Part shown: one piece after another, positions 1 through 64,000 of the stretch
How the letters are laid out: each line of letters opens with the position of its first letter
Numbering within the stretch: position 1 is the first letter of the stretch
From: Chiloscyllium plagiosum
Taxonomy: Eukaryota
Direction of reading: 5' to 3'
Length of the DNA: 64,000 nt
Assembly: GCF_004010195.1 (NCBI RefSeq)
Contig: NC_057728.1
Span: 11,097,263 to 11,161,262 of the forward strand
The notes under the pieces: generated by a model
Databases searched by the model: none
What the model saw: only the letters and a program-made list of their open reading frames with translations
Told to the model about the DNA's origin: nothing
Made by a program: the position numbers and the translations under genes

Positions 1-190
1 GATCAGATAAGTGGCACAGAGCAGGAACAACTAGGTAAACATGCCAGTATGTTTAGCTCTGCTACACTTATTGAGTTACAGCAGAAAGATGAGAAGTTAA
101 AACATTTATATCAAAAGGCATACACAGAGTAAGAGAGTGTGTTATTACTTAACAAATGATGTCATAATGAGGAAATGGAAACCATTAGTC
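1..190 (+). mobile_element. Degenerate Gypsy-type LTR retrotransposon internal fragment
   Basis: Translates to ATLIELQQKDEKLKHLYQKAYTE*..CYYLTNDVIMRKWKP, resembling the region before the integrase in fish Gypsy polyproteins; contains a stop and a frameshift. Confidence 0.55.
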
Positions 191-572
191 ATGGTCTGGG
201 CCACCTGCTTAAGAATGTTTTGAGTGGCCTGACTTTTTAGTCCAGAACAGAGATCTAACTTTATTCCCTGCCATCATGGAGAACACTCACTTCAATAATG
301 AATAAAACTTCTGGCTCCACATAAGAGAAACAGGTACCAGGAATTTCTCGCAAGCTACTTGAGATAAACATGTCTTATCACCGTGTCAGATGTTCCCTGA
401 GCAAAGCTTGGTCACACATCACATCAGTCCCTGTTGATCAGTGATTCTATGTGTTGGGAGTGTGAGTCTTTGGAAATGCAGAGCTACAGCACCAGTTTCC
501 TGCCTACAAGCCTGGCATACTTGGCACTTAATCCCCTACGTACATCGAGCAAACTTAGGGACACCCACTCAC

Positions 573-737
573 CTGGCCCCACACCCCAACTTGCCATGAC
601 GCGCACTCCTGCAGCTCACAGGTTCCGACAGCCTCTGGTTTGATACTTGGATTGCAAAAGTCATCCTGCAGTTGTTCATTATTCAGTAGGCATGATATTT
701 GTCGATGTCTTGTGCCCTTTCCACACGTCACGAGACA
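573..737 (-). CDS. ADAMTS20: ADAMTS20 exon: TSR5
   Basis: ttctag|TGT...CAG|gtgagt; CLVTCGKGTRHRQISCLLNNEQLQDDFCNPSIKPEAVGTCELQECASWQVGVWGQ; 165 nt. Confidence 0.94.
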
Positions 738-805
738 CTAGAATAATGTAAGTGGCTATTTAATGGTTGCTGAAAATTCAGTCCCTATGTTAACAGCTTA
801 CATTT

Positions 806-1045
806 GATTAGATTAGATTACTCACAGTGTGGAAACAGGCCCTTCGGCCCAACAAGTCCACACCAACCCGCCGAAGCACAACCCACCCAGACCCATTCCC
901 CTACATTTACCCCTTCACTAACACTATGGGCAATTTAACATGGCCAATTCACCTAACCTGCATGTTTTTGGACTGTGGGAGGAAACTGGAGCACCCGGAG
1001 GAAACCCACGCAGACACGGGGAGAATGTGCAAACTCCACACAGTT
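806..1045 (-). mobile_element. HE1-type SINE, 5'-truncated
   Basis: (TCTAA)n tail and central domain shared with the full copy at 55489-55792. Confidence 0.9.
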
Positions 1046-1946
1046 TGCTTCTCAGGATGGAAGAGCGAAAGAACCTCTATTCAAAAAGCTTCATTCACAA
1101 ATTATAAATGGCCTAGCTTTAATTTGAAGGCTCCGGTGCTTTTGTTCTGGGATCTCCCCCCCTTTTTCCATGGATGGGCAAATCCAGCATAACGTTCTGA
1201 ACATTAGGGTTATGCTGTTCAGCAGTAAAGTCAGGAGATACCTTTTCACAGAAAAATGGTGGTGGAAATCTTGAACTGTCTCCATGAGAAGACTGTGGAT
1301 ACTGGAACAACAGGAATTTTCAAGACAGAGATGATAAGATTTTGTGAAAGGCTAGCTAGTTATGGATCTGAAATAGCTTAACTAGAGTTAAGATACAACA
1401 TAACTAAATGCAGGACAAGACTGGAGAACTGGATATCATTCTATACAGTCCTTGATGTGTACTTGCTGCAAATTCTAGTATTCATCCTCAGAGTTCATTT
1501 GTTTCATTAAACTCTTGCTTATATTGGAGCTATTGTCATATATATTTTATAACTGTATGGACAGTTTGAGAAAACATTAACCTATCAGGTTGGAACTTGT
1601 ACATTTTGTCTAAATTACAAACTTTTATTTTAGTTTTCCCACAGGCCATATGGCAACACAGTTCAGGGAGAGAGCAAGTTATGGATTCTCAGGCCTCTGT
1701 TGATGCTACACTTTGTCTACTTAATACAGCTCTGAGTGGGTCACAGTCAGATACTCCCTGTCTCTTTGATACAGAGTCCAGGCAATGTTTGATGGCTATA
1801 AACCGAACAGCAAATATAGTCACGAGTTTCCTCCAGTCTAACACTGTGCAGTAACACTTTGAATTCTATATTAGATATTCCTAAGGTTAGCAATAACATT
1901 TGCTTGGTCTTTTTTGCCTCTTTTAACTCCTTAATGCTTTACTCAC

Positions 1947-2111
1947 TTCGCTCCATTCACTGGCCGTCCATTCAGGGCAGGGAAATTCATTGCAAATCTG
2001 CGATACAACATTCTGATGCTCATTGCACTCTTGGTTAACAAGGTGTCTGCCAAGGTTGCTCATGCAGTACCCTTCCCGGGTCCGTGTTCCACCGCCACAG
2101 GTTTTTGAACA
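1947..2111 (-). CDS. ADAMTS20: ADAMTS20 exon: TSR4
   Basis: ttctcag|TGT...GAA|gtgagt; CSKTCGGGTRTREGYCMSNLGRHLVNQECNEHQNVVSQICNEFPCPEWTASEWSE; 165 nt. Confidence 0.94.
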
Positions 2112-2342
2112 CTGAGAAAACCAAACAAACGATCTGTAAGGTTGTGTATGTGGGAATGCCCAATGAAGGTGTGTTACAACTTGGAAATACAGTATTATTC
2201 TCTCTGTACTCTAAGCAGCCCTTCTTTCTGCACGGACTTCATCTCAATGCATGTGGGTATTGCCTATGTTAGTAAATGTGTGTTTTATAAATTCAGACAA
2301 TATGAATGATCATCAATGAAGTTCAATTTTCAAACAAAATCA

Positions 2343-2880
2343 GAACATAAGAACTGGGAGCAGGAGTAAGCAATTCATCCCCTCAAACCTGCTCCACCGT
2401 TTGATACTACCATGGCTCATCTCATCTCAGGCTTAACTCCACTCTCCTGCCTGCTCCTCATAGCCTTTTAATCCATCACAAATCAAATATCTGTCTATCC
2501 TCACCTTAAATTTATTCAGTGTCACAGCATCCAACATATTCCATGGCACTTAATTCCACAGATTCACAACCCTTTGAGAGAATTAATTCCACCTCATCAC
2601 TGTTTTAAATTTGCCACCCTTTAAAATTATGAGCTCTCATTCTAGATTGCCCTCCAAGTGAAAATGTCCATTCTATATCTACTTTGTCAATCCCCTTTAG
2701 CAACTTATACTCTGCAGTTAAATCTCCTTTCATGCTTCTAAACTCGAGCAAGTAAAGGCCTAACCCATTCAATCTCTCCTCATAAGACAACAATTTCAAT
2801 TCTGGAATTAATCTGGTAAACATTCTTAGAACTTCTTCGAAAGCAATTACATTCTTCCTCCAGTAAGGGGAACAAAACTG
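2343..2880 (-). mobile_element. CR1 LINE 3' fragment
   Basis: FTRLIPELKLLSYEERLNGLGLYLLEFRSMKGDL...YKLLKGIDKVD (CR1 ORF2 C-terminus) plus a ttcttatgttct tail. Confidence 0.88.
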
Positions 2881-2995
2881 ACTTCAGAGCATGGAGCTGC
2901 TAATTGCCGAACCTTCAATGCCAATGAAAGTATGTCTAATAAATGTAAGTGTGTCCATGGGTTGAGGGAGTTGGGTTGCACGCTCTAACCATTAC

Positions 2996-3206
2996 CTGTG
3001 ACCAGGATGTATAATGCCAACTGGTTCTGTGACAGTCACCATGACAGGGCTCTCTGCTGGGAGGTTTTGGCTGATCCCTGCAGTATCTGTCGTCTATTGA
3101 CTCACTGGGTCCTTTGCCGTGGGTATACTTCATGCAGCGAATGTCTTGCGTTCTGTAGCCTGGTCCGCACTGTGCCGTACATTCGCTCTTACCTACTGTG
3201 TGCCAC
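2996..3206 (-). CDS. ADAMTS20: ADAMTS20 exon: TSR3
   Basis: ttctag|G TGG CAC...CAG|gtaatg; WHTVGKSECTAQCGPGYRTQDIRCMKYTHGKGPSESIDDRYCRDQPKPPSREPCHGDCHRTSWHYTSWSQ; 211 nt. Confidence 0.94.
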
Positions 3207-4390
3207 CTAGAATCAAAGCAGAGCTACTTATATTGTAAAGTCAATCGTTTTTAATTCAACCGAGAAGAACTAATTCTATGCGACATCCATAAGATTATGC
3301 AAAGTTTTCTTCTGACCTGACGATTTTGATCACACTCATCAAGGAGTGAATATTTTTGTTCTACCACATCCCCTCCCCCCCAAGCAACAATATGGAAAGG
3401 CTGCAGGTACAACACCGCAGTGGGGAGACTTTTGATATCTGATCATAATGGGCAGGGCATCACTGCAGTGAGCCACACAACGCAGACGGCCTCACACACT
3501 CTCTGGGATAACCAGCTGCACACCCAAATTAAAACTACATCCAGTGGACTTCAGCTGTCTGAGGTGCCCATCATATCTCAGGCAATTTGAGTGCCAGCTC
3601 TTTATTTTCCAGGCACAAAATGGGTTGCCAGCAGTCAACACACATTAACTTCAATAGAGCACCAACACATTTGTCTATGTGCCCATTTTATTCTCACACA
3701 CAGCACCGACTCTTAACGGAGCTTCCCTGGGTGGCCAGCAGTACTTCCCTGAGTACAAAGATTGCTTTCTCGTGTGAACCTGAACAAATTAACAAATGGG
3801 TTGTGATCATAATCCTGCTGAGAATCGGGGAGGCTGGACCCAGAGGCGAAGATATCTAGGGAGTGGGGAGGATGGGGAAGAAATGGACGTTGCAATTTTG
3901 CCGTGAGTGCAACTGCGGCAATTGCAAATTGCGAGGCAGTGACTTTAAAGTTGCAAATAAAATTGCATTTGACCCCAAATCTGCTCCACTTCCAGGATGG
4001 AAAACAAAACACAAATAAAGTGAAGGTCTGGTCATCCCAGAGTTCCATTTTCAGGAATGCAAAATGAGTCCAAGTGGATTGCCCTTGATTCCCAGGTTAA
4101 GGCAGAAATGGATTTATATTAGAATGAGATATACAACAAGACTGTTCAAAATAAAAGGCTGCTTCCACGCATCATTCAATGTCATTTACAACTCAGTTGT
4201 TCCCTCCAGCGTTGTCACCCTTTTGTTCATTGCCACCTCTGTTTAAAAGTACGGTCATTGTGAAGAGCATATGCCTTTGATAACACGACCCCTATGATTT
4301 CCTCTGTAGCAGATATCTCAGTGACTCAAATCAGAAACACATTGTTGAAAGTTCTGTTCCATAGTGACCAACTAAAATATTGGTCTTTAC

Positions 4391-4517
4391 CTTACTTCAC
4401 ATTCTGTGTTGCACGGCTCAATGTCAGGGACTGGGCGAGGTAAATGTTCACATCTTTGGTCAGAAACAACTAAGTGATCACTCTTACGCACACAAACCAC
4501 CTTTCTCCTCCGTTCCC
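4391..4517 (-). CDS. ADAMTS20: ADAMTS20 exon: TSR2
   Basis: ttacag|GG GAA...GTA AG|gtaaag; [43 protein letters not shown]; 127 nt. Confidence 0.92.
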
Positions 4518-4787
4518 CTGTAACAGATGGAAGCAGTTTGGCACTCATTTTTGTGTTTTACAGCAAATCCAGAGCCTGCCCGAAGGCAAATCTGATGTTT
4601 ATAGTATATGGTAGGTACAATATCTGAATATGACAGCTTCTTTCAAAACACCTCAATTATATACAGAACCACCATCTGGTTGTAACAACATAATTCCATT
4701 GCAATATGTTCTAAAGAAACAAAGTTCACTGTTTCCCAGGATAAAGGAGAATGGGGAGCAATACAAATCAAGACAAAAGCAGTGGTA

Positions 4788-6750
4788 CATAGGAACAATG
4801 GAATTAGGAGCGGGAGTAGGCAATTCAGCCTTCCGAGCCCACTCCACCATTTAACATGATCATAGCTGATCTTATCCTGGTCTCAACTCCACCTCCCGCT
4901 TGCTCCCAATAGCCCTTAGCCAGCTTTTCATCAGAAATATATCTATTTCTTTCTTGAAAAAGTTGATTGATTCTCTGTCTCCAGTGAGCTCCACATATTC
5001 ACAACCCTCTGAGAGGAGTACTTTCTCCTCATCTTAGTGTTGAATTGTCCTCGTCTCACTCTATATTTATGACCTTTTGGTTGAGACTGTCCCATAAGGG
5101 AGAACATCTGATCAAACATCCACCTTATCAATCCCCTTCAGCATTTTATATATCTCCACCAGCTTCCCACTCATTCTTCTGAATTCCAGCAAGTACAAAG
5201 CCCACGCTATTTAACAGCTCCTCATACGATAACCCTTTTACCTCTGGATTAACCTGGTGAACTGCTCCCAGTGCCACTGCATCCTTCCTCAAGTAAGGAG
5301 ACGAAAACTGGACACAATACTCGAGGTGTGGTCTCACCAATGCCCTATATAATTGTAAGAACACCTTTTTATTTCAATAATTCAGCCCTTTTGCTACAAA
5401 TGCCAGGATTCCACCTGCCTTTCTTATTACATATGTTGCACTTGTCTACCCAGTTTCTGTGATTCACGAACAAAGACCCTCGCTCAGATCTCTCACCACT
5501 GATGAATTTTGAATCTGCTTCCTATTTAAATAATAATTTGCCTGTATAATTTCCTAGTCAAAATGGAGAAACTCGCACCTGTCAGAATCCGGCTCATTCT
5601 TGTAGCCTATTAATATCCATCTGTCAACTCTTTACCTCCTCATCATTGCCTGCTTTCCCAGCTATTTTACTATCATCCACAACATAGATGGTACACTCTG
5701 TCCCTGCTTGCAGATCGTTGATAAAGTTTGTAAATTGTTAAGGTCTGAGATCTGAATCCTGCAGCACCCCACTAGTTACAATTCGCCGTCCAAAGAAGAA
5801 CCCATTTAGCCCGACCCTCTGCTTTCTGTCAGTCAGCCAGTCCCCTATCCAAGCCAGTACTCTACCCTTGACTGCCTGGGATCTAACCTTCTGGATCAGT
5901 CTTTTATGCAGCACTTTGGTCTAATACCTTCTGGAAATCTAGTTAGACCACATTTACCAGATCCTCATTATCCACCTTGCTGGTTACATCCTCAAAGAAC
6001 TCCAGCAAGTTTATCAAGCACATCATGCCCTTCATGAAACCATGCTGACATAGTGAATTGAGCTTTGTTTTTCCAAGTGTTCAGATATCCCTACTTTTAT
6101 GACTGACTCCAGCAACTTCCTCACTACAGAGATCAAACTCACTACATCTACAGTTTCCCTCTTCCCTCTATCTCCTTTTTTTGAATGAGGGTGGCACATT
6201 AGCATGTTTCCAATCCACTGGGACATTTTCAGAATCCAGGAAGTTTTGGAATGTCATAACTAATGCATCCACTATCTCTGCTGCCACCTCTGTTAATGCC
6301 CCAGGGTGCCAGCCATCAGTCCCTGGTGACTTATCTACCTTTAATCCCATCAGTTCTCCCTTCTCCCATACCTTCTCCCTAGCTGCATTAATTTCACCAA
6401 GTTCCTGTGCAGTAACTGCAGTTTTGTGGGAAAATGATCTTCCACTGTGAAAATAGAAACAAAGTATTGGTTTAGTGCCTCTATCATTTCTCTGTTTCCC
6501 CATTATTACCTCACCATTTTCATCCTCGAAAGGGCTAACATTTAGATTAGATTACTTACAGTGTGGAAACAGGTCCTTCGGCCCAACAAGTCCAGCACAA
6601 CCCATCCAGACCCATTCCCTTACATTTACCCCTTCACCTAACACTACGGGCAATTTAGCACGGCCAATTCACCTAACCTACTTTCTCTATTCTCTTTGTT
6701 TTTATAGACATTTAGAAGCTTTTGGTAACAAAATTTAAGTTTTCTACTAG
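4788..6750 (-). mobile_element. CR1 LINE (RT and 3' end), degenerate, interrupted by HE1 at 6541-6680
   Basis: LKVDKSPGTDGWHP..VPVDWKHANV; LQLYRALVRPHLEYCVQFSSPYLRKD; many frameshifts. Confidence 0.9.
6541..6680 (-). mobile_element. HE1-type SINE 3' fragment
   Basis: tagattagattacttacagtgtggaaacagg tail, same as other copies. Confidence 0.85.
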
Positions 6751-6798
6751 TTTCCATTCACAGGGGTATACTGGTGAATTCGGGCACGTTTATATTGC

Positions 6799-6994
6799 AG
6801 GTAGATAAGCAGGAGGCTGGAAGAACACAGCAAGTCAGGCAGCATCAGGAGGTGGCGAAGTCAACGTTTCAGCTGAAGTGTTACACCCAAAACGTTGACT
6901 TCTCCACCTCCTGATGCTGCCCAGCTTGCTGTGTTCTTCCAGCCTCCTGCTTGTCTACCTTGGATTCCAGCATCTGCAGGTTTTTGTCTCGAAT
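6799..6994. mobile_element. Palindromic PLE-end element (family A-like, HHR decayed)
   Basis: Inverted arms 6799-6870 / 6889-6960 plus an unpaired tail; degenerate TSD cacgtttatattgcag (6785) / catgttaacattacag (6995). Confidence 0.8.
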
Positions 6995-8017
6995 CATGTT
7001 AACATTACAGATCATACATCAGATCTGTAATGTGCTATCTTTGGCTAATCTGGGGTCATAGCCATTTTCCCCAGTTCCCCAAAAATCTTTAGCTTTGGAC
7101 AATTAATTTGGCTCACTTTCCAACATTGTGGTGTTGACATTAAACAAGTGCAGCTACATTCTGCTGCATTATTCACATCATATATCTGAGAAAGATTTCA
7201 GTTTTGATCCCCCAGTCTGTGTTGAGTTAGTTAATCTCCACCCAGGCTGTGTTTGGGCTACTGAAATTTTCCTAATACTTCTGATTTTTGAGGTGAAATT
7301 CAGCCGCACGGAAGGTTACATTTGTTGAACATCCAGTGATGTGCTGAATGGCCACCAGTACTCAGAACAAGGAATCACATATCAACAGTAGAACATAGAA
7401 CAGTACAGCACAGTACAAGCCCTTCAGCCCTAGATGTTGCGCCGATCTTTGTGACAATGGTCACATCCGACATGAAAAATATCAAAATCTTTCATAACTG
7501 TGACAGGAAAGGAATCAATGCCTTCAAGTGAGGAGACCGGGAAAAAGAATTACAGAAGAAAATTGCAAAGATTTCCCTTTACTGCAGACCCATCACTGCA
7601 ATATTTTTCGAAAATCTGTGTGTAAGTCCAATGTTAATCGTTTCAAGGTATAACGAAGATCGGAAAAATAAAAGCAAAGAAAAAATTCAGCGAGTACTCA
7701 GCAGATCAGGCAGCACCTACGGAGTTACCATTTTGGGACTAGATTACCTTTCTTCTGAGCATTTTGAACAATCTTTATTTAATTTCAGATTTTTGGCGTT
7801 GCAGTTTTTCTTTTTAAAGATTAGGTAGTAATGCTTTCATCCACTGTGGCCAAACCCGCAGTACATCTGCTATTGAAAACAATTAAAACCTTATCGTGGA
7901 AGAAGTGAGCAACACCGACTGATTTGAGGGGAATCAATCAGCAGGAACGCCCTCCTTTGCATACATAATTCATACGTGTCCTTGGGATTGCTTGTCTTAA
8001 ATGTAATTTGGCAATAA

Positions 8018-8345
8018 AGGTTTGGGGGAAAATCCCTTATCCGAAATGCTCGGGACCAACTGGTTTTTGGAATTCAGGATTTTTTGAATTTCGGAATAAG
8101 TGACAATTTGATGGTGAAATTTTTAAAAATCTTACCAAACAGCAGACGCACTGAGTAAAACGGGCCCTGAAACAGAATTGAGGCCTGCCAGTGCTGGGTC
8201 ACGCCCCCACACGTTGCATCTGAGTGACACGCATCGAGTGGGTGTGGAGTTGGGTTAACTGTTTGCACGCCAAACAATCGTGTTAGTGGGAAAAAAAACT
8301 TCACGAAAATCCTTCAGATTTCGGAGCAACGGTCGTCAACCTGTA
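8018..8345. mobile_element. Tigger/pogo-like (MER46-like) MITE
   Basis: cccttatccgaaatgctc near the left end, gatttcgga...tcaacctgta at the right end; internal tccgaaa/tttcgga motifs; CpG-rich. Confidence 0.55.
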
Positions 8346-8634
8346 CTTACACTCTGGCCATATAACAAAACTTAAGGAAGAATTGAGTTTGTGGGAACAT
8401 GTCAAAGAAACATTAATTGCTCGGGAGTGCTAACAGGAACCAGAATGCAGAAATGCTCTGTTTTCTACCTGTGATGTCACAGGTTAAAAACAGAAGGACA
8501 GAATTTGTAGACAGTTGTAATAAAGCCAAGAGGTTCTGAAAGTGAGTGTTCCCTCGCTCTCCTGTGACAACTCCAGCAAAAGACCCATGGAAATGTTGTA
8601 AGGTCATACACTCTACAAAAGACTCAGGAGATGG

Positions 8635-8905
8635 TCATCACTGACTAGCCTAGCTTATCTTACCCATCTTTAATTGCCGTAGACGTCAGTTACATTACTG
8701 TGGAGTTACATGCAGACCAGACCAGGTAAGGACAGCAGCTAATGAAGAACATTAGTGAACCAGATAGATTTTTCCTAACAATTATTTCATCGTTTAGACC
8801 CTTAATTCCAGTTTTTTAAAAAATTTGAATTAATTTCAACTTGCAGCCCCAGAACATTATTTGGGTCTCTGGATTAATAGTCTAGTGATAATACCATTAG
8901 GCCAT
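8635..8905 (-). mobile_element. tRNA-derived SINE (second family), degenerate
   Basis: Reverse-complement similarity to 13378-13695 and same-strand similarity to 41670-42010. Confidence 0.65.
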
Positions 8906-8970
8906 CTGATTGTCACCAGCCAAACCCATATTAAATTTACTTTAAGACATAAGAATGCAATGGAGTTTAC

Positions 8971-9100
8971 CTTGGCACAGTCGGCTACACTGTTGCCATG
9001 AACCATATGGATCCCACACAAACTTCTCCAGTTGGTCTTCAATGGGTATATTAAAAGAATAACGAACATCCGGATTGTACAAATTTCCAACAGATAAAAC
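8971..9100 (-). CDS. ADAMTS20: ADAMTS20 exon: spacer end / TSR2
   Basis: tgctag|GTT...CAA G|gtaaac; [43 protein letters not shown]; 130 nt. Confidence 0.94.
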
Positions 9101-9295
9101 CTAGCAGGATATAAAACAGTTTGAGAAAATCAACAAACATTAAGATACTGTAACAAGTACAAAATGGTGCTCCTAAATTAAGAGTATTCTTGATGTTTAG
9201 TTAGCAGAGGAAGTTCGTTGTTGTAAACACAGAGGAAAATAATTACCATTCAATAAATAAGCAATAAGCCATTATCGTTACAAAAAAAATCCCAC

Positions 9296-9462
9296 CTGCA
9301 AAATCAGCTCTTCCTCAATCCGATCAGTGCAGTTAATGCGCTCCACATCATTGTCTGAGCCACTGTATTCAATTGTGGCTCCCTGTACATTTATTTCTCG
9401 TTTAAACATGCTCACCACAAAGTTTCCATTCAGGATGAAATTACCTCGACTGTCAGATAAGG
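9296..9462 (-). CDS. ADAMTS20: ADAMTS20 exon: spacer domain
   Basis: cttcag|CC TTA...CAG|gtggga; [56 protein letters not shown]; 167 nt. Confidence 0.94.
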
Positions 9463-9803
9463 CTGAAGCACAGACCAGAAATATTCCATTAGGAAAGCAG
9501 GGTTCAAATGTAGATTTCTAAAATTTCAAAACTCAGCTTTTATTATTGCCCCCCCTCCCCGAAGAATGTTGACTCTTTAATTTGTGAATGGAAGTGTTGT
9601 GTCTGTAGCTGTAACAGAGAAGGTAATTCTGTACATAATTCATGGTGAAATCAGTCAATCACAGTGAGATGAGAAACTAATTTGTATAATGCTTTGGTGG
9701 TCACAATGCTACCCGAAAGACTGTATGATTTGCTTTCTTCTTCTGGTGTGGTTAGGTCTTCAACGTGCTCATGACCCAATGTATCATTGTATTACCATCT
9801 CAT

Positions 9804-9895
9804 TCCTGAAGTAGGGCTTATGCCCGAAACGTCGATTCTCCTGTTCCTTGGATGCTGCCTGACCTGCTGCGCTTTTCCAGCAACTCATTTTCAGC
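9804..9895 (+). mobile_element. Solo tail-less PLE-end element (family A)
   Basis: 14-bp TSD tattaccatctcat at 9790-9803 and 9896-9909; HHR core mutated (ctgaagta). Confidence 0.88.
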
Positions 9896-9998
9896 TATTA
9901 CCATCTCATCTAAACAGCAGCAGCTCTGCCAGTGTAATATCCCTTGTTAGCCGGGTTTCTGTGAATTCTGAACTAATGCTTGATCCCACAACTTTAGA

Positions 9999-10224
9999 AG
10001 GTAAAAACAAGGACTGCAGATGCTGGAAACCAGATTCTAGATTAGAGTGGTGCTGGAAAAGCACTGCAGTTCAGGCAGCATCCGGGGAGCAGATAAATCG
10101 ACGTTTCGGCCAAAAGCCCTTCATCAGATTCCGGATGAAAGGCTTTTGCCCGAAACGTCGATTTTCCTGCTCCTCGGATGCTGCCTGAACTGCTGTGCTT
10201 TTCCAGCACCGCTCTAATCTAGAA
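9999..10224. mobile_element. Palindromic PLE-end element (family A variant) with two opposed HHR motifs
   Basis: 14-bp TSD cccacaactttaga at 9985-9998 and 10225-10238; arms about 10035-10127 / 10133-10224; unpaired tail on the left. Confidence 0.92.
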
Positions 10225-10974
10225 CCCACAACTTTAGACACAGAGCGTAATCAACTGAATCAGAATGAAACAGGAGCGATTCCATTGCAAGGCAATACAT
10301 TGTATCTTAGCTTGCGACACATCGTCAAACAAGAAGAAAAGTTCTTCCACTGAACATCATTCACTAAACTAACTCACTTAATTAAAATAACCTTCAAGAG
10401 CGGGACTAACTCTAAATAAATCACTAAGCCAGTGCTTCCATTTAATATACAGATCATTATCTTTGAAAAACGTGCAAAAATTAACATGAAGATAATGTAA
10501 GCTTTATGAGCCGCTGTACTTGGCCATCAAGACATTGTGCATCAAGACGTGACTAACCCAAACCCAAGGTTACTCATGGCAAGTCAGAGATTAAGCCACT
10601 ATAAGGAGGAGAGGATTGGTGTGGAAGTGATAAGGGATCCACATTTACTGGAAAAACGTGGAAAGATGTAAATGAAAGATTATCTTTAAAGTTGTGTGTT
10701 GTGAACACTCTTCGAATGGTTCCCTGAGAATATTGTCTTCTTCATCAGTCACCAAAAGATACATTAATCAATTTGCACACTTCCTGGACAAGTACACAGA
10801 AAATGAGAGCTCATATTTTTACCCTTGTCTATTTGTTCAAGGTTATGGCCAAGAAATATGTAAAATTTAACAAAAGATTAGCCTAGCTTTCATCTTTCCT
10901 AATTTACTATACATCACTAAATGTACCTACTGTTACTACATGGTTTTGTGCAAATAAACTAGTATAAATTCTGA

Positions 10975-11178
10975 ACTGAAAACAATCAATGCCAGAGATC
11001 ACAGCGGGTCAGACAGTATCGATTGAAAGAAAGCAAGCTAATATTTTACGTCCAGATGGTTCTTCAGAACTAGCTTGCATCTCTGATGAAGGGCCATCTA
11101 GACTCGAAATGTCAGCTTGCTCTCTCACCATGGATGCTGCCTGACTCGCTGTGATCTCGCAGCTGCAGTAATTTTCTC
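10975..11178. mobile_element. Older palindromic PLE-end element
   Basis: gagatcacagcgggtcagacag ... ctgcctgactcgctgtgatctc inverted arms; ctgatgaagggccatctagactcgaaatgtc HHR-like motif. Confidence 0.75.
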
Positions 11179-12074
11179 GTATAAAATTTCAAATATTTGT
11201 TCAGGACATTTCGGCAACAAACTTCAATAATGGTGAGATGAAAATTGAAAGAAAAACCCAACTAGAAAACAGATAATCTGAGGAAAATTCCCTCTGATTG
11301 CAAGCAATCCCATAGATCACGAATCAGGGACTTCTGCATCATGAACGAGGAGGTTAAGAACCATTCAAACCAGTGCTCTGCAAAACACATGAAGAGTCAG
11401 CACTTGCTGCATTAGACAGTTGAGCCATTAACTTGAGGCTGAATCTGCCTGGCTGTGCCAATGGGAAAGAAAACGTACAGTGTTATTTGAAAAAATGCAG
11501 AATATTCTGCTGGTGTCCTGTCTCTGGCAACATTACCACTTATTCATCTCAAATCTGTTTTATACCATGTAGCTTAGACTGACTGCTCTATTTACTTACA
11601 TAAGTGCATTAGCATCCATGTAAATGTATGTCTCCATATAATGGGAAGTGGAAACTGCTGGCAAAGCAAGCGCTGAATATACATTGACTTAAAAAAAAAC
11701 GATAGATTACGTTATCTTATGCTAACCTCACATAATGTTCTATAAGGACAGTGTATGTCATGGACAGTGTGAGCTTTTAACCAAATCAGAGCTCCTTCTC
11801 AACAGAATAGAAACTAAAGATGTGTAGAGGTACAATACTTTGAAAAACTCAATCTGAGTATCATTGAATTCAAAAGTTTCAAAGTAGAAATTAAATTTTG
11901 CCTACAATGGTCGAGACAAAGTCAACTTTCCTTAATGTTCTAATTACTGATTACATGGTTTGGGTAATTGGGACTTGAAGGAATTGTTAGAAGTCAAGTA
12001 CATCCTCGGCTCCAGTGAGCTGAGGACTTAAAAGTATCGAATAAATAAAACAGAATAAGTCGCAAAATGCTTAC

Positions 12075-12170
12075 CAAGGTAGTTATCATCTTCTGGCTTC
12101 CCTGAATAGCTGTGCTGCCGTACATCAATATTAGTTGCTCCTGAAGGTATTCTTACTACTATGTTATATC
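12075..12170 (-). CDS. ADAMTS20: ADAMTS20 exon: spacer domain
   Basis: ttttaag|GA TAT...CTT G|gtaagc; [32 protein letters not shown]; 96 nt. Confidence 0.94.
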
Positions 12171-12569
12171 CTTAAAATAAATGAATAATATGAGTACAAT
12201 GAGCAAATAAAACTCACAACACAAGCAAAGATTTGATCTTTTGATGCAAGTCAACAGTGAATTTGATTTTTAATCTTATGCTCTGACCAGGTTGCTGCAG
12301 CTCACTCAACAATAAGAATAACTTCTATTTACAGAAAGAAAGCACTTAGGTTTCATTGGAAACTATCAAGACCTGAAGGCTATTCCAAGGCACTTTGGTG
12401 GCCTGTTTTTGAAGGGGAGTAATTGCCATGAGGTTGGAAACATGCACAGCAAGGCCACATGAACAGAAATTTGCTGGTGACCAAATATTCTTTCGCTTGA
12501 TTGAGTGATAAATAGAGTCACAAAGCATGATCTAACTTTACTAACTGGTCTACCATGCAGTAAAAGTCT

Positions 12570-12970
12570 ATGTAGACAATGTCTACCACTGTGCGTTCAT
12601 CAACCTTTTTGATTAGATCAACAAAACTACAATCCAGTTTGTGAGACATGATTTCCCATACACACTTAATCAGTCCATGCCTCTCCTAACGCACGCAAAT
12701 CCTATCTTTCAGAATCCCCTCCAACAACTTAATCACCACTGATGTCAGACTCAACGATCTATACTTCCCAGGCTTCTCCTTACAACATTAGCCAGCCTCC
12801 AGTACTTCACCCATATTGTAGGTCATACAAATATCTTGGCTGGGACCCCGACAATTTCAACTCTAACCTCCCATAATGTCCTGTGCTACACTTTGGATCA
12901 TGTCCAGGAAATTTCTCTACTTTAATGTTTTCTAACACCTCCAGCACCTCGTCTTCTGTAATGTGAAAGA
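12570..12970 (-). mobile_element. CR1 LINE RT fragment
   Basis: Reverse-complement similarity to the CR1 RT region at 58550-58880. Confidence 0.7.
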
Positions 12971-13377
12971 TGTTGAAAACAAGATGTTCTTTTTTCCAAG
13001 TGGATATTTTTTACTCAACCTGCCAGATGTGTTATGAAACAGGTGGTACTTGTACTTGGGCCTTCTGGTTCAGACATAGGGTCACTATCACTGTGCGACA
13101 AGATCTTTATGAGAAGCTATGTTTAATGTTTCATTTGTAAGACCACCTCGAGGTTACACAACAATCTCAGCCTAGATGCTGAGTCTCCAAAGTGAGACTA
13201 GAGTCCAAGATCTGTTGACTCAAAGGTATGAGTGCTACCCATGATTCATTTGTATTTAGTAAGAATGGATGTAAGCTCAAAAAGGAGCTGCAACCAAAGG
13301 CTGGGCTGATCCTATTTTGCAACATCTCCTTAGCCCATCACCCTTGATTTGTTGATCTACACTGTCAAGACATGAGG

Positions 13378-13695
13378 GGAGGTAGTGCGTAATGTCACTA
13401 GATTAGTCATCCGGAAACTCAGTCTAATATTCTGAGGATATGAGTGCAAATCCACCATGGTAGACAGCGAAATTTGAATCCAGATTTGAAGTTGACTTAA
13501 TGACAACCATGTAAACCCTACCGCCTGTCGCAAGAACCCACTATTAGCGAAGAAAATCTGCCATCCTTACTTGGTCTGACCTCCATGTGGCATCCAGATC
13601 CACAGCAATGTGGTTGACTCCTAACAGCTTGATGGATAATAATGCCAGCCTAGCCAGCAATGCCCACAACCCATGAATGAACAATAAATAAAAAC
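13378..13695 (+). mobile_element. tRNA-derived SINE (second family)
   Basis: Degenerate A/B-box head (gtaatgtcactagattag..gtgcaaatcc); 3' tail gccagcaatgcccacaacccatgaatgaacaataaa shared with the LINE at 45165. Confidence 0.7.
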
Positions 13696-15118
13696 TAAAA
13701 TAGGTTTGTATTTAAATTCCATGGTCAGGATTTTTCCAATCAAAGTTAGAGAATGGCAGGAAGCAACTCTGCTACTTCTGAGGCCGAATTTTCACCATGC
13801 CTCAGGGCGAGTTCTCTCATTTTTGTGCTTCTTACGTCATTATGCTTGAATGCAAGATGCTGGGTGCATTACTCAGCAAATCATGTGGTGCACAAAATGG
13901 AAGTGCTGAACAGAGCAGAGATCTACTGGTGCCATATTTACATCCCGTCTGGACACCACTACAAGCTAGGAACATGTTCAGCCATCACACTTTGAACCTC
14001 CCTTTCCTAACACACTCATGCAACCAACCATCAGTTCAGCAATACCATATACTACTGAGTGACTCCAATTGAGCGTCAGGTTAGCAACTGGCTTATTCTC
14101 ACAGCTATTTCATTTCAAGAAGTCATCACAAACTCCAAATGGCATCATCCATGCAGAAGTTTCATAAGCACTTCACCCGACCATCTCCCCACAAGTGATT
14201 AGCCGCTAGGGACAGAGATTTAACTCCTGTTCTGTTACCAATGCCTCTCATTCCAATATGTTGAATGCTCCATTGTGTGCACAAGCAATTATTAAGGAAT
14301 TTACAAACCGAGGCTGAAGAAATGGAGCGGAGAAAATATATTAACTTCAAACAGATTTTAAAAACTATCACTTTCCACACAATTAGAAGGAGCGTATGTT
14401 GTCCACCAATCACTTATAAAAATCACCACATTTTTAGGTTAGTTTTGAACTTGGTTTTCCATCTGCAAAACAATGATTAAAACTGCAACAAACACATTAA
14501 ATTTCCATCGTCTCGGTTGAGGTGGATTCTCCATTGTAGGTAATCCTATTTAAAGGTGGACCATCATTTTCAAAATGGTAAACAGATCTCCTAACACTGC
14601 GGCCCCCTCATTTTAGTATTACTTTAGGCAACTGCATCCAGTGAGTGTGCTTGCTGAACTTTCTGTGACCCGCCACGTGTTCTCATGGCAGCAGATGGAA
14701 ACAATACTGGATTCTGTTCAGAACTAGGGGTAATAGCTCTGATTACACTGAAGTGCATTACACATGATTGGATACTACGCATGGGAATCCAGGCATAAAT
14801 TACTTTTGTACACAGCTACAGGGTTGTATAAACAGAGGATAAAATCAATCCTGATTAATTCAATTTTTCCACACACAACGATGCTCACCGGTAGCGACAA
14901 CAAACACGACCAATACTGGCGGCTGGCTTTTCAATCCTGCTTGGGCCAGAGTCTGAGGATGGTGGGGCTGACGACTAACCAATGAGTGAGCAAATGCCTC
15001 TGCTCTTTGTGGAGGCAGAATCAGCCCACAGGGAAAGACCAAACATAAAACACAATCAGAGCTGAAAATGTGTTGCTGGAAAAGCGCAGCAGGTCAGGCA
15101 GCATCCAAGGAGCAGGAG

Positions 15119-15154
15119 AATCGACGTTTCGGGCATGAGCCCTTCTTCAGGAAT
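15119..15154 (-). ncRNA. Minimal type I hammerhead ribozyme motif (sense to ADAMTS20 pre-mRNA)
   Basis: Reverse complement reads AUUC-CUGAAGA-A-GGGC(UCAU)GCCC-GAAA-CGUC-GAUU. Confidence 0.75.
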
Positions 15155-15158
15155 GAGC

Positions 15159-15194
15159 CTTCCTGAAGAAGGGCTTATGCCCGAAACGTCGATT
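15159..15194 (+). ncRNA. Minimal type I hammerhead ribozyme motif
   Basis: CUGAAGA-A-GGGC(UUAU)GCCC-GAAA-CGUC; palindromic ACGU stem III; predicted cleavage after 15190; activity untested. Confidence 0.75.
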
Positions 15195-15771
15195 CTCCTG
15201 CTCCTTGGATGCTGCCTGACCTGCTGCGCTTTTCCAGCAACACATTTTCAGCTCTGATCTCCAGCATCTGCAGTCCTCACTTTCTCCTATAAAACACAAT
15301 CAGTAAGGTTTAGAAATGATCGCTGGACTGATCCTCCACTTTGAAGTTCACAAGCGAGTGGGATCAATAAAAGGGTTAGGCTCACACAGGTTATGCTGGC
15401 GTTTACTTCTGGGGGAGTCATCTGAAAATTTTCAGAATCACTAACAGCCTGAATGAGACCGATTAAATTTTCCAATCGGCTTCCACATTCCAGAACCGGA
15501 AGGGACACCCCCTACACTGACAGGGCTGGATGGGGGTGTGGTGGGGTTGGCAGTGTGGTGTGTAGGCTTGAGAGTGTCCTTGCCAGCTTTGATATGCAGG
15601 AATTGCCATAGGTTGTCCATTGGCTGCACACCTCCCCCACCCTTCCACCCCTCCCCCTCACCAATCACTTCCATTCGTGATGGTGGCCTGACTGCTGAGT
15701 CCATCTTTATAAAGTGATCGCTTAAAAACAGTTGGTGAGAGAACACATCCATAATGAACCATTCTCTCTGT

Positions 15772-15894
15772 ACAAAATTAAAAATCACACATCAGGTTAT
15801 AGTCCAACAGTAGCTTTCGGAGCGCTGCTCCTTCATCGAGTGGTTGTGGGTTTTTAACTTTGTACTCCCCAGTCCAACACCAGCCTCTCCAAAT
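15772..15894. mobile_element. Internally collapsed palindromic PLE-end element (family B)
   Basis: 12-bp TSD cattctctctgt (15760-15771, 15895-15906); same sequence as 26560-26795 with deletions. Confidence 0.85.
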
Positions 15895-16579
15895 CATTCT
15901 CTCTGTGACTTAGTTTCCATAATTCCTCTCAAGCTAGAAGACAGCTGACTGACTCCTCCACCCCACCAGGCTTCCAATGCTCTAACTTGGATAGAGAACC
16001 TGTCTCCACAACAAGGGGTGACTGCTTCCCCTAGGAGGTGGAGGGTAATAGCTTTAGGACCACAAATAGTCCCAATACACTCCTGGTTTCCTACACCCCT
16101 ATGCACCCTCTCTGGGAGGGAAACTCCATTTAACTCATTAGAATCCTTGCTCAAAGAGCCGATTCCTCTGGGAACGTAGTCATTTTGAAACAGACAGTTG
16201 TCAAGTACCTCACCCAATTGAGCAGAGGCTTTAAACAATGCCAGACTAGTCAAACATGCAAAAGTCACCAAGAAGCTCAGTACCAGCCTAATACAGCAGA
16301 GGGATCTTCCAGCAGGATTTGATGAATAGTTCCAATGATCAGAAGCAGGAATTCTGGGTGAAATTTTCCTGCTATTGCTCAGAAATAGATCAAATCTAGG
16401 TCTGGCCTCATAATACATAGAATCCCTACAATGTGGAAGTAGGCCATTCAATCCATTGAGCCCAGATTAATCCTCCCAAGAGCATGCTCTCCTCCCTATC
16501 GACAGAGGTCAAACTCTGGCTGAGTTTTGCATCTCACTTTCAGATTTGACAGAAGTTACAAACCTGGAACCAAAGCATG

Positions 16580-16890
16580 TTATTCTTCATTTGTTTATGG
16601 GATGTGGGTGACAAATGGCCCAGGCCAGTATTTGTTGTCCAGCCTTAATTGTTCTGGAGAAAGTGATGGTGAGCTGCCTCCTTGGATTGCTGCAATCCTG
16701 GAGATGTACGACCACCCAATTCTGCTGTTAGGGAGGGGGTGTCAGGATTTTGACCCAGTGACTGTGAAGAAACTATGATACAGATCCAAGTCAAGATGGT
16801 GTTAGTTGGGGCAGAACCTGCAGGTGGTGGTGTTTCCATACACTTGCTGCCCTTGGCCTTCTAGAGGTTTCAGGTCACTGGTATGGACAG
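16580..16890 (-). mobile_element. 3' end of a second CR1/L2-group LINE family
   Basis: Homologous to 45165-45640 and 29185-29715 (caggattttgacccag...ccaagtcaagatggtg). Confidence 0.7.
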
Positions 16891-16989
16891 CAGTTGAAAA
16901 GTCCTGAGCGTTTGAAATCATTGTACTTGGTTTTCACAATTCATAAAGCAAACCTCTCAGTCTTTGAATGTCTAAGGGCTTAATGCAAT

Positions 16990-17350
16990 TAGTCAGTGGC
17001 TCATGAAAAGGAAATATTCTTGACAAATTTGCTGGAATCATTTAAGCAGTGATGAACAGGATTGATAAAAGGGATGTAATTTATTTGCATTTTCCAAAGG
17101 TATTTGATAAGGTACCACACTTGAAAGTAATAATAAAATGTTGGAGGGAATATGTTGGCATGGATAGAGGATTGGTTAACTAATAGAACACAGATTTGGG
17201 TTGTGGGGTGGGGAGGGGGATGGTGTGGGAGGGAGCATTTTCAGGATAGCAACTAATGGAATGCAGCAGGGATCAGTACAATATATATTTACTTTATCTT
17301 TTTATGACATGGATGACGAAAACGAATACACTGTAGCTAGTGGAAAGAAC
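16990..17350 (+). mobile_element. CR1 RT fragment, degenerate
   Basis: Remnants of VIYLHFPKVFDKVPH, LAWIEDWLTNR and QQGSV motifs. Confidence 0.7.
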
Positions 17351-17975
17351 AGTGAAGATATCAGGGAATGAACTGTCGCGCCAGCAGATAACGATTAGAA
17401 TGAGGCTTTCAGCAGGGTCATGGTGAGGGCGGGATGTTAGTCAGCAACAGTCTACATTTCAGCTGAAAGAAAGTACCATGGGTGGTCACAATCTCAGCAG
17501 GTGACCAAGTTAAAAGCAAGACCAACCCAACTTTGCCAAATATGAGCAACTCTAAGATATTACGTCTCCAGGATTTGATGTTAGTGATGCTGTCGATCAA
17601 CACCACTCAGTGGAAGTGTAGAGATGTACAAGATAGGCTACAAACCAAGAACTATATGAAGCTGTGCAATGTAGGACAGATAGTGGAAACAAATGGGAAA
17701 ACTGAACAGTGTGCAACATGGCAATGAAGTGAGATGAACATCGAGCCATCGTAATGGCACATTCTCAGTGCATTTATAGCAAGATCAACACAGGATTACA
17801 GGAATGGATGAACACTAAGTGCCAGATAGGCCGTGCGGTCCACCATGGAGCAGTAGTTTTGCCAAGTGATTGTTGCTGTTCCCTAGGTTGGTTTGTCCTC
17901 CCAGCCTCATTTCCTCAGAGCACAAAGTGCAGCAAAGTCAGAGATGCACCGAGAGAGAATCATTGATGGTTTTCA

Positions 17976-20138
17976 AGGTTTGTGTAAAGATTTGTAGCTC
18001 GGGTTGTGGTTGTGGGTATGTTCGCCGAGCTGGGAAGTTGATTTGCAGATGTTTTGCCCCTTGTCTAGGTTACACATTCAGTGCATTCGAGCCTCCTGTG
18101 CTGTACTGTCTCTTCTGGAATTTATGTGGTTCCGTTTCTGCTGTTTCCGACTGTTCTTTGTAGTAGCCAGCATATTGGGCCTTGGTCAATGTGCTTGTTG
18201 ATAAGAGTCCGTGGCTGAGTGCCATGCTTCTAAAAATCCTCTAGCTTTCCTCTGTTTAGCTTGTCCTATGATTGTTGTGTTGTCCCAGTTGTCATCTGTG
18301 TATGTCAATCAGGGATAGCTGGTCGTGGCATTTAGTGGTTAGTGAGTGTTCGTGGTTGCAGATTGTTAGTTGTCTGCCTGTTTCTCTTAGACAGCGTTTC
18401 ATGCAGTCTTTGCATGGAATTCTGTAAATAACGTTTGTCTTGCACATGATGTGTATAGGGTCTTTTGTCCTGGTGAGTTGTTGTCTGAGCATGGTTCTCG
18501 GTTTATGGGCTGTTATGGATCTGAGTGGTCAGATAAGTCTGGTTGTCAGTTTTCTTTTGTGTAAGGTAGCCTGGCTAGTGAATTAGGTCATGGGGTGCAG
18601 GTGAACTTGAGGGGATATCCATTCTTGGCAAATACTCTGGAGAGGTGTTCTTCTTCCCTTTTTAGATTAGATTCCCTACAGGGTGGAATGTCCTAGTTCC
18701 TCTCAAGCTAGAAGACATCTGACTGACTTCCTCCATCCCGCCAAGCTTCCACTGCTCTAACTTGGATAGATTAGAGCATTTTTAGATTAGATTCCCTACA
18801 GGGCGGAAACAGGCCCTTCAGCCCAGCAAGTCCACACCGTCCCTCTGAAGAGTAGCCCACCCAGACCCATTCACCTACTCCCTACTAATGCACCTATCAA
18901 TATGGGCAATTTAGCATGGCCAATTCACCTAACCTGCACATCTTTGGACTGTGGAAGGAAACCGGAGCACCCGGAGGAAACCCACGCAGACACAGGGAGA
19001 ATGTACAAACTGTACATAGACGGTCACCCGAGGCTGGAATCGAACCCGGGTCCCTGGCACTGCGAGGCAGCAGCGCTAACCAATGAGCCATTGTGCCGGG
19101 AAGGGTGCAGTGTGTTGTAGCCCTTTTGAACAGGTCCTAACGCAGCTCCTCTTGCATGTGTTCGGGGGGTTGCTGATGCAATTCAGGTCCTTGTCAGTGT
19201 GAGTGGCTTTCCTGTCCACCTTTGTGGTCCATTCACCATTCTGTGTTCTTTGTACCATCACATCTCGGAATGGGAGTTGATTGTTGGTTCCTTTCTCTCT
19301 TGTAAATCTGATCGTTGAGAGTATGGTGTTGATAATCCAGTGTGTGACCTCAATATCTGTTCTCTTAATGATAACAAAAGTGGCATCTATGCATCTGATC
19401 CAGAGTTTGGGTTGGATCTTTGCATCACTGCTTCTGCTCTGAGCCCAGAGATGGGTGAGCCCATAGGTGTCCCATTGATCTGTTCATGTATTTGGTTGTT
19501 GAATGTTAAGTGTGTTGTCAAGCACAAGTCTAGTACTTTGAGTATGCAGTCCTTGATGATAGGTTCCCTGTCGTGTTGTCTGTTCTGCCGGTCCAGGACA
19601 TTGGCTATTGTCTCTCTGACTAGGCGTTTGACAATTGATATGAACAGTGCCATTACATTGAATGAGATCATTGTCTCGTCCTTGTCTATGTCTATGTTCT
19701 TGATGTTGTCTAGGAATTCCTGTGATGATTGAATGGAGTGTTTGCATCCGCTAATAAGATCCACATCCACAAACAGCATCTAGCCACTAAACACCACGAC
19801 TAGCTGTGCCTAGTAGCCACACACTCAGATGACAAGGGTCACAAATTCGACTGGGACAACACAATGATCATAGGACCAGCTAAATAGAGGACAGCATGGC
19901 ACTCAGCCACAGACTCCATCAACAAGCACATAGACCTAGACCCAATATACCGGTCACTACAATGAACAACTGGAATTGGCAATTGGAAGTAGCAGGAACA
20001 GAACCAAATAAATTCCAGAAGACACAGTACAGCAGCACTTCACAGGAGGCTCCAAAGCGCTGAACATGTCACCAAGACAGGGCACAAAACATCTGCAAAT
20101 CAACTTCCCAGCTCAGCGACCATACCCACAACCACGAC
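17976..20138 (-). mobile_element. Penelope-like retrotransposon (Poseidon-like), 5'-truncated, with an inverted duplicate of its 3' end
   Basis: RT motifs ETMISFNVMALF and QINGTPMGSPISG; GIY-YIG-like NVIYRIPCKDCMKRCLRETGRQL; plus-strand 19775-20137 mirrors about 17995-18350; TSD aatcattgatggttttca (17958) / aatcatcgatgtttttca (20139). Confidence 0.9.
18781..19097 (-). mobile_element. HE1-type SINE, full length, nested in the Penelope element
   Basis: A box tggctcattgg and B box ggttcgattcc on the minus strand; (TCTAA) tail. Confidence 0.92.
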
Positions 20139-21789
20139 AATCATCGATGTTTTTCAGATGCTAACTGAGAGGAAATCTACTGTTTCTGCCAGTTACACTA
20201 TTTATTTTTCAAGAGCAATATTTACTCACACATTGGAGTATTAGGAAGTTTAAATTATTCAATTATATTTCCAAGAATGAGTTAAGGAGACAGCAGTGAC
20301 AAAATTAATTGAATCTGATATAATATAAAAGAAATAAACAAACAGAAAGATTCTATGCAGAGCTTGTTTTCCAAACGTGCTTAATTTTGGCAATGTCTTA
20401 ACAGTGTTTAAAATACAGACTGGATTAATGTTCCTGAAAGTAGAAAGGTGGGGAAGGAAATCAAAAATAAATCCTTACACAGTCAATTGTCAAGCCTCAA
20501 CAACCGCAATTTCCGAAGGAAAGAAAAGACAGATTTTTGTCTTGAACAATGAAGAACTGCTTTTTTAAAAAAATTCAGTTCCACTCGGAAGAGATAAATG
20601 AGTGACTGCAGTCAGAAGGAGCTCAGGGCAGGCCTGGAGGACTCCAACATTCACTTTGTGCCTCACGGATCACACCACCATTCAAAGGTTCTCGCTCTCT
20701 TTCTCTGTTAAACTTATCAGTTTGGCAGTTACTTCAACTATGCTATGGGTTCCAAGCCAGCATCACTTTATTTATATTCCTTGGCTCCCATTGCATTAAC
20801 ACTGCCCCAGGAGAAAACGCTGTATATTTCTGCTCACACAGGATAGCTGAACTCCCTTCACACTAGAAAACATTCCAAGCACGTAGAAAGAGTAGCATCT
20901 GCAATCTCCAAACATTTAAATCAACTCCAGCTCAGTTTCACACAGGTTCAGGATGGCTAAAGTAATCACACTAGTCATATTAGAACTAGGTTTGACATAG
21001 CACAGGATTTAAGCTACAAGAAAATAATTTTGTCAGTGTACCATAGCTCAAGCCAGGAAAACCTAAAAGATCAGTAAGCTTTAAGCATAAATACCTTGGA
21101 TTTGGGAGTCAATGCAAATTGAATGGCACTTGTCATTCATTCCCTTTACAGTTGCCCACAGATGCTTTGTAATCATTTCAGCAGCAACTACTGCTAATTG
21201 GGATGATTCAACGCAGTTCCATGTGTGTGTGATCACGCACAGGTATGTGAGAGTGACTGAGCATTGCGGGTGGGAGAGAGATTAAAGAATCCTCATTGAA
21301 CTTGACAGAGTCTAAGCCAGGAATATTTCATTCAATACAAAATATTGTACAGAAGGGAAAATAAAGTGGAAGGTAAGAAAAATGAAACGTATCGATGCAA
21401 AGAACTATAAGAGACAAAAACCAAAATGAAAAGCAATTGAACTCTACATAAACAAAATTAAAATTTCAGTGTAAGAGGTTGTCTTCCAATTATTAATTAG
21501 TTATCAATAATGCAACTGAAGTTTAACTAACAGATAAGTATAGCAACGTCATGCCTTGAATGTATTTTAAAGATGAGTCTATCAGTCAGGTATAGTCCAG
21601 TGAAGATTGCGGAGGGCCACAGTAAATTAGACAGCACCTTCCCGATTTACATCTTATTGCCAAATTTACTTCTCAATACTAATGAGCACCAATATCCTCA
21701 CTGTTACTCTCACTGTAAAATTTGTGTCTCATCACAACTACAGATGTACCCTTCAAAAACTGTTGAAACCTTTGCACTCAACCTTATTT

Positions 21790-22110
21790 CTCAAGTGCTC
21801 TATTTCTGGAAAATGCCTCGAATCTCTTAACTTTTTACCTCCTTATTCTCAATCTTATTCATACTTCACCTTTCTCTCATTTTATTGCTATCTTTCCTTC
21901 CGTCTCTGTCGCATTCCTCTCTTTTCTTGTTCCTTCCCTGATTATCTCTCTCTTTGCCTATCCACAAATTCTGCTCATCTTTTTCTACCCTCACCCTTGC
22001 TCCCACACTCCCAATCTCCCTGTTGCACCATCATTTTGATTTCTTTCCCAGTCTCATTTGTCTCAATGCTTCCCAATTTTTTTCAATTTTGTCTTGTTCT
22101 CTTTCTCTCC
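21790..22110 (+). repeat. Pyrimidine-rich low-complexity tract
   Basis: CT-rich degenerate sequence; accounts for the spurious 172-aa ORF. Confidence 0.7.
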
Positions 22111-22534
22111 GTCGCCCACACTCGACCTTCATCTTCCAGCTGCGACTCAAAGTGGGAGTCCACTGAGCAACCAGCAGCTGGACCCAGTATTATTGGGTAA
22201 TTAGGAGGAGCATTCCAGTTCACTCTAACCCCAGAAAGAGAGAGATGTTTTGTGAGGGACCTCCAGTGCTTCTAATATGGGTACTGGTCAAGCCACCGGT
22301 ACCAGAGGATGCAGTAAGCAGGCATGTAGTCCACTACAGGTACTGGAAATCAGAAATGGAATCTTACAATGTCTGTAATTAAATGAATTCCTGTGTCAGC
22401 TTTGGCTGGGAGACCTGGACATTGCAGTTTAGGCAAATCAGTTTAGCAGGCCATTGGCCAAAACCAATCTCCATGTCATCTTGACACAAGTGTGGACCAA
22501 AGCATCGTGGGACTAGGCTCAATTACTAGGCTCA

Positions 22535-22660
22535 GGATGAAGGGCTCCTGCCCAAAACGTCGATTCCCCTGCTCCTCGGATGCTGCCTGACCTGCTGTGC
22601 TTTTCCAGCATCAAACACTCTCGACTCTGATCTCCAGCATCTGCAGTCCTCACTTTCACT
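22535..22660 (+). mobile_element. Solo PLE-end element with tail (family A), HHR decayed
   Basis: gatgaagggctcctgcccaaaacgtcgattcccctg...ctccagcatctgcagtcctcacttt. Confidence 0.85.
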
Positions 22661-22899
22661 CTCTCAGTTCCACACAGGCACAGTTTCACTTCTGCGTAAA
22701 AGAGGAATTGAAAATTAAACATACATTTTCTCTGATTTGTGGCTACCTAAATGATGGAGCAATAAATGAAAATTCACCATGGAAACGGAATGATTGGATA
22801 CCCTGTCGAAAATCACTTCCTGGTGATTTTCTAGAAGAATGAAGCCTCCAAGCCGGCACCAACATATTTTGCCCTTCTATATTAAAAGTGTCTTCACTT

Positions 22900-24770
22900 A
22901 CAGGATCTGTACCCCTCTATTCTCTTCCTATTCATGTATTTGTTCAGATACTCTTTGAATCCTGCTGTTGTGTCTGCTTCCACCACCTCTTCTGGCATTG
23001 CGTTCCAGGCACTCACCACCCTTTGAGTGAAAAGCATGCCTTGCACATCTCTTTTAAACTTACCCCCTCACCTCTTGAGCCTGTATCCCCTAGTAATTGA
23101 CCCCTCCACTCCCAGGAGAAGCCTCAAACGTTTCACTCTATCCATGCCACACAATCTTATAAACGTCTATCAGGCCGCCTCTCAACCTCTTACATTCCTG
23201 TGAAAACATACCCAATCTATCCAACCTTTCTTCATAGCTAAAATTCCCCCATACCAGGCAACATCTTGGTAAACCTTGCTGTACCTTTTGAAAAGTATCC
23301 ACATCCTTCTAGTAGTGTGGTGACCAGAACTGCATGCAATATTCCAAGTGTGGCCTAACTAAAGTTCTATAAAGCCGCAGCATAACTTGTCTATCCTTAT
23401 ACCCAATGTACCTTCCAATGAAGGCAAGCATGTCATAGGCCTTTTTTTTCCCACTTTCTCTACATGCACTGCCACTTTCGGTGAAACATGGATCTGCACA
23501 CCCAGATCCCTCTGCATATCAATACTCCTAAGGGTTATGCCATTCACTGTATAATTTCTACCTGTACTTGACCTTCCAAAATGCATCAGCTCACATTTGC
23601 CCGGATTAAACACCACCTGCCATTTTTCTGCACATGCCTCCAACTGATTTATATCCTGCCGTATCCTCTGACAATCCTCCTCACGAGACGTAGGTTAGGC
23701 CACTTTTGCAATATTGTGTGCAATTCTTGTCTCCCCCTTATAGGAAGGATGTTGTGAAACTTGGCAGGGTTCAGAAAAGATTTATAAGGATGTTACCAGA
23801 GTTGGAGGGTTTGAGTTAGAGGGAGAGGCTGAATTCGTTAGGGCGGTTTTCCCTGGAGCATCGGAGTCTGAGGCTTGAACTTATAGAAGTTTATAAAATC
23901 ATGAGAGGCACAGATAGGGTAAATAGATAAGGTATTTTCTCTGGGTTGGGGGAGTCCAGAACTAGAGGGCATAGGTTTAGGGTGAGAGGGAAAAGATCTA
24001 AAAGGGCCCTAAGGGGCAACTTTTTCATGCAGAGGGTGGTGCGTGTATGGAATGAACTGCCAGAGGAAGTGTTGGAGACTGGTATAATTACAATATTTAA
24101 AAGGCATCTGGATGGGTATATGAATAGCAAGGATTTAGAGGGATGTGGATGAAGTGCTGGCAAATGGGACTAGATTAGGTTAGGATCTCAGGTCGGCATG
24201 GACTGAAGGGTCTGTTTTCATGCTGTACATCTCTATGATTCTATCGGCAACGCCACCAATCTTTGTATCATCTGCAAACTTACAAATTGGACCAGCTACA
24301 TTTTTCTCTAAATAATTTATGTAGATCACAAACAGCAGAGATCCCAGCACTGATTCCTGTGGAACACCATTAGTCACAGCCCTCCATTCTGAAAAGCATC
24401 CTTCCACCACTAACCTCTGTCTCTTATGACTAAGCTAGCTCTGTTTCCACCTTACCAGCTCACACCTGATACCATGTGACTTCACTTTTTGTACCAGCCT
24501 GCCATGAGGGACCTTGTCAAAGGCTTTACTGAAGTTGACAGCATCAACCATTTTTCCCACAGCAACCATCTTCGTTTCCTCCTCAAAAAAACTCGATCAA
24601 GTTAGTGAAGCATGATCTCACCCTCACAAGACCATGTTGTCTGTCACTAATCAGTCCATTTGCTTCGAAGTGTTTCTGGATTTTGTCCTTGAGAATCTTT
24701 TCCAATCATTTCCCTGCCCCTGATGTGAGGCTCACAGGCCTGTAATTTCCAGGATTAACCTTATGACCCT
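22900..24770 (-). mobile_element. CR1 LINE RT region, split by an opposite-strand CR1 3' fragment
   Basis: SEWRAVTNGVPQESVLGSLLFVIYINYL..KFADDTKIGG and AEKWQVVFNPGKCELMHFGR are collinear on either side of 23686-24244. Confidence 0.9.
23686..24244 (+). mobile_element. CR1 (HER1-like) 3' fragment nested in the CR1 above
   Basis: GESRTRGHRFRVRG..LRGNFFMQRVVRVWNELPEEV; tail ctctatgattctat. Confidence 0.9.
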
Positions 24771-25054
24771 TTCATTTTAACCTAGGTGTGTGGGCAGCAG
24801 ATAACAGCAGAAAGTGCCTTTCTTCTGTTTTCCCACAATAGTCAGTGGTCACTGTCCAGGAAATCAGACAGAGTGCAATGCTGCAGGGCAGCTAGCAAAA
24901 GTGGTACTGTAGCATAATACCTGCTGCATTAGGTTGTGTGTGTGTGTGGGGGGAGGGTGCGGGGGCGGGCAGATAGATATGGGATGGAGCTTTTAAAAAA
25001 GGTTTTAAATAGTATTGTCACCAAGTGCCAGAATTGGATCCACATGTTAAAGAC

Positions 25055-25372
25055 TAGATTGGATTCCCTACAGTATGGAAACAGGCCATTTGGCCCAATA
25101 TGGTCCACACCGACCCACCAAAGAGTAACCCAACAAGACCCATTCTGCTACCCTATATTTACACCTGCCTAATGCACCTAACACTGTGGGCAATTTAGCA
25201 TGACCAATTCACCTGACCTGCACATGGTTGGATTTGTGGGAGGAAACAGGAGCACCCGGAGGAAACCCATGCAGACACGGGGAGAATGTGCAAACTCCAC
25301 ACAGACAGTCACCGAAGACTTGGATCAAACCCTGGATCCCTGACACTGTGAGGCAGCAGTGCTAACCACTGA
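25055..25372 (-). mobile_element. HE1-type SINE
   Basis: Near full-length homolog of 55489-55792. Confidence 0.9.
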
Positions 25373-26260
25373 GCTCTAGAATCAGTAAAACAAATCATTT
25401 CTTTCAGAGGGAATTAATTATACTGCACACTGCACACCAAACAATCTGACTTCCTTAGGTTCTTTCGATTTGAGGCCTAACCAAATTGTGCACTCAAGAT
25501 CAAATTGATGTAATAATATTGAGCACCACTTGGGGGAGATTATCTGTTCAAGCTCAAAACTTCAGTGACAAACAGAATTAGTTCCAGAGTTAATTACTTA
25601 AAACTTAATAAAATGACTTATTCACAAAGAAAAATCTTAAATGACTTGAAGTTCATAATCAAATTTGTAAATGGCACAACTTTAATTCTTAATACAAAAA
25701 CCAGACAACAATGGAACTTTCCCTTATATTCCCTAAATAAAAAAAAGACCTGCACCTTGCAATGCATTGTCATAATTTGCAGACTAAATCTTGATAATTA
25801 GGCGATTCTTTTATTATTTTAACCTTCAATTTTACTTTGACGATTGTCTCTATTATATTATGTTTGCTTGTTTTATTTGTTCATAACCACAATTTGCCCT
25901 CTGTTGTCATGTGATCTTGTGATCTTTCAACAAATCAATTTTCTACCTATCCATAATATTCACATTAGTGTGAACTAACATTTTTGGATACAATTGTGAA
26001 AAATGCTTGTTACTGAGAACAAAGTATTGGTAATATCAGTCAAGATCAACAGTTGTAAGAGGCTACAGTGACCATTTAAAAGTCTTTTGGATCTATCCCT
26101 GACCCCACTATCTGTGCCCACCCTCCAGCAGACAGAACTGGTTGGGATACTGAAGTGAGAGTCTTTTTTGGGATTCTAGAACTCTAGATTCTAGCATTAC
26201 CAGATTGATAAGGTTGGTGATCATAACCTAACTGTTCATCTCTCACCTCTCCCACCTATA

Positions 26261-26497
26261 CAAACAAACAGAAATAACTGCAGATACCATAAATCAGAAA
26301 CAAAAACAGAAATTGCTGGAAAAACTCCGCAGGTCCTGCAGCATCTGGGGAGAAAAATCAGAGTTAATATTTTGGGTCAAGTGACCTTTCCTGTCACCAG
26401 TTCTGAGGAAGGGTCATTCAACCTGAAATGTTAACTCTGATTTCTCTCCACCGGTGCTGCTAGACCTGCGGAGCTTTTCCAGCAATTTCTGTTCTTG
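26261..26497. mobile_element. Palindromic PLE-end element (family C)
   Basis: TSD tctcccacctata (26248) / tctcctacctgta (26498); inverted arms around ctgaggaagggtcattcaacctgaaatgtt. Confidence 0.85.
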
Positions 26498-26559
26498 TCT
26501 CCTACCTGTATGTTAACTCTCAGTAGACATCAAAGATGAGATTTGGGCTTGAATGTGTA

Positions 26560-26795
26560 TCATGATGTGGAGATGCCAGTGTTGGACTGGGATGTCCAAA
26601 GTTAAAAATCACACAACACTAGGTTATAGTCCAACAGGTTTATTTGGAAACACCAGCTTTCGGAGCAACGCTCCTTCATCAGGTGGTTCAGTACCTCCTT
26701 CATCACAACCACCTGATGAAGGAGCAGCGCTCCGAAAGCTAGTGCTTCCAATTAAACCTGGTGGACTATAACCTGGTGTTGTGTGATTTTTAACT
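26560..26795. mobile_element. Palindromic PLE-end element (family B) with two opposed HHR motifs
   Basis: 11-bp TSD ttgaatgtgta (26549-26559, 26796-26806); arms 26597-26688 / 26707-26798; left tail. Confidence 0.92.
26710..26744 (+). ncRNA. Minimal type I hammerhead ribozyme motif
   Basis: CAC-CUGAUGA-A-GGAGC(AGC)GCUCC-GAAA-GCUA-GUG; stem I CAC/GUG; palindromic AGCU stem III. Confidence 0.78.
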
Positions 26796-28749
26796 TTGAA
26801 TGTGTACGACTAGGATCAAATTGCACTCCATCACAGAGCTGCCTGCAATCCTCATTAATGAATGTCCACCTTTGGTCCAGTAACAAAGTTCCATTGTTCC
26901 AGCCACGTGCTGACATATTGCCCAGGTCCAGTAATATAAAATCATTCTTCCAGGCACACACTAACTAGCAGGCTGATCATGATGCATGTGGAGGTAAGTG
27001 GAATGTAGAGGGTTATCTCAGTCCACCACCTCCTGCAGGCAACTTTGACAATCCTACATTAACAAAGCACTGAACATCTGCTTGTGTCAGATTTGAAGAA
27101 CAAAATCATTGCAGCTGCCTATCTCATATTTGAAACATGGGTAATGACAGCAATCCCTTTGTGACAGCAGATAGACACATAGAGAATTGGGAACAGGGTA
27201 AAGAGACAGTGTTTACAGAATTCCTACAGCTTTGACACATTGGATCAAAGTAGCCAGTTGCCATTGCATTATTAATCAGATGCATTGTTCAAATACATTT
27301 CCTGCATATTACAAGCTTTCAATGGGTTGTTTATCTTTTTCACACTTGATTTCAGCATCAGTAGCTTTACTTACTTTCATGTAATCAGCTGAGAATATTC
27401 CCTAAGTGCTCACTTTGTTCTTAAATCTCTCCACTCTGGTCTCTTTTAAACCTGTCTCTTTGTTCATGCTTTTGGTCGCTAATACCAATATCACTTTAGG
27501 TGCTCCAGTGCACTCATGTGGAGGGCACTGGGACATTTTACTATGTGCTAAGTAAACAAATTGCTGGCTGTCTTACACAAAGTATTTCAAAGTCATAAAA
27601 TCAATTCTCATGAATTACAAGCATTGGAAAATATTATTAAAGGAAACCAGCTGGACTAGATTAGCCCTCTGCAGACAGGAACGCCTCCAGTCAGTTAAGC
27701 TTATTGTCTATGCAGAAGCCAATGCAAAAGAACTTTGCTTTCCATTACAAAAAAAGCAAGTATTTGAAATTCACTCGAAAAGTCTTGGGCTGGTTGTTGC
27801 AGGTGTAATGGCAGTGAAAATGCCAGTGCTCACCGAGGTTGCACAGTAATATTACAGTAACTTCTAGCGCGCGCGCGCACACACGCACGAAAATGAAAAT
27901 AGAGAGGTTGCTGTCATTGACATCCAAGCAACACACGATCATTGAATTGTGAACTTCAACCTTCGACACTATTTTTATTAAGACTGTTGAAAATGTTAAG
28001 CCTTAATGGGGTGCAACTGCGATTTATTGGCATTGTAAGTCATATCACTGCTAAACAGATTTTTTTCTTAAAAATGTGGAACATCATTCCCTTAAATATT
28101 TTAAATTCTGTAATCATTAAAATAAATATTTTTTTCTCCAGCTTGTGATCAGTTTCTATACTAATTCACTACGTATACATGTACAAATAGTTATTTAGCT
28201 TTCATACAATGCCAAAAAATGTGAATCACAATCTCAGCTGTCTATTATCTGCGTTCTGATCTGTGAAAACGTTTTAATATGTTTGGCTGGCCAGCTTTCC
28301 AGGTGTATTCACTGTTGCTGGCACCACAGATTAAATGTCACATTTGAATAAAGAAAATTAACACGCGGACAGATTTTTGTTTTTGAATTCAGCAGCAAAG
28401 TCACTGACCTCAAAGTCCAATGTCATAAAAGCATATTAATGATAAATTAATTTTCACTATTCAACAAAGGAAGACCTCCTTCCTTACAATAATCATCATT
28501 AATTCTCAGATGCACAAACGTTCACTAAAGTATCTGATCCTTGATCAGTAGATTTTTACAATCAGTAACTGAAGTTTCGCAATTATCACCTGGATCTTAA
28601 CTGTTCTTATGTTCAGAAACGTAAAGCTAGAATCCAAGATGTAAAATGCAAAATTGGTGCTTTAAGAATAAAAATGGGGTCACCAGTGAAGAAAAGCTCT
28701 TGTCTGCATCATATTGCTATTCCCAATCCATCCATCAAACACAGCTTAC

Positions 28750-28867
28750 CATATTGTGCATTATTAAAAGTGCCAGCCAGAGTCCGACATGAGGAATTAT
28801 CTCCACCACACACTCCACATTTATCCCTCCTTGCTTTGGAATTCAGTACATGATCACATCCAGCTTG
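28750..28867 (-). CDS. ADAMTS20: ADAMTS20 exon: Cys-rich end / spacer start
   Basis: ttttgcag|CAA GCT...TAT G|gtaagc; [39 protein letters not shown]; 118 nt. Confidence 0.95.
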
Positions 28868-29184
28868 CTGCAAAAGAGCAAATTAGGGATTAAACGTAGA
28901 ACAATAGCTATCATAGAATGTGTAATTCCCCAAACCATGATGAATGCACCATTACCGGTTTCTATAAACTGTCACACAAATAAATTAATTAGGAGAGTAG
29001 GTAAAGCCATCAATAAACATAAACTTGTCCTAGTTAAGAATGCAGACAAATTTGGCCTGGTGCTGGCTTCACTAGTGAAGATAGATACTCAGCATTTGGC
29101 AAACCACAGCTGGGCCACACAATAAGGTATCTAACAAAGTATTATTAACTTAAACCAAACACCAACAGCGGAAATCAATATATT

Positions 29185-29715
29185 GCACTTATTGCTCATC
29201 CGAGTTGCCCTTGAGAAGGTGGTAGTGCTGCAGTCGCTGTGCTGTAAGTACATCCATGGTGCTCTTTGAAAGGGAGTTCCAAGTTCCAGATTTTGACCCA
29301 GCGACAGTGAAGGAATAATGGTAGAGGATGGTGTGTGAATTGGAGGGGAATTTGTTGGTGTTCCCATGCATTTGCTGCCAAGGCTGAGGACAGAGGGAGG
29401 GGCATTATGGCCCAATAGTTGGGACTGACAATGCCATGGGATTGGGGCAGGGCCATGGGGTCCATGATTTCTAATTTGGTCCTGCCTGCTGGCCTTCAAG
29501 GTTGTAGAGATTGGGATGTTTGTAAATTGCTACTGTAAGAGCTTGGTGGGTTACTGGTGTTTATCTTATCAGTAATAAAAACCACAACCAACCACTCTGC
29601 ATCAGTAAGCAGAGAAATGAATATTTAAGGTGGTGGTTTGGATGATGATCAAGTGGGCTGCTTTGTCTGGATGGTGCCGAATAGTGATAGAGCTGCACTC
29701 ATTCAGTTTGACCAG
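29185..29715 (-). mobile_element. 3' end of the second CR1/L2-group LINE family
   Basis: ttgcccttgagaaggtgg..ccagattttgacccagcgacagtgaagga, homologous to 45165-45640. Confidence 0.75.
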
Positions 29716-29917
29716 GCTCAGTTGTCATTGACACACTTCTATACCTCAGGGTGTCAAGCCAAATCTGCAAGCTTCCCAACCTCTCAGAATCAACTCTCAT
29801 ATGCTTCCCACTTTTCCGTAGTGTTTGCACAGCTTCACCTCAGCTCTCACCCAGCTCCATAGCTGGAGAAGAGGTTAAATGCATTAGGTTTGTAATAAGA
29901 TGTAATTCTCAACTTAC

Positions 29918-30054
29918 CCTGCACAGGCCTTGCACACAGACATCATTTGTATCAGGCCCGCAAGGAGTACCATCAGTGGCACGGTCTTTGAGTTGATAAT
30001 ATGCTGTAGTTCCAGCCACACGGCAGAAAAGTTTGCACCGATCCTTCATCAGAA
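29918..30054 (-). CDS. ADAMTS20: ADAMTS20 exon: Cys-rich domain
   Basis: tttcag|TT CTG ATG...AGG|gtaagt; [46 protein letters not shown]; 137 nt; preceded by an 83-bp intron. Confidence 0.95.
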
Positions 30055-30137
30055 CTGAAACAACAGGGTACGCGTATTTGCAATGAGTTCAAATATCACA
30101 GATTTTTGCAGCGTTGCAAACACACTGGAATACTTAC

Positions 30138-30319
30138 TGCCACTGTACTTTGGAAGCCAGCGCACGTTTGGCGGCAAGCCATTGATGTTAAAATGCTTCC
30201 CATCAAACTCTGAGCATTGCTCTTCCCTGAAGTCCTTCCTTCCCTTCGGACAAGGCTCTGTGTTACAGGATCGGAATTTCATTCTGCGACCCACACAATA
30301 CTTCCCACCATTTCTGGGT
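30138..30319 (-). CDS. ADAMTS20: ADAMTS20 exon: TSR1 end / Cys-rich domain
   Basis: aaacag|A CCC AGA...GGC A|gtaagt; [60 protein letters not shown]; 182 nt. Confidence 0.95.
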
Positions 30320-30914
30320 CTGTTTGGGACAAAAGCCAACAGCTTATGACAGAAGGAAATACATGATTCGGATGACTTGGATAGTAGGCAAAATCTCAAT
30401 CTCGTGTCAATAAAAATTACCGCCTTACATGTCAGGTGCTGGAATGTCAAAGGGGTAACACCAAGAACTTGTTTTCCATTAAGCAAAAAACTTAAATGTA
30501 TTATTTTCTCAGTCGAAATTTATGAGGTGCACAAGATCATTAATCTGAATTTATCCACTTTATTAAACAATATACAGACTGCCAAATTAACTTTCTTCAA
30601 TCACCATGAGAAAATGCTGGAAAATCTCAGCAGGTCTGGCAGCATCTGTGGCCTTATGGTTTCAGATTCCAGCAACCACAGTAATTTGTTTTTAACTTTC
30701 TTCAATAATTTGCTGTCCAGTTATAGGGAATTACACGCAAGTCTCAATATCAGCTGATAATCTGACAGAATAACTTCTCCACTGAAGACACAAAATGCAG
30801 CCATCTACCAGTAGCTGTCCCATTGGGTGCAGTCAACCACTGGCATGGCATGATCCTCATTAGAGATGCACACCAGCATTCTTTGATCCGCAAATTCTAC
30901 TGACTCACTAAGTG

Positions 30915-31090
30915 GACTGGTCATGCTAAAGTATCCATAGTGTCCAGGGATGTGCAAACTGGATGGATTAGCAATGGGAAATGCAGGGTCACAGGGATAG
31001 AGTCTGGGTCAGATGCTGTTTGGAGGGTCGCTGCGGACTAGTTGGGCCTAATAGCTTGTTTCCACACTATGGGAATTGTACGATTCTATG
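30915..31090 (+). mobile_element. HE1-type SINE 3' half, diverged
   Basis: catgctaaa...gtttccacactatgggaattgtacgattctatg. Confidence 0.75.
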
Positions 31091-31909
31091 AAAAGTCTTC
31101 CACTGCTTTGAAACTGAAGTGCAAAAATGCAGGACAAAGTCCATACTGAGAAGATAAAGATCTGAAGAGTTCGTATTAGATCTGAAACATCAACTCTTTT
31201 TCCCTTATCACAGATGCTGCCAAACCTGTTGAGTTTCTGTTTTTATTTCAAATCTCTTTCATGTGCAGTATTACCACACTGAAAAATGTTGAATCATAAT
31301 GTGAATTTAAAAACAAATTTTAAATTTCACTGCAAAGCATCAAAATGTTGCTAACATTCAACATTTCTGGTAAAGAAATTACTGTGAACCTTTAAGATCA
31401 AATCAATGTTTGAACAACATGAACAATAAACCAATTAGAACAGTAAAGAGAGCACTGCAAACACAGAGCAATACAGTTTGTGATTGTCTACCTAAGAGCA
31501 GCAAATTGGTCAAACTGCCCTCACGATGTGTAGAACAAGAGATATTGCCTTTAGATATTCCTGTCTCTTTGCATGACTGAACTTTATTTACTTTTATGTG
31601 ATGGCGATTGAACAAAGGACAAATAATACTTCGCTATGGAATAGCCTGTCAACTCTGAGATTTGTTTGAGAGGCCCACAGTTAAAGAGCACACAATTTCC
31701 TTCCTTTAATGGAGTGCAATAAAGGTCTTGTCAACAGCCTTGTTTTAGGAGCTCAGTTTAAGAATGTCTTTGGGAAGATTGGAATGGTTTCCAAGGTACA
31801 TGAAAATCAAATAGATACGGCTGCAGAATGTGAATCCACTGGCACCCATCACCCACCTCAAGAAACCATTTTAAATTGTCCGGTGCACCACAGTTCAGAA
31901 GAAACTTAC

Positions 31910-32055
31910 TCTGGCTTGTTGCAGTCTCTTACTGCACTCCTTATCCCTCCACCACATGTTCGTGAACATGCTCCGTATGATCCCCAGGGTCCCCACTCTC
32001 CATCCACCGGCCTCGCTGCCATCTCTTTGTTCACGCAGATTCCATGCCGGCAGTG
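31910..32055 (-). CDS. ADAMTS20: ADAMTS20 exon: disintegrin end / TSR1
   Basis: tgcag|CAC...CCAGA|gtaagt; [49 protein letters not shown] (WxxW and CSRTCG motifs); 146 nt. Confidence 0.94.
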
Positions 32056-33430
32056 CTGCATAACAAGGAACAAAAGCTGTGTTTTAACATTACATAGTGG
32101 CTGAGAAAATGCGGCCCTTCATAGAATATAGCTGAGGGAAACCTTAAAGAGGATCAACCCAGCCATTACCACAGTGGGGTAGACCCACTAGCCGTGGGAA
32201 TCAAACCGCTGATCTGTGGCACCTATCATAGACTGTGTATAGGCTCGATCTTGATTATAACTTGACAATTGAAACTCCTGAAACACATTTAGGCCATTGA
32301 ATATGTAGCCAACCTTTAAGATCTTTGAACATCAATGCTTGTCAAGGACAAATATGAAGAGCATATCCTCTTGAACGAGGTATCAGAGGGCTTCTGCCTA
32401 AGAAAGTCATGGAATCAATTCTATTTTCCCTTTATCCAGACTTCTGGATTGCTCTCAAAGAATTCTGTCTGACACAACATAAGACAGTCTGCAGTCTGAG
32501 GTCCAGGTCACTGAAACAGACAGTTCCAGGCAGGAGTCCAGGAAGGTCTACTCCTGCTCCTATTTCTTGCCTTCTTGTGTGTGCTGTCACCAGTCTGTAG
32601 ACAGCCTTATCAACATCACGCAGAATCAACACTGGGGAAAAGTACCTGTACCAGCTGGTTTAACTGTCTCAATAAACAGTTGTGCTCAAGAATGAAGATT
32701 GTTAATATATCTTAAGAGATATCCCATGTGATAAGTTTTGACTTGCATTCCTTTCTAGCAAGCTTCACAGATATGTGGCTCATTTATGTGCCTGTGTTTT
32801 GCAAGTTATCTGATGCTCAGGTGATAGACTCTTTCAGCCGTAATACTTGTTTTGTCATTTGAAAGTTCAGGCTTCACTGTTACTGTAGCTTCTCACCACA
32901 AAAACGGTAACAGGAAATAAACAAATTCAGGTCTCTGCCCTACAAAAACATTTGGAGGGCATGGGAAATCTGAACAGCACAGTGCCAGCACTGAATTCTT
33001 TTTTAAAAATCTGTGCAATGGAAGGTGAACCGCAGCAAGGAAGTCATCAAAGATCATGTCACAGAGTTACACGAGGCCTTAAACTGGTGCAATACTTACC
33101 ACGTGGAGACATCAAGCTTTCTACTGCCGTGTGCTCTCAAGAATTAAAAGAAGGAATGAAAAATAATAATTTTACACTTCAGCTCACTGCAGTCAAATTC
33201 TGTTGGACAACACTTCTGTGAAGGGGCTTGGGATGGTTCAAGATTTTAAATGCTTAATCTCAATGCAGTTGCAGTTATTCCATGACCTCCAATGCATTGT
33301 ACATGAGGGTGGAAGGACAAAGTGACGTACTCACAAAACCACACAAACAGAGATTCTCAACGTCCACCATAAATTCAGGACAGGCACCATTTGCAGACCC
33401 AGATCTATATCTGAATGAAACAGGGGGAGT

Positions 33431-34061
33431 TGTGATGACACTGTCACTTGAAAAGGGCACTTTGTCCTGTTTTGTTTTGAAGAGAGGTTGTAAGGCAGAG
33501 ACACCAAACTGGCTATTTCAAGACGACATAAGTAAACAATTTGTGAGGCCTTTAGGTTTCTTTATAGAAGTTGGAACAACGGAAGCAGCCTGAATGGGTG
33601 TGGCCAGCTCTCACTGATCCGGATTTCTGGGTTTGGTTTCTTCAGTAACATCATAAGCTGTCTGGGGTCTTAAAAGAGTTGGAAGCTTCAAAGAAAGAGT
33701 TGGAAGCTTCTTGGCTGCAACATTGTTTGACTTTTCTCTTGAAAACTGCATGTAATCTATGTCTGAATTTGCTGTTTTGCCAGTTGTGTTTATGTGATGT
33801 TGCGATACTGGAACAGTTAATTAGTGATAGGTACTGTATCTATTATTCAGTGAAGTCTTCCAATAGTTCAGTTATTCTAAATTCCTCATTCTTTTGTTGG
33901 TATTTTAACTATACTGTTGAAATAAATTGAGCTTTGCTTAATGTCAAATAGTTTGACTAATCACATCACACACACTTCACATCTACCTTCAAAATAAGGA
34001 AATGTTAGGTCTAGGCTACCTTCTTAAAATATTTTGAGGGGGTCTGGTCTGGTCTGTAACA
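33431..34061 (+). mobile_element. Solo LTR (probably Gypsy)
   Basis: Starts TGTGATGA and ends TGTAACA; 4-bp TSD GAGT (33427-33430, 34062-34065); AATAAA near 33920. Confidence 0.8.
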
Positions 34062-34714
34062 GAGTGGAGGTGGTATAGAAAATTTCAGCATCCCTACTAC
34101 TCCCATTTAGAGTTTAGCAGCACTGGTAGCAAGCTAACAGCAAACATGGGATTGTTTTACAGTGCTATGCTAAGTGATCTGAGGTATGAGTTCACAAGAA
34201 ATTACCATTTCAAAACAATATTACACTAGGCGTGACAAGACACTTGAACACTTACAATCTGGAAAGAAAACCAATTAAGAACAGACTGCTGTGAAAGATA
34301 TTAAATATTAAACGGTATAACTGAAGAATTACTCAAAAATAAACCAATGGAGTACAAAAATAAACTGATGAAAAAAGTAACAACCAATGCAAAAGATGAA
34401 AGAATGGTAAAGGAATAGGTCATTGGGTTTATGCAAAAGGAATTTGAAGTGATTTTGGGAGTGTTAATGTTTTGGAGGAAGGAGCATTGGTATGCTAAAG
34501 GGAGTTGCTCGGTCTTATCAATTAAATCTTAACCTCAAGTGTTGTGGCAACGTAAAATGTGTTCCAATATTATTTTGTAATTGAGCAAAAATCTCTGAAA
34601 GCCAACCCTTCATTTTGATGCATCAAACATGCAGCTCGCAAAACACTGTGCTCTAAGGAAAGTGAAGGTCATGCATAAAAACATAAAATGTAATCTGTAA
34701 ACACCGTGGCCATA

Positions 34715-35300
34715 GAGTCAATCATACAGCACAGAAACAGGCCCTTTGGTCCACCACATCCATGCCAACCAGGTTTCCTAAACTGAACTGGTCCCATTCG
34801 CCTGGTTTGGCCAAAACCCTCTAAATATTTCTTATTCATGTCTTTTAATTGCTGTGACTGTACCTGCACCTACCACTTCCTCTGGCAGTTCATTCCATAT
34901 ATGCCCCACCCTCAGTGTGAAAAGTTGCACCTCAGGTCCCTTTGAAATCTTTCTCCTCTCACCTTAAACCTATGCCCTCTAGTTTTGAACTCCCCTACAT
35001 TAAGGAAAAGAACTTTGCTTTTCACCTTATCTATGGCTCATGATTTCATAAACTTCTGTAAGGTCACCCCTTAACCTCCTATGTCTCTACTTATGTCTGA
35101 GATCTTCCATTCCCTATAATATCCTGGTAACTCTTTTCTGCACCCTCTCTAATTTAATAACCCCCTTCCTTTAGCAGGGCGGCCAGAGCTGCACACAGCA
35201 CTGCAGAAGTGGCCTCGCCAATTATCTGTACAACCGCAACATGGCATCCCAACTGCTATACTCTATGCATTGACCAATGAAGGCAAATGTACCAAATTCC
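34715..35300 (-). mobile_element. CR1 (HER1-like) 3' fragment
   Basis: Reverse complement of the 3' end seen at 23686-24244. Confidence 0.85.
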
Positions 35301-36274
35301 TTATAAGGGTCTGAGGGACATGGGCTATGCCAGAATGAGTGGTAGATACAGGTAACAATATGGAGAGGCCTACTTTGATATCAGGAGCAATGATAAGGTA
35401 TGGCATGTGTTGCCTGGAAATGTGGTGGAGGCAGGTTCAATTCAGGCATTCAAGAGGACCTTTGATGTTTCTTTTCAATAGCAATGGTGGGCAGGAATTT
35501 GGGGGAGAAGGCAGGAGATTGGCACTAATTGAAAAGCAGACACAATGGGGTTGAATGGCCTCATTCTGCATCATAACAACGCTGTGATTCTGTGATTGTT
35601 TATGTTTTTCAGACCCGGCATGGTGAGTTTCTCACTGGCCAATTGACAGGGAATAGTGCTTGTTAGACATCTCATTAATGAGTCAGCCTCCCATTTCACC
35701 AAACTCTCCAAACAACTCTTTGTATTTATTTCTTCTCCTCCTGTGGTTCCTTGAATAATTAGCAATTATCAGACAAAACGTGGCACCAAGTTGATTTTTT
35801 AAAGAAAAACTTAATGGAGAAATAGGAAAGAATTTCAGAGTGAAGCAATTCAAATGTGGGGTATAGAAGAAGCCAAAGTTGGAGGAATACAGATAGCTCA
35901 GAGGGCTGAAGAGTTACAGTAAGTTCCAGAGATATGACAGGAGGCTGCCAGTCCAGTTAAATACAAGGATGAAAATTTTAAAAAGGACAGGTTGGTAGAA
36001 CAGGAGCCACTGTCGGGATAGCACAGGGATATACTGTAAGAGCAGATTCTAATATGAGCAGCAGATCCAAGTTTAGTGAGTAATATGGAATGGCTGAATC
36101 TGGAATAATTAAAGGTCTAAATGAGTCCCAACACAGATTAGCCCAGATGGAGCACAGACACAGATGTGCAAGTAGGCAGCTTTGGTGATGAGAGGTTATG
36201 TGATCTTGGGGTCCAATGGGATGGTGGGGTTGTAAAAAAAAAACTCCAGAAGATTATGTTGAAGAGACAGGTGA

Positions 36275-36890
36275 TCTCCCTCAGTGACCTGTCAACACTG
36301 AGCTCCCAGTGATCAATGGTAATCTCCAGAATGTTGGTAATGGCATGCCATTGAATATCAAGGGGCGATGGTAGATTCTCTCTTGCTGGAGATGGTCATT
36401 GCCTGGCACTTGCGGTGCAAATGTTATTTGCCATTTGTCAGCCCAAAGCTGGAGACTGTGCGGGTCTTGCCGCATTTGGACATGGACTGATTCAGTATCT
36501 GAGGAGCTGTGAATGGTGCTTAACATTGTGCAATAATCAGCGATATTGCCACTTCTGACCTTATGATGAAGGGAAGGTCATTGATGAAGCAGCTAAAGCC
36601 GGGTAGGCTGAGGACACTACCCCGAGGGGCTCCTGCTGAGATACCCTGGAGCTGAGATGACTGACCTCCAACAACCACAGCCATCTTCCCATATGCAAGG
36701 TATGACTCCAACCAGTAGAGCATTTTCTCCCTGATTTCAGTGACAGTTTTGCTAGGTCTCCTTGATGCTAGATTTGGTGAAATGCTGCCTTAATGACAGG
36801 GGCTGTCACTCTCACCTCATGTCTGAACTGGAGTTCACTTGGCTATGTTTGGACCAAAAGTGTAATGAGGTCAGGTTCCGTGTGACCTTG
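36275..36890 (-). mobile_element. RT fragment of a CR1/L2-group LINE
   Basis: LYWLESYL...VVVGGQSSQLQGISAGAPRGSVL..FSCFINDLP; LQLWADKWQITFAP. Confidence 0.82.
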
Positions 36891-37004
36891 GCTGAAAGTT
36901 AATTAACAGTGTAAATATTTTATAGGGTGAAAAGGAAACTGTGTCTACATTATATTGGGAAGTGGGAACATTTATAGAGTTTTAACATTACTGTACACAA
37001 CTGC

Positions 37005-37215
37005 ATGTATGGAATGAGCTGTCGGAGGAGGTAATGGAGGCTGATACAATTACAACATTTAAAAGACATCTGGGTAGGTACATGAATGGGAAGGGTTTGG
37101 CGGGATATGGGCTAAAAACTGGCAAATGGGAATAGATTAGGTTAGGATATCTGGACAGTTTGGACAAGTTGGACTGAAGGGTCTGTTTCTGTGCTGTGCA
37201 TCTCTATGACTGTGA
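37005..37215 (+). mobile_element. CR1 3' tail fragment
   Basis: gtatggaatgagct...gaagggtctgtttctgtgctgtgcatctctatgact. Confidence 0.85.
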
Positions 37216-40121
37216 CTTTAGAATATTTTTCAGTACCGGTGAGCAGTCATAATTTACTTCTTGAGCAGAAGGATGAACATTGTTTGATTAATTTTCCCTT
37301 CAGTTTTGTGACAACATGCATGAATAGGTCAGAGACAGGAGCTGCTACCAAATTTTCCTTTTCCTCTGGACTTGCCCAGTGAGGGGCCATTGAACTGGAA
37401 TATAAGAGCACCTCAAATACACATTACACACAGAACTCTCTACATATCCCAGATACGTGCATATCCCAGTTAAATATCAACAATTCCAAAGACCAAACCA
37501 ATGGAGAGAGTGACACTATTGAGGTTCTGAGCCCAATATGACTTCTGTTCGGAACAACACTTCAGGCGAACACTAGCTCTGCTCTCTCTCCCCACAGATG
37601 CTGCCATGCCTGCTGAATTTTTATTTCACTTTCTGCTTTTATTTCAGATTTTCAGCGACCGCATTTTTTTGTTTTGCCAAAGCATTGGCTGTGGGTCATG
37701 AATCGAGGTCATGCTAATGCACTGGAATGCAGAACATCCAAGAGTTTCCATCGCATTGATCAGATCATTGGAGTGTTGTTTTGTTTGACAGTAAGCTCAA
37801 AAAAATCTGCTCGTGTGTAGGATGAGAGATAATTTCTGGATGGCAAAGCCACTGGCTAACTTTGAGAATTCTCAAAGCCCAGATTACGCTCAGCTAACAG
37901 CAACAAATCATGAAGTGAGTGGGGGAATCCCTTCCTAGCCACTTCTGAAGGTCTCAGTACAGACTTAGGAATCATACCACATTCCAAAATTACTACCCAC
38001 TGATATCATTGTACATCCTGTATTGTTAAAAATGGTTTCATTGGTTAGGAATGATGCAATACTGAGGAAAGACTCCTCTGGGTCAACAGTATGGGAAGTC
38101 ATATTTAATGTAGTACTGAAGGGCTTTGTTTATGATAGGCAGACTTTAGGTTCTTCCCTGTGCTGAATCCATATGCAACTCTGAGTTCCACAGTGGCCCA
38201 ATCACACTACGCATCCACTTCTTAATGGAGGTGAGCATGATATTGCTTTTATACAACAGAACCACCTCTAAACAGCACTGGGTTGTTTGTACTAAAGGAT
38301 TGTTTTACCACTGGACAAAGGGAAAGAATGTAGAAAATTCCTGAGTTATTAGCTGCAGGTGAACTTGGGCCAAGAGAAACATCTCCCCCAATTGATTAAC
38401 GCTATGTGAACAATTGGGTCATCTTTAGTTTTTGACACCAATCATTAATTATCTCAGCTAAGAATTCTGTGACCATCTCAAAGCATTCTATGATAATGAA
38501 TGAGTAGAATTTTCACATTTTAACCATTTCAGCGGATGCAAGAGATTTTGCCAGACCATTTCAACAGTTCAGTTGTGAGCAAGTCCACCTCTCCCCAATC
38601 GTTCTATACTCCTGGATTTGGATATTGCTGAAAAGAATTCACATTTTGCCAAAGCTTTTCAACTTGCACTCATGAGGAAATGTGTAAGAAATGCTGAAGC
38701 AAAACAACATTTCTGTTGCATGAGAGGAGAGTGCTGATTGGTTGGCAAGTGGTCGCTGACTGTTCGAGGCACTGGTATAGAGAATGTACCAGGAGAAAGT
38801 GAGGTCTGCAGATGCTGGAGATCAAAGTTGAAACTTTATTGCTGGAACAGCACAGCAGGTCAGGCAGCATCCAGGGAACAGGAGATTCGACGTTTCGGGC
38901 ACAGGCCCTTCTCCATAGCCTACTTATAATGACCCAAAAGTGCCCTGGCAGTTAGCTGTAGGAAAGTGTAATTGAGGCTAAATGAATAGTGAAATTGGAA
39001 GTGTTGGAAGAGGGTAAGAAAGGCAAAGCTGAGAACAGAAAGCCTAGATTGGAGAGTAGGAGTGACAGAAGAACAAATCAGATAAATTAGTGGGAGAAAT
39101 TGTGGAATCTAGATGACTTTTAACATGGCGCATTGAGGCCTTTTCGATTCAATTTTATCTTTTCTGGTTCTGAGCAACACTGGCAACTTAATTCTAATTA
39201 ATGCTAAATGTGAAAATAATGCTCAAGGAAAATGCGACTCACGACCGTACACCACTAAAATCTAATTATAATTTCATTTGGGCAGATATCCAGGGTTTAA
39301 TAGAAATTACATCAGAAAGTTGGAACACTTGATAATATTATCAGGGACAGCTTATAGCAAAGTCCTGCTTTATTTTTCATATTGATTCTGAATTTGTCTA
39401 CAATAACAACTGAATATTGGACACTATTCAAAGGGAAATTATGGTTCAGTCTTTCTAAGAGATCAACTGATGGAATAGTTGAAAACTACACGTCTGTCTT
39501 AATTCCAAGAATTCAATTATCTACAATCACACAATCAGCATTCAAGACATTGAGTCTGTTCTTGTTGCCAATACTTAAAGTCTAACTTGATGATTGCATT
39601 GTTTCTTTGTTCGCCCTATTTGTGTCAGTGGGCAGTTCGGTAATGTGACATGTTTGGTGCTCATGAATAAACCAGCTTTTAATCTTGTAACTTTAGCATC
39701 TACCAGCAAGGTGAGACTTGCAAGGATAGTTGTGACATTTTAATCGGTGTATTCTTTTATACCCTAACATGATTTTTATTGCTGCATTCAATATTTTGTC
39801 TGCAATGATCAAACAATTAGGAGCTCTTAATCTATATTCTTCTCAGGAAGGAAGGACTAAGCAAATTCTGAGCAAAGGTCACTGGACCCGAAACATTAAC
39901 TTTGATTTCTCTCCACAGATGCTGCCAGACTTGGTGAACTTTTCCAGCAATTTCTGTTTTTTATTTCCTGATTTGAAGCATCTGCAGTGCTTTCAGCTTT
40001 TTTTATTCTATATTCTTCTACATTGTATTTTGATGGATGTTCAACAGACACTCAAGATCAAGTTAATCAATTTAACATTGCATCACCATAATGAAAGTAA
40101 CAATCCTGTTAAAATTTTATT

Positions 40122-40424
40122 TTAGATTAGATTCCTACAGTATGGAAACAGGCCCTTCAGCCCAACCAGTCAACACTGACCCTCCAAAGAGTAACACACC
40201 CAGACCCATTTCCCTCTGACTAATGCACCTAAAACTACAGGTAATTTAGTATGGCCAATTCACCTAACCTGCACATCTTCATGGGAGGAAACCAGAGCAT
40301 GCAGAGGAAACCCACGCAGACACAGGGAGAATGTACAAACTCCACACAGACAGTCGCCCAAGGCTGGAATTGAACCTAGGACTCTGGTGCTGTGAGGTAG
40401 CAGTGCAAACCACTGAGCCACCAT
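40122..40424 (-). mobile_element. HE1-type SINE inside the cargo
   Basis: tRNA head and TCTAA tail; carries substitutions and a small deletion relative to other copies. Confidence 0.9.
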
Positions 40425-40464
40425 ACCAGAATCCTTATCTTCTCCTGCTGAACACTCTCTGCTC

Positions 40465-40500
40465 ATTCCTGAAGAAGGGCCTGTGCCCGAAACGTCGAAT
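40465..40500 (+). ncRNA. Minimal type I hammerhead ribozyme motif
   Basis: AUUC-CUGAAGA-A-GGGC(CUGU)GCCC-GAAA-CGUC-GAAU; perfect 4-bp stem I and 4-bp stem II. Confidence 0.8.
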
Positions 40501-41669
40501 CTCCTGTTCCCTGGATGCTGCCTGACCTGCTGTGCTGTTCCAGCAATAAAGTTTCAACTAGAGAATGTACCAGTTAACTGACGATTGACAGTTCACTTCC
40601 AAGCTTTGTCTAAGACTGTCAGTCAGGTTTACAATATGGTGTACTTGCATGTACTGGAAGCTACATTTAATAAGAAACAGTGCTCTGATCTTTACACACA
40701 GAAAGCTCATACAGACACACTATGCATACTTCAACTCAATAAAATAACTGGCAGTTTTGCTGAAGTTTCTTTCTCATGAAAATGCCTTGATTAATTTGAA
40801 TTAACCCGTGGTTAAACGTAAACAAAGCTTAGCAGTTAACTATCCATCATCATTAACTGGTGCTTTCGCCATGACAACACCACTACCAATTAGAATCCAT
40901 TGTGAGCCAATCAGCACTGTCCTCTCATACAGTATAAAGATTGTTAGCTTTTTACTTTGGTATTTATTGTAAATTCTCTTGATGGGTACAAGGCAAAGAG
41001 CTCAACAAAAGCAATCTTTGTTCCAGCAACTCCCTGAAGCATTGACAGGATAGTATAAATGTTTTCCACATAAAATATCACAGGCCAAAGCCTATCCTGC
41101 AAGACAGCTCTATGCTTAAAATGTCAAATAGAAGATGAGGTAGTTAGTTAGTAGTGATTAACTGGTGCAAATCTCATTTGAAAACTCTAATTTTCAGGAA
41201 AGAAGAAAAATCCAAGAGGGATAAGAAAAAGATGTCACAGTTTTGAAACCCTGGAAAAGGATAAATTAATCAAAGAGTCTAACTTGCGCACAGTGAAGAT
41301 TTGGGGACGAGAAGGAATTTACCAAACACTGTACCTCACGGTTAGCAATGGATAAGAGGGAGAAAAACCAAAGTATCAACAGAACACAGAGTCAAGGAGG
41401 TTTCCTCTGGAAAATAAAAGGTAAAATCTCGAGATGTGTCACAAATTATATATTAGACAGCACATTTTTTTCCCTTGAATCATGCTCAGGAATGCAAGAT
41501 ATTTGAAGAGTCTTTCCAGACATATGAGTTGTGACCATGTTTCAGACTGACTACAGAAATATGGAATATTTAAACACAAGGATAAGGATAAGGACTTAAC
41601 ATTTTAGATATGGAGGACCTGCGAGTTTAGGTGAAGGGTAAGCAAGGCCAGATGCAGCATAGGGTACAG

Positions 41670-42010
41670 ACTTTTATTTTCTACTCATTCACAGGATGTG
41701 GGCATCGCTAACAGACCAACATTTATTGCCCATCCCTAATTGCCCAGGGGGCTAAGTGTCAACCACATTGTTGAATGGTCTGGAGTCACACAGAGCCAAG
41801 ATCAGGTTAGAAAGCAATTTCCTTCCCTAAATAGCATTCACGAATGAGATACGTTTCTTTCCCCCGCTGACAATCAACAACGGTTTCATTATCATCAATT
41901 CCAGAATTTTACTGAACTCAAATTCAAATTCCACCCGCTACCATGGTGGGATTAGAACCTGGATCACTGGTAATCATCACTCGATTGTTAGTCTAGTGAT
42001 TATACCACTA
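41670..42010 (-). mobile_element. tRNA-derived SINE (second family)
   Basis: Reverse-complement homolog of 13378-13695. Confidence 0.72.
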
Positions 42011-42546
42011 CATAATCAGAGGGTGGAGGAATGGGTGCTGCCTGAAGAGGATTGTTATGGCTGAATCCTTAGGTGACAATGGCATTGGTTCCCAGAATTC
42101 TCCTGCCAGCCCTTTAAGTTTGTTCACTTCTCTTCTGAAGTAGTGCAAAGTGAATCCCAAGTCAACATTGAGATGACACTTCTACATTGTGGCATTGGGC
42201 AGAGATCCCAGACACCTGTCCTGGGAAAGAACTGATCCTACAGCAGAAAGACTGGTGTCATCAGAACAACAGTGATCACCATGGTCTGAGGTTCCTCTGG
42301 CAGCTAGAAATAAATCTGACCTTATGCCTTTGAAAAAATCCAAAGAAATTCAATTTTCATTGTCCCATGAAGGACATAAGGTCAGCCCAAGACGTAAGGT
42401 TCAAGCACAGAATGATCATGAGATCTTTGTAGCATGGATATCCACTGCTGAGATTTAGTGTATGTTAGCTGTAGCTCTGAGTAAAAGGTTTTGCTTGGCG
42501 GAGGTCACGGATATAAAGAAGCACATAGAAATAAAAGCCTTGAGGA

Positions 42547-43447
42547 GGACACCCCTTCCTCCTCACCTTCCATTCCACTCATCTCCGGAAAATATTTCCA
42601 CCACCTAAAAATAGACCTCACCACCATAAATATATTTCCCTCCCCACCCCTATCTGTGTTCCACAGAAACCATTCCCTCCAAGACTCCCTAAGCCCCATG
42701 ACCCCCACCAACCAACTTTCCACACCCAGCACCTTCCTTTGCCACCACAGGAGGTGTAAAACCTGCGCTTACACCTCCCCGCCTCACCTTCTTCCAAGGC
42801 CCCAAAGGATCTTTTCACATTCGGCAGAGATTTTCCTGCATATCCATCCACCTCATCTACTGCGTCCGTGGTTCTCAATGTGGTCTCCTCTACACTGGGG
42901 AGACAGGACGCCAACTCGGGGAGCTTTTCAGAGAAAATCTCTGGGACACATGCACCAAACAACCCACCGCCCTGTGGCCATCCATTTCAACCCCGCCTCC
43001 CACTTCCCCAAGGACATGCAAGTCCTGGGCCTCCTTCACCAAATCCAAGCCACCCGACACCTGCAGGAAGAAACCTCATCTTCTACCTTGGGACCCTTCA
43101 ACTACACGGCATCAACACTGGCTTCACTAGTTTCCACATCTCCCCTCCCCCCCACATCATCCCAGATCCAACCCTTCAACTCGGCACTGCCCTCGACTTA
43201 TCAATCTTCCTTCCCACCTATCTGCTCCACCCTCCCCACCGATCTATCACAATTACCCCCCCACCTGCATCTACCTATCACTTTCCCAGCTACCTTTCCC
43301 CCACTCCCACCCTCCTATTTATCTCTCAGCATCTGCCCTCCCCCTACATTCCTGATGAAGGGTTTATGCCCGAAACGTCGATTCTCTTGCTCCTCCAATG
43401 CTGCCTGACCTGCTGTGCTTTTCCAGTGCTACATTGTTTTTGAGTTG
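42547..43447 (+). mobile_element. Penelope-like retrotransposon 3' part (Neptune-like): Cys-motif linker, GIY-YIG endonuclease, 3' UTR and HHR end
   Basis: Frameshifted TFLCHHRRCKTC, HLIYCVRGSQCGLLYTGETGRQLGELFRE, PVAIHFN, NLIFYLGTLQLHGIN; ends in the family A repeat; probable TSD agccttgagga (42536) / agccttgggga (43448). Confidence 0.9.
43348..43383 (+). ncRNA. Minimal hammerhead ribozyme motif at the PLE 3' end
   Basis: CUGAUGA-A-GGGU(UUAU)GCCC-GAAA-CGUC. Confidence 0.75.
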
Positions 43448-43526
43448 AGCCTTGGGGACCAGTTTAGTGGCTGGGAAAGAGGATTAGCCATCACTTACAC
43501 CAGAAGGGCAACTAAGAGGAACATTA

Positions 43527-43600
43527 TGCCCGAAACGTCGATTCTCCTGTTCCTTGGATGCTGCCTGACCTGCTGCGCTTTTTCAGCAACACATTTTCAG
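43527..43600 (+). mobile_element. 74-bp solo tail-less PLE-end fragment (family A)
   Basis: 15-bp TSD ctaagaggaacatta (43512-43526, 43601-43615). Confidence 0.88.
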
Positions 43601-45164
43601 CTAAGAGGAACATTAGTCAGCACAAATATAATATTGGTGAAAATGACCATATTCAGCTGTAGCTGGAGGAAAGGAGCTAATGAAGGTGGGTGTTCAGAAT
43701 GACGGAGATGCTGATTTGACTGTTAACACTTCTCTTCATATTCAGGGTTAGATGGAGCCATTGTACTCTAAGTGATAGGAGAAGAAGTGGATACACGTGA
43801 TGAGAGGTGAACAAATTAAACAGTTATCACAGGGCTTTTGGAGTTTTCACCATTCTCTGCATCTATGTAAGCACTATCACAAAAGCAGATGAACTCAAAA
43901 TGGATTTGAGTAGCAACCTATGATTGCACACTTTAATGCAAAAATTCAAAACTAAAGAATTATCATAATACCAGGCTGACCTTGAAAACAGAATGGGATG
44001 GAATCTGTTTTTCAAATGCTTTCGATTCCCTGGGTAACATGGGGCTGAAGGCCTTAATCTGTGCAGTGTGTATAGTTTTCATCAATAATATCATTGAAGA
44101 ACTCAGTCCACAGTATTGTTGCCCTTAGGATATTGATGTACGTCTGTGTAGCCCCATCACAAATTAATTCCACCCTTCAGCATCTCTGACACCCTGCCTG
44201 AGCGGTTTTAATGCGGGTCCTTCACACAGGATCAGTACTCAGCACTATCAAGTCAACATGGGGGTAAATCTTCAGGTACTGAATACTGTGGGAAATGGTG
44301 CTTGAATGATAAGGCAAAGAGGAATGATAATATCCTACACAAAAGGTCAATCAGTTAAGAACCAGCCGATTTAGTCACATGTTAACTCATGGCAGGAACT
44401 CATGACTCTGAGTAGACGCCATCTTCATTTCAAGAGACAGCAGTTCTAAGTGAGATAGTCTCGACAACTACATCATCCTTCTGAGCCATCTTAATGGAAA
44501 CATAGATTATAACATCATGTAAAACATAAATGTCAACAGAATTCATGAAAACACATGGAACACTTCTAGGAATTTTCCAGAGAGTAACAATACGCGATGT
44601 ATGGAAACTATAAATTCTGTTTCTATGCAATTAACATCTCCAGTATGGTGGTAAATCCTTGCCCTTGTACAGAACTTCAGAGAATCATAGGTATAGCATG
44701 TGTCCCTAATTCCCTGTGTGAAATTTGGTATATGAAGTTCAACTATAAGATTATACCTTGGTCTCTTGCATAACAACATAGCGAACAAATTAAAATGCTG
44801 AAATAAAATAAACATTACCAAGCAGAGCGTTCTTTCTGAGTTTGAGCATTAGTTTATTGTCTGGGGTTTATAAAGAAAAAGATCACACAAACAGCCCAAC
44901 CATGACCTGCTGGTTTATCCTCCATATGCCTTGCCCAGATTATATTATACCTAGATGTAAAAGAAAAACATTCTAGTCCCTGCATTTGCATTTAAAAATC
45001 AAGAGGTTATGTAATCTTATGAAAAATGAACAAACCAACTGAAAGATGAGATCCATCCAAATAAATTATTGAACCTAAATCCCTAGTTTATCAGGTGGTT
45101 AGTCAAATAAGATAAATAATTACCACAATTTCTTTGACAACTGAAGTTGCGAGTTAATTTTTTT

Positions 45165-45640
45165 TATTCATGCATGTGACGTGGGTGTTGCTGGCTGGCC
45201 TAGTTGCCCTTGAGAAGGTGGCGGTGAGCTGCCTTCTTGAACCGCTGTAGTCCATGACCTGTAGGTTAATCCACAATGCCATTAGGGAGGGAATTCCAGG
45301 ATTTTGACCCAGCGACAATGAAGGATCAGCAATATATTTCCAAGTCAGGATAGTGAGTGGCTTGGAGGGGAACTTGCAGGTAGTGGTGTACCCATGTATC
45401 TGATGCCCTTGTCCTTCTTGCTGGATTTGGAAAGTGCTATCTCAGGATCTTTGGTGAATTTCTGCAGTGCATCTTGTAGAGAGTACACACTGCTGCTACT
45501 GAGTATCAGTGGTGGAGGGAGTGGATGTTTGTGGATGTGATGTCAATCAAGCGGGCTGCTTTTTCCTGGAAGGTATCAAGCTTCTTGAGTGCTGTTGGAG
45601 CTGCACTTATCCAGGCAAGTGTGGAGTATTCCATCAACAT
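45165..45640 (-). mobile_element. 3' end of the second CR1/L2-group LINE family
   Basis: Best-preserved copy; ends atgaataaaaaaaa on the minus strand. Confidence 0.78.
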
Positions 45641-45649
45641 ACCCAATGA

Positions 45650-46320
45650 AAAGGCAAGCAAAGCTAAGATCCATGCATGACCATAGCAACAACTTTTAAG
45701 TGAGACGGAACTGAATGGAGTAGAAGGGTAAATAGTTCAGAATGAAGTGGAAGAGGATGCTGGATGATGGGAACTAGTTAGACCTCCATTAAGGAAGTGC
45801 AGAGAGCTCAGAGGTCATCCTGGTGGAGGTTGAAAGTTGGAGGGATAGAGTATCTGTGATAAAGAGCAGATAGAGAGGTCCTGGAATCTGGAAGTTTTTA
45901 AAATGGCGTCCAGCATCAGAAGAGAATGACATAAGAAGAGACCAGTTAAGGAGAGGAAAAAAACAGAGTCAAGGTAGGAAGAAGTCAGTTTAGGGAAACA
46001 GAAATGTGCTGAAGTGATACATCTATGATGGAAATGCTGTAAACGTATCTCAGGAAGCAGTATGCTGTAGGGGATTGTGGGTTTTATAAAGTGGGAATAT
46101 ACAGAAAGAAGATCAGTGACTGTTCTGGACACAAGGGCTTGATGGTCATGGGCTTTTGGTCTATGGAGTAGCCAGGAGAAAGTCATCATTCAGCTCTGCA
46201 AGATGGAGATGACTTTGTCAGACATTGACAATAACCCCCCTTGTCAAATGTTTGATAATAATGCCAAGATTAGACCTGAAAGAACGGAAAGGAGCACGTT
46301 CAGAAGGAGACAGATTAAAG
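45650..46320 (-). mobile_element. Highly degenerate Penelope (Neptune-like) RT N-terminal fragment
   Basis: HDHQALVSRTVTDLL..LLPEI..CFPKLTSSYLDSVFF resemble PLE RT motifs. Confidence 0.55.
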
Positions 46321-46729
46321 TTACATGAAAAATAGCCTCATTGGTGCTCTTTCGAAATCATTACTAACTCTTCTTTAACTTCCTGATAAAAGTCATACTT
46401 TTAAAATGCCATCTTAAATGGGACGTTCTTCAAAAGCATCTTTACTTAAAAAAAACTTGGTTACATTCTAATTAGCTTTCACTCCCAACACCAGCCCGAA
46501 TGTTTCAGCGTTACAGTGATTGCTATGGCAACATCTATAAGCCACTGAAGTCTCCATTAACCAGTCTCTTCTCTAGACAATTAAAATGAGGCGAGCAAAA
46601 TAGACATGGGGAATATCAATAGATTTGGAAAAGGTTTTAAACTGGATGATACTGTACAATTGAACAGATGCACAGCAGACAAAATTTCACACTGATAAAC
46701 AATTGGTCACCTTCAATAGACAGGAGAAA

Positions 46730-46945
46730 AGAACTTGCATTTACATCCAACTTTTCACAACCTCTAACTATCCCAACACACTTCAAATTCAACAAGCTGC
46801 TTTTGAAGTGCAGTCAATCGAGGAACGTAGAGCCACTAATTTGTCCACAGAAAGACAGCGATAAGATAAATGACCAATTTAACTGCTTCAGTAATGTTGG
46901 TCAAGGACATTGGGAGAAATCTCACTTAACATTGACAGAAAGACC
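46730..46945 (-). mobile_element. Deu-domain SINE (SacSINE1-like) fragment
   Basis: cttgcattta..cttttgaagtgcagtca..gataaatgacca; related pieces near 11390-11630, 48090-48297 and 56680-57020. Confidence 0.6.
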
Positions 46946-46954
46946 TTAGACTTA

Positions 46955-47312
46955 GGGAGTGGACAGGCTAAATGCAGGAAGAATGTTCCTGATGTTGGGG
47001 AAGTCCAGAACTAGGGGTCACAGTCTAAGAATAAGGGGTAAGCCACTCCAGACTGAGATGAGGAAGAATTTCTTCACTCAGAGAAAGTTGTGAGCCTTTG
47101 GAATTCTCTCCCACAGGAAGCCGTTGGGGACAGTTTGTTAGATATATTCAAGAGGGAGCTGGATGTGGCCTTTGGGGGTAAAGGGGATCAAGGGATATAG
47201 AGAGAAAGCAGGAATGCAATACTAAAATTGCATCAGCCATCATCATACTGAATGGTGGTGCAAGCTCAAAGAGCTGAATGGCCTACTCCTGCACCTATTT
47301 TCAATGTTTCTA
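46955..47312 (+). mobile_element. CR1 3' fragment
   Basis: gagatgaggaagaatttcttcactcagag...gaatggcctactcctgcacctatttt tail. Confidence 0.85.
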
Positions 47313-47840
47313 GGTCTTTCCCCCACTGCACCTTGGCAACAGCTGCCCTAAACTTTAGTGCGTCCCTCAGCATGTTGGCCTGGGCTTTGGAATGTGTCAG
47401 TCTGCAACACTCGGTTGAAGTCAACTTCTTGCTCTAGAAGTCAAACATGCTTCAGGCAGACCAAAGAGCGTCTTTCAACAAGTTGATGGTCCTCCAGGCG
47501 CAGTCGATGTTTTTCCCGATGTGCGTCCCAGGGAACAGACCGTAGAGAACAGAGTCCTGCGTCACAGAGCTGCATCTTTCTCCAGACTTCCTTTCCAGAA
47601 GGTGGTATGTGACAGTCTCTACACCACCTCCCTCCCCTCCCCTCCCCACAGCCTCTTTGAGGGCAGCACACAGTGGCACACACAGTCTGGGCACAACATA
47701 AAGGATCTCACAGATACTGCCCTTCTCACCACCAGCCAAGCGATGTCTTGGTGCTTGTTGGAAAGTTCTGTCATTAGCCAGTCTGCTAATAATTTTGACA
47801 GACTGCTCAGGGAACCACCCGACAGAATCCACCCTCTGGT
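47313..47840 (-). mobile_element. Tx1/L1-clade LINE ORF2 C-terminal (zf-RVT) fragment
   Basis: CCPQRGCG..ETVTYHLLE..SSVTQDSVLYGLFPGTH..CAWRTINLLKDALWSA. Confidence 0.8.
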
Positions 47841-47985
47841 GAATCGGCCATGCTAAATTGTCCGTATTGTTAGGTGAAGGGGAAATGTAGGGGAATGGGT
47901 CTGGGTGGGATGCGCTTCGGCGGGTTGGTGTAGACTTGTTGGGGCGAAGGGCCTGTTTCCACACTGTAAGTAATCTAATCTAATC
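47838..47985 (+). mobile_element. HE1-type SINE 3' fragment
   Basis: ggtgaatcggccatgctaaattg...cactgtaagtaatctaatctaatct. Confidence 0.88.
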
Positions 47986-50900
47986 TCTCCTATTGCCGCA
48001 TGACGGTATGTGCTGACAACTTCCTGATGGACATGTGGTCAAAGGTGCTTTTCTTTGCAAATTTCTCCATGAGATGATACGGAATGGTCTGTGCTTTTGT
48101 CAGAATAGTGTGGGATCTCTTACACCTGACCCAAGGGGGTAGGATTTGGTTTGAGGGGGGCCTTTGGCAGAATGCACCTTCCAAGCGCGGGCAGCCTTTA
48201 CTCAGTGTGGCATGATATCAGCAGCTGGATTGTGTGCTTCAAATTTCCAGAGTGGAGCTTGAACATGTGAGGTGTGTGCTCCCACTGAGCCACAGCATGC
48301 AAGGTTTGTTATCACTCTCCAGCCATTTTAAATTACTACAATTTGCATTCTTCCCTTGTGTTTTGTGAAGATTCATCACCTCTCAACAGCCAGATAGTCA
48401 AAATAATAATTAGTTCTATCAATCAAAGGGATGGAACCAGAACACCAGTCAAGTCCTGGCACAAAGCCCATCGACATTTTCCTGGCAATTTCTTACTGCC
48501 TGCAGCAATTGCAAACAACTAATTACACCTTTTTTTTAAAAAACACAAATTTCAAACTGCATAGACTATTCAGCTACCAGTTAAATGAAACTGATTTGAT
48601 TAACTTCTGATTACAATAATTCACAATACCCAACCCCCAGCATATCCCTTTGCCTCTAGCAGCTGCCTGTAGATAATGTATGTATATTTGTTTCAGTTCC
48701 TCTATACAAAGCCAAGAATCCAGTTATAAAGAAATATAACAACGGTTCCATTGTAAATCTGTGCTGTTAGCCAGTCTGTTTCCATAATGAAAACAATGAG
48801 ATCTTACTGTTTAAAGCTTTGATAGGGTGTCATTGTCATTTTCATCGCAGTAATTCTCACCATGAAACACCATGAAAGATATTACAAAATCTTATGTTTT
48901 GTAGAAATGTTCAAAGAATTGTAGCACACAAGAGGACCATTCACCCATCATGTCTGTGCTGGCTGAGAAAAGTGTTAACTAATGTAATTTCGCTTGGAGC
49001 TCCATAAAGTGCATATCTGAGTACTGTATTTTTTAAATAAATGGCTTTACCACCTTTACACACAGTGGTTTACAGAGCCTTACCAGCCTATAATTCTTCT
49101 ATCAAAAAGGTTAAGTCAAAGCTCTTTAGTAGCTGACCTCACAACATTAGAAACAGGTCCTTCCTGTCTACTCCATCCAGGTCCCTCAATTATAAAATTC
49201 ATACAAATGTATGAATTGTATATTTTGTTCCTGATATAGTTAATACAGGGGAGCAAAGGGCTCATCAGAGACATTACTGCAGACTGGTTATTTGGGTGAA
49301 TTGAACATTTGAGCTTTCATTTAAAGGAGTAAAAAAGCAAGCTTTCAACAAGTGACTGAAAAGAAAATTGCAATTACCAAAACTCGAGCAGTCATGTTTG
49401 TGTTCGAAAACATTTGTCAAGTGACTGTCAATACTGGACAGTTTTCTCAGGGGAAAGCAGAAAGAACAAGGAGACAAGTGAATAGCACCTGTAACAAGAT
49501 AAGAGAGGCACCTACTCCACCTGGCCAGCCACAAATACCCCGCTTCTGGGATCACTGCTGCTTCAAGCACGCAGCCAAGTCTAAATGAAGATTTAATTGT
49601 ACCAACAGAGTGAATGTTTGTAATTGTAACCTTAGGACCAGCATATAAATAAGATACATAATAATTCAAACGATTTATGGTGCATGTAAAATAACTTCAA
49701 TAGACCGTGATGCTCTTAACCAGCTGTTGAGCGGTTTCATGTCTTCCTGTTTGTTGAAGCCAGAATCAAACTAACATGAAACAACTGACAAGTAGGAAAG
49801 ATTCTAGCTGTCTGTAAAGTGACCAACAGATACTGAGCCAAGGGTGCAGCTGAAACAAAACCCAAAGGGTAGACGTCAGTACAGATTAATCCACAATATG
49901 TTTTAAAACAGACAATGTAACAGCAATGTAGAATTAAAGCATTAATTAATGATTCCAGCGTAGGGCTGGAAGTGCTAGGTTTGGAGTTGTATTTTTCATT
50001 GTTCCAGCAGTAAAAAGGTTTCTCCTGACTTCTTATTGGATTTAAAAAGGACGTCACTTAATCATTAACATTTTTTTTAACATTACTGACTACAATAAAA
50101 AAGGTCAGATTAATGTTTCAAATGCATTGTTTTAATCATTCATTTGATTTTTAATTAAAAGACAGCAAAAAATGATTCTGGTACTAGTCTATCTTCACAA
50201 TTATACAAACTAGGACTGGATCTTTAAAACACTGAGAGCCTTTAAAGAAGTTAAATCCTCCATGGTTAATATCTGCTTAAACTATTTCAGGTAATAGTGA
50301 ATTTCACTTTAGAAAGCTTAACAGAATTGACATGGCCAGTCTAACTTTAACAACAGTTGACAAGCATAGCATTGCATCATCTTTACATGCTGGTGAAATG
50401 GCGAAGGCTTGTAGTTAGTTTGAGAGTATTTACACGGAAAGCAGCAGACTCTGGCTTATGCTCCAGAATTTTGGATGCTTACTCTCTGTCATAGGGTAGA
50501 CCTTGTTGACTACAAGATCCTTGATTGGGAAGGCCTGGCCGACCGATATAATTGGGGGGGAGTTTTAGAATCTCCTCAGTCCAGGGACTGACTGGCTGGC
50601 CACCATCAATGTACTGTGCACAAGTACATAAAGGGTGACTTGGTGATGGGATACCAGAAAACAAAAAAGATTAATGATTATGACATACTTGACAAAACAT
50701 CACCCAATTGAGATCATACAGACAGCACTTGAATCCCTATAGACAAAAACAGAATACTTAGCAAGGTATCCACTTCAGTGGGTTAAACTGGGCATGTCAT
50801 TATAGAGCTTTGTAGGTATATAAATTGAAGAAATCAATGCATTCCGCTGGTGTGCATGTTAACAGTGCAAACTAAGTCCTCACACCTGCACCACCTAAAT

Positions 50901-51857
50901 CTTTAAACGGAATTAGTGAGAAAATGTACTGGTACCTATGTAATTAGAGAAGCCACTATCATACATAAGATCAGCTTTAATTACCATAAAGAAAATGTGA
51001 GTGATTCACACAGATGACCCCAATGTGACTAAGGTTTGAATGAACACACTTATTTCAACTTACCATGCTCAAAATGTTGAGCATTAAACTAGGGGTGAGG
51101 GATATGGAGTGATAGCTGGTATGCATTCCTATTTGCAAGCTTACAAATACCTTTCACCCTTTTCAAAGAGAAGATGGCCACCAGAAACTGGAACTTGCTG
51201 CTAATTTGATGATGCAAAGATTAGCAACCAATCTCTTAAAAAAAAATGACATCATCAGGAATGTTCACTTTAATCTCCCTTAAAGAATCCCACAGCCTGG
51301 TGAGCTGCAAAATGCATAGAATTCAATCGATCTTAGACTCCCACTTCAAGGGGAGAGTAGGTAAGGGGAAATTCAACCCATCAACCATCAGAAAAGTTCA
51401 CATCATTTTACAGTATGGGAGGGGAGCTACTTGGTGTCCATACCTTTTTGAAAGTCATTCTACAGAAATACTTCGTGGTGTTGTTTTTTTTTCAGACATT
51501 TCCATGTGTATTGGTATGTTTTCATGGTAGTCACAATCCTACAACACAATACAGCTTGCCAACATGTCACCACATCCTGGTGCTTACATGCCCATTATTA
51601 CGCTTCATAAATTCCAGTGGATCTGGATAATTTTCTTGATTCTAGAGGCTGTTGCAGGTAGTCACTGGTTGTTGTTTTATAACGGTTCAAATGATGGACC
51701 TATGACATCAGACGATGAGACCGCATAGTCGCTTTTAAACATCTATGCAGTTCGGTCTTGTGGTTAAAAGTTTAAACAAACAACTGCATCAATGCTTGCA
51801 AGGATAATATAAATGTTGCTTTTCTGTTCTAGCAGCTCCCTCCATTTGTAGGATTGT

Positions 51858-52450
51858 AGAGTTAAACGGCACGGAGACAGACCCTTTGGTCCAACTCATC
51901 CACGCTGACCAGACATCCCAATCTGACCCAATTTGCCAGCATTTGGCCCACCCCCTCTAAAACCTTTCTATTCATATACCCATTCCGGTGCCTTTTAAAT
52001 TCTGTAATTGTATCAGCCTCCACCACTTCCTCTGGCAGCTCATTCCATACGCGCACCACCCTCTGTGTGATAAAGTTAGTCCACTGGTCCTTTTTAAATC
52101 TTTCCCCTCTCACCTCAACCCCATGTCCTCTAGTTTTGGATTCCCCCGCACTAGGCAAAAGAACCTGGTTGTTCATCCTATCCGTGCCCCTCATGATTTT
52201 ATAAACCTCTTAGGTCACCTCTCAGCCTCCAACACTCCAAGGGAAAAAGCCCCAGCTTATTCAGCCTCTCCCTATAAGTCAAACCCTCCAATCCCTTATA
52301 AAGCTTTTCTGCACCCTGTCAAGTTTAACAACATCCTTCCTATAGATGGGAGACCAGAACTGTACAGTATTCTACAAATGGCCTCCCCAATGTTCTGTAC
52401 AGCTGCAACATAATGTCCAAATTCCTATACTCAATGTTCTGACCAATGAA
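51858..52450 (-). mobile_element. CR1 (HER1-like) 3' fragment
   Basis: GESKTRGHGVEVRGERFKKD..TQRVVRVWNELPEEVVEA. Confidence 0.88.
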
Positions 52451-53354
52451 TTGCATTCACTGCTTTATGGGATCCTAAATTCTGCAATCTCCTGTAGCAG
52501 TGTCACCATTTGAGAAATTTGTTTTCCTCCAATTATGACTTCTGACCTCCTGCCCCTGCAGCTGGCTAATAAGGATTCAGCTGCTGGCTCTGAATTTTGA
52601 ATTTCCCTAAACTCTTTACCTTCCTCTCCTCATGTAACCAAGTTTTTTGGCACCTATACAAATATGTCCATATGCAACACGGTGGAAAATTCGATCTAAC
52701 AATGCCATGATTTGCCTTGGGATCTTTTGCTATCTTAAAAGTACGATATAAATAAAAGTTGCTGTCAACGCACATTTCACTGATGGTAGTACTCAGTTTT
52801 CTGACCTTCAGGCCTCCCTCTCATATTTGAAGGTGGAGACTTTTGTCTGGTTCGATGGGCAGTCGAGATGCTGGAGTGGTATAGCCAATTTCAGGTGCAA
52901 GCTCACACAATGAGGGCTGACAGGTTTGGTACCCACAGGGCATGGCAGCAAGCAGCACCTTACACATTTCCAATGGAGACCAGCTGACAATGTAGGCCGT
53001 GGACCCTGGTTTTCCTTCTCCTTAAACGGCAGGTAGTGATTCCAATTGGAGCACTGCTGCAGCTTAGATCAGTGACTGGTGAGCAGAGGTGCCTTCAACA
53101 GAACAAATCAGCAACTCCATTCTTGAAGCAGGTGATTGATGAGATCCACTTCTTGGAGCTTGATGTTCAACTTTACACTTTATAAAATACGTAGATTTCT
53201 GAGGCATGTCAAGTGCATCAATTATTTTGTTAAGCGATGGCAAAAAGAAAATCGACAGGGAGTATTTGAAGTTCAGTGCATCAGCTGCATATCTTTAAGT
53301 GGTGTTGGGGACTGTTTGCCTGGAATATGAGGCTTCTCACCCCTACCTTTCTCT

Positions 53355-53755
53355 GTCACTATAGGCCATGCATGACGGACAATAACACTGTTTCTGTGGA
53401 CCAGGCAGTGGCACTGATTGCAGCACTGCCCTTAAAACAGAAATTTCTGGAGAAACTCAGCAGGTCCGTGGAGAAAAAGCATAGTCAATGTTTCGGGTCC
53501 AGTGACCATTCTTCAAAACTGCTCTGTGCTTGTAGGACAGACAGCAATGTTATGACAGGCAACAGCACGCCAACTGTAGGCCATGCATGATGGACAGCAA
53601 CACTTGACTGTAGTCTACAGCAGCACTGTTACTGTAGGACATGGATACATCTGCACCGTGACTAGCGTTTAGGGGACAGACAACAGTCTATCACTGTAGG
53701 GGGTGTAGAAGTCAACGGATATCCTGAAGGACAGACAAACAGAACACTGGCTATC
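53355..53755. repeat. Degenerate minisatellite (unit resembling actgtaggacatggacagcaac), interrupted by a family C fragment at about 53433-53520
   Basis: Recurrent actgtagg / ggacagacagca / acagcaacact motifs. Confidence 0.55.
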
Positions 53756-53789
53756 CGCTCTGATCAAAACAACACGACATGATAACTCA

Positions 53790-53985
53790 AGAAAAACTGA
53801 ATCAATTGTGGACGCTGTAAATCAGAAACCAAAACAGAAATTGCTAGAAAAGCTCAGCAGGTCTGGCAGCATCTATGGAGAGAAATCAAAGTTAAGAGTT
53901 GAGAGGAAGGGTCACTCGACTTGAAACGTTAACTCTGATTTGCCTCCACAGATGTTGCCTGACCTGCTGAGCTTTCCCACAACAA
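53790..53985. mobile_element. Palindromic PLE-end element (family C)
   Basis: aaagctcagcaggtctggcagcatct / agatgttgcctgacctgctgagcttt arms; gaggaagggtcactcgacttgaaacgtt. Further family C remnants near 7660, 30605, 31160, 37545, 39865 and 56460. Confidence 0.8.
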
Positions 53986-55488
53986 AACGTTTTACTTTTG
54001 AAAACTTCTTCAAACATCACTGTAACCTTTGTTAGAGTTTAATTGACTTTTTCAAGAAGGGAGTCATGAAATGAAAAGAAAAAGAAAGTTTCCCAAAGCT
54101 ATTCCAAACATACATATTATCAAGAACAATCAGAAATAATGAGAGAATTTGCCATTTAACAGAACACTAAAAAGGTACTGTACACCAGAAATAACAAGAT
54201 TCATTCCTCATTTAAGAGTTCCACATAACCAGAAAATTGCACTGAATATTAACATAAATATTCCTGCATACTTCTGGGCCTGTGATTTAAGATCATAGGA
54301 GAACTCACCCAAAACATACACACTGCCCACAAGCTCAATTTACTTAACCACCTGTACTCAGATGCACCTGCACATCAGCCCAGCTGAGCAGAAAGTTACC
54401 CCTGTAAAACCAAACTGTTTTTCCATGTTCCCTCATCTGATTCCCTGGTGATAACTGATAGCATCTCTCACCACTGTTTAATCACAACACAAGGTAAATA
54501 CTACTTTTTGATCAGTGACATACTTTGCTAACACAAATTCTCTCCTTGCTTCGCAGCCCAGAAAACATTTGCACACCTGAAAATGCGTTGTCTTTGTTTT
54601 AATAGATCAAGTGCAATAATAATATTGAGCATGGCTGATAGGAGTTTATCCAAACCTGGCTGTGAACTGTAATGATCCTGACTGGTAGCAATACTGGCTA
54701 AAAGAGATCTTCGAGTGAAATCTGGTTTGAAAGGCTATTGGTTTTTATCTTGGCAATTTGGTTAACATTGTGATCAGACACTGAACATATTCACACCAGG
54801 CTGCTAATGCACTTTTAAGAAGAATGCAAGCTCAGTACACAAAAAGAAAATAAAGCTAAATGTATACAATATAGAAAGATATTGTCATAAACACTGAAAA
54901 GGTTCAACCTTTTTTCCCCTGAAATATCCTTTACAGATACTCAACCCCAGTGAAATATCTACCTTGAAGTATCGCTCCTAACCTCATTTTAATATTTCTT
55001 ATTGAACTAACAAGGTCAGAAGCATTTCTTTTTGGAACATTCTTGCATATTCACCTGACAGGATTCTATGTGCTACTGCCCTCCATGGGTGATACAGACA
55101 CAGGCTAATTTCCTGACTTTTCCTTGACTCTGAGGCTGCTAAAACAGGAAGACTCCTTTCCAGCTCTGATGATCTGAAGACTTACTAAAACTCAAAAAAA
55201 CTCTGTCTTTCAGGTGAGGTGGATATTTTCTTCTGAACTCAACCCATTTGTGGCCTCTGGCTTTCTGTCTTTGCTGTAGGCCATAAAAATTTCACTTAGA
55301 AAACTCCCCAGCAATTACATGCTTTCTTATAAAGGCAGTCTTAAATTCACTGCTCTGAAGACGTTGACCCATCATTTTAAAGAAAAAGGCAGAACTTCAT
55401 AGTATTGAAAATGGAAAGCAATTTACCTTTACTTCAGAATCCAAGCTCCTAGAAGTATCAATAACGTATTATTAGTTTCCACCACACT

Positions 55489-55792
55489 GGGTGGCATGGT
55501 GGCTCAGCTGTTAGCACTGCTGCCTCACAGCATCAGGGTCCCAAGTTCGATTCCAGCCTCGCGTGGCTGCCTGTGTGGAGTTTGCACATTCTCCCTGTGT
55601 CTGCGTGGGTGTGCTCCGGTTTCCTCCCACAGTCCAAAGAAGTGCAGTTCAGGTGAATTGGCCATGCTAAATTGCCCATAGTGTTAGGTGCATTAGTCAG
55701 GGGAAATGGGTCTGGGTGGCTTACTCTTCAAAGGGTCAGTGTGGAGTTGTTGGGCCAAAGGGCATTTTCCACACTGTAGGAAATCTAATCTA
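55489..55792 (+). mobile_element. HE1-type SINE, full length
   Basis: A box tggctcagctg, B box agttcgattcc, central domain, CR1-like tail ending aatctaatcta. Confidence 0.93.
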
Positions 55793-56013
55793 TTTTAAGA
55801 TACAATGTCAATTCAGCTACAATTCTCAGAGCTACACCCTGAGCTGGCTGAAAACTCCTGCTTATATCAATTTGCATTTGCAGGTATTAAAAAGGGGAAT
55901 TTATAGTGTTCCTACAGTTTCAGAGCAGCTCACAGACATCAGTTTCCCTTGAACCAAAGTGTCTGATATAAAAACATCCTTCACCTTCAGAATACTGGCC
56001 CTTGGGAGCTTAC

Positions 56014-56118
56014 CATTCCATGACCACAATCAGTTCCATCAGCCAGTGGCATGTGCTGTGTCCGGCAACCTCTGTGTACCCCTTCCACACTCGTGCACCA
56101 CAGACGCTTACATTGTTT
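56014..56118 (-). CDS. ADAMTS20: ADAMTS20 exon: disintegrin-like domain
   Basis: ttacacag|AAA...ATG|gtaagc; [35 protein letters not shown]; 105 nt; absent from the ORF track. Confidence 0.93.
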
Positions 56119-58213
56119 CTGTGTAAAGAATGAGTTAATGTGGTAACTCTCCATCTATTTTTAAAAGTACAAAAATACATTGTATAAATTCAACGTCATG
56201 ATTGTTCAATTTATTAAAAGCAATAGCCTGACTGAATGCACTATTCTGCAAAACCTAAAAATTTGGTATGCTCAGGGGAAATGCTTTTGACCACATGTTC
56301 CCAAGTTATGCTTACCTGTGACATGTAGATCGTATTCTGCCAGGAAACAATAAATGCTCAAAGTGGCATCAGTACTTCTCATATTAAGCTCCATTTCAGT
56401 CTTGTCTTTAATTCCAACACAATATATTTGCTTTTGTTTTTATTGGACAATAAACTCATCAATCTGAAGCCCTGTTTCCTTCACCCCAGATGCTGCCTGA
56501 GTATTTACAGCAGTTGAAGTATTTATTTCAGATGTAGAACATCCATTTGCAATATGTGCTTTGAATTTTAATGTCACTCTGTGTGTTTTGATTGCTTTTT
56601 CTTCCCCAAAGGCATGACAAAGACCAATTTAAAACAAGAATCTGGACAATTTGTTTAAGCAACAAGTAGCACTGAAAAGGTCTGGCATTTACGTATGGTA
56701 TTTAAACAAAGAATTTTCCCTTCTCATGTAGGTTAAGAACCTCATGACTTCTAAATCTGCATGACAGCCAATTAATTATTTCTGAAATGCAGTCGCTGCT
56801 TGAATGTAGGGAAACACAACAGGTAATTTGAAGCACGGAAAGCTTCCATGAACTGAAATGAAATGCTGGCAAGGTATTGAGTTAATGATATTTTCGGTCG
56901 GGCAGGAGCAGGGTGGGGAGGTGACAACTAACAATTAGAACGTCAGAGAGAACACTCATTCTGAATAAGTGTCAGTCACTCTGAAAGGCTGCAAGGCCCT
57001 CAGTTGAAAGTGTTTTGCTGTTGATGACAACCCATCACAGGTGAAACAGATGAACACTATCACTATTGCAAGGACCAACTTCTGAAAAATACCACTTTTT
57101 AAAGATCAATTATTTTAAAATCAAGCTATAAATTCCTTTTCTTGCCAGAGGTTACATTAATTGCACACAAACATGGTCAGTGTCACAGTGAAAAGCAATT
57201 TAAAGTCATGAGCATATGGTATGTGTGGGGACAACACCTTAATGATCACCAATCCTGTCATTTTAATCGACATGGATACAGCAACCCACAGCATCTTGGC
57301 ATATGCCAGGGAGTAACAGCTGGGTGCGCACCCATCCAGATAGAAATTTGAGCTTAAACTTGCAAACCTGCCAGAATTTCTCTGTAATTCCAGCAGGAGG
57401 TTCCACAAAGAAACATCTGCAAAAACATGTGGTGCACAGTGATCTCCCAATCAGATTTTTGAATTCGTCAAATACATTGAACATGGTGGCTGTGGTTTTG
57501 GGCTTTAATCCATATTTGTTCTTTCCAATACTCAGACTGACCCTGAAGCAAGTTGTTTAGTACTTGTGATTAAAAAAAAGCATTGGCAAAATGACTTAAT
57601 TACTCCTACAGAGAAATATATTCACAGCAGCATAACAACATAGATCTTGGCTTCCCCTACAAAAATTATGATACAACTTTGATCTAATTTCACTGGAAAA
57701 GTTGAGAAGTAGAGGGCCTTTAAAAATGAGGTAAGGAGAGTTCAGAAACAGTATGTTCCTGCTAATGTGAAGGGCAAGGCTGGTAGATGTAGGAAATGGT
57801 AGGTGACCAGAGAAATTAAGGCTCTGGTCAAGAAAAAGGAGGCGTATGGCAGATATAGACAGCTGGGATTGAGTGAATCCCTATAGAAGTATAAGGGCAG
57901 CAGGAGGATACCCAGGAGGGCAAAAAGATGACATGAAATAGCTTTTGCAAATAGGATTAAGGAGAATCCAGAGAGATTCTATAAGGTCATCACAGGCTAA
58001 AGAATAACTAGGGAGAGAATTGGGCACCTTAAAGATCAACATGGCCATCTATGTATGAAACCACAACAGTTGGGTGTGATACGAAACAGGTATTTCATGT
58101 CAGTATCTACTGTGGAGAAAGACATGGAAGCTAAGGAACGTGGGGAAATAAACATCATGAGGTCTTGAAAAAGATTTTGTGACACAGGTGGTAGTATTGG
58201 CAATCTTAAAATG

Positions 58214-58524
58214 CATAGAAGTAGATGAGTCTCTGGTACCTGATGAGGCATTTTGCAGAACTTTGTGGGAGGCTAGGGAAAAAATTATCAAAGGGTCAGT
58301 TAGACTCGAAACGTCAGCTCTTTTCTCTCCTTACAGATGCTGCCAGACTTGCTGAGATTTTCCAGCATTTTCTCATAGAAGTAGATGAGTCTCTGGTACC
58401 TGATGAGGCATTTTGCAGGAGGCTAGGGAAAAAATTATCAAAGGGTCAGTTAGACTCGAAACGTCAGCTCTTTTCTATCCTTACAGATGCTGCCAGACTT
58501 GCTGAGATTTTCCAGCATTTTCTC
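58214..58524 (+). repeat. Near-identical tandem duplication (160 + 151 bp) of CR1 sequence plus a PLE-end fragment
   Basis: catagaagtagatgagtctctgg...ttttccagcattttct repeated at 58214 and 58374. Confidence 0.93.
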
Positions 58525-59772
58525 TTTTTTGGGAAGAAATTGTCAGGTCCCTTACTGAGAAGTTTGTATAATCAACAGCCACAGGTGAGGTGCTGGATTA
58601 TTGGAGGTTGGCAATATGGTGCCATTATTTAAGAAAGACTGTAAGAAAAAGCCAGGAAACTATCAACTGGTACGTCATATGTCAATGGTGGATAAGTTGT
58701 TGGAGGGGATTCTGAGGGACAGGATTTACATGTATTTGGAAATGTAAGGACAGATGAGAGATTGTCCTTATGCATGGGAAATTGTGTCTCACTAACTTGA
58801 CTGAGTTTTCTTTAAAGAGATGACAATTGATGAAGGCAGAGTGGTAAAAGTTGTCTATATGGACTTCAGCAAGCATTCGACAAGGTTCTGTATGGTGGAC
58901 TGGTTCGTAAGTTAGATCACATGGGATTCAGGGGAGAGGTCAACTTGATTCAAAACCGGCCTGAAGGTAGAAGACAGGGTGTGGTGGTGAAGGGTTGCTT
59001 TTCAGACTGGAGGCCTGTGACCAGCAGCATGCCACAAGGATCAGTGCTGGGTTCACTGCTTTTCATCATTTATATAAATGATTTGGATGTGAACATAGCA
59101 GGCATGGTTAGTAAGTTTGCAGATGACACCAGAATAGTGGAGAAAAGTACCTCACAGTACAAAGAGACCTTGATCAGATGGGTCAATAGGTTAAGGAATG
59201 GCAGATGGAGTTTAATTTAGATAAATGTGAGATGTTGCATTTTGGGAAGGCAAACCAGGGCAGGACATATACACTTAATGGTAGAGCCCTGGTCAGTATT
59301 GCCAAACAAAAAGATATTGGAGTGCAGTGCATAATTCCTTGAAAGTGGAGTTGCAGGTAGATGGGGTCACAAAGATGTTTGGCATTCTTGCCTTCATTGG
59401 TCAGAACATTGAGCATAGAGCTTGGGATGTCATGTTGCAGCACGAACATTGGTGCGACCACTTTTTAGAATACAGCATACAATTCTGGTCGGCCTTCTAC
59501 AGGAAGGATGTCATTAAACTTGAGAGGCTGGAGAAAAGGTTTACAAGGACATTGCCAGGACTGGAGGGTTTGAGCTATAGGGAAAGGCTGAATAGGCTGG
59601 GGCTTTTTCCCCTGAGTATCAGAGGCTGAGCAATGATTTAAAGAGTTTATAAAATCAAAGGGTTATGGATAGGGTGATAAGCCAAGATTTGGAGATGCCA
59701 GTGTTGGACTGGGGTGTACAAAGTTAAAAATTACATAACACCAGGTTATAGTCCAACAGGTTTAATTGGAAG

Positions 59773-59807
59773 CACTAGCTTTCAGAGTGTTGCTCCTTCA
59801 TCAGGTG
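59773..59807 (-). ncRNA. Minimal hammerhead ribozyme motif (sense to ADAMTS20 pre-mRNA)
   Basis: Reverse complement CAC-CUGAUGA-A-GGAG(CAACA)CUCU-GAAA-GCUA-GUG; stem II opens with a G-U pair. Confidence 0.62.
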
Positions 59808-60007
59808 ATTATGGAGGGCTCAATCCTAACACACAGAATTTATAGCAAAAAATTTACAGTGTGATGTAACTGAAATTATACGTTGAAAAATTGATTGTCT
59901 TTCTTAAGACTTAACAGACAATCAATTTTTCAATATATAATTTCAGTTACCTCACACTGTAAATTTTTGCTATAAATTTTGTGTGTTAGGATTGAGCCCT
60001 CCACTAC

Positions 60008-60042
60008 CACCTGATGAAGGAGCGATGCTCCGAAAGCTAGTG
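60008..60042 (+). ncRNA. Minimal hammerhead ribozyme motif
   Basis: CAC-CUGAUGA-A-GGAGC(GAU)GCUCC-GAAA-GCUA-GUG. Confidence 0.78.
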
Positions 60043-63031
60043 TGCTTCCAATTAAACCTGTTGGTCTATAACCTGGTGGTGTGTGATTTTTAACATGATA
60101 AGCCAAGGCCTTTTTCCTATGTTGGGGGAGTCCAAAACTAGAGGGCAGAGGTTTATGGTGAGAGGGGAAATTGAGAGGGCAACATTTTCATGCAGAGGGT
60201 GGTGCGTGTATGGAATGAGTTACCAGAGCATATGGTGCAGGCTGGCGCAATTACAGCATTTAAAAGGCATCTGGGTGGGTTGATGAATAGGAAGGGTGCA
60301 GAGGATATGGGCCAGGTACTGGCGAATGGAACTAAGTCAGATTGGGATGTCTGGTCACTGCGGACTAATTGGATGAAGGGTCTGTTTCCATGTTGTATGA
60401 CTTGACAAATACTTCTGACAAGAACAGTGACCTTGATATTCACTGTAGTGTCGGTTCAGAGCAGGAGGAATTCTGGTCAAAAGTGAGTGATCCCTCACAA
60501 TACTGAGTTTTTAAGTAGGAGGTATGCTTGAATTTATTTCCCATTCAGCTGCTAATTTGGCTGCCAATGACTGACAAGGCGACTGAGTAGCAGGGGTAGG
60601 AGCAGGATACAGAATGCTCTGGAGGAGGTTGTCCAACATAATTACAGGGCCCAGTGATTGCAAGAAAATCAGGAAATCTGATGGATCATGTGGGGAAGTT
60701 CATGACGGGATGCTGTATTTAGGGATGATTTTGTGGCAAGATTATAAGGAATCAATTTACAGGTTTAGATTTTGTACACTCTATACTCTCTACTCCACAT
60801 GCAGTGCTGTAAAGGCATCTACTCTATGGTCTTCCTCCCTTCCTCCCTTCCTACTGAATTTCCTAGCATTCAGTTGAAAAAACACAAAACCGTGCTGTAA
60901 TAGGGACATATAGCTTCTTTCTACAATTTCAACAACTGTCTGATATCTAAAGAGCTAATCAGTCCACGTGTACCTTATCCAACCTCCATTACAATTGCAT
61001 GTGGATGGCTTTCAAGGTGGCTGGGTTTGAAATTAATTCCAAGCCAAATCAAGCCCACCCATTACTGAGAGCTAACATTGTCCCCGTTTGGTTTGACTTG
61101 TGCTCCTAGCCATCTCTATTGTTTCCTCCAGGCTTGCAACCTGCTGAGAATTCTACATCCCTCCAGTTCTGGCCTTTGTTCATCTCTGGTTCATTTCATT
61201 TCTCCACTGACAGTTGTGTCTTTAACTACCTCGGCTCTAATCTCTGCAATTTCTAACTCGGTCCTCCTGGCTTCTCCATTGCAATTAGCACTGAGCCATT
61301 TGAAGCAGTACTGACACATTCCAATGACATTGAGGACATTTCACCTGATGATGTCCACTTATTGCCTCAGGTACTCTACTCTCTAGTCTCCTATGACATT
61401 GGCAATGAAATGCAAATCTGGAGCATAAGATAAAGGAGATCTGCAAGTAACTTTTTTTTAAAAGACATAAATGTAGCAGCTATTCAATGGTATCTCGTTA
61501 GTAGATGCAGGATACAAGAATGCTTGGGTCAATCATTAATAATGAAAATTACTGACCCATGAAATCTACACTAATGAACATGTCTCAATGTCAGCAGCTG
61601 TTGATCACATTGTACAATCTTGCAACTCTGAGGTTCTGGAAAAGAAATAAAATCCAGCGCTCACATGAATCCATCCATCCACTTATCCAACTACACACCT
61701 CAGAGAGAAGTTACTGTGGGATGGTCGTCTTGCTTGCTCATTGGATAACGAGTGGGAACCCCGCTCTATTATCGCGAGGAGATCTGACATAATCATTAGG
61801 AATCAGGAACTTATCTGGATAGCATCAGAAGTCCCGTTTCATTCAGCCCTGAGTACGGCAGAGATCCCATCCCCAAGACGTTCCCACCAATTAGAGGTCA
61901 GCAATTCTCCAGTTTCAACAGCAGAACCAAGAGTGGTGCCCATTGCCAGAGCTACACTGTAGGAGAGATCCCTAGATAGAGAGGCAAGTGTGGGAAGCAG
62001 TGGGATTAGGAGGAGGATGACTTTAAGGGTCTCAATTGGACTCCGCAAAGGCAGGGTGCTCTCCAACCTTCCTGCCTGTGATTTTCTAGGAATGGAGTCA
62101 AGAGGTTGGTTGGGTCCCCAGCCCATACCCTTCCTACTAAATCAAATGGTTCCCTCCTCATCTCCTGGGGAATTACAATTGGCCTCAGCAGGCACTGGGC
62201 TGGGGAAAGGAAAGGAAGAGGCTTCGGGAAGGAGGACTCAGCAAGGAGCTCTGCTCCAGATTGCAAAGCATGACCTTTATTGGAAAATGCATTTACATAG
62301 CTGCCAGAGGACAGGTAGGGACCTGGCTGCAATACCATCTAAAATTACTGCTTTTAATACCGAAGGCATGTTTTTCAAATTGGTTTATTAAATAATATTG
62401 AGGCATTAGGGATAGGTTCTCAGGCAAACAGTAAAGGATAGAGATTGGCATCTCTGGGAGAGCAAGGAAATTGGGTTGGGAAGGAGGAAGAAAAAGTTGA
62501 ATGAAACAAAATGAATAAAGATGCAGTGGATAGTTTGCAGGCATTATGGTTCTATTACAATTCCATTATAATTCTATTAACACAGGAGGTGGCACTGTGG
62601 TTATCAAAACTATCCCTCAAAGACTGACTGAAACATTAGAGCAATAGTTGAATCAAACTTAACCTTGCCATATCTGTGCTCACATTAATTCATTTCCTTA
62701 GCATTTCTTTTTGTGAACAACTGTACATACACAACTCTTGACCATAAGAAATAGTTCTAGAATTCTTGCACGTGCTCAGCAGCATAAAATGTTCCCATCA
62801 TATCGAATATTAGTGTATGCCGAAATGCCACTCTACAGGGAGAAAAATTCATTCATGGAGTGTCACCTCTCACAATGCTGCACAGACTTCCATGAATCCC
62901 CTGGGTTCAGACAGCACTGTTGTCCCATACCTGTGTGGCCCTCATATAATTTCTCCCCTCTTGGTTTTATATAGTCGCCTGCATAACAACATTTACATGT
63001 TTACTAAGCAAAAAGTTATAAAATAACTCAC

Positions 63032-63173
63032 CATGTACGGGCAAACTTGCGACCCAGCACCGAACATTAGTTCGCATTGTTTGTTCACATCATAGATTTG
63101 ACCGGGTAACTGGGCTGGAAGGTCATAGCTCCTTGTTACTGGCTCATCAAGCAGGCATTCTCCATATCCAGTG
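63032..63173 (-). CDS. ADAMTS20: ADAMTS20 exon: end of metalloprotease / start of disintegrin-like domain
   Basis: tttctag|C ACT GGA...ATG|gtgagt; [47 protein letters not shown]; 142 nt. Confidence 0.93.
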
Positions 63174-63314
63174 CTAGAAACATACAGGGCAAGTCTGTCA
63201 GCTTTTAAAGTCAAATATCATGACCATTTGTCGGGTCTATAGGTGGGAGGGGAGTGCAGGGGGGTAAAATAATTAAAAGAGCGCACAAGGCATTCATAGC
63301 ATTTGTTGCGAATG

Positions 63315-63665
63315 CAGAATCCTTTCGACATACACATCTGTCAACGAAAGGCCGCCAGCATTCTCAAAGATTCATCCCACCCTGGCAATGTTTTTCTACA
63401 ACCTCTACCATCGGGGAGAAGGTACAGAAGCCTGAACACATGCACCAGCCGGTTTCGTAACAATTTCTATCCTACTGTTGTTAGAACACTGAAAGGACTC
63501 ACAAACTCTTAACATTCGCCTGTACCTGTGTTTTTGCCACTGTTTACTTATTATGTATTTATCTATGCTACTTAACTGTGTGATCTGCCTGTATTGCTCG
63601 CAAGACAAGGCTTTTCACTGTGCCTCAGTACACGTGACAATAAATTCAATTCAATTCAATTCAAT
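63315..63665 (+). mobile_element. Rex1/Babar LINE 3' end
   Basis: CQRKAASILKDSSHPGNVFLQPLPSGRRYRSLNTCTSRFRNNFYPTVVRTL; AATAAA followed by an (ATTCA)n tail. Confidence 0.85.
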
Positions 63666-64000
63666 TCTCTTGGAATTCTGGACGACAGAAATGCCAATAA
63701 CAAGTAGTAACATCATAAATCATGTGCTGGCCAGATTGAGTCTAATGTAAAATACTAATTACTAGCTGGTCCATGTTAAACCTGCAGGCCAAATATCAGA
63801 AAGAGATGCTTGTCTGCATTTCATACCAGCACAATCTGCTGGTCAAGCTGTTGCAATCATTAAAATTCCAATTCTGAGGGTCTTCATTTATAAACAATGA
63901 CAAAATCAAATAGGATTCTTGCCTTTTCATCATATCAACTATTGTTAAATATTCCTTTTTGGGGATATGGATGAGGCCAGCCCTCGAGGGGACTGTGGTG

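Follow-up and report, generated by a model that had tools for sequence, protein, structure and literature searches.

The analyzed window comprises 64,000 nt of the genome of the shark Chiloscyllium plagiosum. It includes an ADAMTS-like gene, and the palindromes described below are situated in intronic sequence of this gene. One exon was identified:

30190–30321, minus strand: exon of the ADAMTS-like host gene, matching ADAMTS13 chains (E 2e-6)

Twenty-three stretches that bear palindrome arms cover 5.5% of the window, pairs of arms occur at a density of about one per 6 kb, and the arm lengths lie between about 40 nt and 1.8 kb. All nine palindromes of the preliminary description exist: eight were recovered as local inverted repeats by self-blastn (E 1e-15 to 1e-132), and the ninth, at 15772, is internally collapsed and visible in an alignment. 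The statement that they lack cargo is untrue for 59687, where each arm contains about 100 nt of extra upstream sequence. The copy at 40465, previously regarded as solo, and 38793–38915 together form a TSD-bounded inverted pair, with about 1.5 kb of host DNA between the arms. One further palindrome, at 30602–30691, had been overlooked; it is collapsed and has a 15-bp TSD. An additional inverted repeat at 22913–24142 was judged by eye to be unrelated, LINE-like sequence.

The arms were assigned to families A to D. The following copies belong to, or are related to, family A (here and below, a strand is given where one applies):

6799–6990: head-to-head pair related to family A; the left arm lacks a tail, the right one has a tail of 30 nt (6961–6990); arm identity 93%
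9804–9895, plus strand: solo tail-less arm with damaged core; TSD 14 bp (9790–9803/9896–9909)
9999–10224: palindrome with left tail; TSD 14 bp (9985–9998/10225–10238); arm identity 92%
15060–15288: young palindrome with a right tail of 35 nt (15254–15288); TSD 15 bp (15045–15059/15289–15303)
22535–22660, plus strand: solo tailed arm; no TSD found
38793–40558: very young inverted pair, left arm tailed, right arm tail-less; TSD 15 bp (38778–38792/40559–40573)
42590–43428, plus strand: 3′ end assigned to a Neptune-type PLE; the linker and the GIY-YIG remnant extend to about 43128 and are followed by a C/T-rich UTR, the family A hammerhead (C3 43352), and the arm
43527–43600, plus strand: solo tail-less arm that begins in loop II; TSD 15 bp

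The 6799 pair has deletions in both hammerhead copies, and no TSD was found for it. The 9999 palindrome has a junction without filler, and both of its motifs are damaged. At 15060 the arms match at 93 of 94 positions and the minimal hammerhead is intact on both (C3 15150, minus; 15163, plus). The arms of the 38793/40558 pair are identical (84/84) and enclose older host DNA, the first 915 nt of which have no second copy within the window.

The locus at 42590 links family A to a coding element. A family A arm at 43349 (91% identity to the 15150 arm) lies directly 3′ of the GIY-YIG remnant, and thereby the pLTR is contiguous with an ORF of the RT plus C-terminal GIY-YIG type that characterizes EN+ PLEs. 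The remnant (42590–43128) matches P0042 and P0136, proteins with GIY-YIG and RT, and in its relatives RT and GIY-YIG are accompanied by a Cys-rich linker. A CX2-5CxxC linker upstream of GIY-YIG is a Neptune/Nematis feature (PMC8557442), and a Cys cluster of this kind is present in the second frame of the remnant in the ORF list, as well as in its relatives P0021, P0042, and P0008. Judged from these matches, the arms of family A represent the terminus of a Neptune-type PLE, and the vertebrate distribution points to Neptune rather than Nematis as the probable parent. A word-based protein search with the GIY-YIG frame gave no match, and Pfam missed the PLE remnants of the window. Scans of viral and metagenome contigs with a family A pattern yielded 0 matches. 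A 16-nt family B pattern matched two viral loci, which were treated as chance.

The copies of the other three families are as follows:

10972–11178: old family C palindrome; arm identity 78%; weak TSD
15772–15894: collapsed family B pair, right arm barely more than the tail; TSD 12 bp
17976–20139: Poseidon-type PLE insertion (family D) that retains ORF remnants of RT and of the GIY-YIG region; flanking repeat 15/17 nt; arm identity 87.5%
26262–26498: family C palindrome with left tail, left arm stopping within the core; weak TSD; arm identity 83%
26560–26795: family B palindrome with left tail; TSD 11 bp; arm identity 91%
30602–30691: collapsed family C pair without hammerhead; TSD 15 bp
39844–40006, plus strand: tailed family C copy of greater age, flanked by a 13-nt repeat of its own and lying within the 38793/40558 cargo
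53434–53521, minus strand: solo family C arm
53790–53984: family C pair, left arm ending near the predicted cleavage site, right core damaged; no TSD found
59687–60095: family B palindrome with TSD of 12 bp; the arms continue upstream of the core for about 100 nt; arm identity 91.5%

The right motif at 26560 is intact (C3 26713), the left one has a G at the cleavage position, and the junction filler holds an 11-nt copy of arm sequence. At 59687 the descriptor classified the motif as intact on both arms (C3 59804, minus; 60011, plus). The junction of the 10972 palindrome has an 8-nt filler that is the reverse complement of 11033–11040; in the filler at 26261, a 5-nt match was too short to count. 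The short pairs at 15772 and 30602 may have shrunk after insertion. Family C shares its 3′ half and tail with family A. A tblastn search with 152 PLE proteins revealed no ORF remnant beside family B or C arms, and family B is tentatively assigned to the PLEs by anatomy alone. The earlier claims of PLE origin, pLTR identity, a minimal hammerhead, and a nature other than a DNA transposon are supported directly for family A and by anatomy only for B and C. Family D has a long tailed arm on the minus strand and a short tail-less arm on the plus strand, and its RT matches P0001/P0002. Since this ORF-containing insertion shows the plan of the mini-palindromes, the latter represent the short end of a known continuum.

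Next, the outer ends of the copies were considered. Clear TSDs had been reported for six of the nine palindromes; five could be verified, with exact repeats of 14, 15, 12, 11, and 12 bp, which directly adjoin the starts at 9999, 15060, 15772, 26560, and 59687 and the end at 60095. The palindromes at 26261 and 10975 have only short imperfect repeats, with a score matched by 14 of 300 random position pairs, while a score of at least 11 was reached by 2 of 300 such pairs. In the extended set, exact TSDs were present in 7 of 12 pairs (11, 12, 12, 14, 15, 15, and 15 bp) and at three solo copies. The one-sided tail of family A was confirmed, with a length of 30–36 nt. All ten clear pairs have a single tail (p about 0.001 for independent ends with a tail probability of 0.5), and the tail-less ends of family A fall within 2 nt of one column in six of six cases, the slack corresponding to bases shared with the TSD. 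The copies exhibit the anatomy of EN+ PLE insertions (PMC8557442, PMC3846280), with an inverted 5′-truncated copy, a one-sided tail of 30–40 bp, and a TSD.

The junctions between the arms were different in all 12 pairs. A junction common to several copies, which would indicate a master palindrome, did not occur among these 12 of a single window, a result of limited power because at most a few pairs in the window share a subfamily. Sequence of the adjacent arm is copied in two fillers, those at 26560 (11 nt) and 10975 (8 nt), and perfect micro-hairpins form the centers at 59687 and 6799. The proposed fold-back near the core turned out to be a tendency: 14 of 26 well-defined inner ends lie at −10 to +4 from C3, and one of 26 is near the cleavage site; these positions were determined by eye, and a uniform distribution over 200 nt served as an arbitrary null. 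Of the 10 readable pairs, 8 have a tail-less arm that extends further upstream than the tailed one, a trend without statistical significance (p 0.11); this count includes family D and 6799 and becomes 8 of 9 if 6799 is read as symmetric.

The motif itself is a minimal type I hammerhead, with CUGANGA-N-stem II-GAAA, a palindromic helix III, UH, a helix I, and covariation. The descriptor gave 7 matches, all of them copies of two families (A and B), whereas 300 shuffles yielded 2; no family C copy has an intact hammerhead. The described covariation of stems II and III between families held, and stem I covaries as well (A, B, and C); the pair counts exclude the MAFFT motif alignment, which is out of register at GAAA. 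The notion of a hammerhead on each strand applies to just two of the nine palindromes (15060 and 59687), in which both arms are intact. In the predicted folds of the 15060, 26560, and 59687 hairpins the core pairing probability is 1.0 on both strands, and according to this modeling the ribozyme motif is unable to fold inside the hairpin. For three isolated motifs a dimer fold is possible, 5–9 kcal/mol above the predicted minimum. Arm-to-arm differences in the core amounted to 2/48 compared to 23/296 elsewhere (p 0.55), numbers too small to exclude mild selection. Rfam yielded no hammerhead match, but 15 weak matches to 14 miRNA families and one snoRNA, all under the gathering score.

In this window, the palindromes are TSD-bounded single events that have one tail each, a tail-less end at a fixed position, and unique junctions; in family A, the arms are PLE-derived. 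We regard it as likely that each of them is one cut-short insertion event of an EN+ PLE, and it is very probable that they were built anew at insertion from PLE RNA. As all junctions are unique, some with templated filler and one with 1.5 kb of host DNA, the palindrome probably formed anew at each insertion. The copies look like dead-on-arrival products. The PLE protein would nick both target strands 11–15 bp apart, and each nicked 3′ end would prime reverse transcription on element RNA. Two start sites 30–36 nt apart, one per strand, would generate the tailed and the tail-less arm, and the two cDNAs would be end-joined head to head with trimming, templated filler or, once, host DNA. Run-off of the cDNA at the RNA 5′ end would leave a stereotyped stub; whether the RNA 5′ end causes the pile-up of inner ends is, in our estimate, an even bet. 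Since priming would be internal, about 90–130 nt downstream of the hammerhead, an RNA beginning immediately 5′ of the hammerhead would suffice as a complete template. A dedicated mini master element would be unnecessary. On this reading, the hammerhead is a passenger from active parents, selected there, as the covariation indicates, and decaying in these copies.

Several steps have counterparts in known elements. With PAc, the green anole Poseidon element (Frangieh et al. 2024, PMC11167929), both strands are cut and extended in vitro, two internal start sites about 120 nt downstream of the hammerhead bound the tail, and the product length follows the RNA 5′ end. However, these data are in vitro and from the Poseidon clade, whereas family A is of Neptune type, and the PAc start site is no different between strands, so that strictly one tail per event is not given by PAc alone. 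Transcription of D. virilis Penelope starts within the pLTR, 46 nt before the intron (PMC2377424), and the 3′ end of the Penelope intron abuts the hammerhead (PMC4209133).

The most serious alternative retains the PLE origin but forms the inverted arm via snap-back self-priming of cDNA or antisense RNA, with the tail asymmetry arising from endonuclease resolution, as for rotifer Penelope elements. It corresponds to a published model (PMC3846280, discussion: head-to-head junctions from self-priming on an antisense template, Arkhipova et al.; PMC8557442 for the tail). One tail per event follows naturally from it, and the micro-hairpin centers (59687 and 6799) and the fold-back filler at 10975 are in agreement with it. 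However, snap-back of a tailed cDNA should let the tail-less arm start downstream of the tailed one, and the opposite was found in 8 of 10 pairs, albeit as a weak trend (p 0.11); the 1.5-kb host insert and the direct-repeat filler would fit the joining of two free ends better; and the tail corresponds to two RT start sites in vitro (PMC11167929). We consider snap-back rather unlikely as the source of the palindromes and lean toward two-primer joining. The possibility that inner ends are set by ribozyme cleavage can draw on the covarying conserved motif and on the left arm at 53790, which ends about 2 nt from the predicted cut. Yet cleavage would produce core-less arms, whereas most arms keep the core and end about 27–37 nt further upstream, just 1 of 26 ends fits, and catalytic mutants left PAc insertion unaltered in vitro (PMC11167929); this possibility is highly improbable.

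The similar size and plan at many loci and the clustered inner ends could also indicate a dedicated non-autonomous, MITE-like palindrome with one hammerhead per strand, transcribed and retrotransposed as a unit. Non-autonomous PLE derivatives are indeed known, namely retrozymes (bioRxiv 10.64898/2026.07.22.740005) and Chlamys derivatives (PMC8557442). But none of the 12 junctions is like another, both motifs are intact in only 2 of 9 palindromes, the core is fully paired in the hairpin, solo copies share the end points, and arms vary from about 40 nt to 1.8 kb. This origin is therefore very improbable, and the preliminary description of a class of double-hammerhead mini-elements cannot be upheld: most copies lack two intact motifs, no junction is common, and the plan recurs with arms of 0.1–1.8 kb and with host cargo. 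Scarcely better are the chances that longer inverted PLE insertions lost their centers through hairpin-driven deletion. The collapsed appearance of 15772 and 30602 and the internal deletions of 6799 would agree with that, but 15060 is already short though very young (1 difference in 94), the TSD-bounded solo copy at 9804 begins at the same edge, and deletion would not be expected to favor the hammerhead edge in three families. The chance of a MITE of a DNA-transposon superfamily is negligible. The copies are palindromic, short, non-coding, and TSD-flanked, but their TSDs vary (11–15 bp) instead of having a fixed length, the tail makes the termini unequal where a TIR transposon has inverted repeats at both, the arms are homologous to a PLE end, and solo copies bear TSDs; for family A the ORF link refutes it.

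Two-primer joining resembles twin priming of L1, where both target strands prime and an inversion with an end-joined junction results. The arms in L1 copy different RNA parts, whereas both shark arms copy the same part. EN+ PLE insertions with inverted pLTR, tail, and TSD are known (Arkhipova et al. 2013, PMC3846280; Craig et al. 2021, PMC8557442), and they share with the shark copies the head-to-head inverted 5′-truncated copy, the 30–40 bp tail at one end, the short TSD, the palindromic junction, and host DNA captured between pLTRs. In contrast to them, most shark events lack any ORF and occur at about one pair per 6 kb, and the TSDs are 11–15 bp in the shark window versus 8–10 bp in the rotifer. 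The pile-up of inner ends at the hammerhead 5′ edge was not found stated in the excerpts of PMC3846280 and PMC8557442. Cervera and de la Pena (2014, PMC4209133) described minimal hammerheads in metazoan PLEs, which share with the shark motifs the type I core, a base that bulges out ahead of stem II, G-C as the first pair, a helix III formed by a 4-nt palindrome, and a short helix I. They are mostly single motifs in truncated PLEs, and dual motifs lie 100–700 bp apart on opposite strands, whereas the shark motifs, known here from sequence, are 5–30 nt apart (about 200 at 59687). Hammerheads paired on opposite strands, pLTR inversion, tails, and the capture of host DNA have already been published (PMC4209133, PMC3846280, PMC8557442). 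Like non-LTR retrozymes (bioRxiv 10.64898/2026.07.22.740005), the shark copies are non-coding, pLTR-derived, and hammerhead-bearing, but instead of head-to-tail tandem repeats of hammerhead units they are head-to-head or solo, and the paired ones have a ribozyme predicted to be unable to fold. Sharks are not mentioned in the excerpts of PMC4209133, palindromic PLE ends do not appear in those of PMC5753468, and inverted products are not discussed in the main text of PMC11167929. No paper on mini-palindromes in sharks was found in a search mostly outside the subscription literature; the supplements of PMC4209133 and PMC11167929 may show such copies.

In PMC8557442 the inverted-end features of PLEs are called undefined. 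In the dense, short, TSD-bounded events of the shark window, the junction lies no more than 250 bp from either outer end because the whole event fits into that span, and a genome-wide table could therefore separate two-primer joining from snap-back, place the RNA 5′ end, and show whether one or two RNAs are used. The hairpins are mistakable for MITEs or microRNA precursors, and each would form a long double-stranded stem in the host pre-mRNA.

A more speculative and doubtful idea is that the arms of one insertion are copied from two RNAs, paired via the palindromic helix III of the hammerhead and held by a dimeric PLE protein. The "ribozyme" would then act less as a cutter than as a signal for template pairing, comparable to a retroviral dimer initiation site, and the shark genome would be a very large natural record of pairing partners and of element transcription starts. 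Loop II is enriched in arm-to-arm differences, which affect 6 of its 14 sites compared to 19 of the 330 remaining sites (p 0.0002); three of the six are explainable as CpG decay. In the young 15060 pair, the sole difference between the arms is located in loop II.

The head-to-head palindromes of the window, named here by their start positions, are real and dense, and they are of an already described kind. Eight of the nine in the preliminary description were found by self-comparison, and the ninth, 15772, was collapsed. Clear target-site duplications (TSDs) had been claimed for six of the nine. Exact TSDs were present at five, i.e. 9999 (14 bp), 15060 (15 bp), 15772 (12 bp), 26560 (11 bp) and 59687 (12 bp), whereas the repeats flanking 26261 and 10975 only reached a score of at least 8, which the same search gave for 14 of 300 random position pairs (at least 11 for 2 pairs), and a search of the flanks of 6799 and 53790 revealed no TSD. 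With the additional pairs 30602-30691 (TSD of 15 bp), 38793-40558 (15 bp) and 17976-20139 (flanking repeat of 15/17), the window contains 12 pairs, seven of them with an exact TSD. TSDs were also observed at three unpaired arms (9804, 43527 and 39844). Families A, B and C account for 23 stretches, or 5.5% of the window. Identity between the arms of one pair ranged from 78% to 100%, indicating that the insertion events were spread over a long time.

Exactly one arm carried the 30-36 nt tail in all 10 clear pairs; 10975 and 53790 were too decayed for a tail count, and neither has two tails. The tail-less ends of family A fell into a single column within 2 nt (6/6), those of family B were scattered across about 5 nt, and several had 1-5 bases in common with the TSD. 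The junctions differed in all 12 pairs, as illustrated by six of them.

Junctions of selected pairs
9999: no filler
15060: filler of 2 nt
26560: filler is an 11-nt copy of the arm
10975: filler is an 8-nt inverted copy
59687: micro-hairpin
38793-40558: 1.5 kb of host DNA

Templated filler is a mark of joining by polymerase theta. The claim that fold-back occurs near the hammerhead core was confirmed as a tendency: 14 of 26 inner ends (the arm ends at the junction, set by fold-back or TSD, with solos lacking a TSD omitted) lay at -10 to +4 from the core position C3, and one lay near the cleavage site. The number rises to 16 if 6799 is counted as a palindrome whose two arms, deletions aside, turn back at C3, which is a possible reading of this locus. 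The pile-up is far from chance compared with a uniform 200-nt spread, although this null is arbitrary and the offsets were read by eye. Literature searches of main texts found no paper on a pile-up at the hammerhead edge or on shark mini palindromes. In the left arm of 6799 (6860-6905), a deletion between two GAA repeats seems to have removed stem II and nothing else, as if the polymerase had skipped the hairpin.

A strict hammerhead descriptor yielded seven hits in the window versus two in 300 dinucleotide shuffles. Since all seven belong to just two families, it is covariation that provides the independent evidence. It had been proposed for stem II and helix III and was borne out: stem II is GGGC/GCCC, GGAGC/GCUCC or GGGUC/GACCC, and helix III is ACGU or AGCU. 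Stem I covaries too (AUUC/GA(A/U)U, CAC/GUG, AGUU/AACU), and position 17 is C, A or U. The motif is the minimal hammerhead described in PMC4209133; dimer cleavage with low rates is summarised in PMC6765202. A hammerhead on each strand turned out not to be general, as both arms are intact only at 15060 and 59687. When 15060, 26560 and 59687 were folded whole, all core bases were paired on both strands; in those other pairs whose core can still be recognised, it was paired at 0.5-0.8. With its core paired in these predicted folds and the antisense arm preceding it in every transcript, the ribozyme is not expected to form in the palindromes. Arm-to-arm differences affected 2 of 48 core sites and 23 of 296 sites elsewhere (four pairs, p 0.55), and thus there was no sign of post-insertion selection on the core in a test of little power.

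Family A comprises eight loci and the related 6799, with arms 80-99% alike. Upstream of its arm at 43349 lie a C/T-rich region and, at 42590-43128, a broken frame; 66 residues of this frame matched 499 proteins at E <=0.001. GIY-YIG was present in all five matches scanned, together with RVT_1 in two, and relatives of the frame bear a Cys-rich linker, which PMC8557442 gives for the Neptune and Nematis clades. Because the arm follows such a frame, family A is, judged by sequence, the pseudo-LTR (pLTR) of a Neptune-type Penelope-like element (PLE). Family C has its 3' half and tail in common with family A, and family B is unrelated in sequence. A search of the window with PLE proteins revealed no ORF remnant beside the arms of B and C, and therefore both are filed as PLEs by anatomy. 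The previously listed families lacked a fourth, D, which has RT remnants within a 1.8-kb tailed arm opposed to a tail-less arm of 0.37 kb. This places the mini palindromes at the short end of a size range. Family D appears Poseidon-like from the absence of the Cys-rich linker in the matching PLE protein P0002. This insertion (17976-20139), with unequal inverted arms, is broken by a SINE-like insert, and the N-terminus of a second PLE protein, P0001, matches the pLTR itself, as likewise described for the anole element.

The arms of the family A pair 38793-40558 are identical over 84 nt, and the insertion is very young. Its cargo of about 1.5 kb, the first 915 nt of which have no second copy within the window, includes an older family C copy and, the flanking arms being identical, was not added later; no source of the cargo turned up in the part of the window searched. 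A motif shared at the same offset (43315-43351 versus 40434-40468) suggests that the right arm continues for about 35 nt into the native sequence upstream, and hence that it is not cut at the hammerhead edge.

The palindromes are stub insertions of PLEs that carry the ribozyme as a passenger and were most likely formed afresh at every insertion. In vitro, a PLE protein of the anole cleaves both strands of the target and extends them, starts at two internal RNA sites bounding the tail, and gives products whose length follows the RNA 5' end (PMC11167929). In D. virilis, transcription starts inside the pLTR, shortly upstream of an intron (PMC2377424) that ends at helix I (PMC4209133). Taken together, two-strand, two-site initiation and a start near the hammerhead suggest that two primers, one per start site, could copy the same short RNA stretch, that both cDNAs would run off an RNA 5' end lying a short way upstream of the hammerhead, with repair then joining the two ends. 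L1 twin priming offers a comparison. Alternatively, the inverted arm would be made by self-priming, the model presented in PMC3846280; among the 10 readable pairs, the tail-less arm is the one that extends further upstream in 8 (p 0.11), which leans against a cDNA snap-back but decides nothing. Arm-to-arm differences were clustered in loop II, where 6 of 14 sites were affected compared with 19 of 330 other sites, and were seen at 15150-15175 and 26670-26725; CpG decay could account for three of the six. This clustering counts against a single shared template and is the basis for a less likely reading of the two arms as copies of different RNA molecules; it could reflect two source RNAs, a micro-inversion of the loop or CpG decay.

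PMC3846280 and PMC8557442 already describe inverted pLTRs, the one-sided tail, TSDs and palindromic junctions, as well as unrelated DNA captured between solo pLTRs. According to PMC4209133, motifs occur as opposite-strand pairs 100-700 bp apart, and the majority of motifs are left over from truncated PLEs; curators have been warned about inverted pLTRs (PMC8969392). Retrozyme units are tandem (bioRxiv 10.64898/2026.07.22.740005). The palindromes are valuable as test cases for the way in which PLEs form their inverted ends.

The window consists of intronic DNA of a vertebrate and includes a host exon:

~30190-30321, minus strand, host exon matching ADAMTS13 and ADAMTS-5 chains

A retroelement frame at 19387-19776 matched two proteins labelled Chiloscyllium punctatum (72-75% identical), which identifies the host as a shark. 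An inverted pair of LINE-like fragments (22913-24142) is 65% alike over about 450 bp, and 58834-59217 contains an RVT_1 remnant. The frame 47452-47979 had no match in a Pfam search; by eye, its second half resembles the C-terminus of a further non-LTR element. Lastly, a direct tandem duplication of about 150-170 bp (58213-58530) includes a decayed family C arm and flanking sequence.
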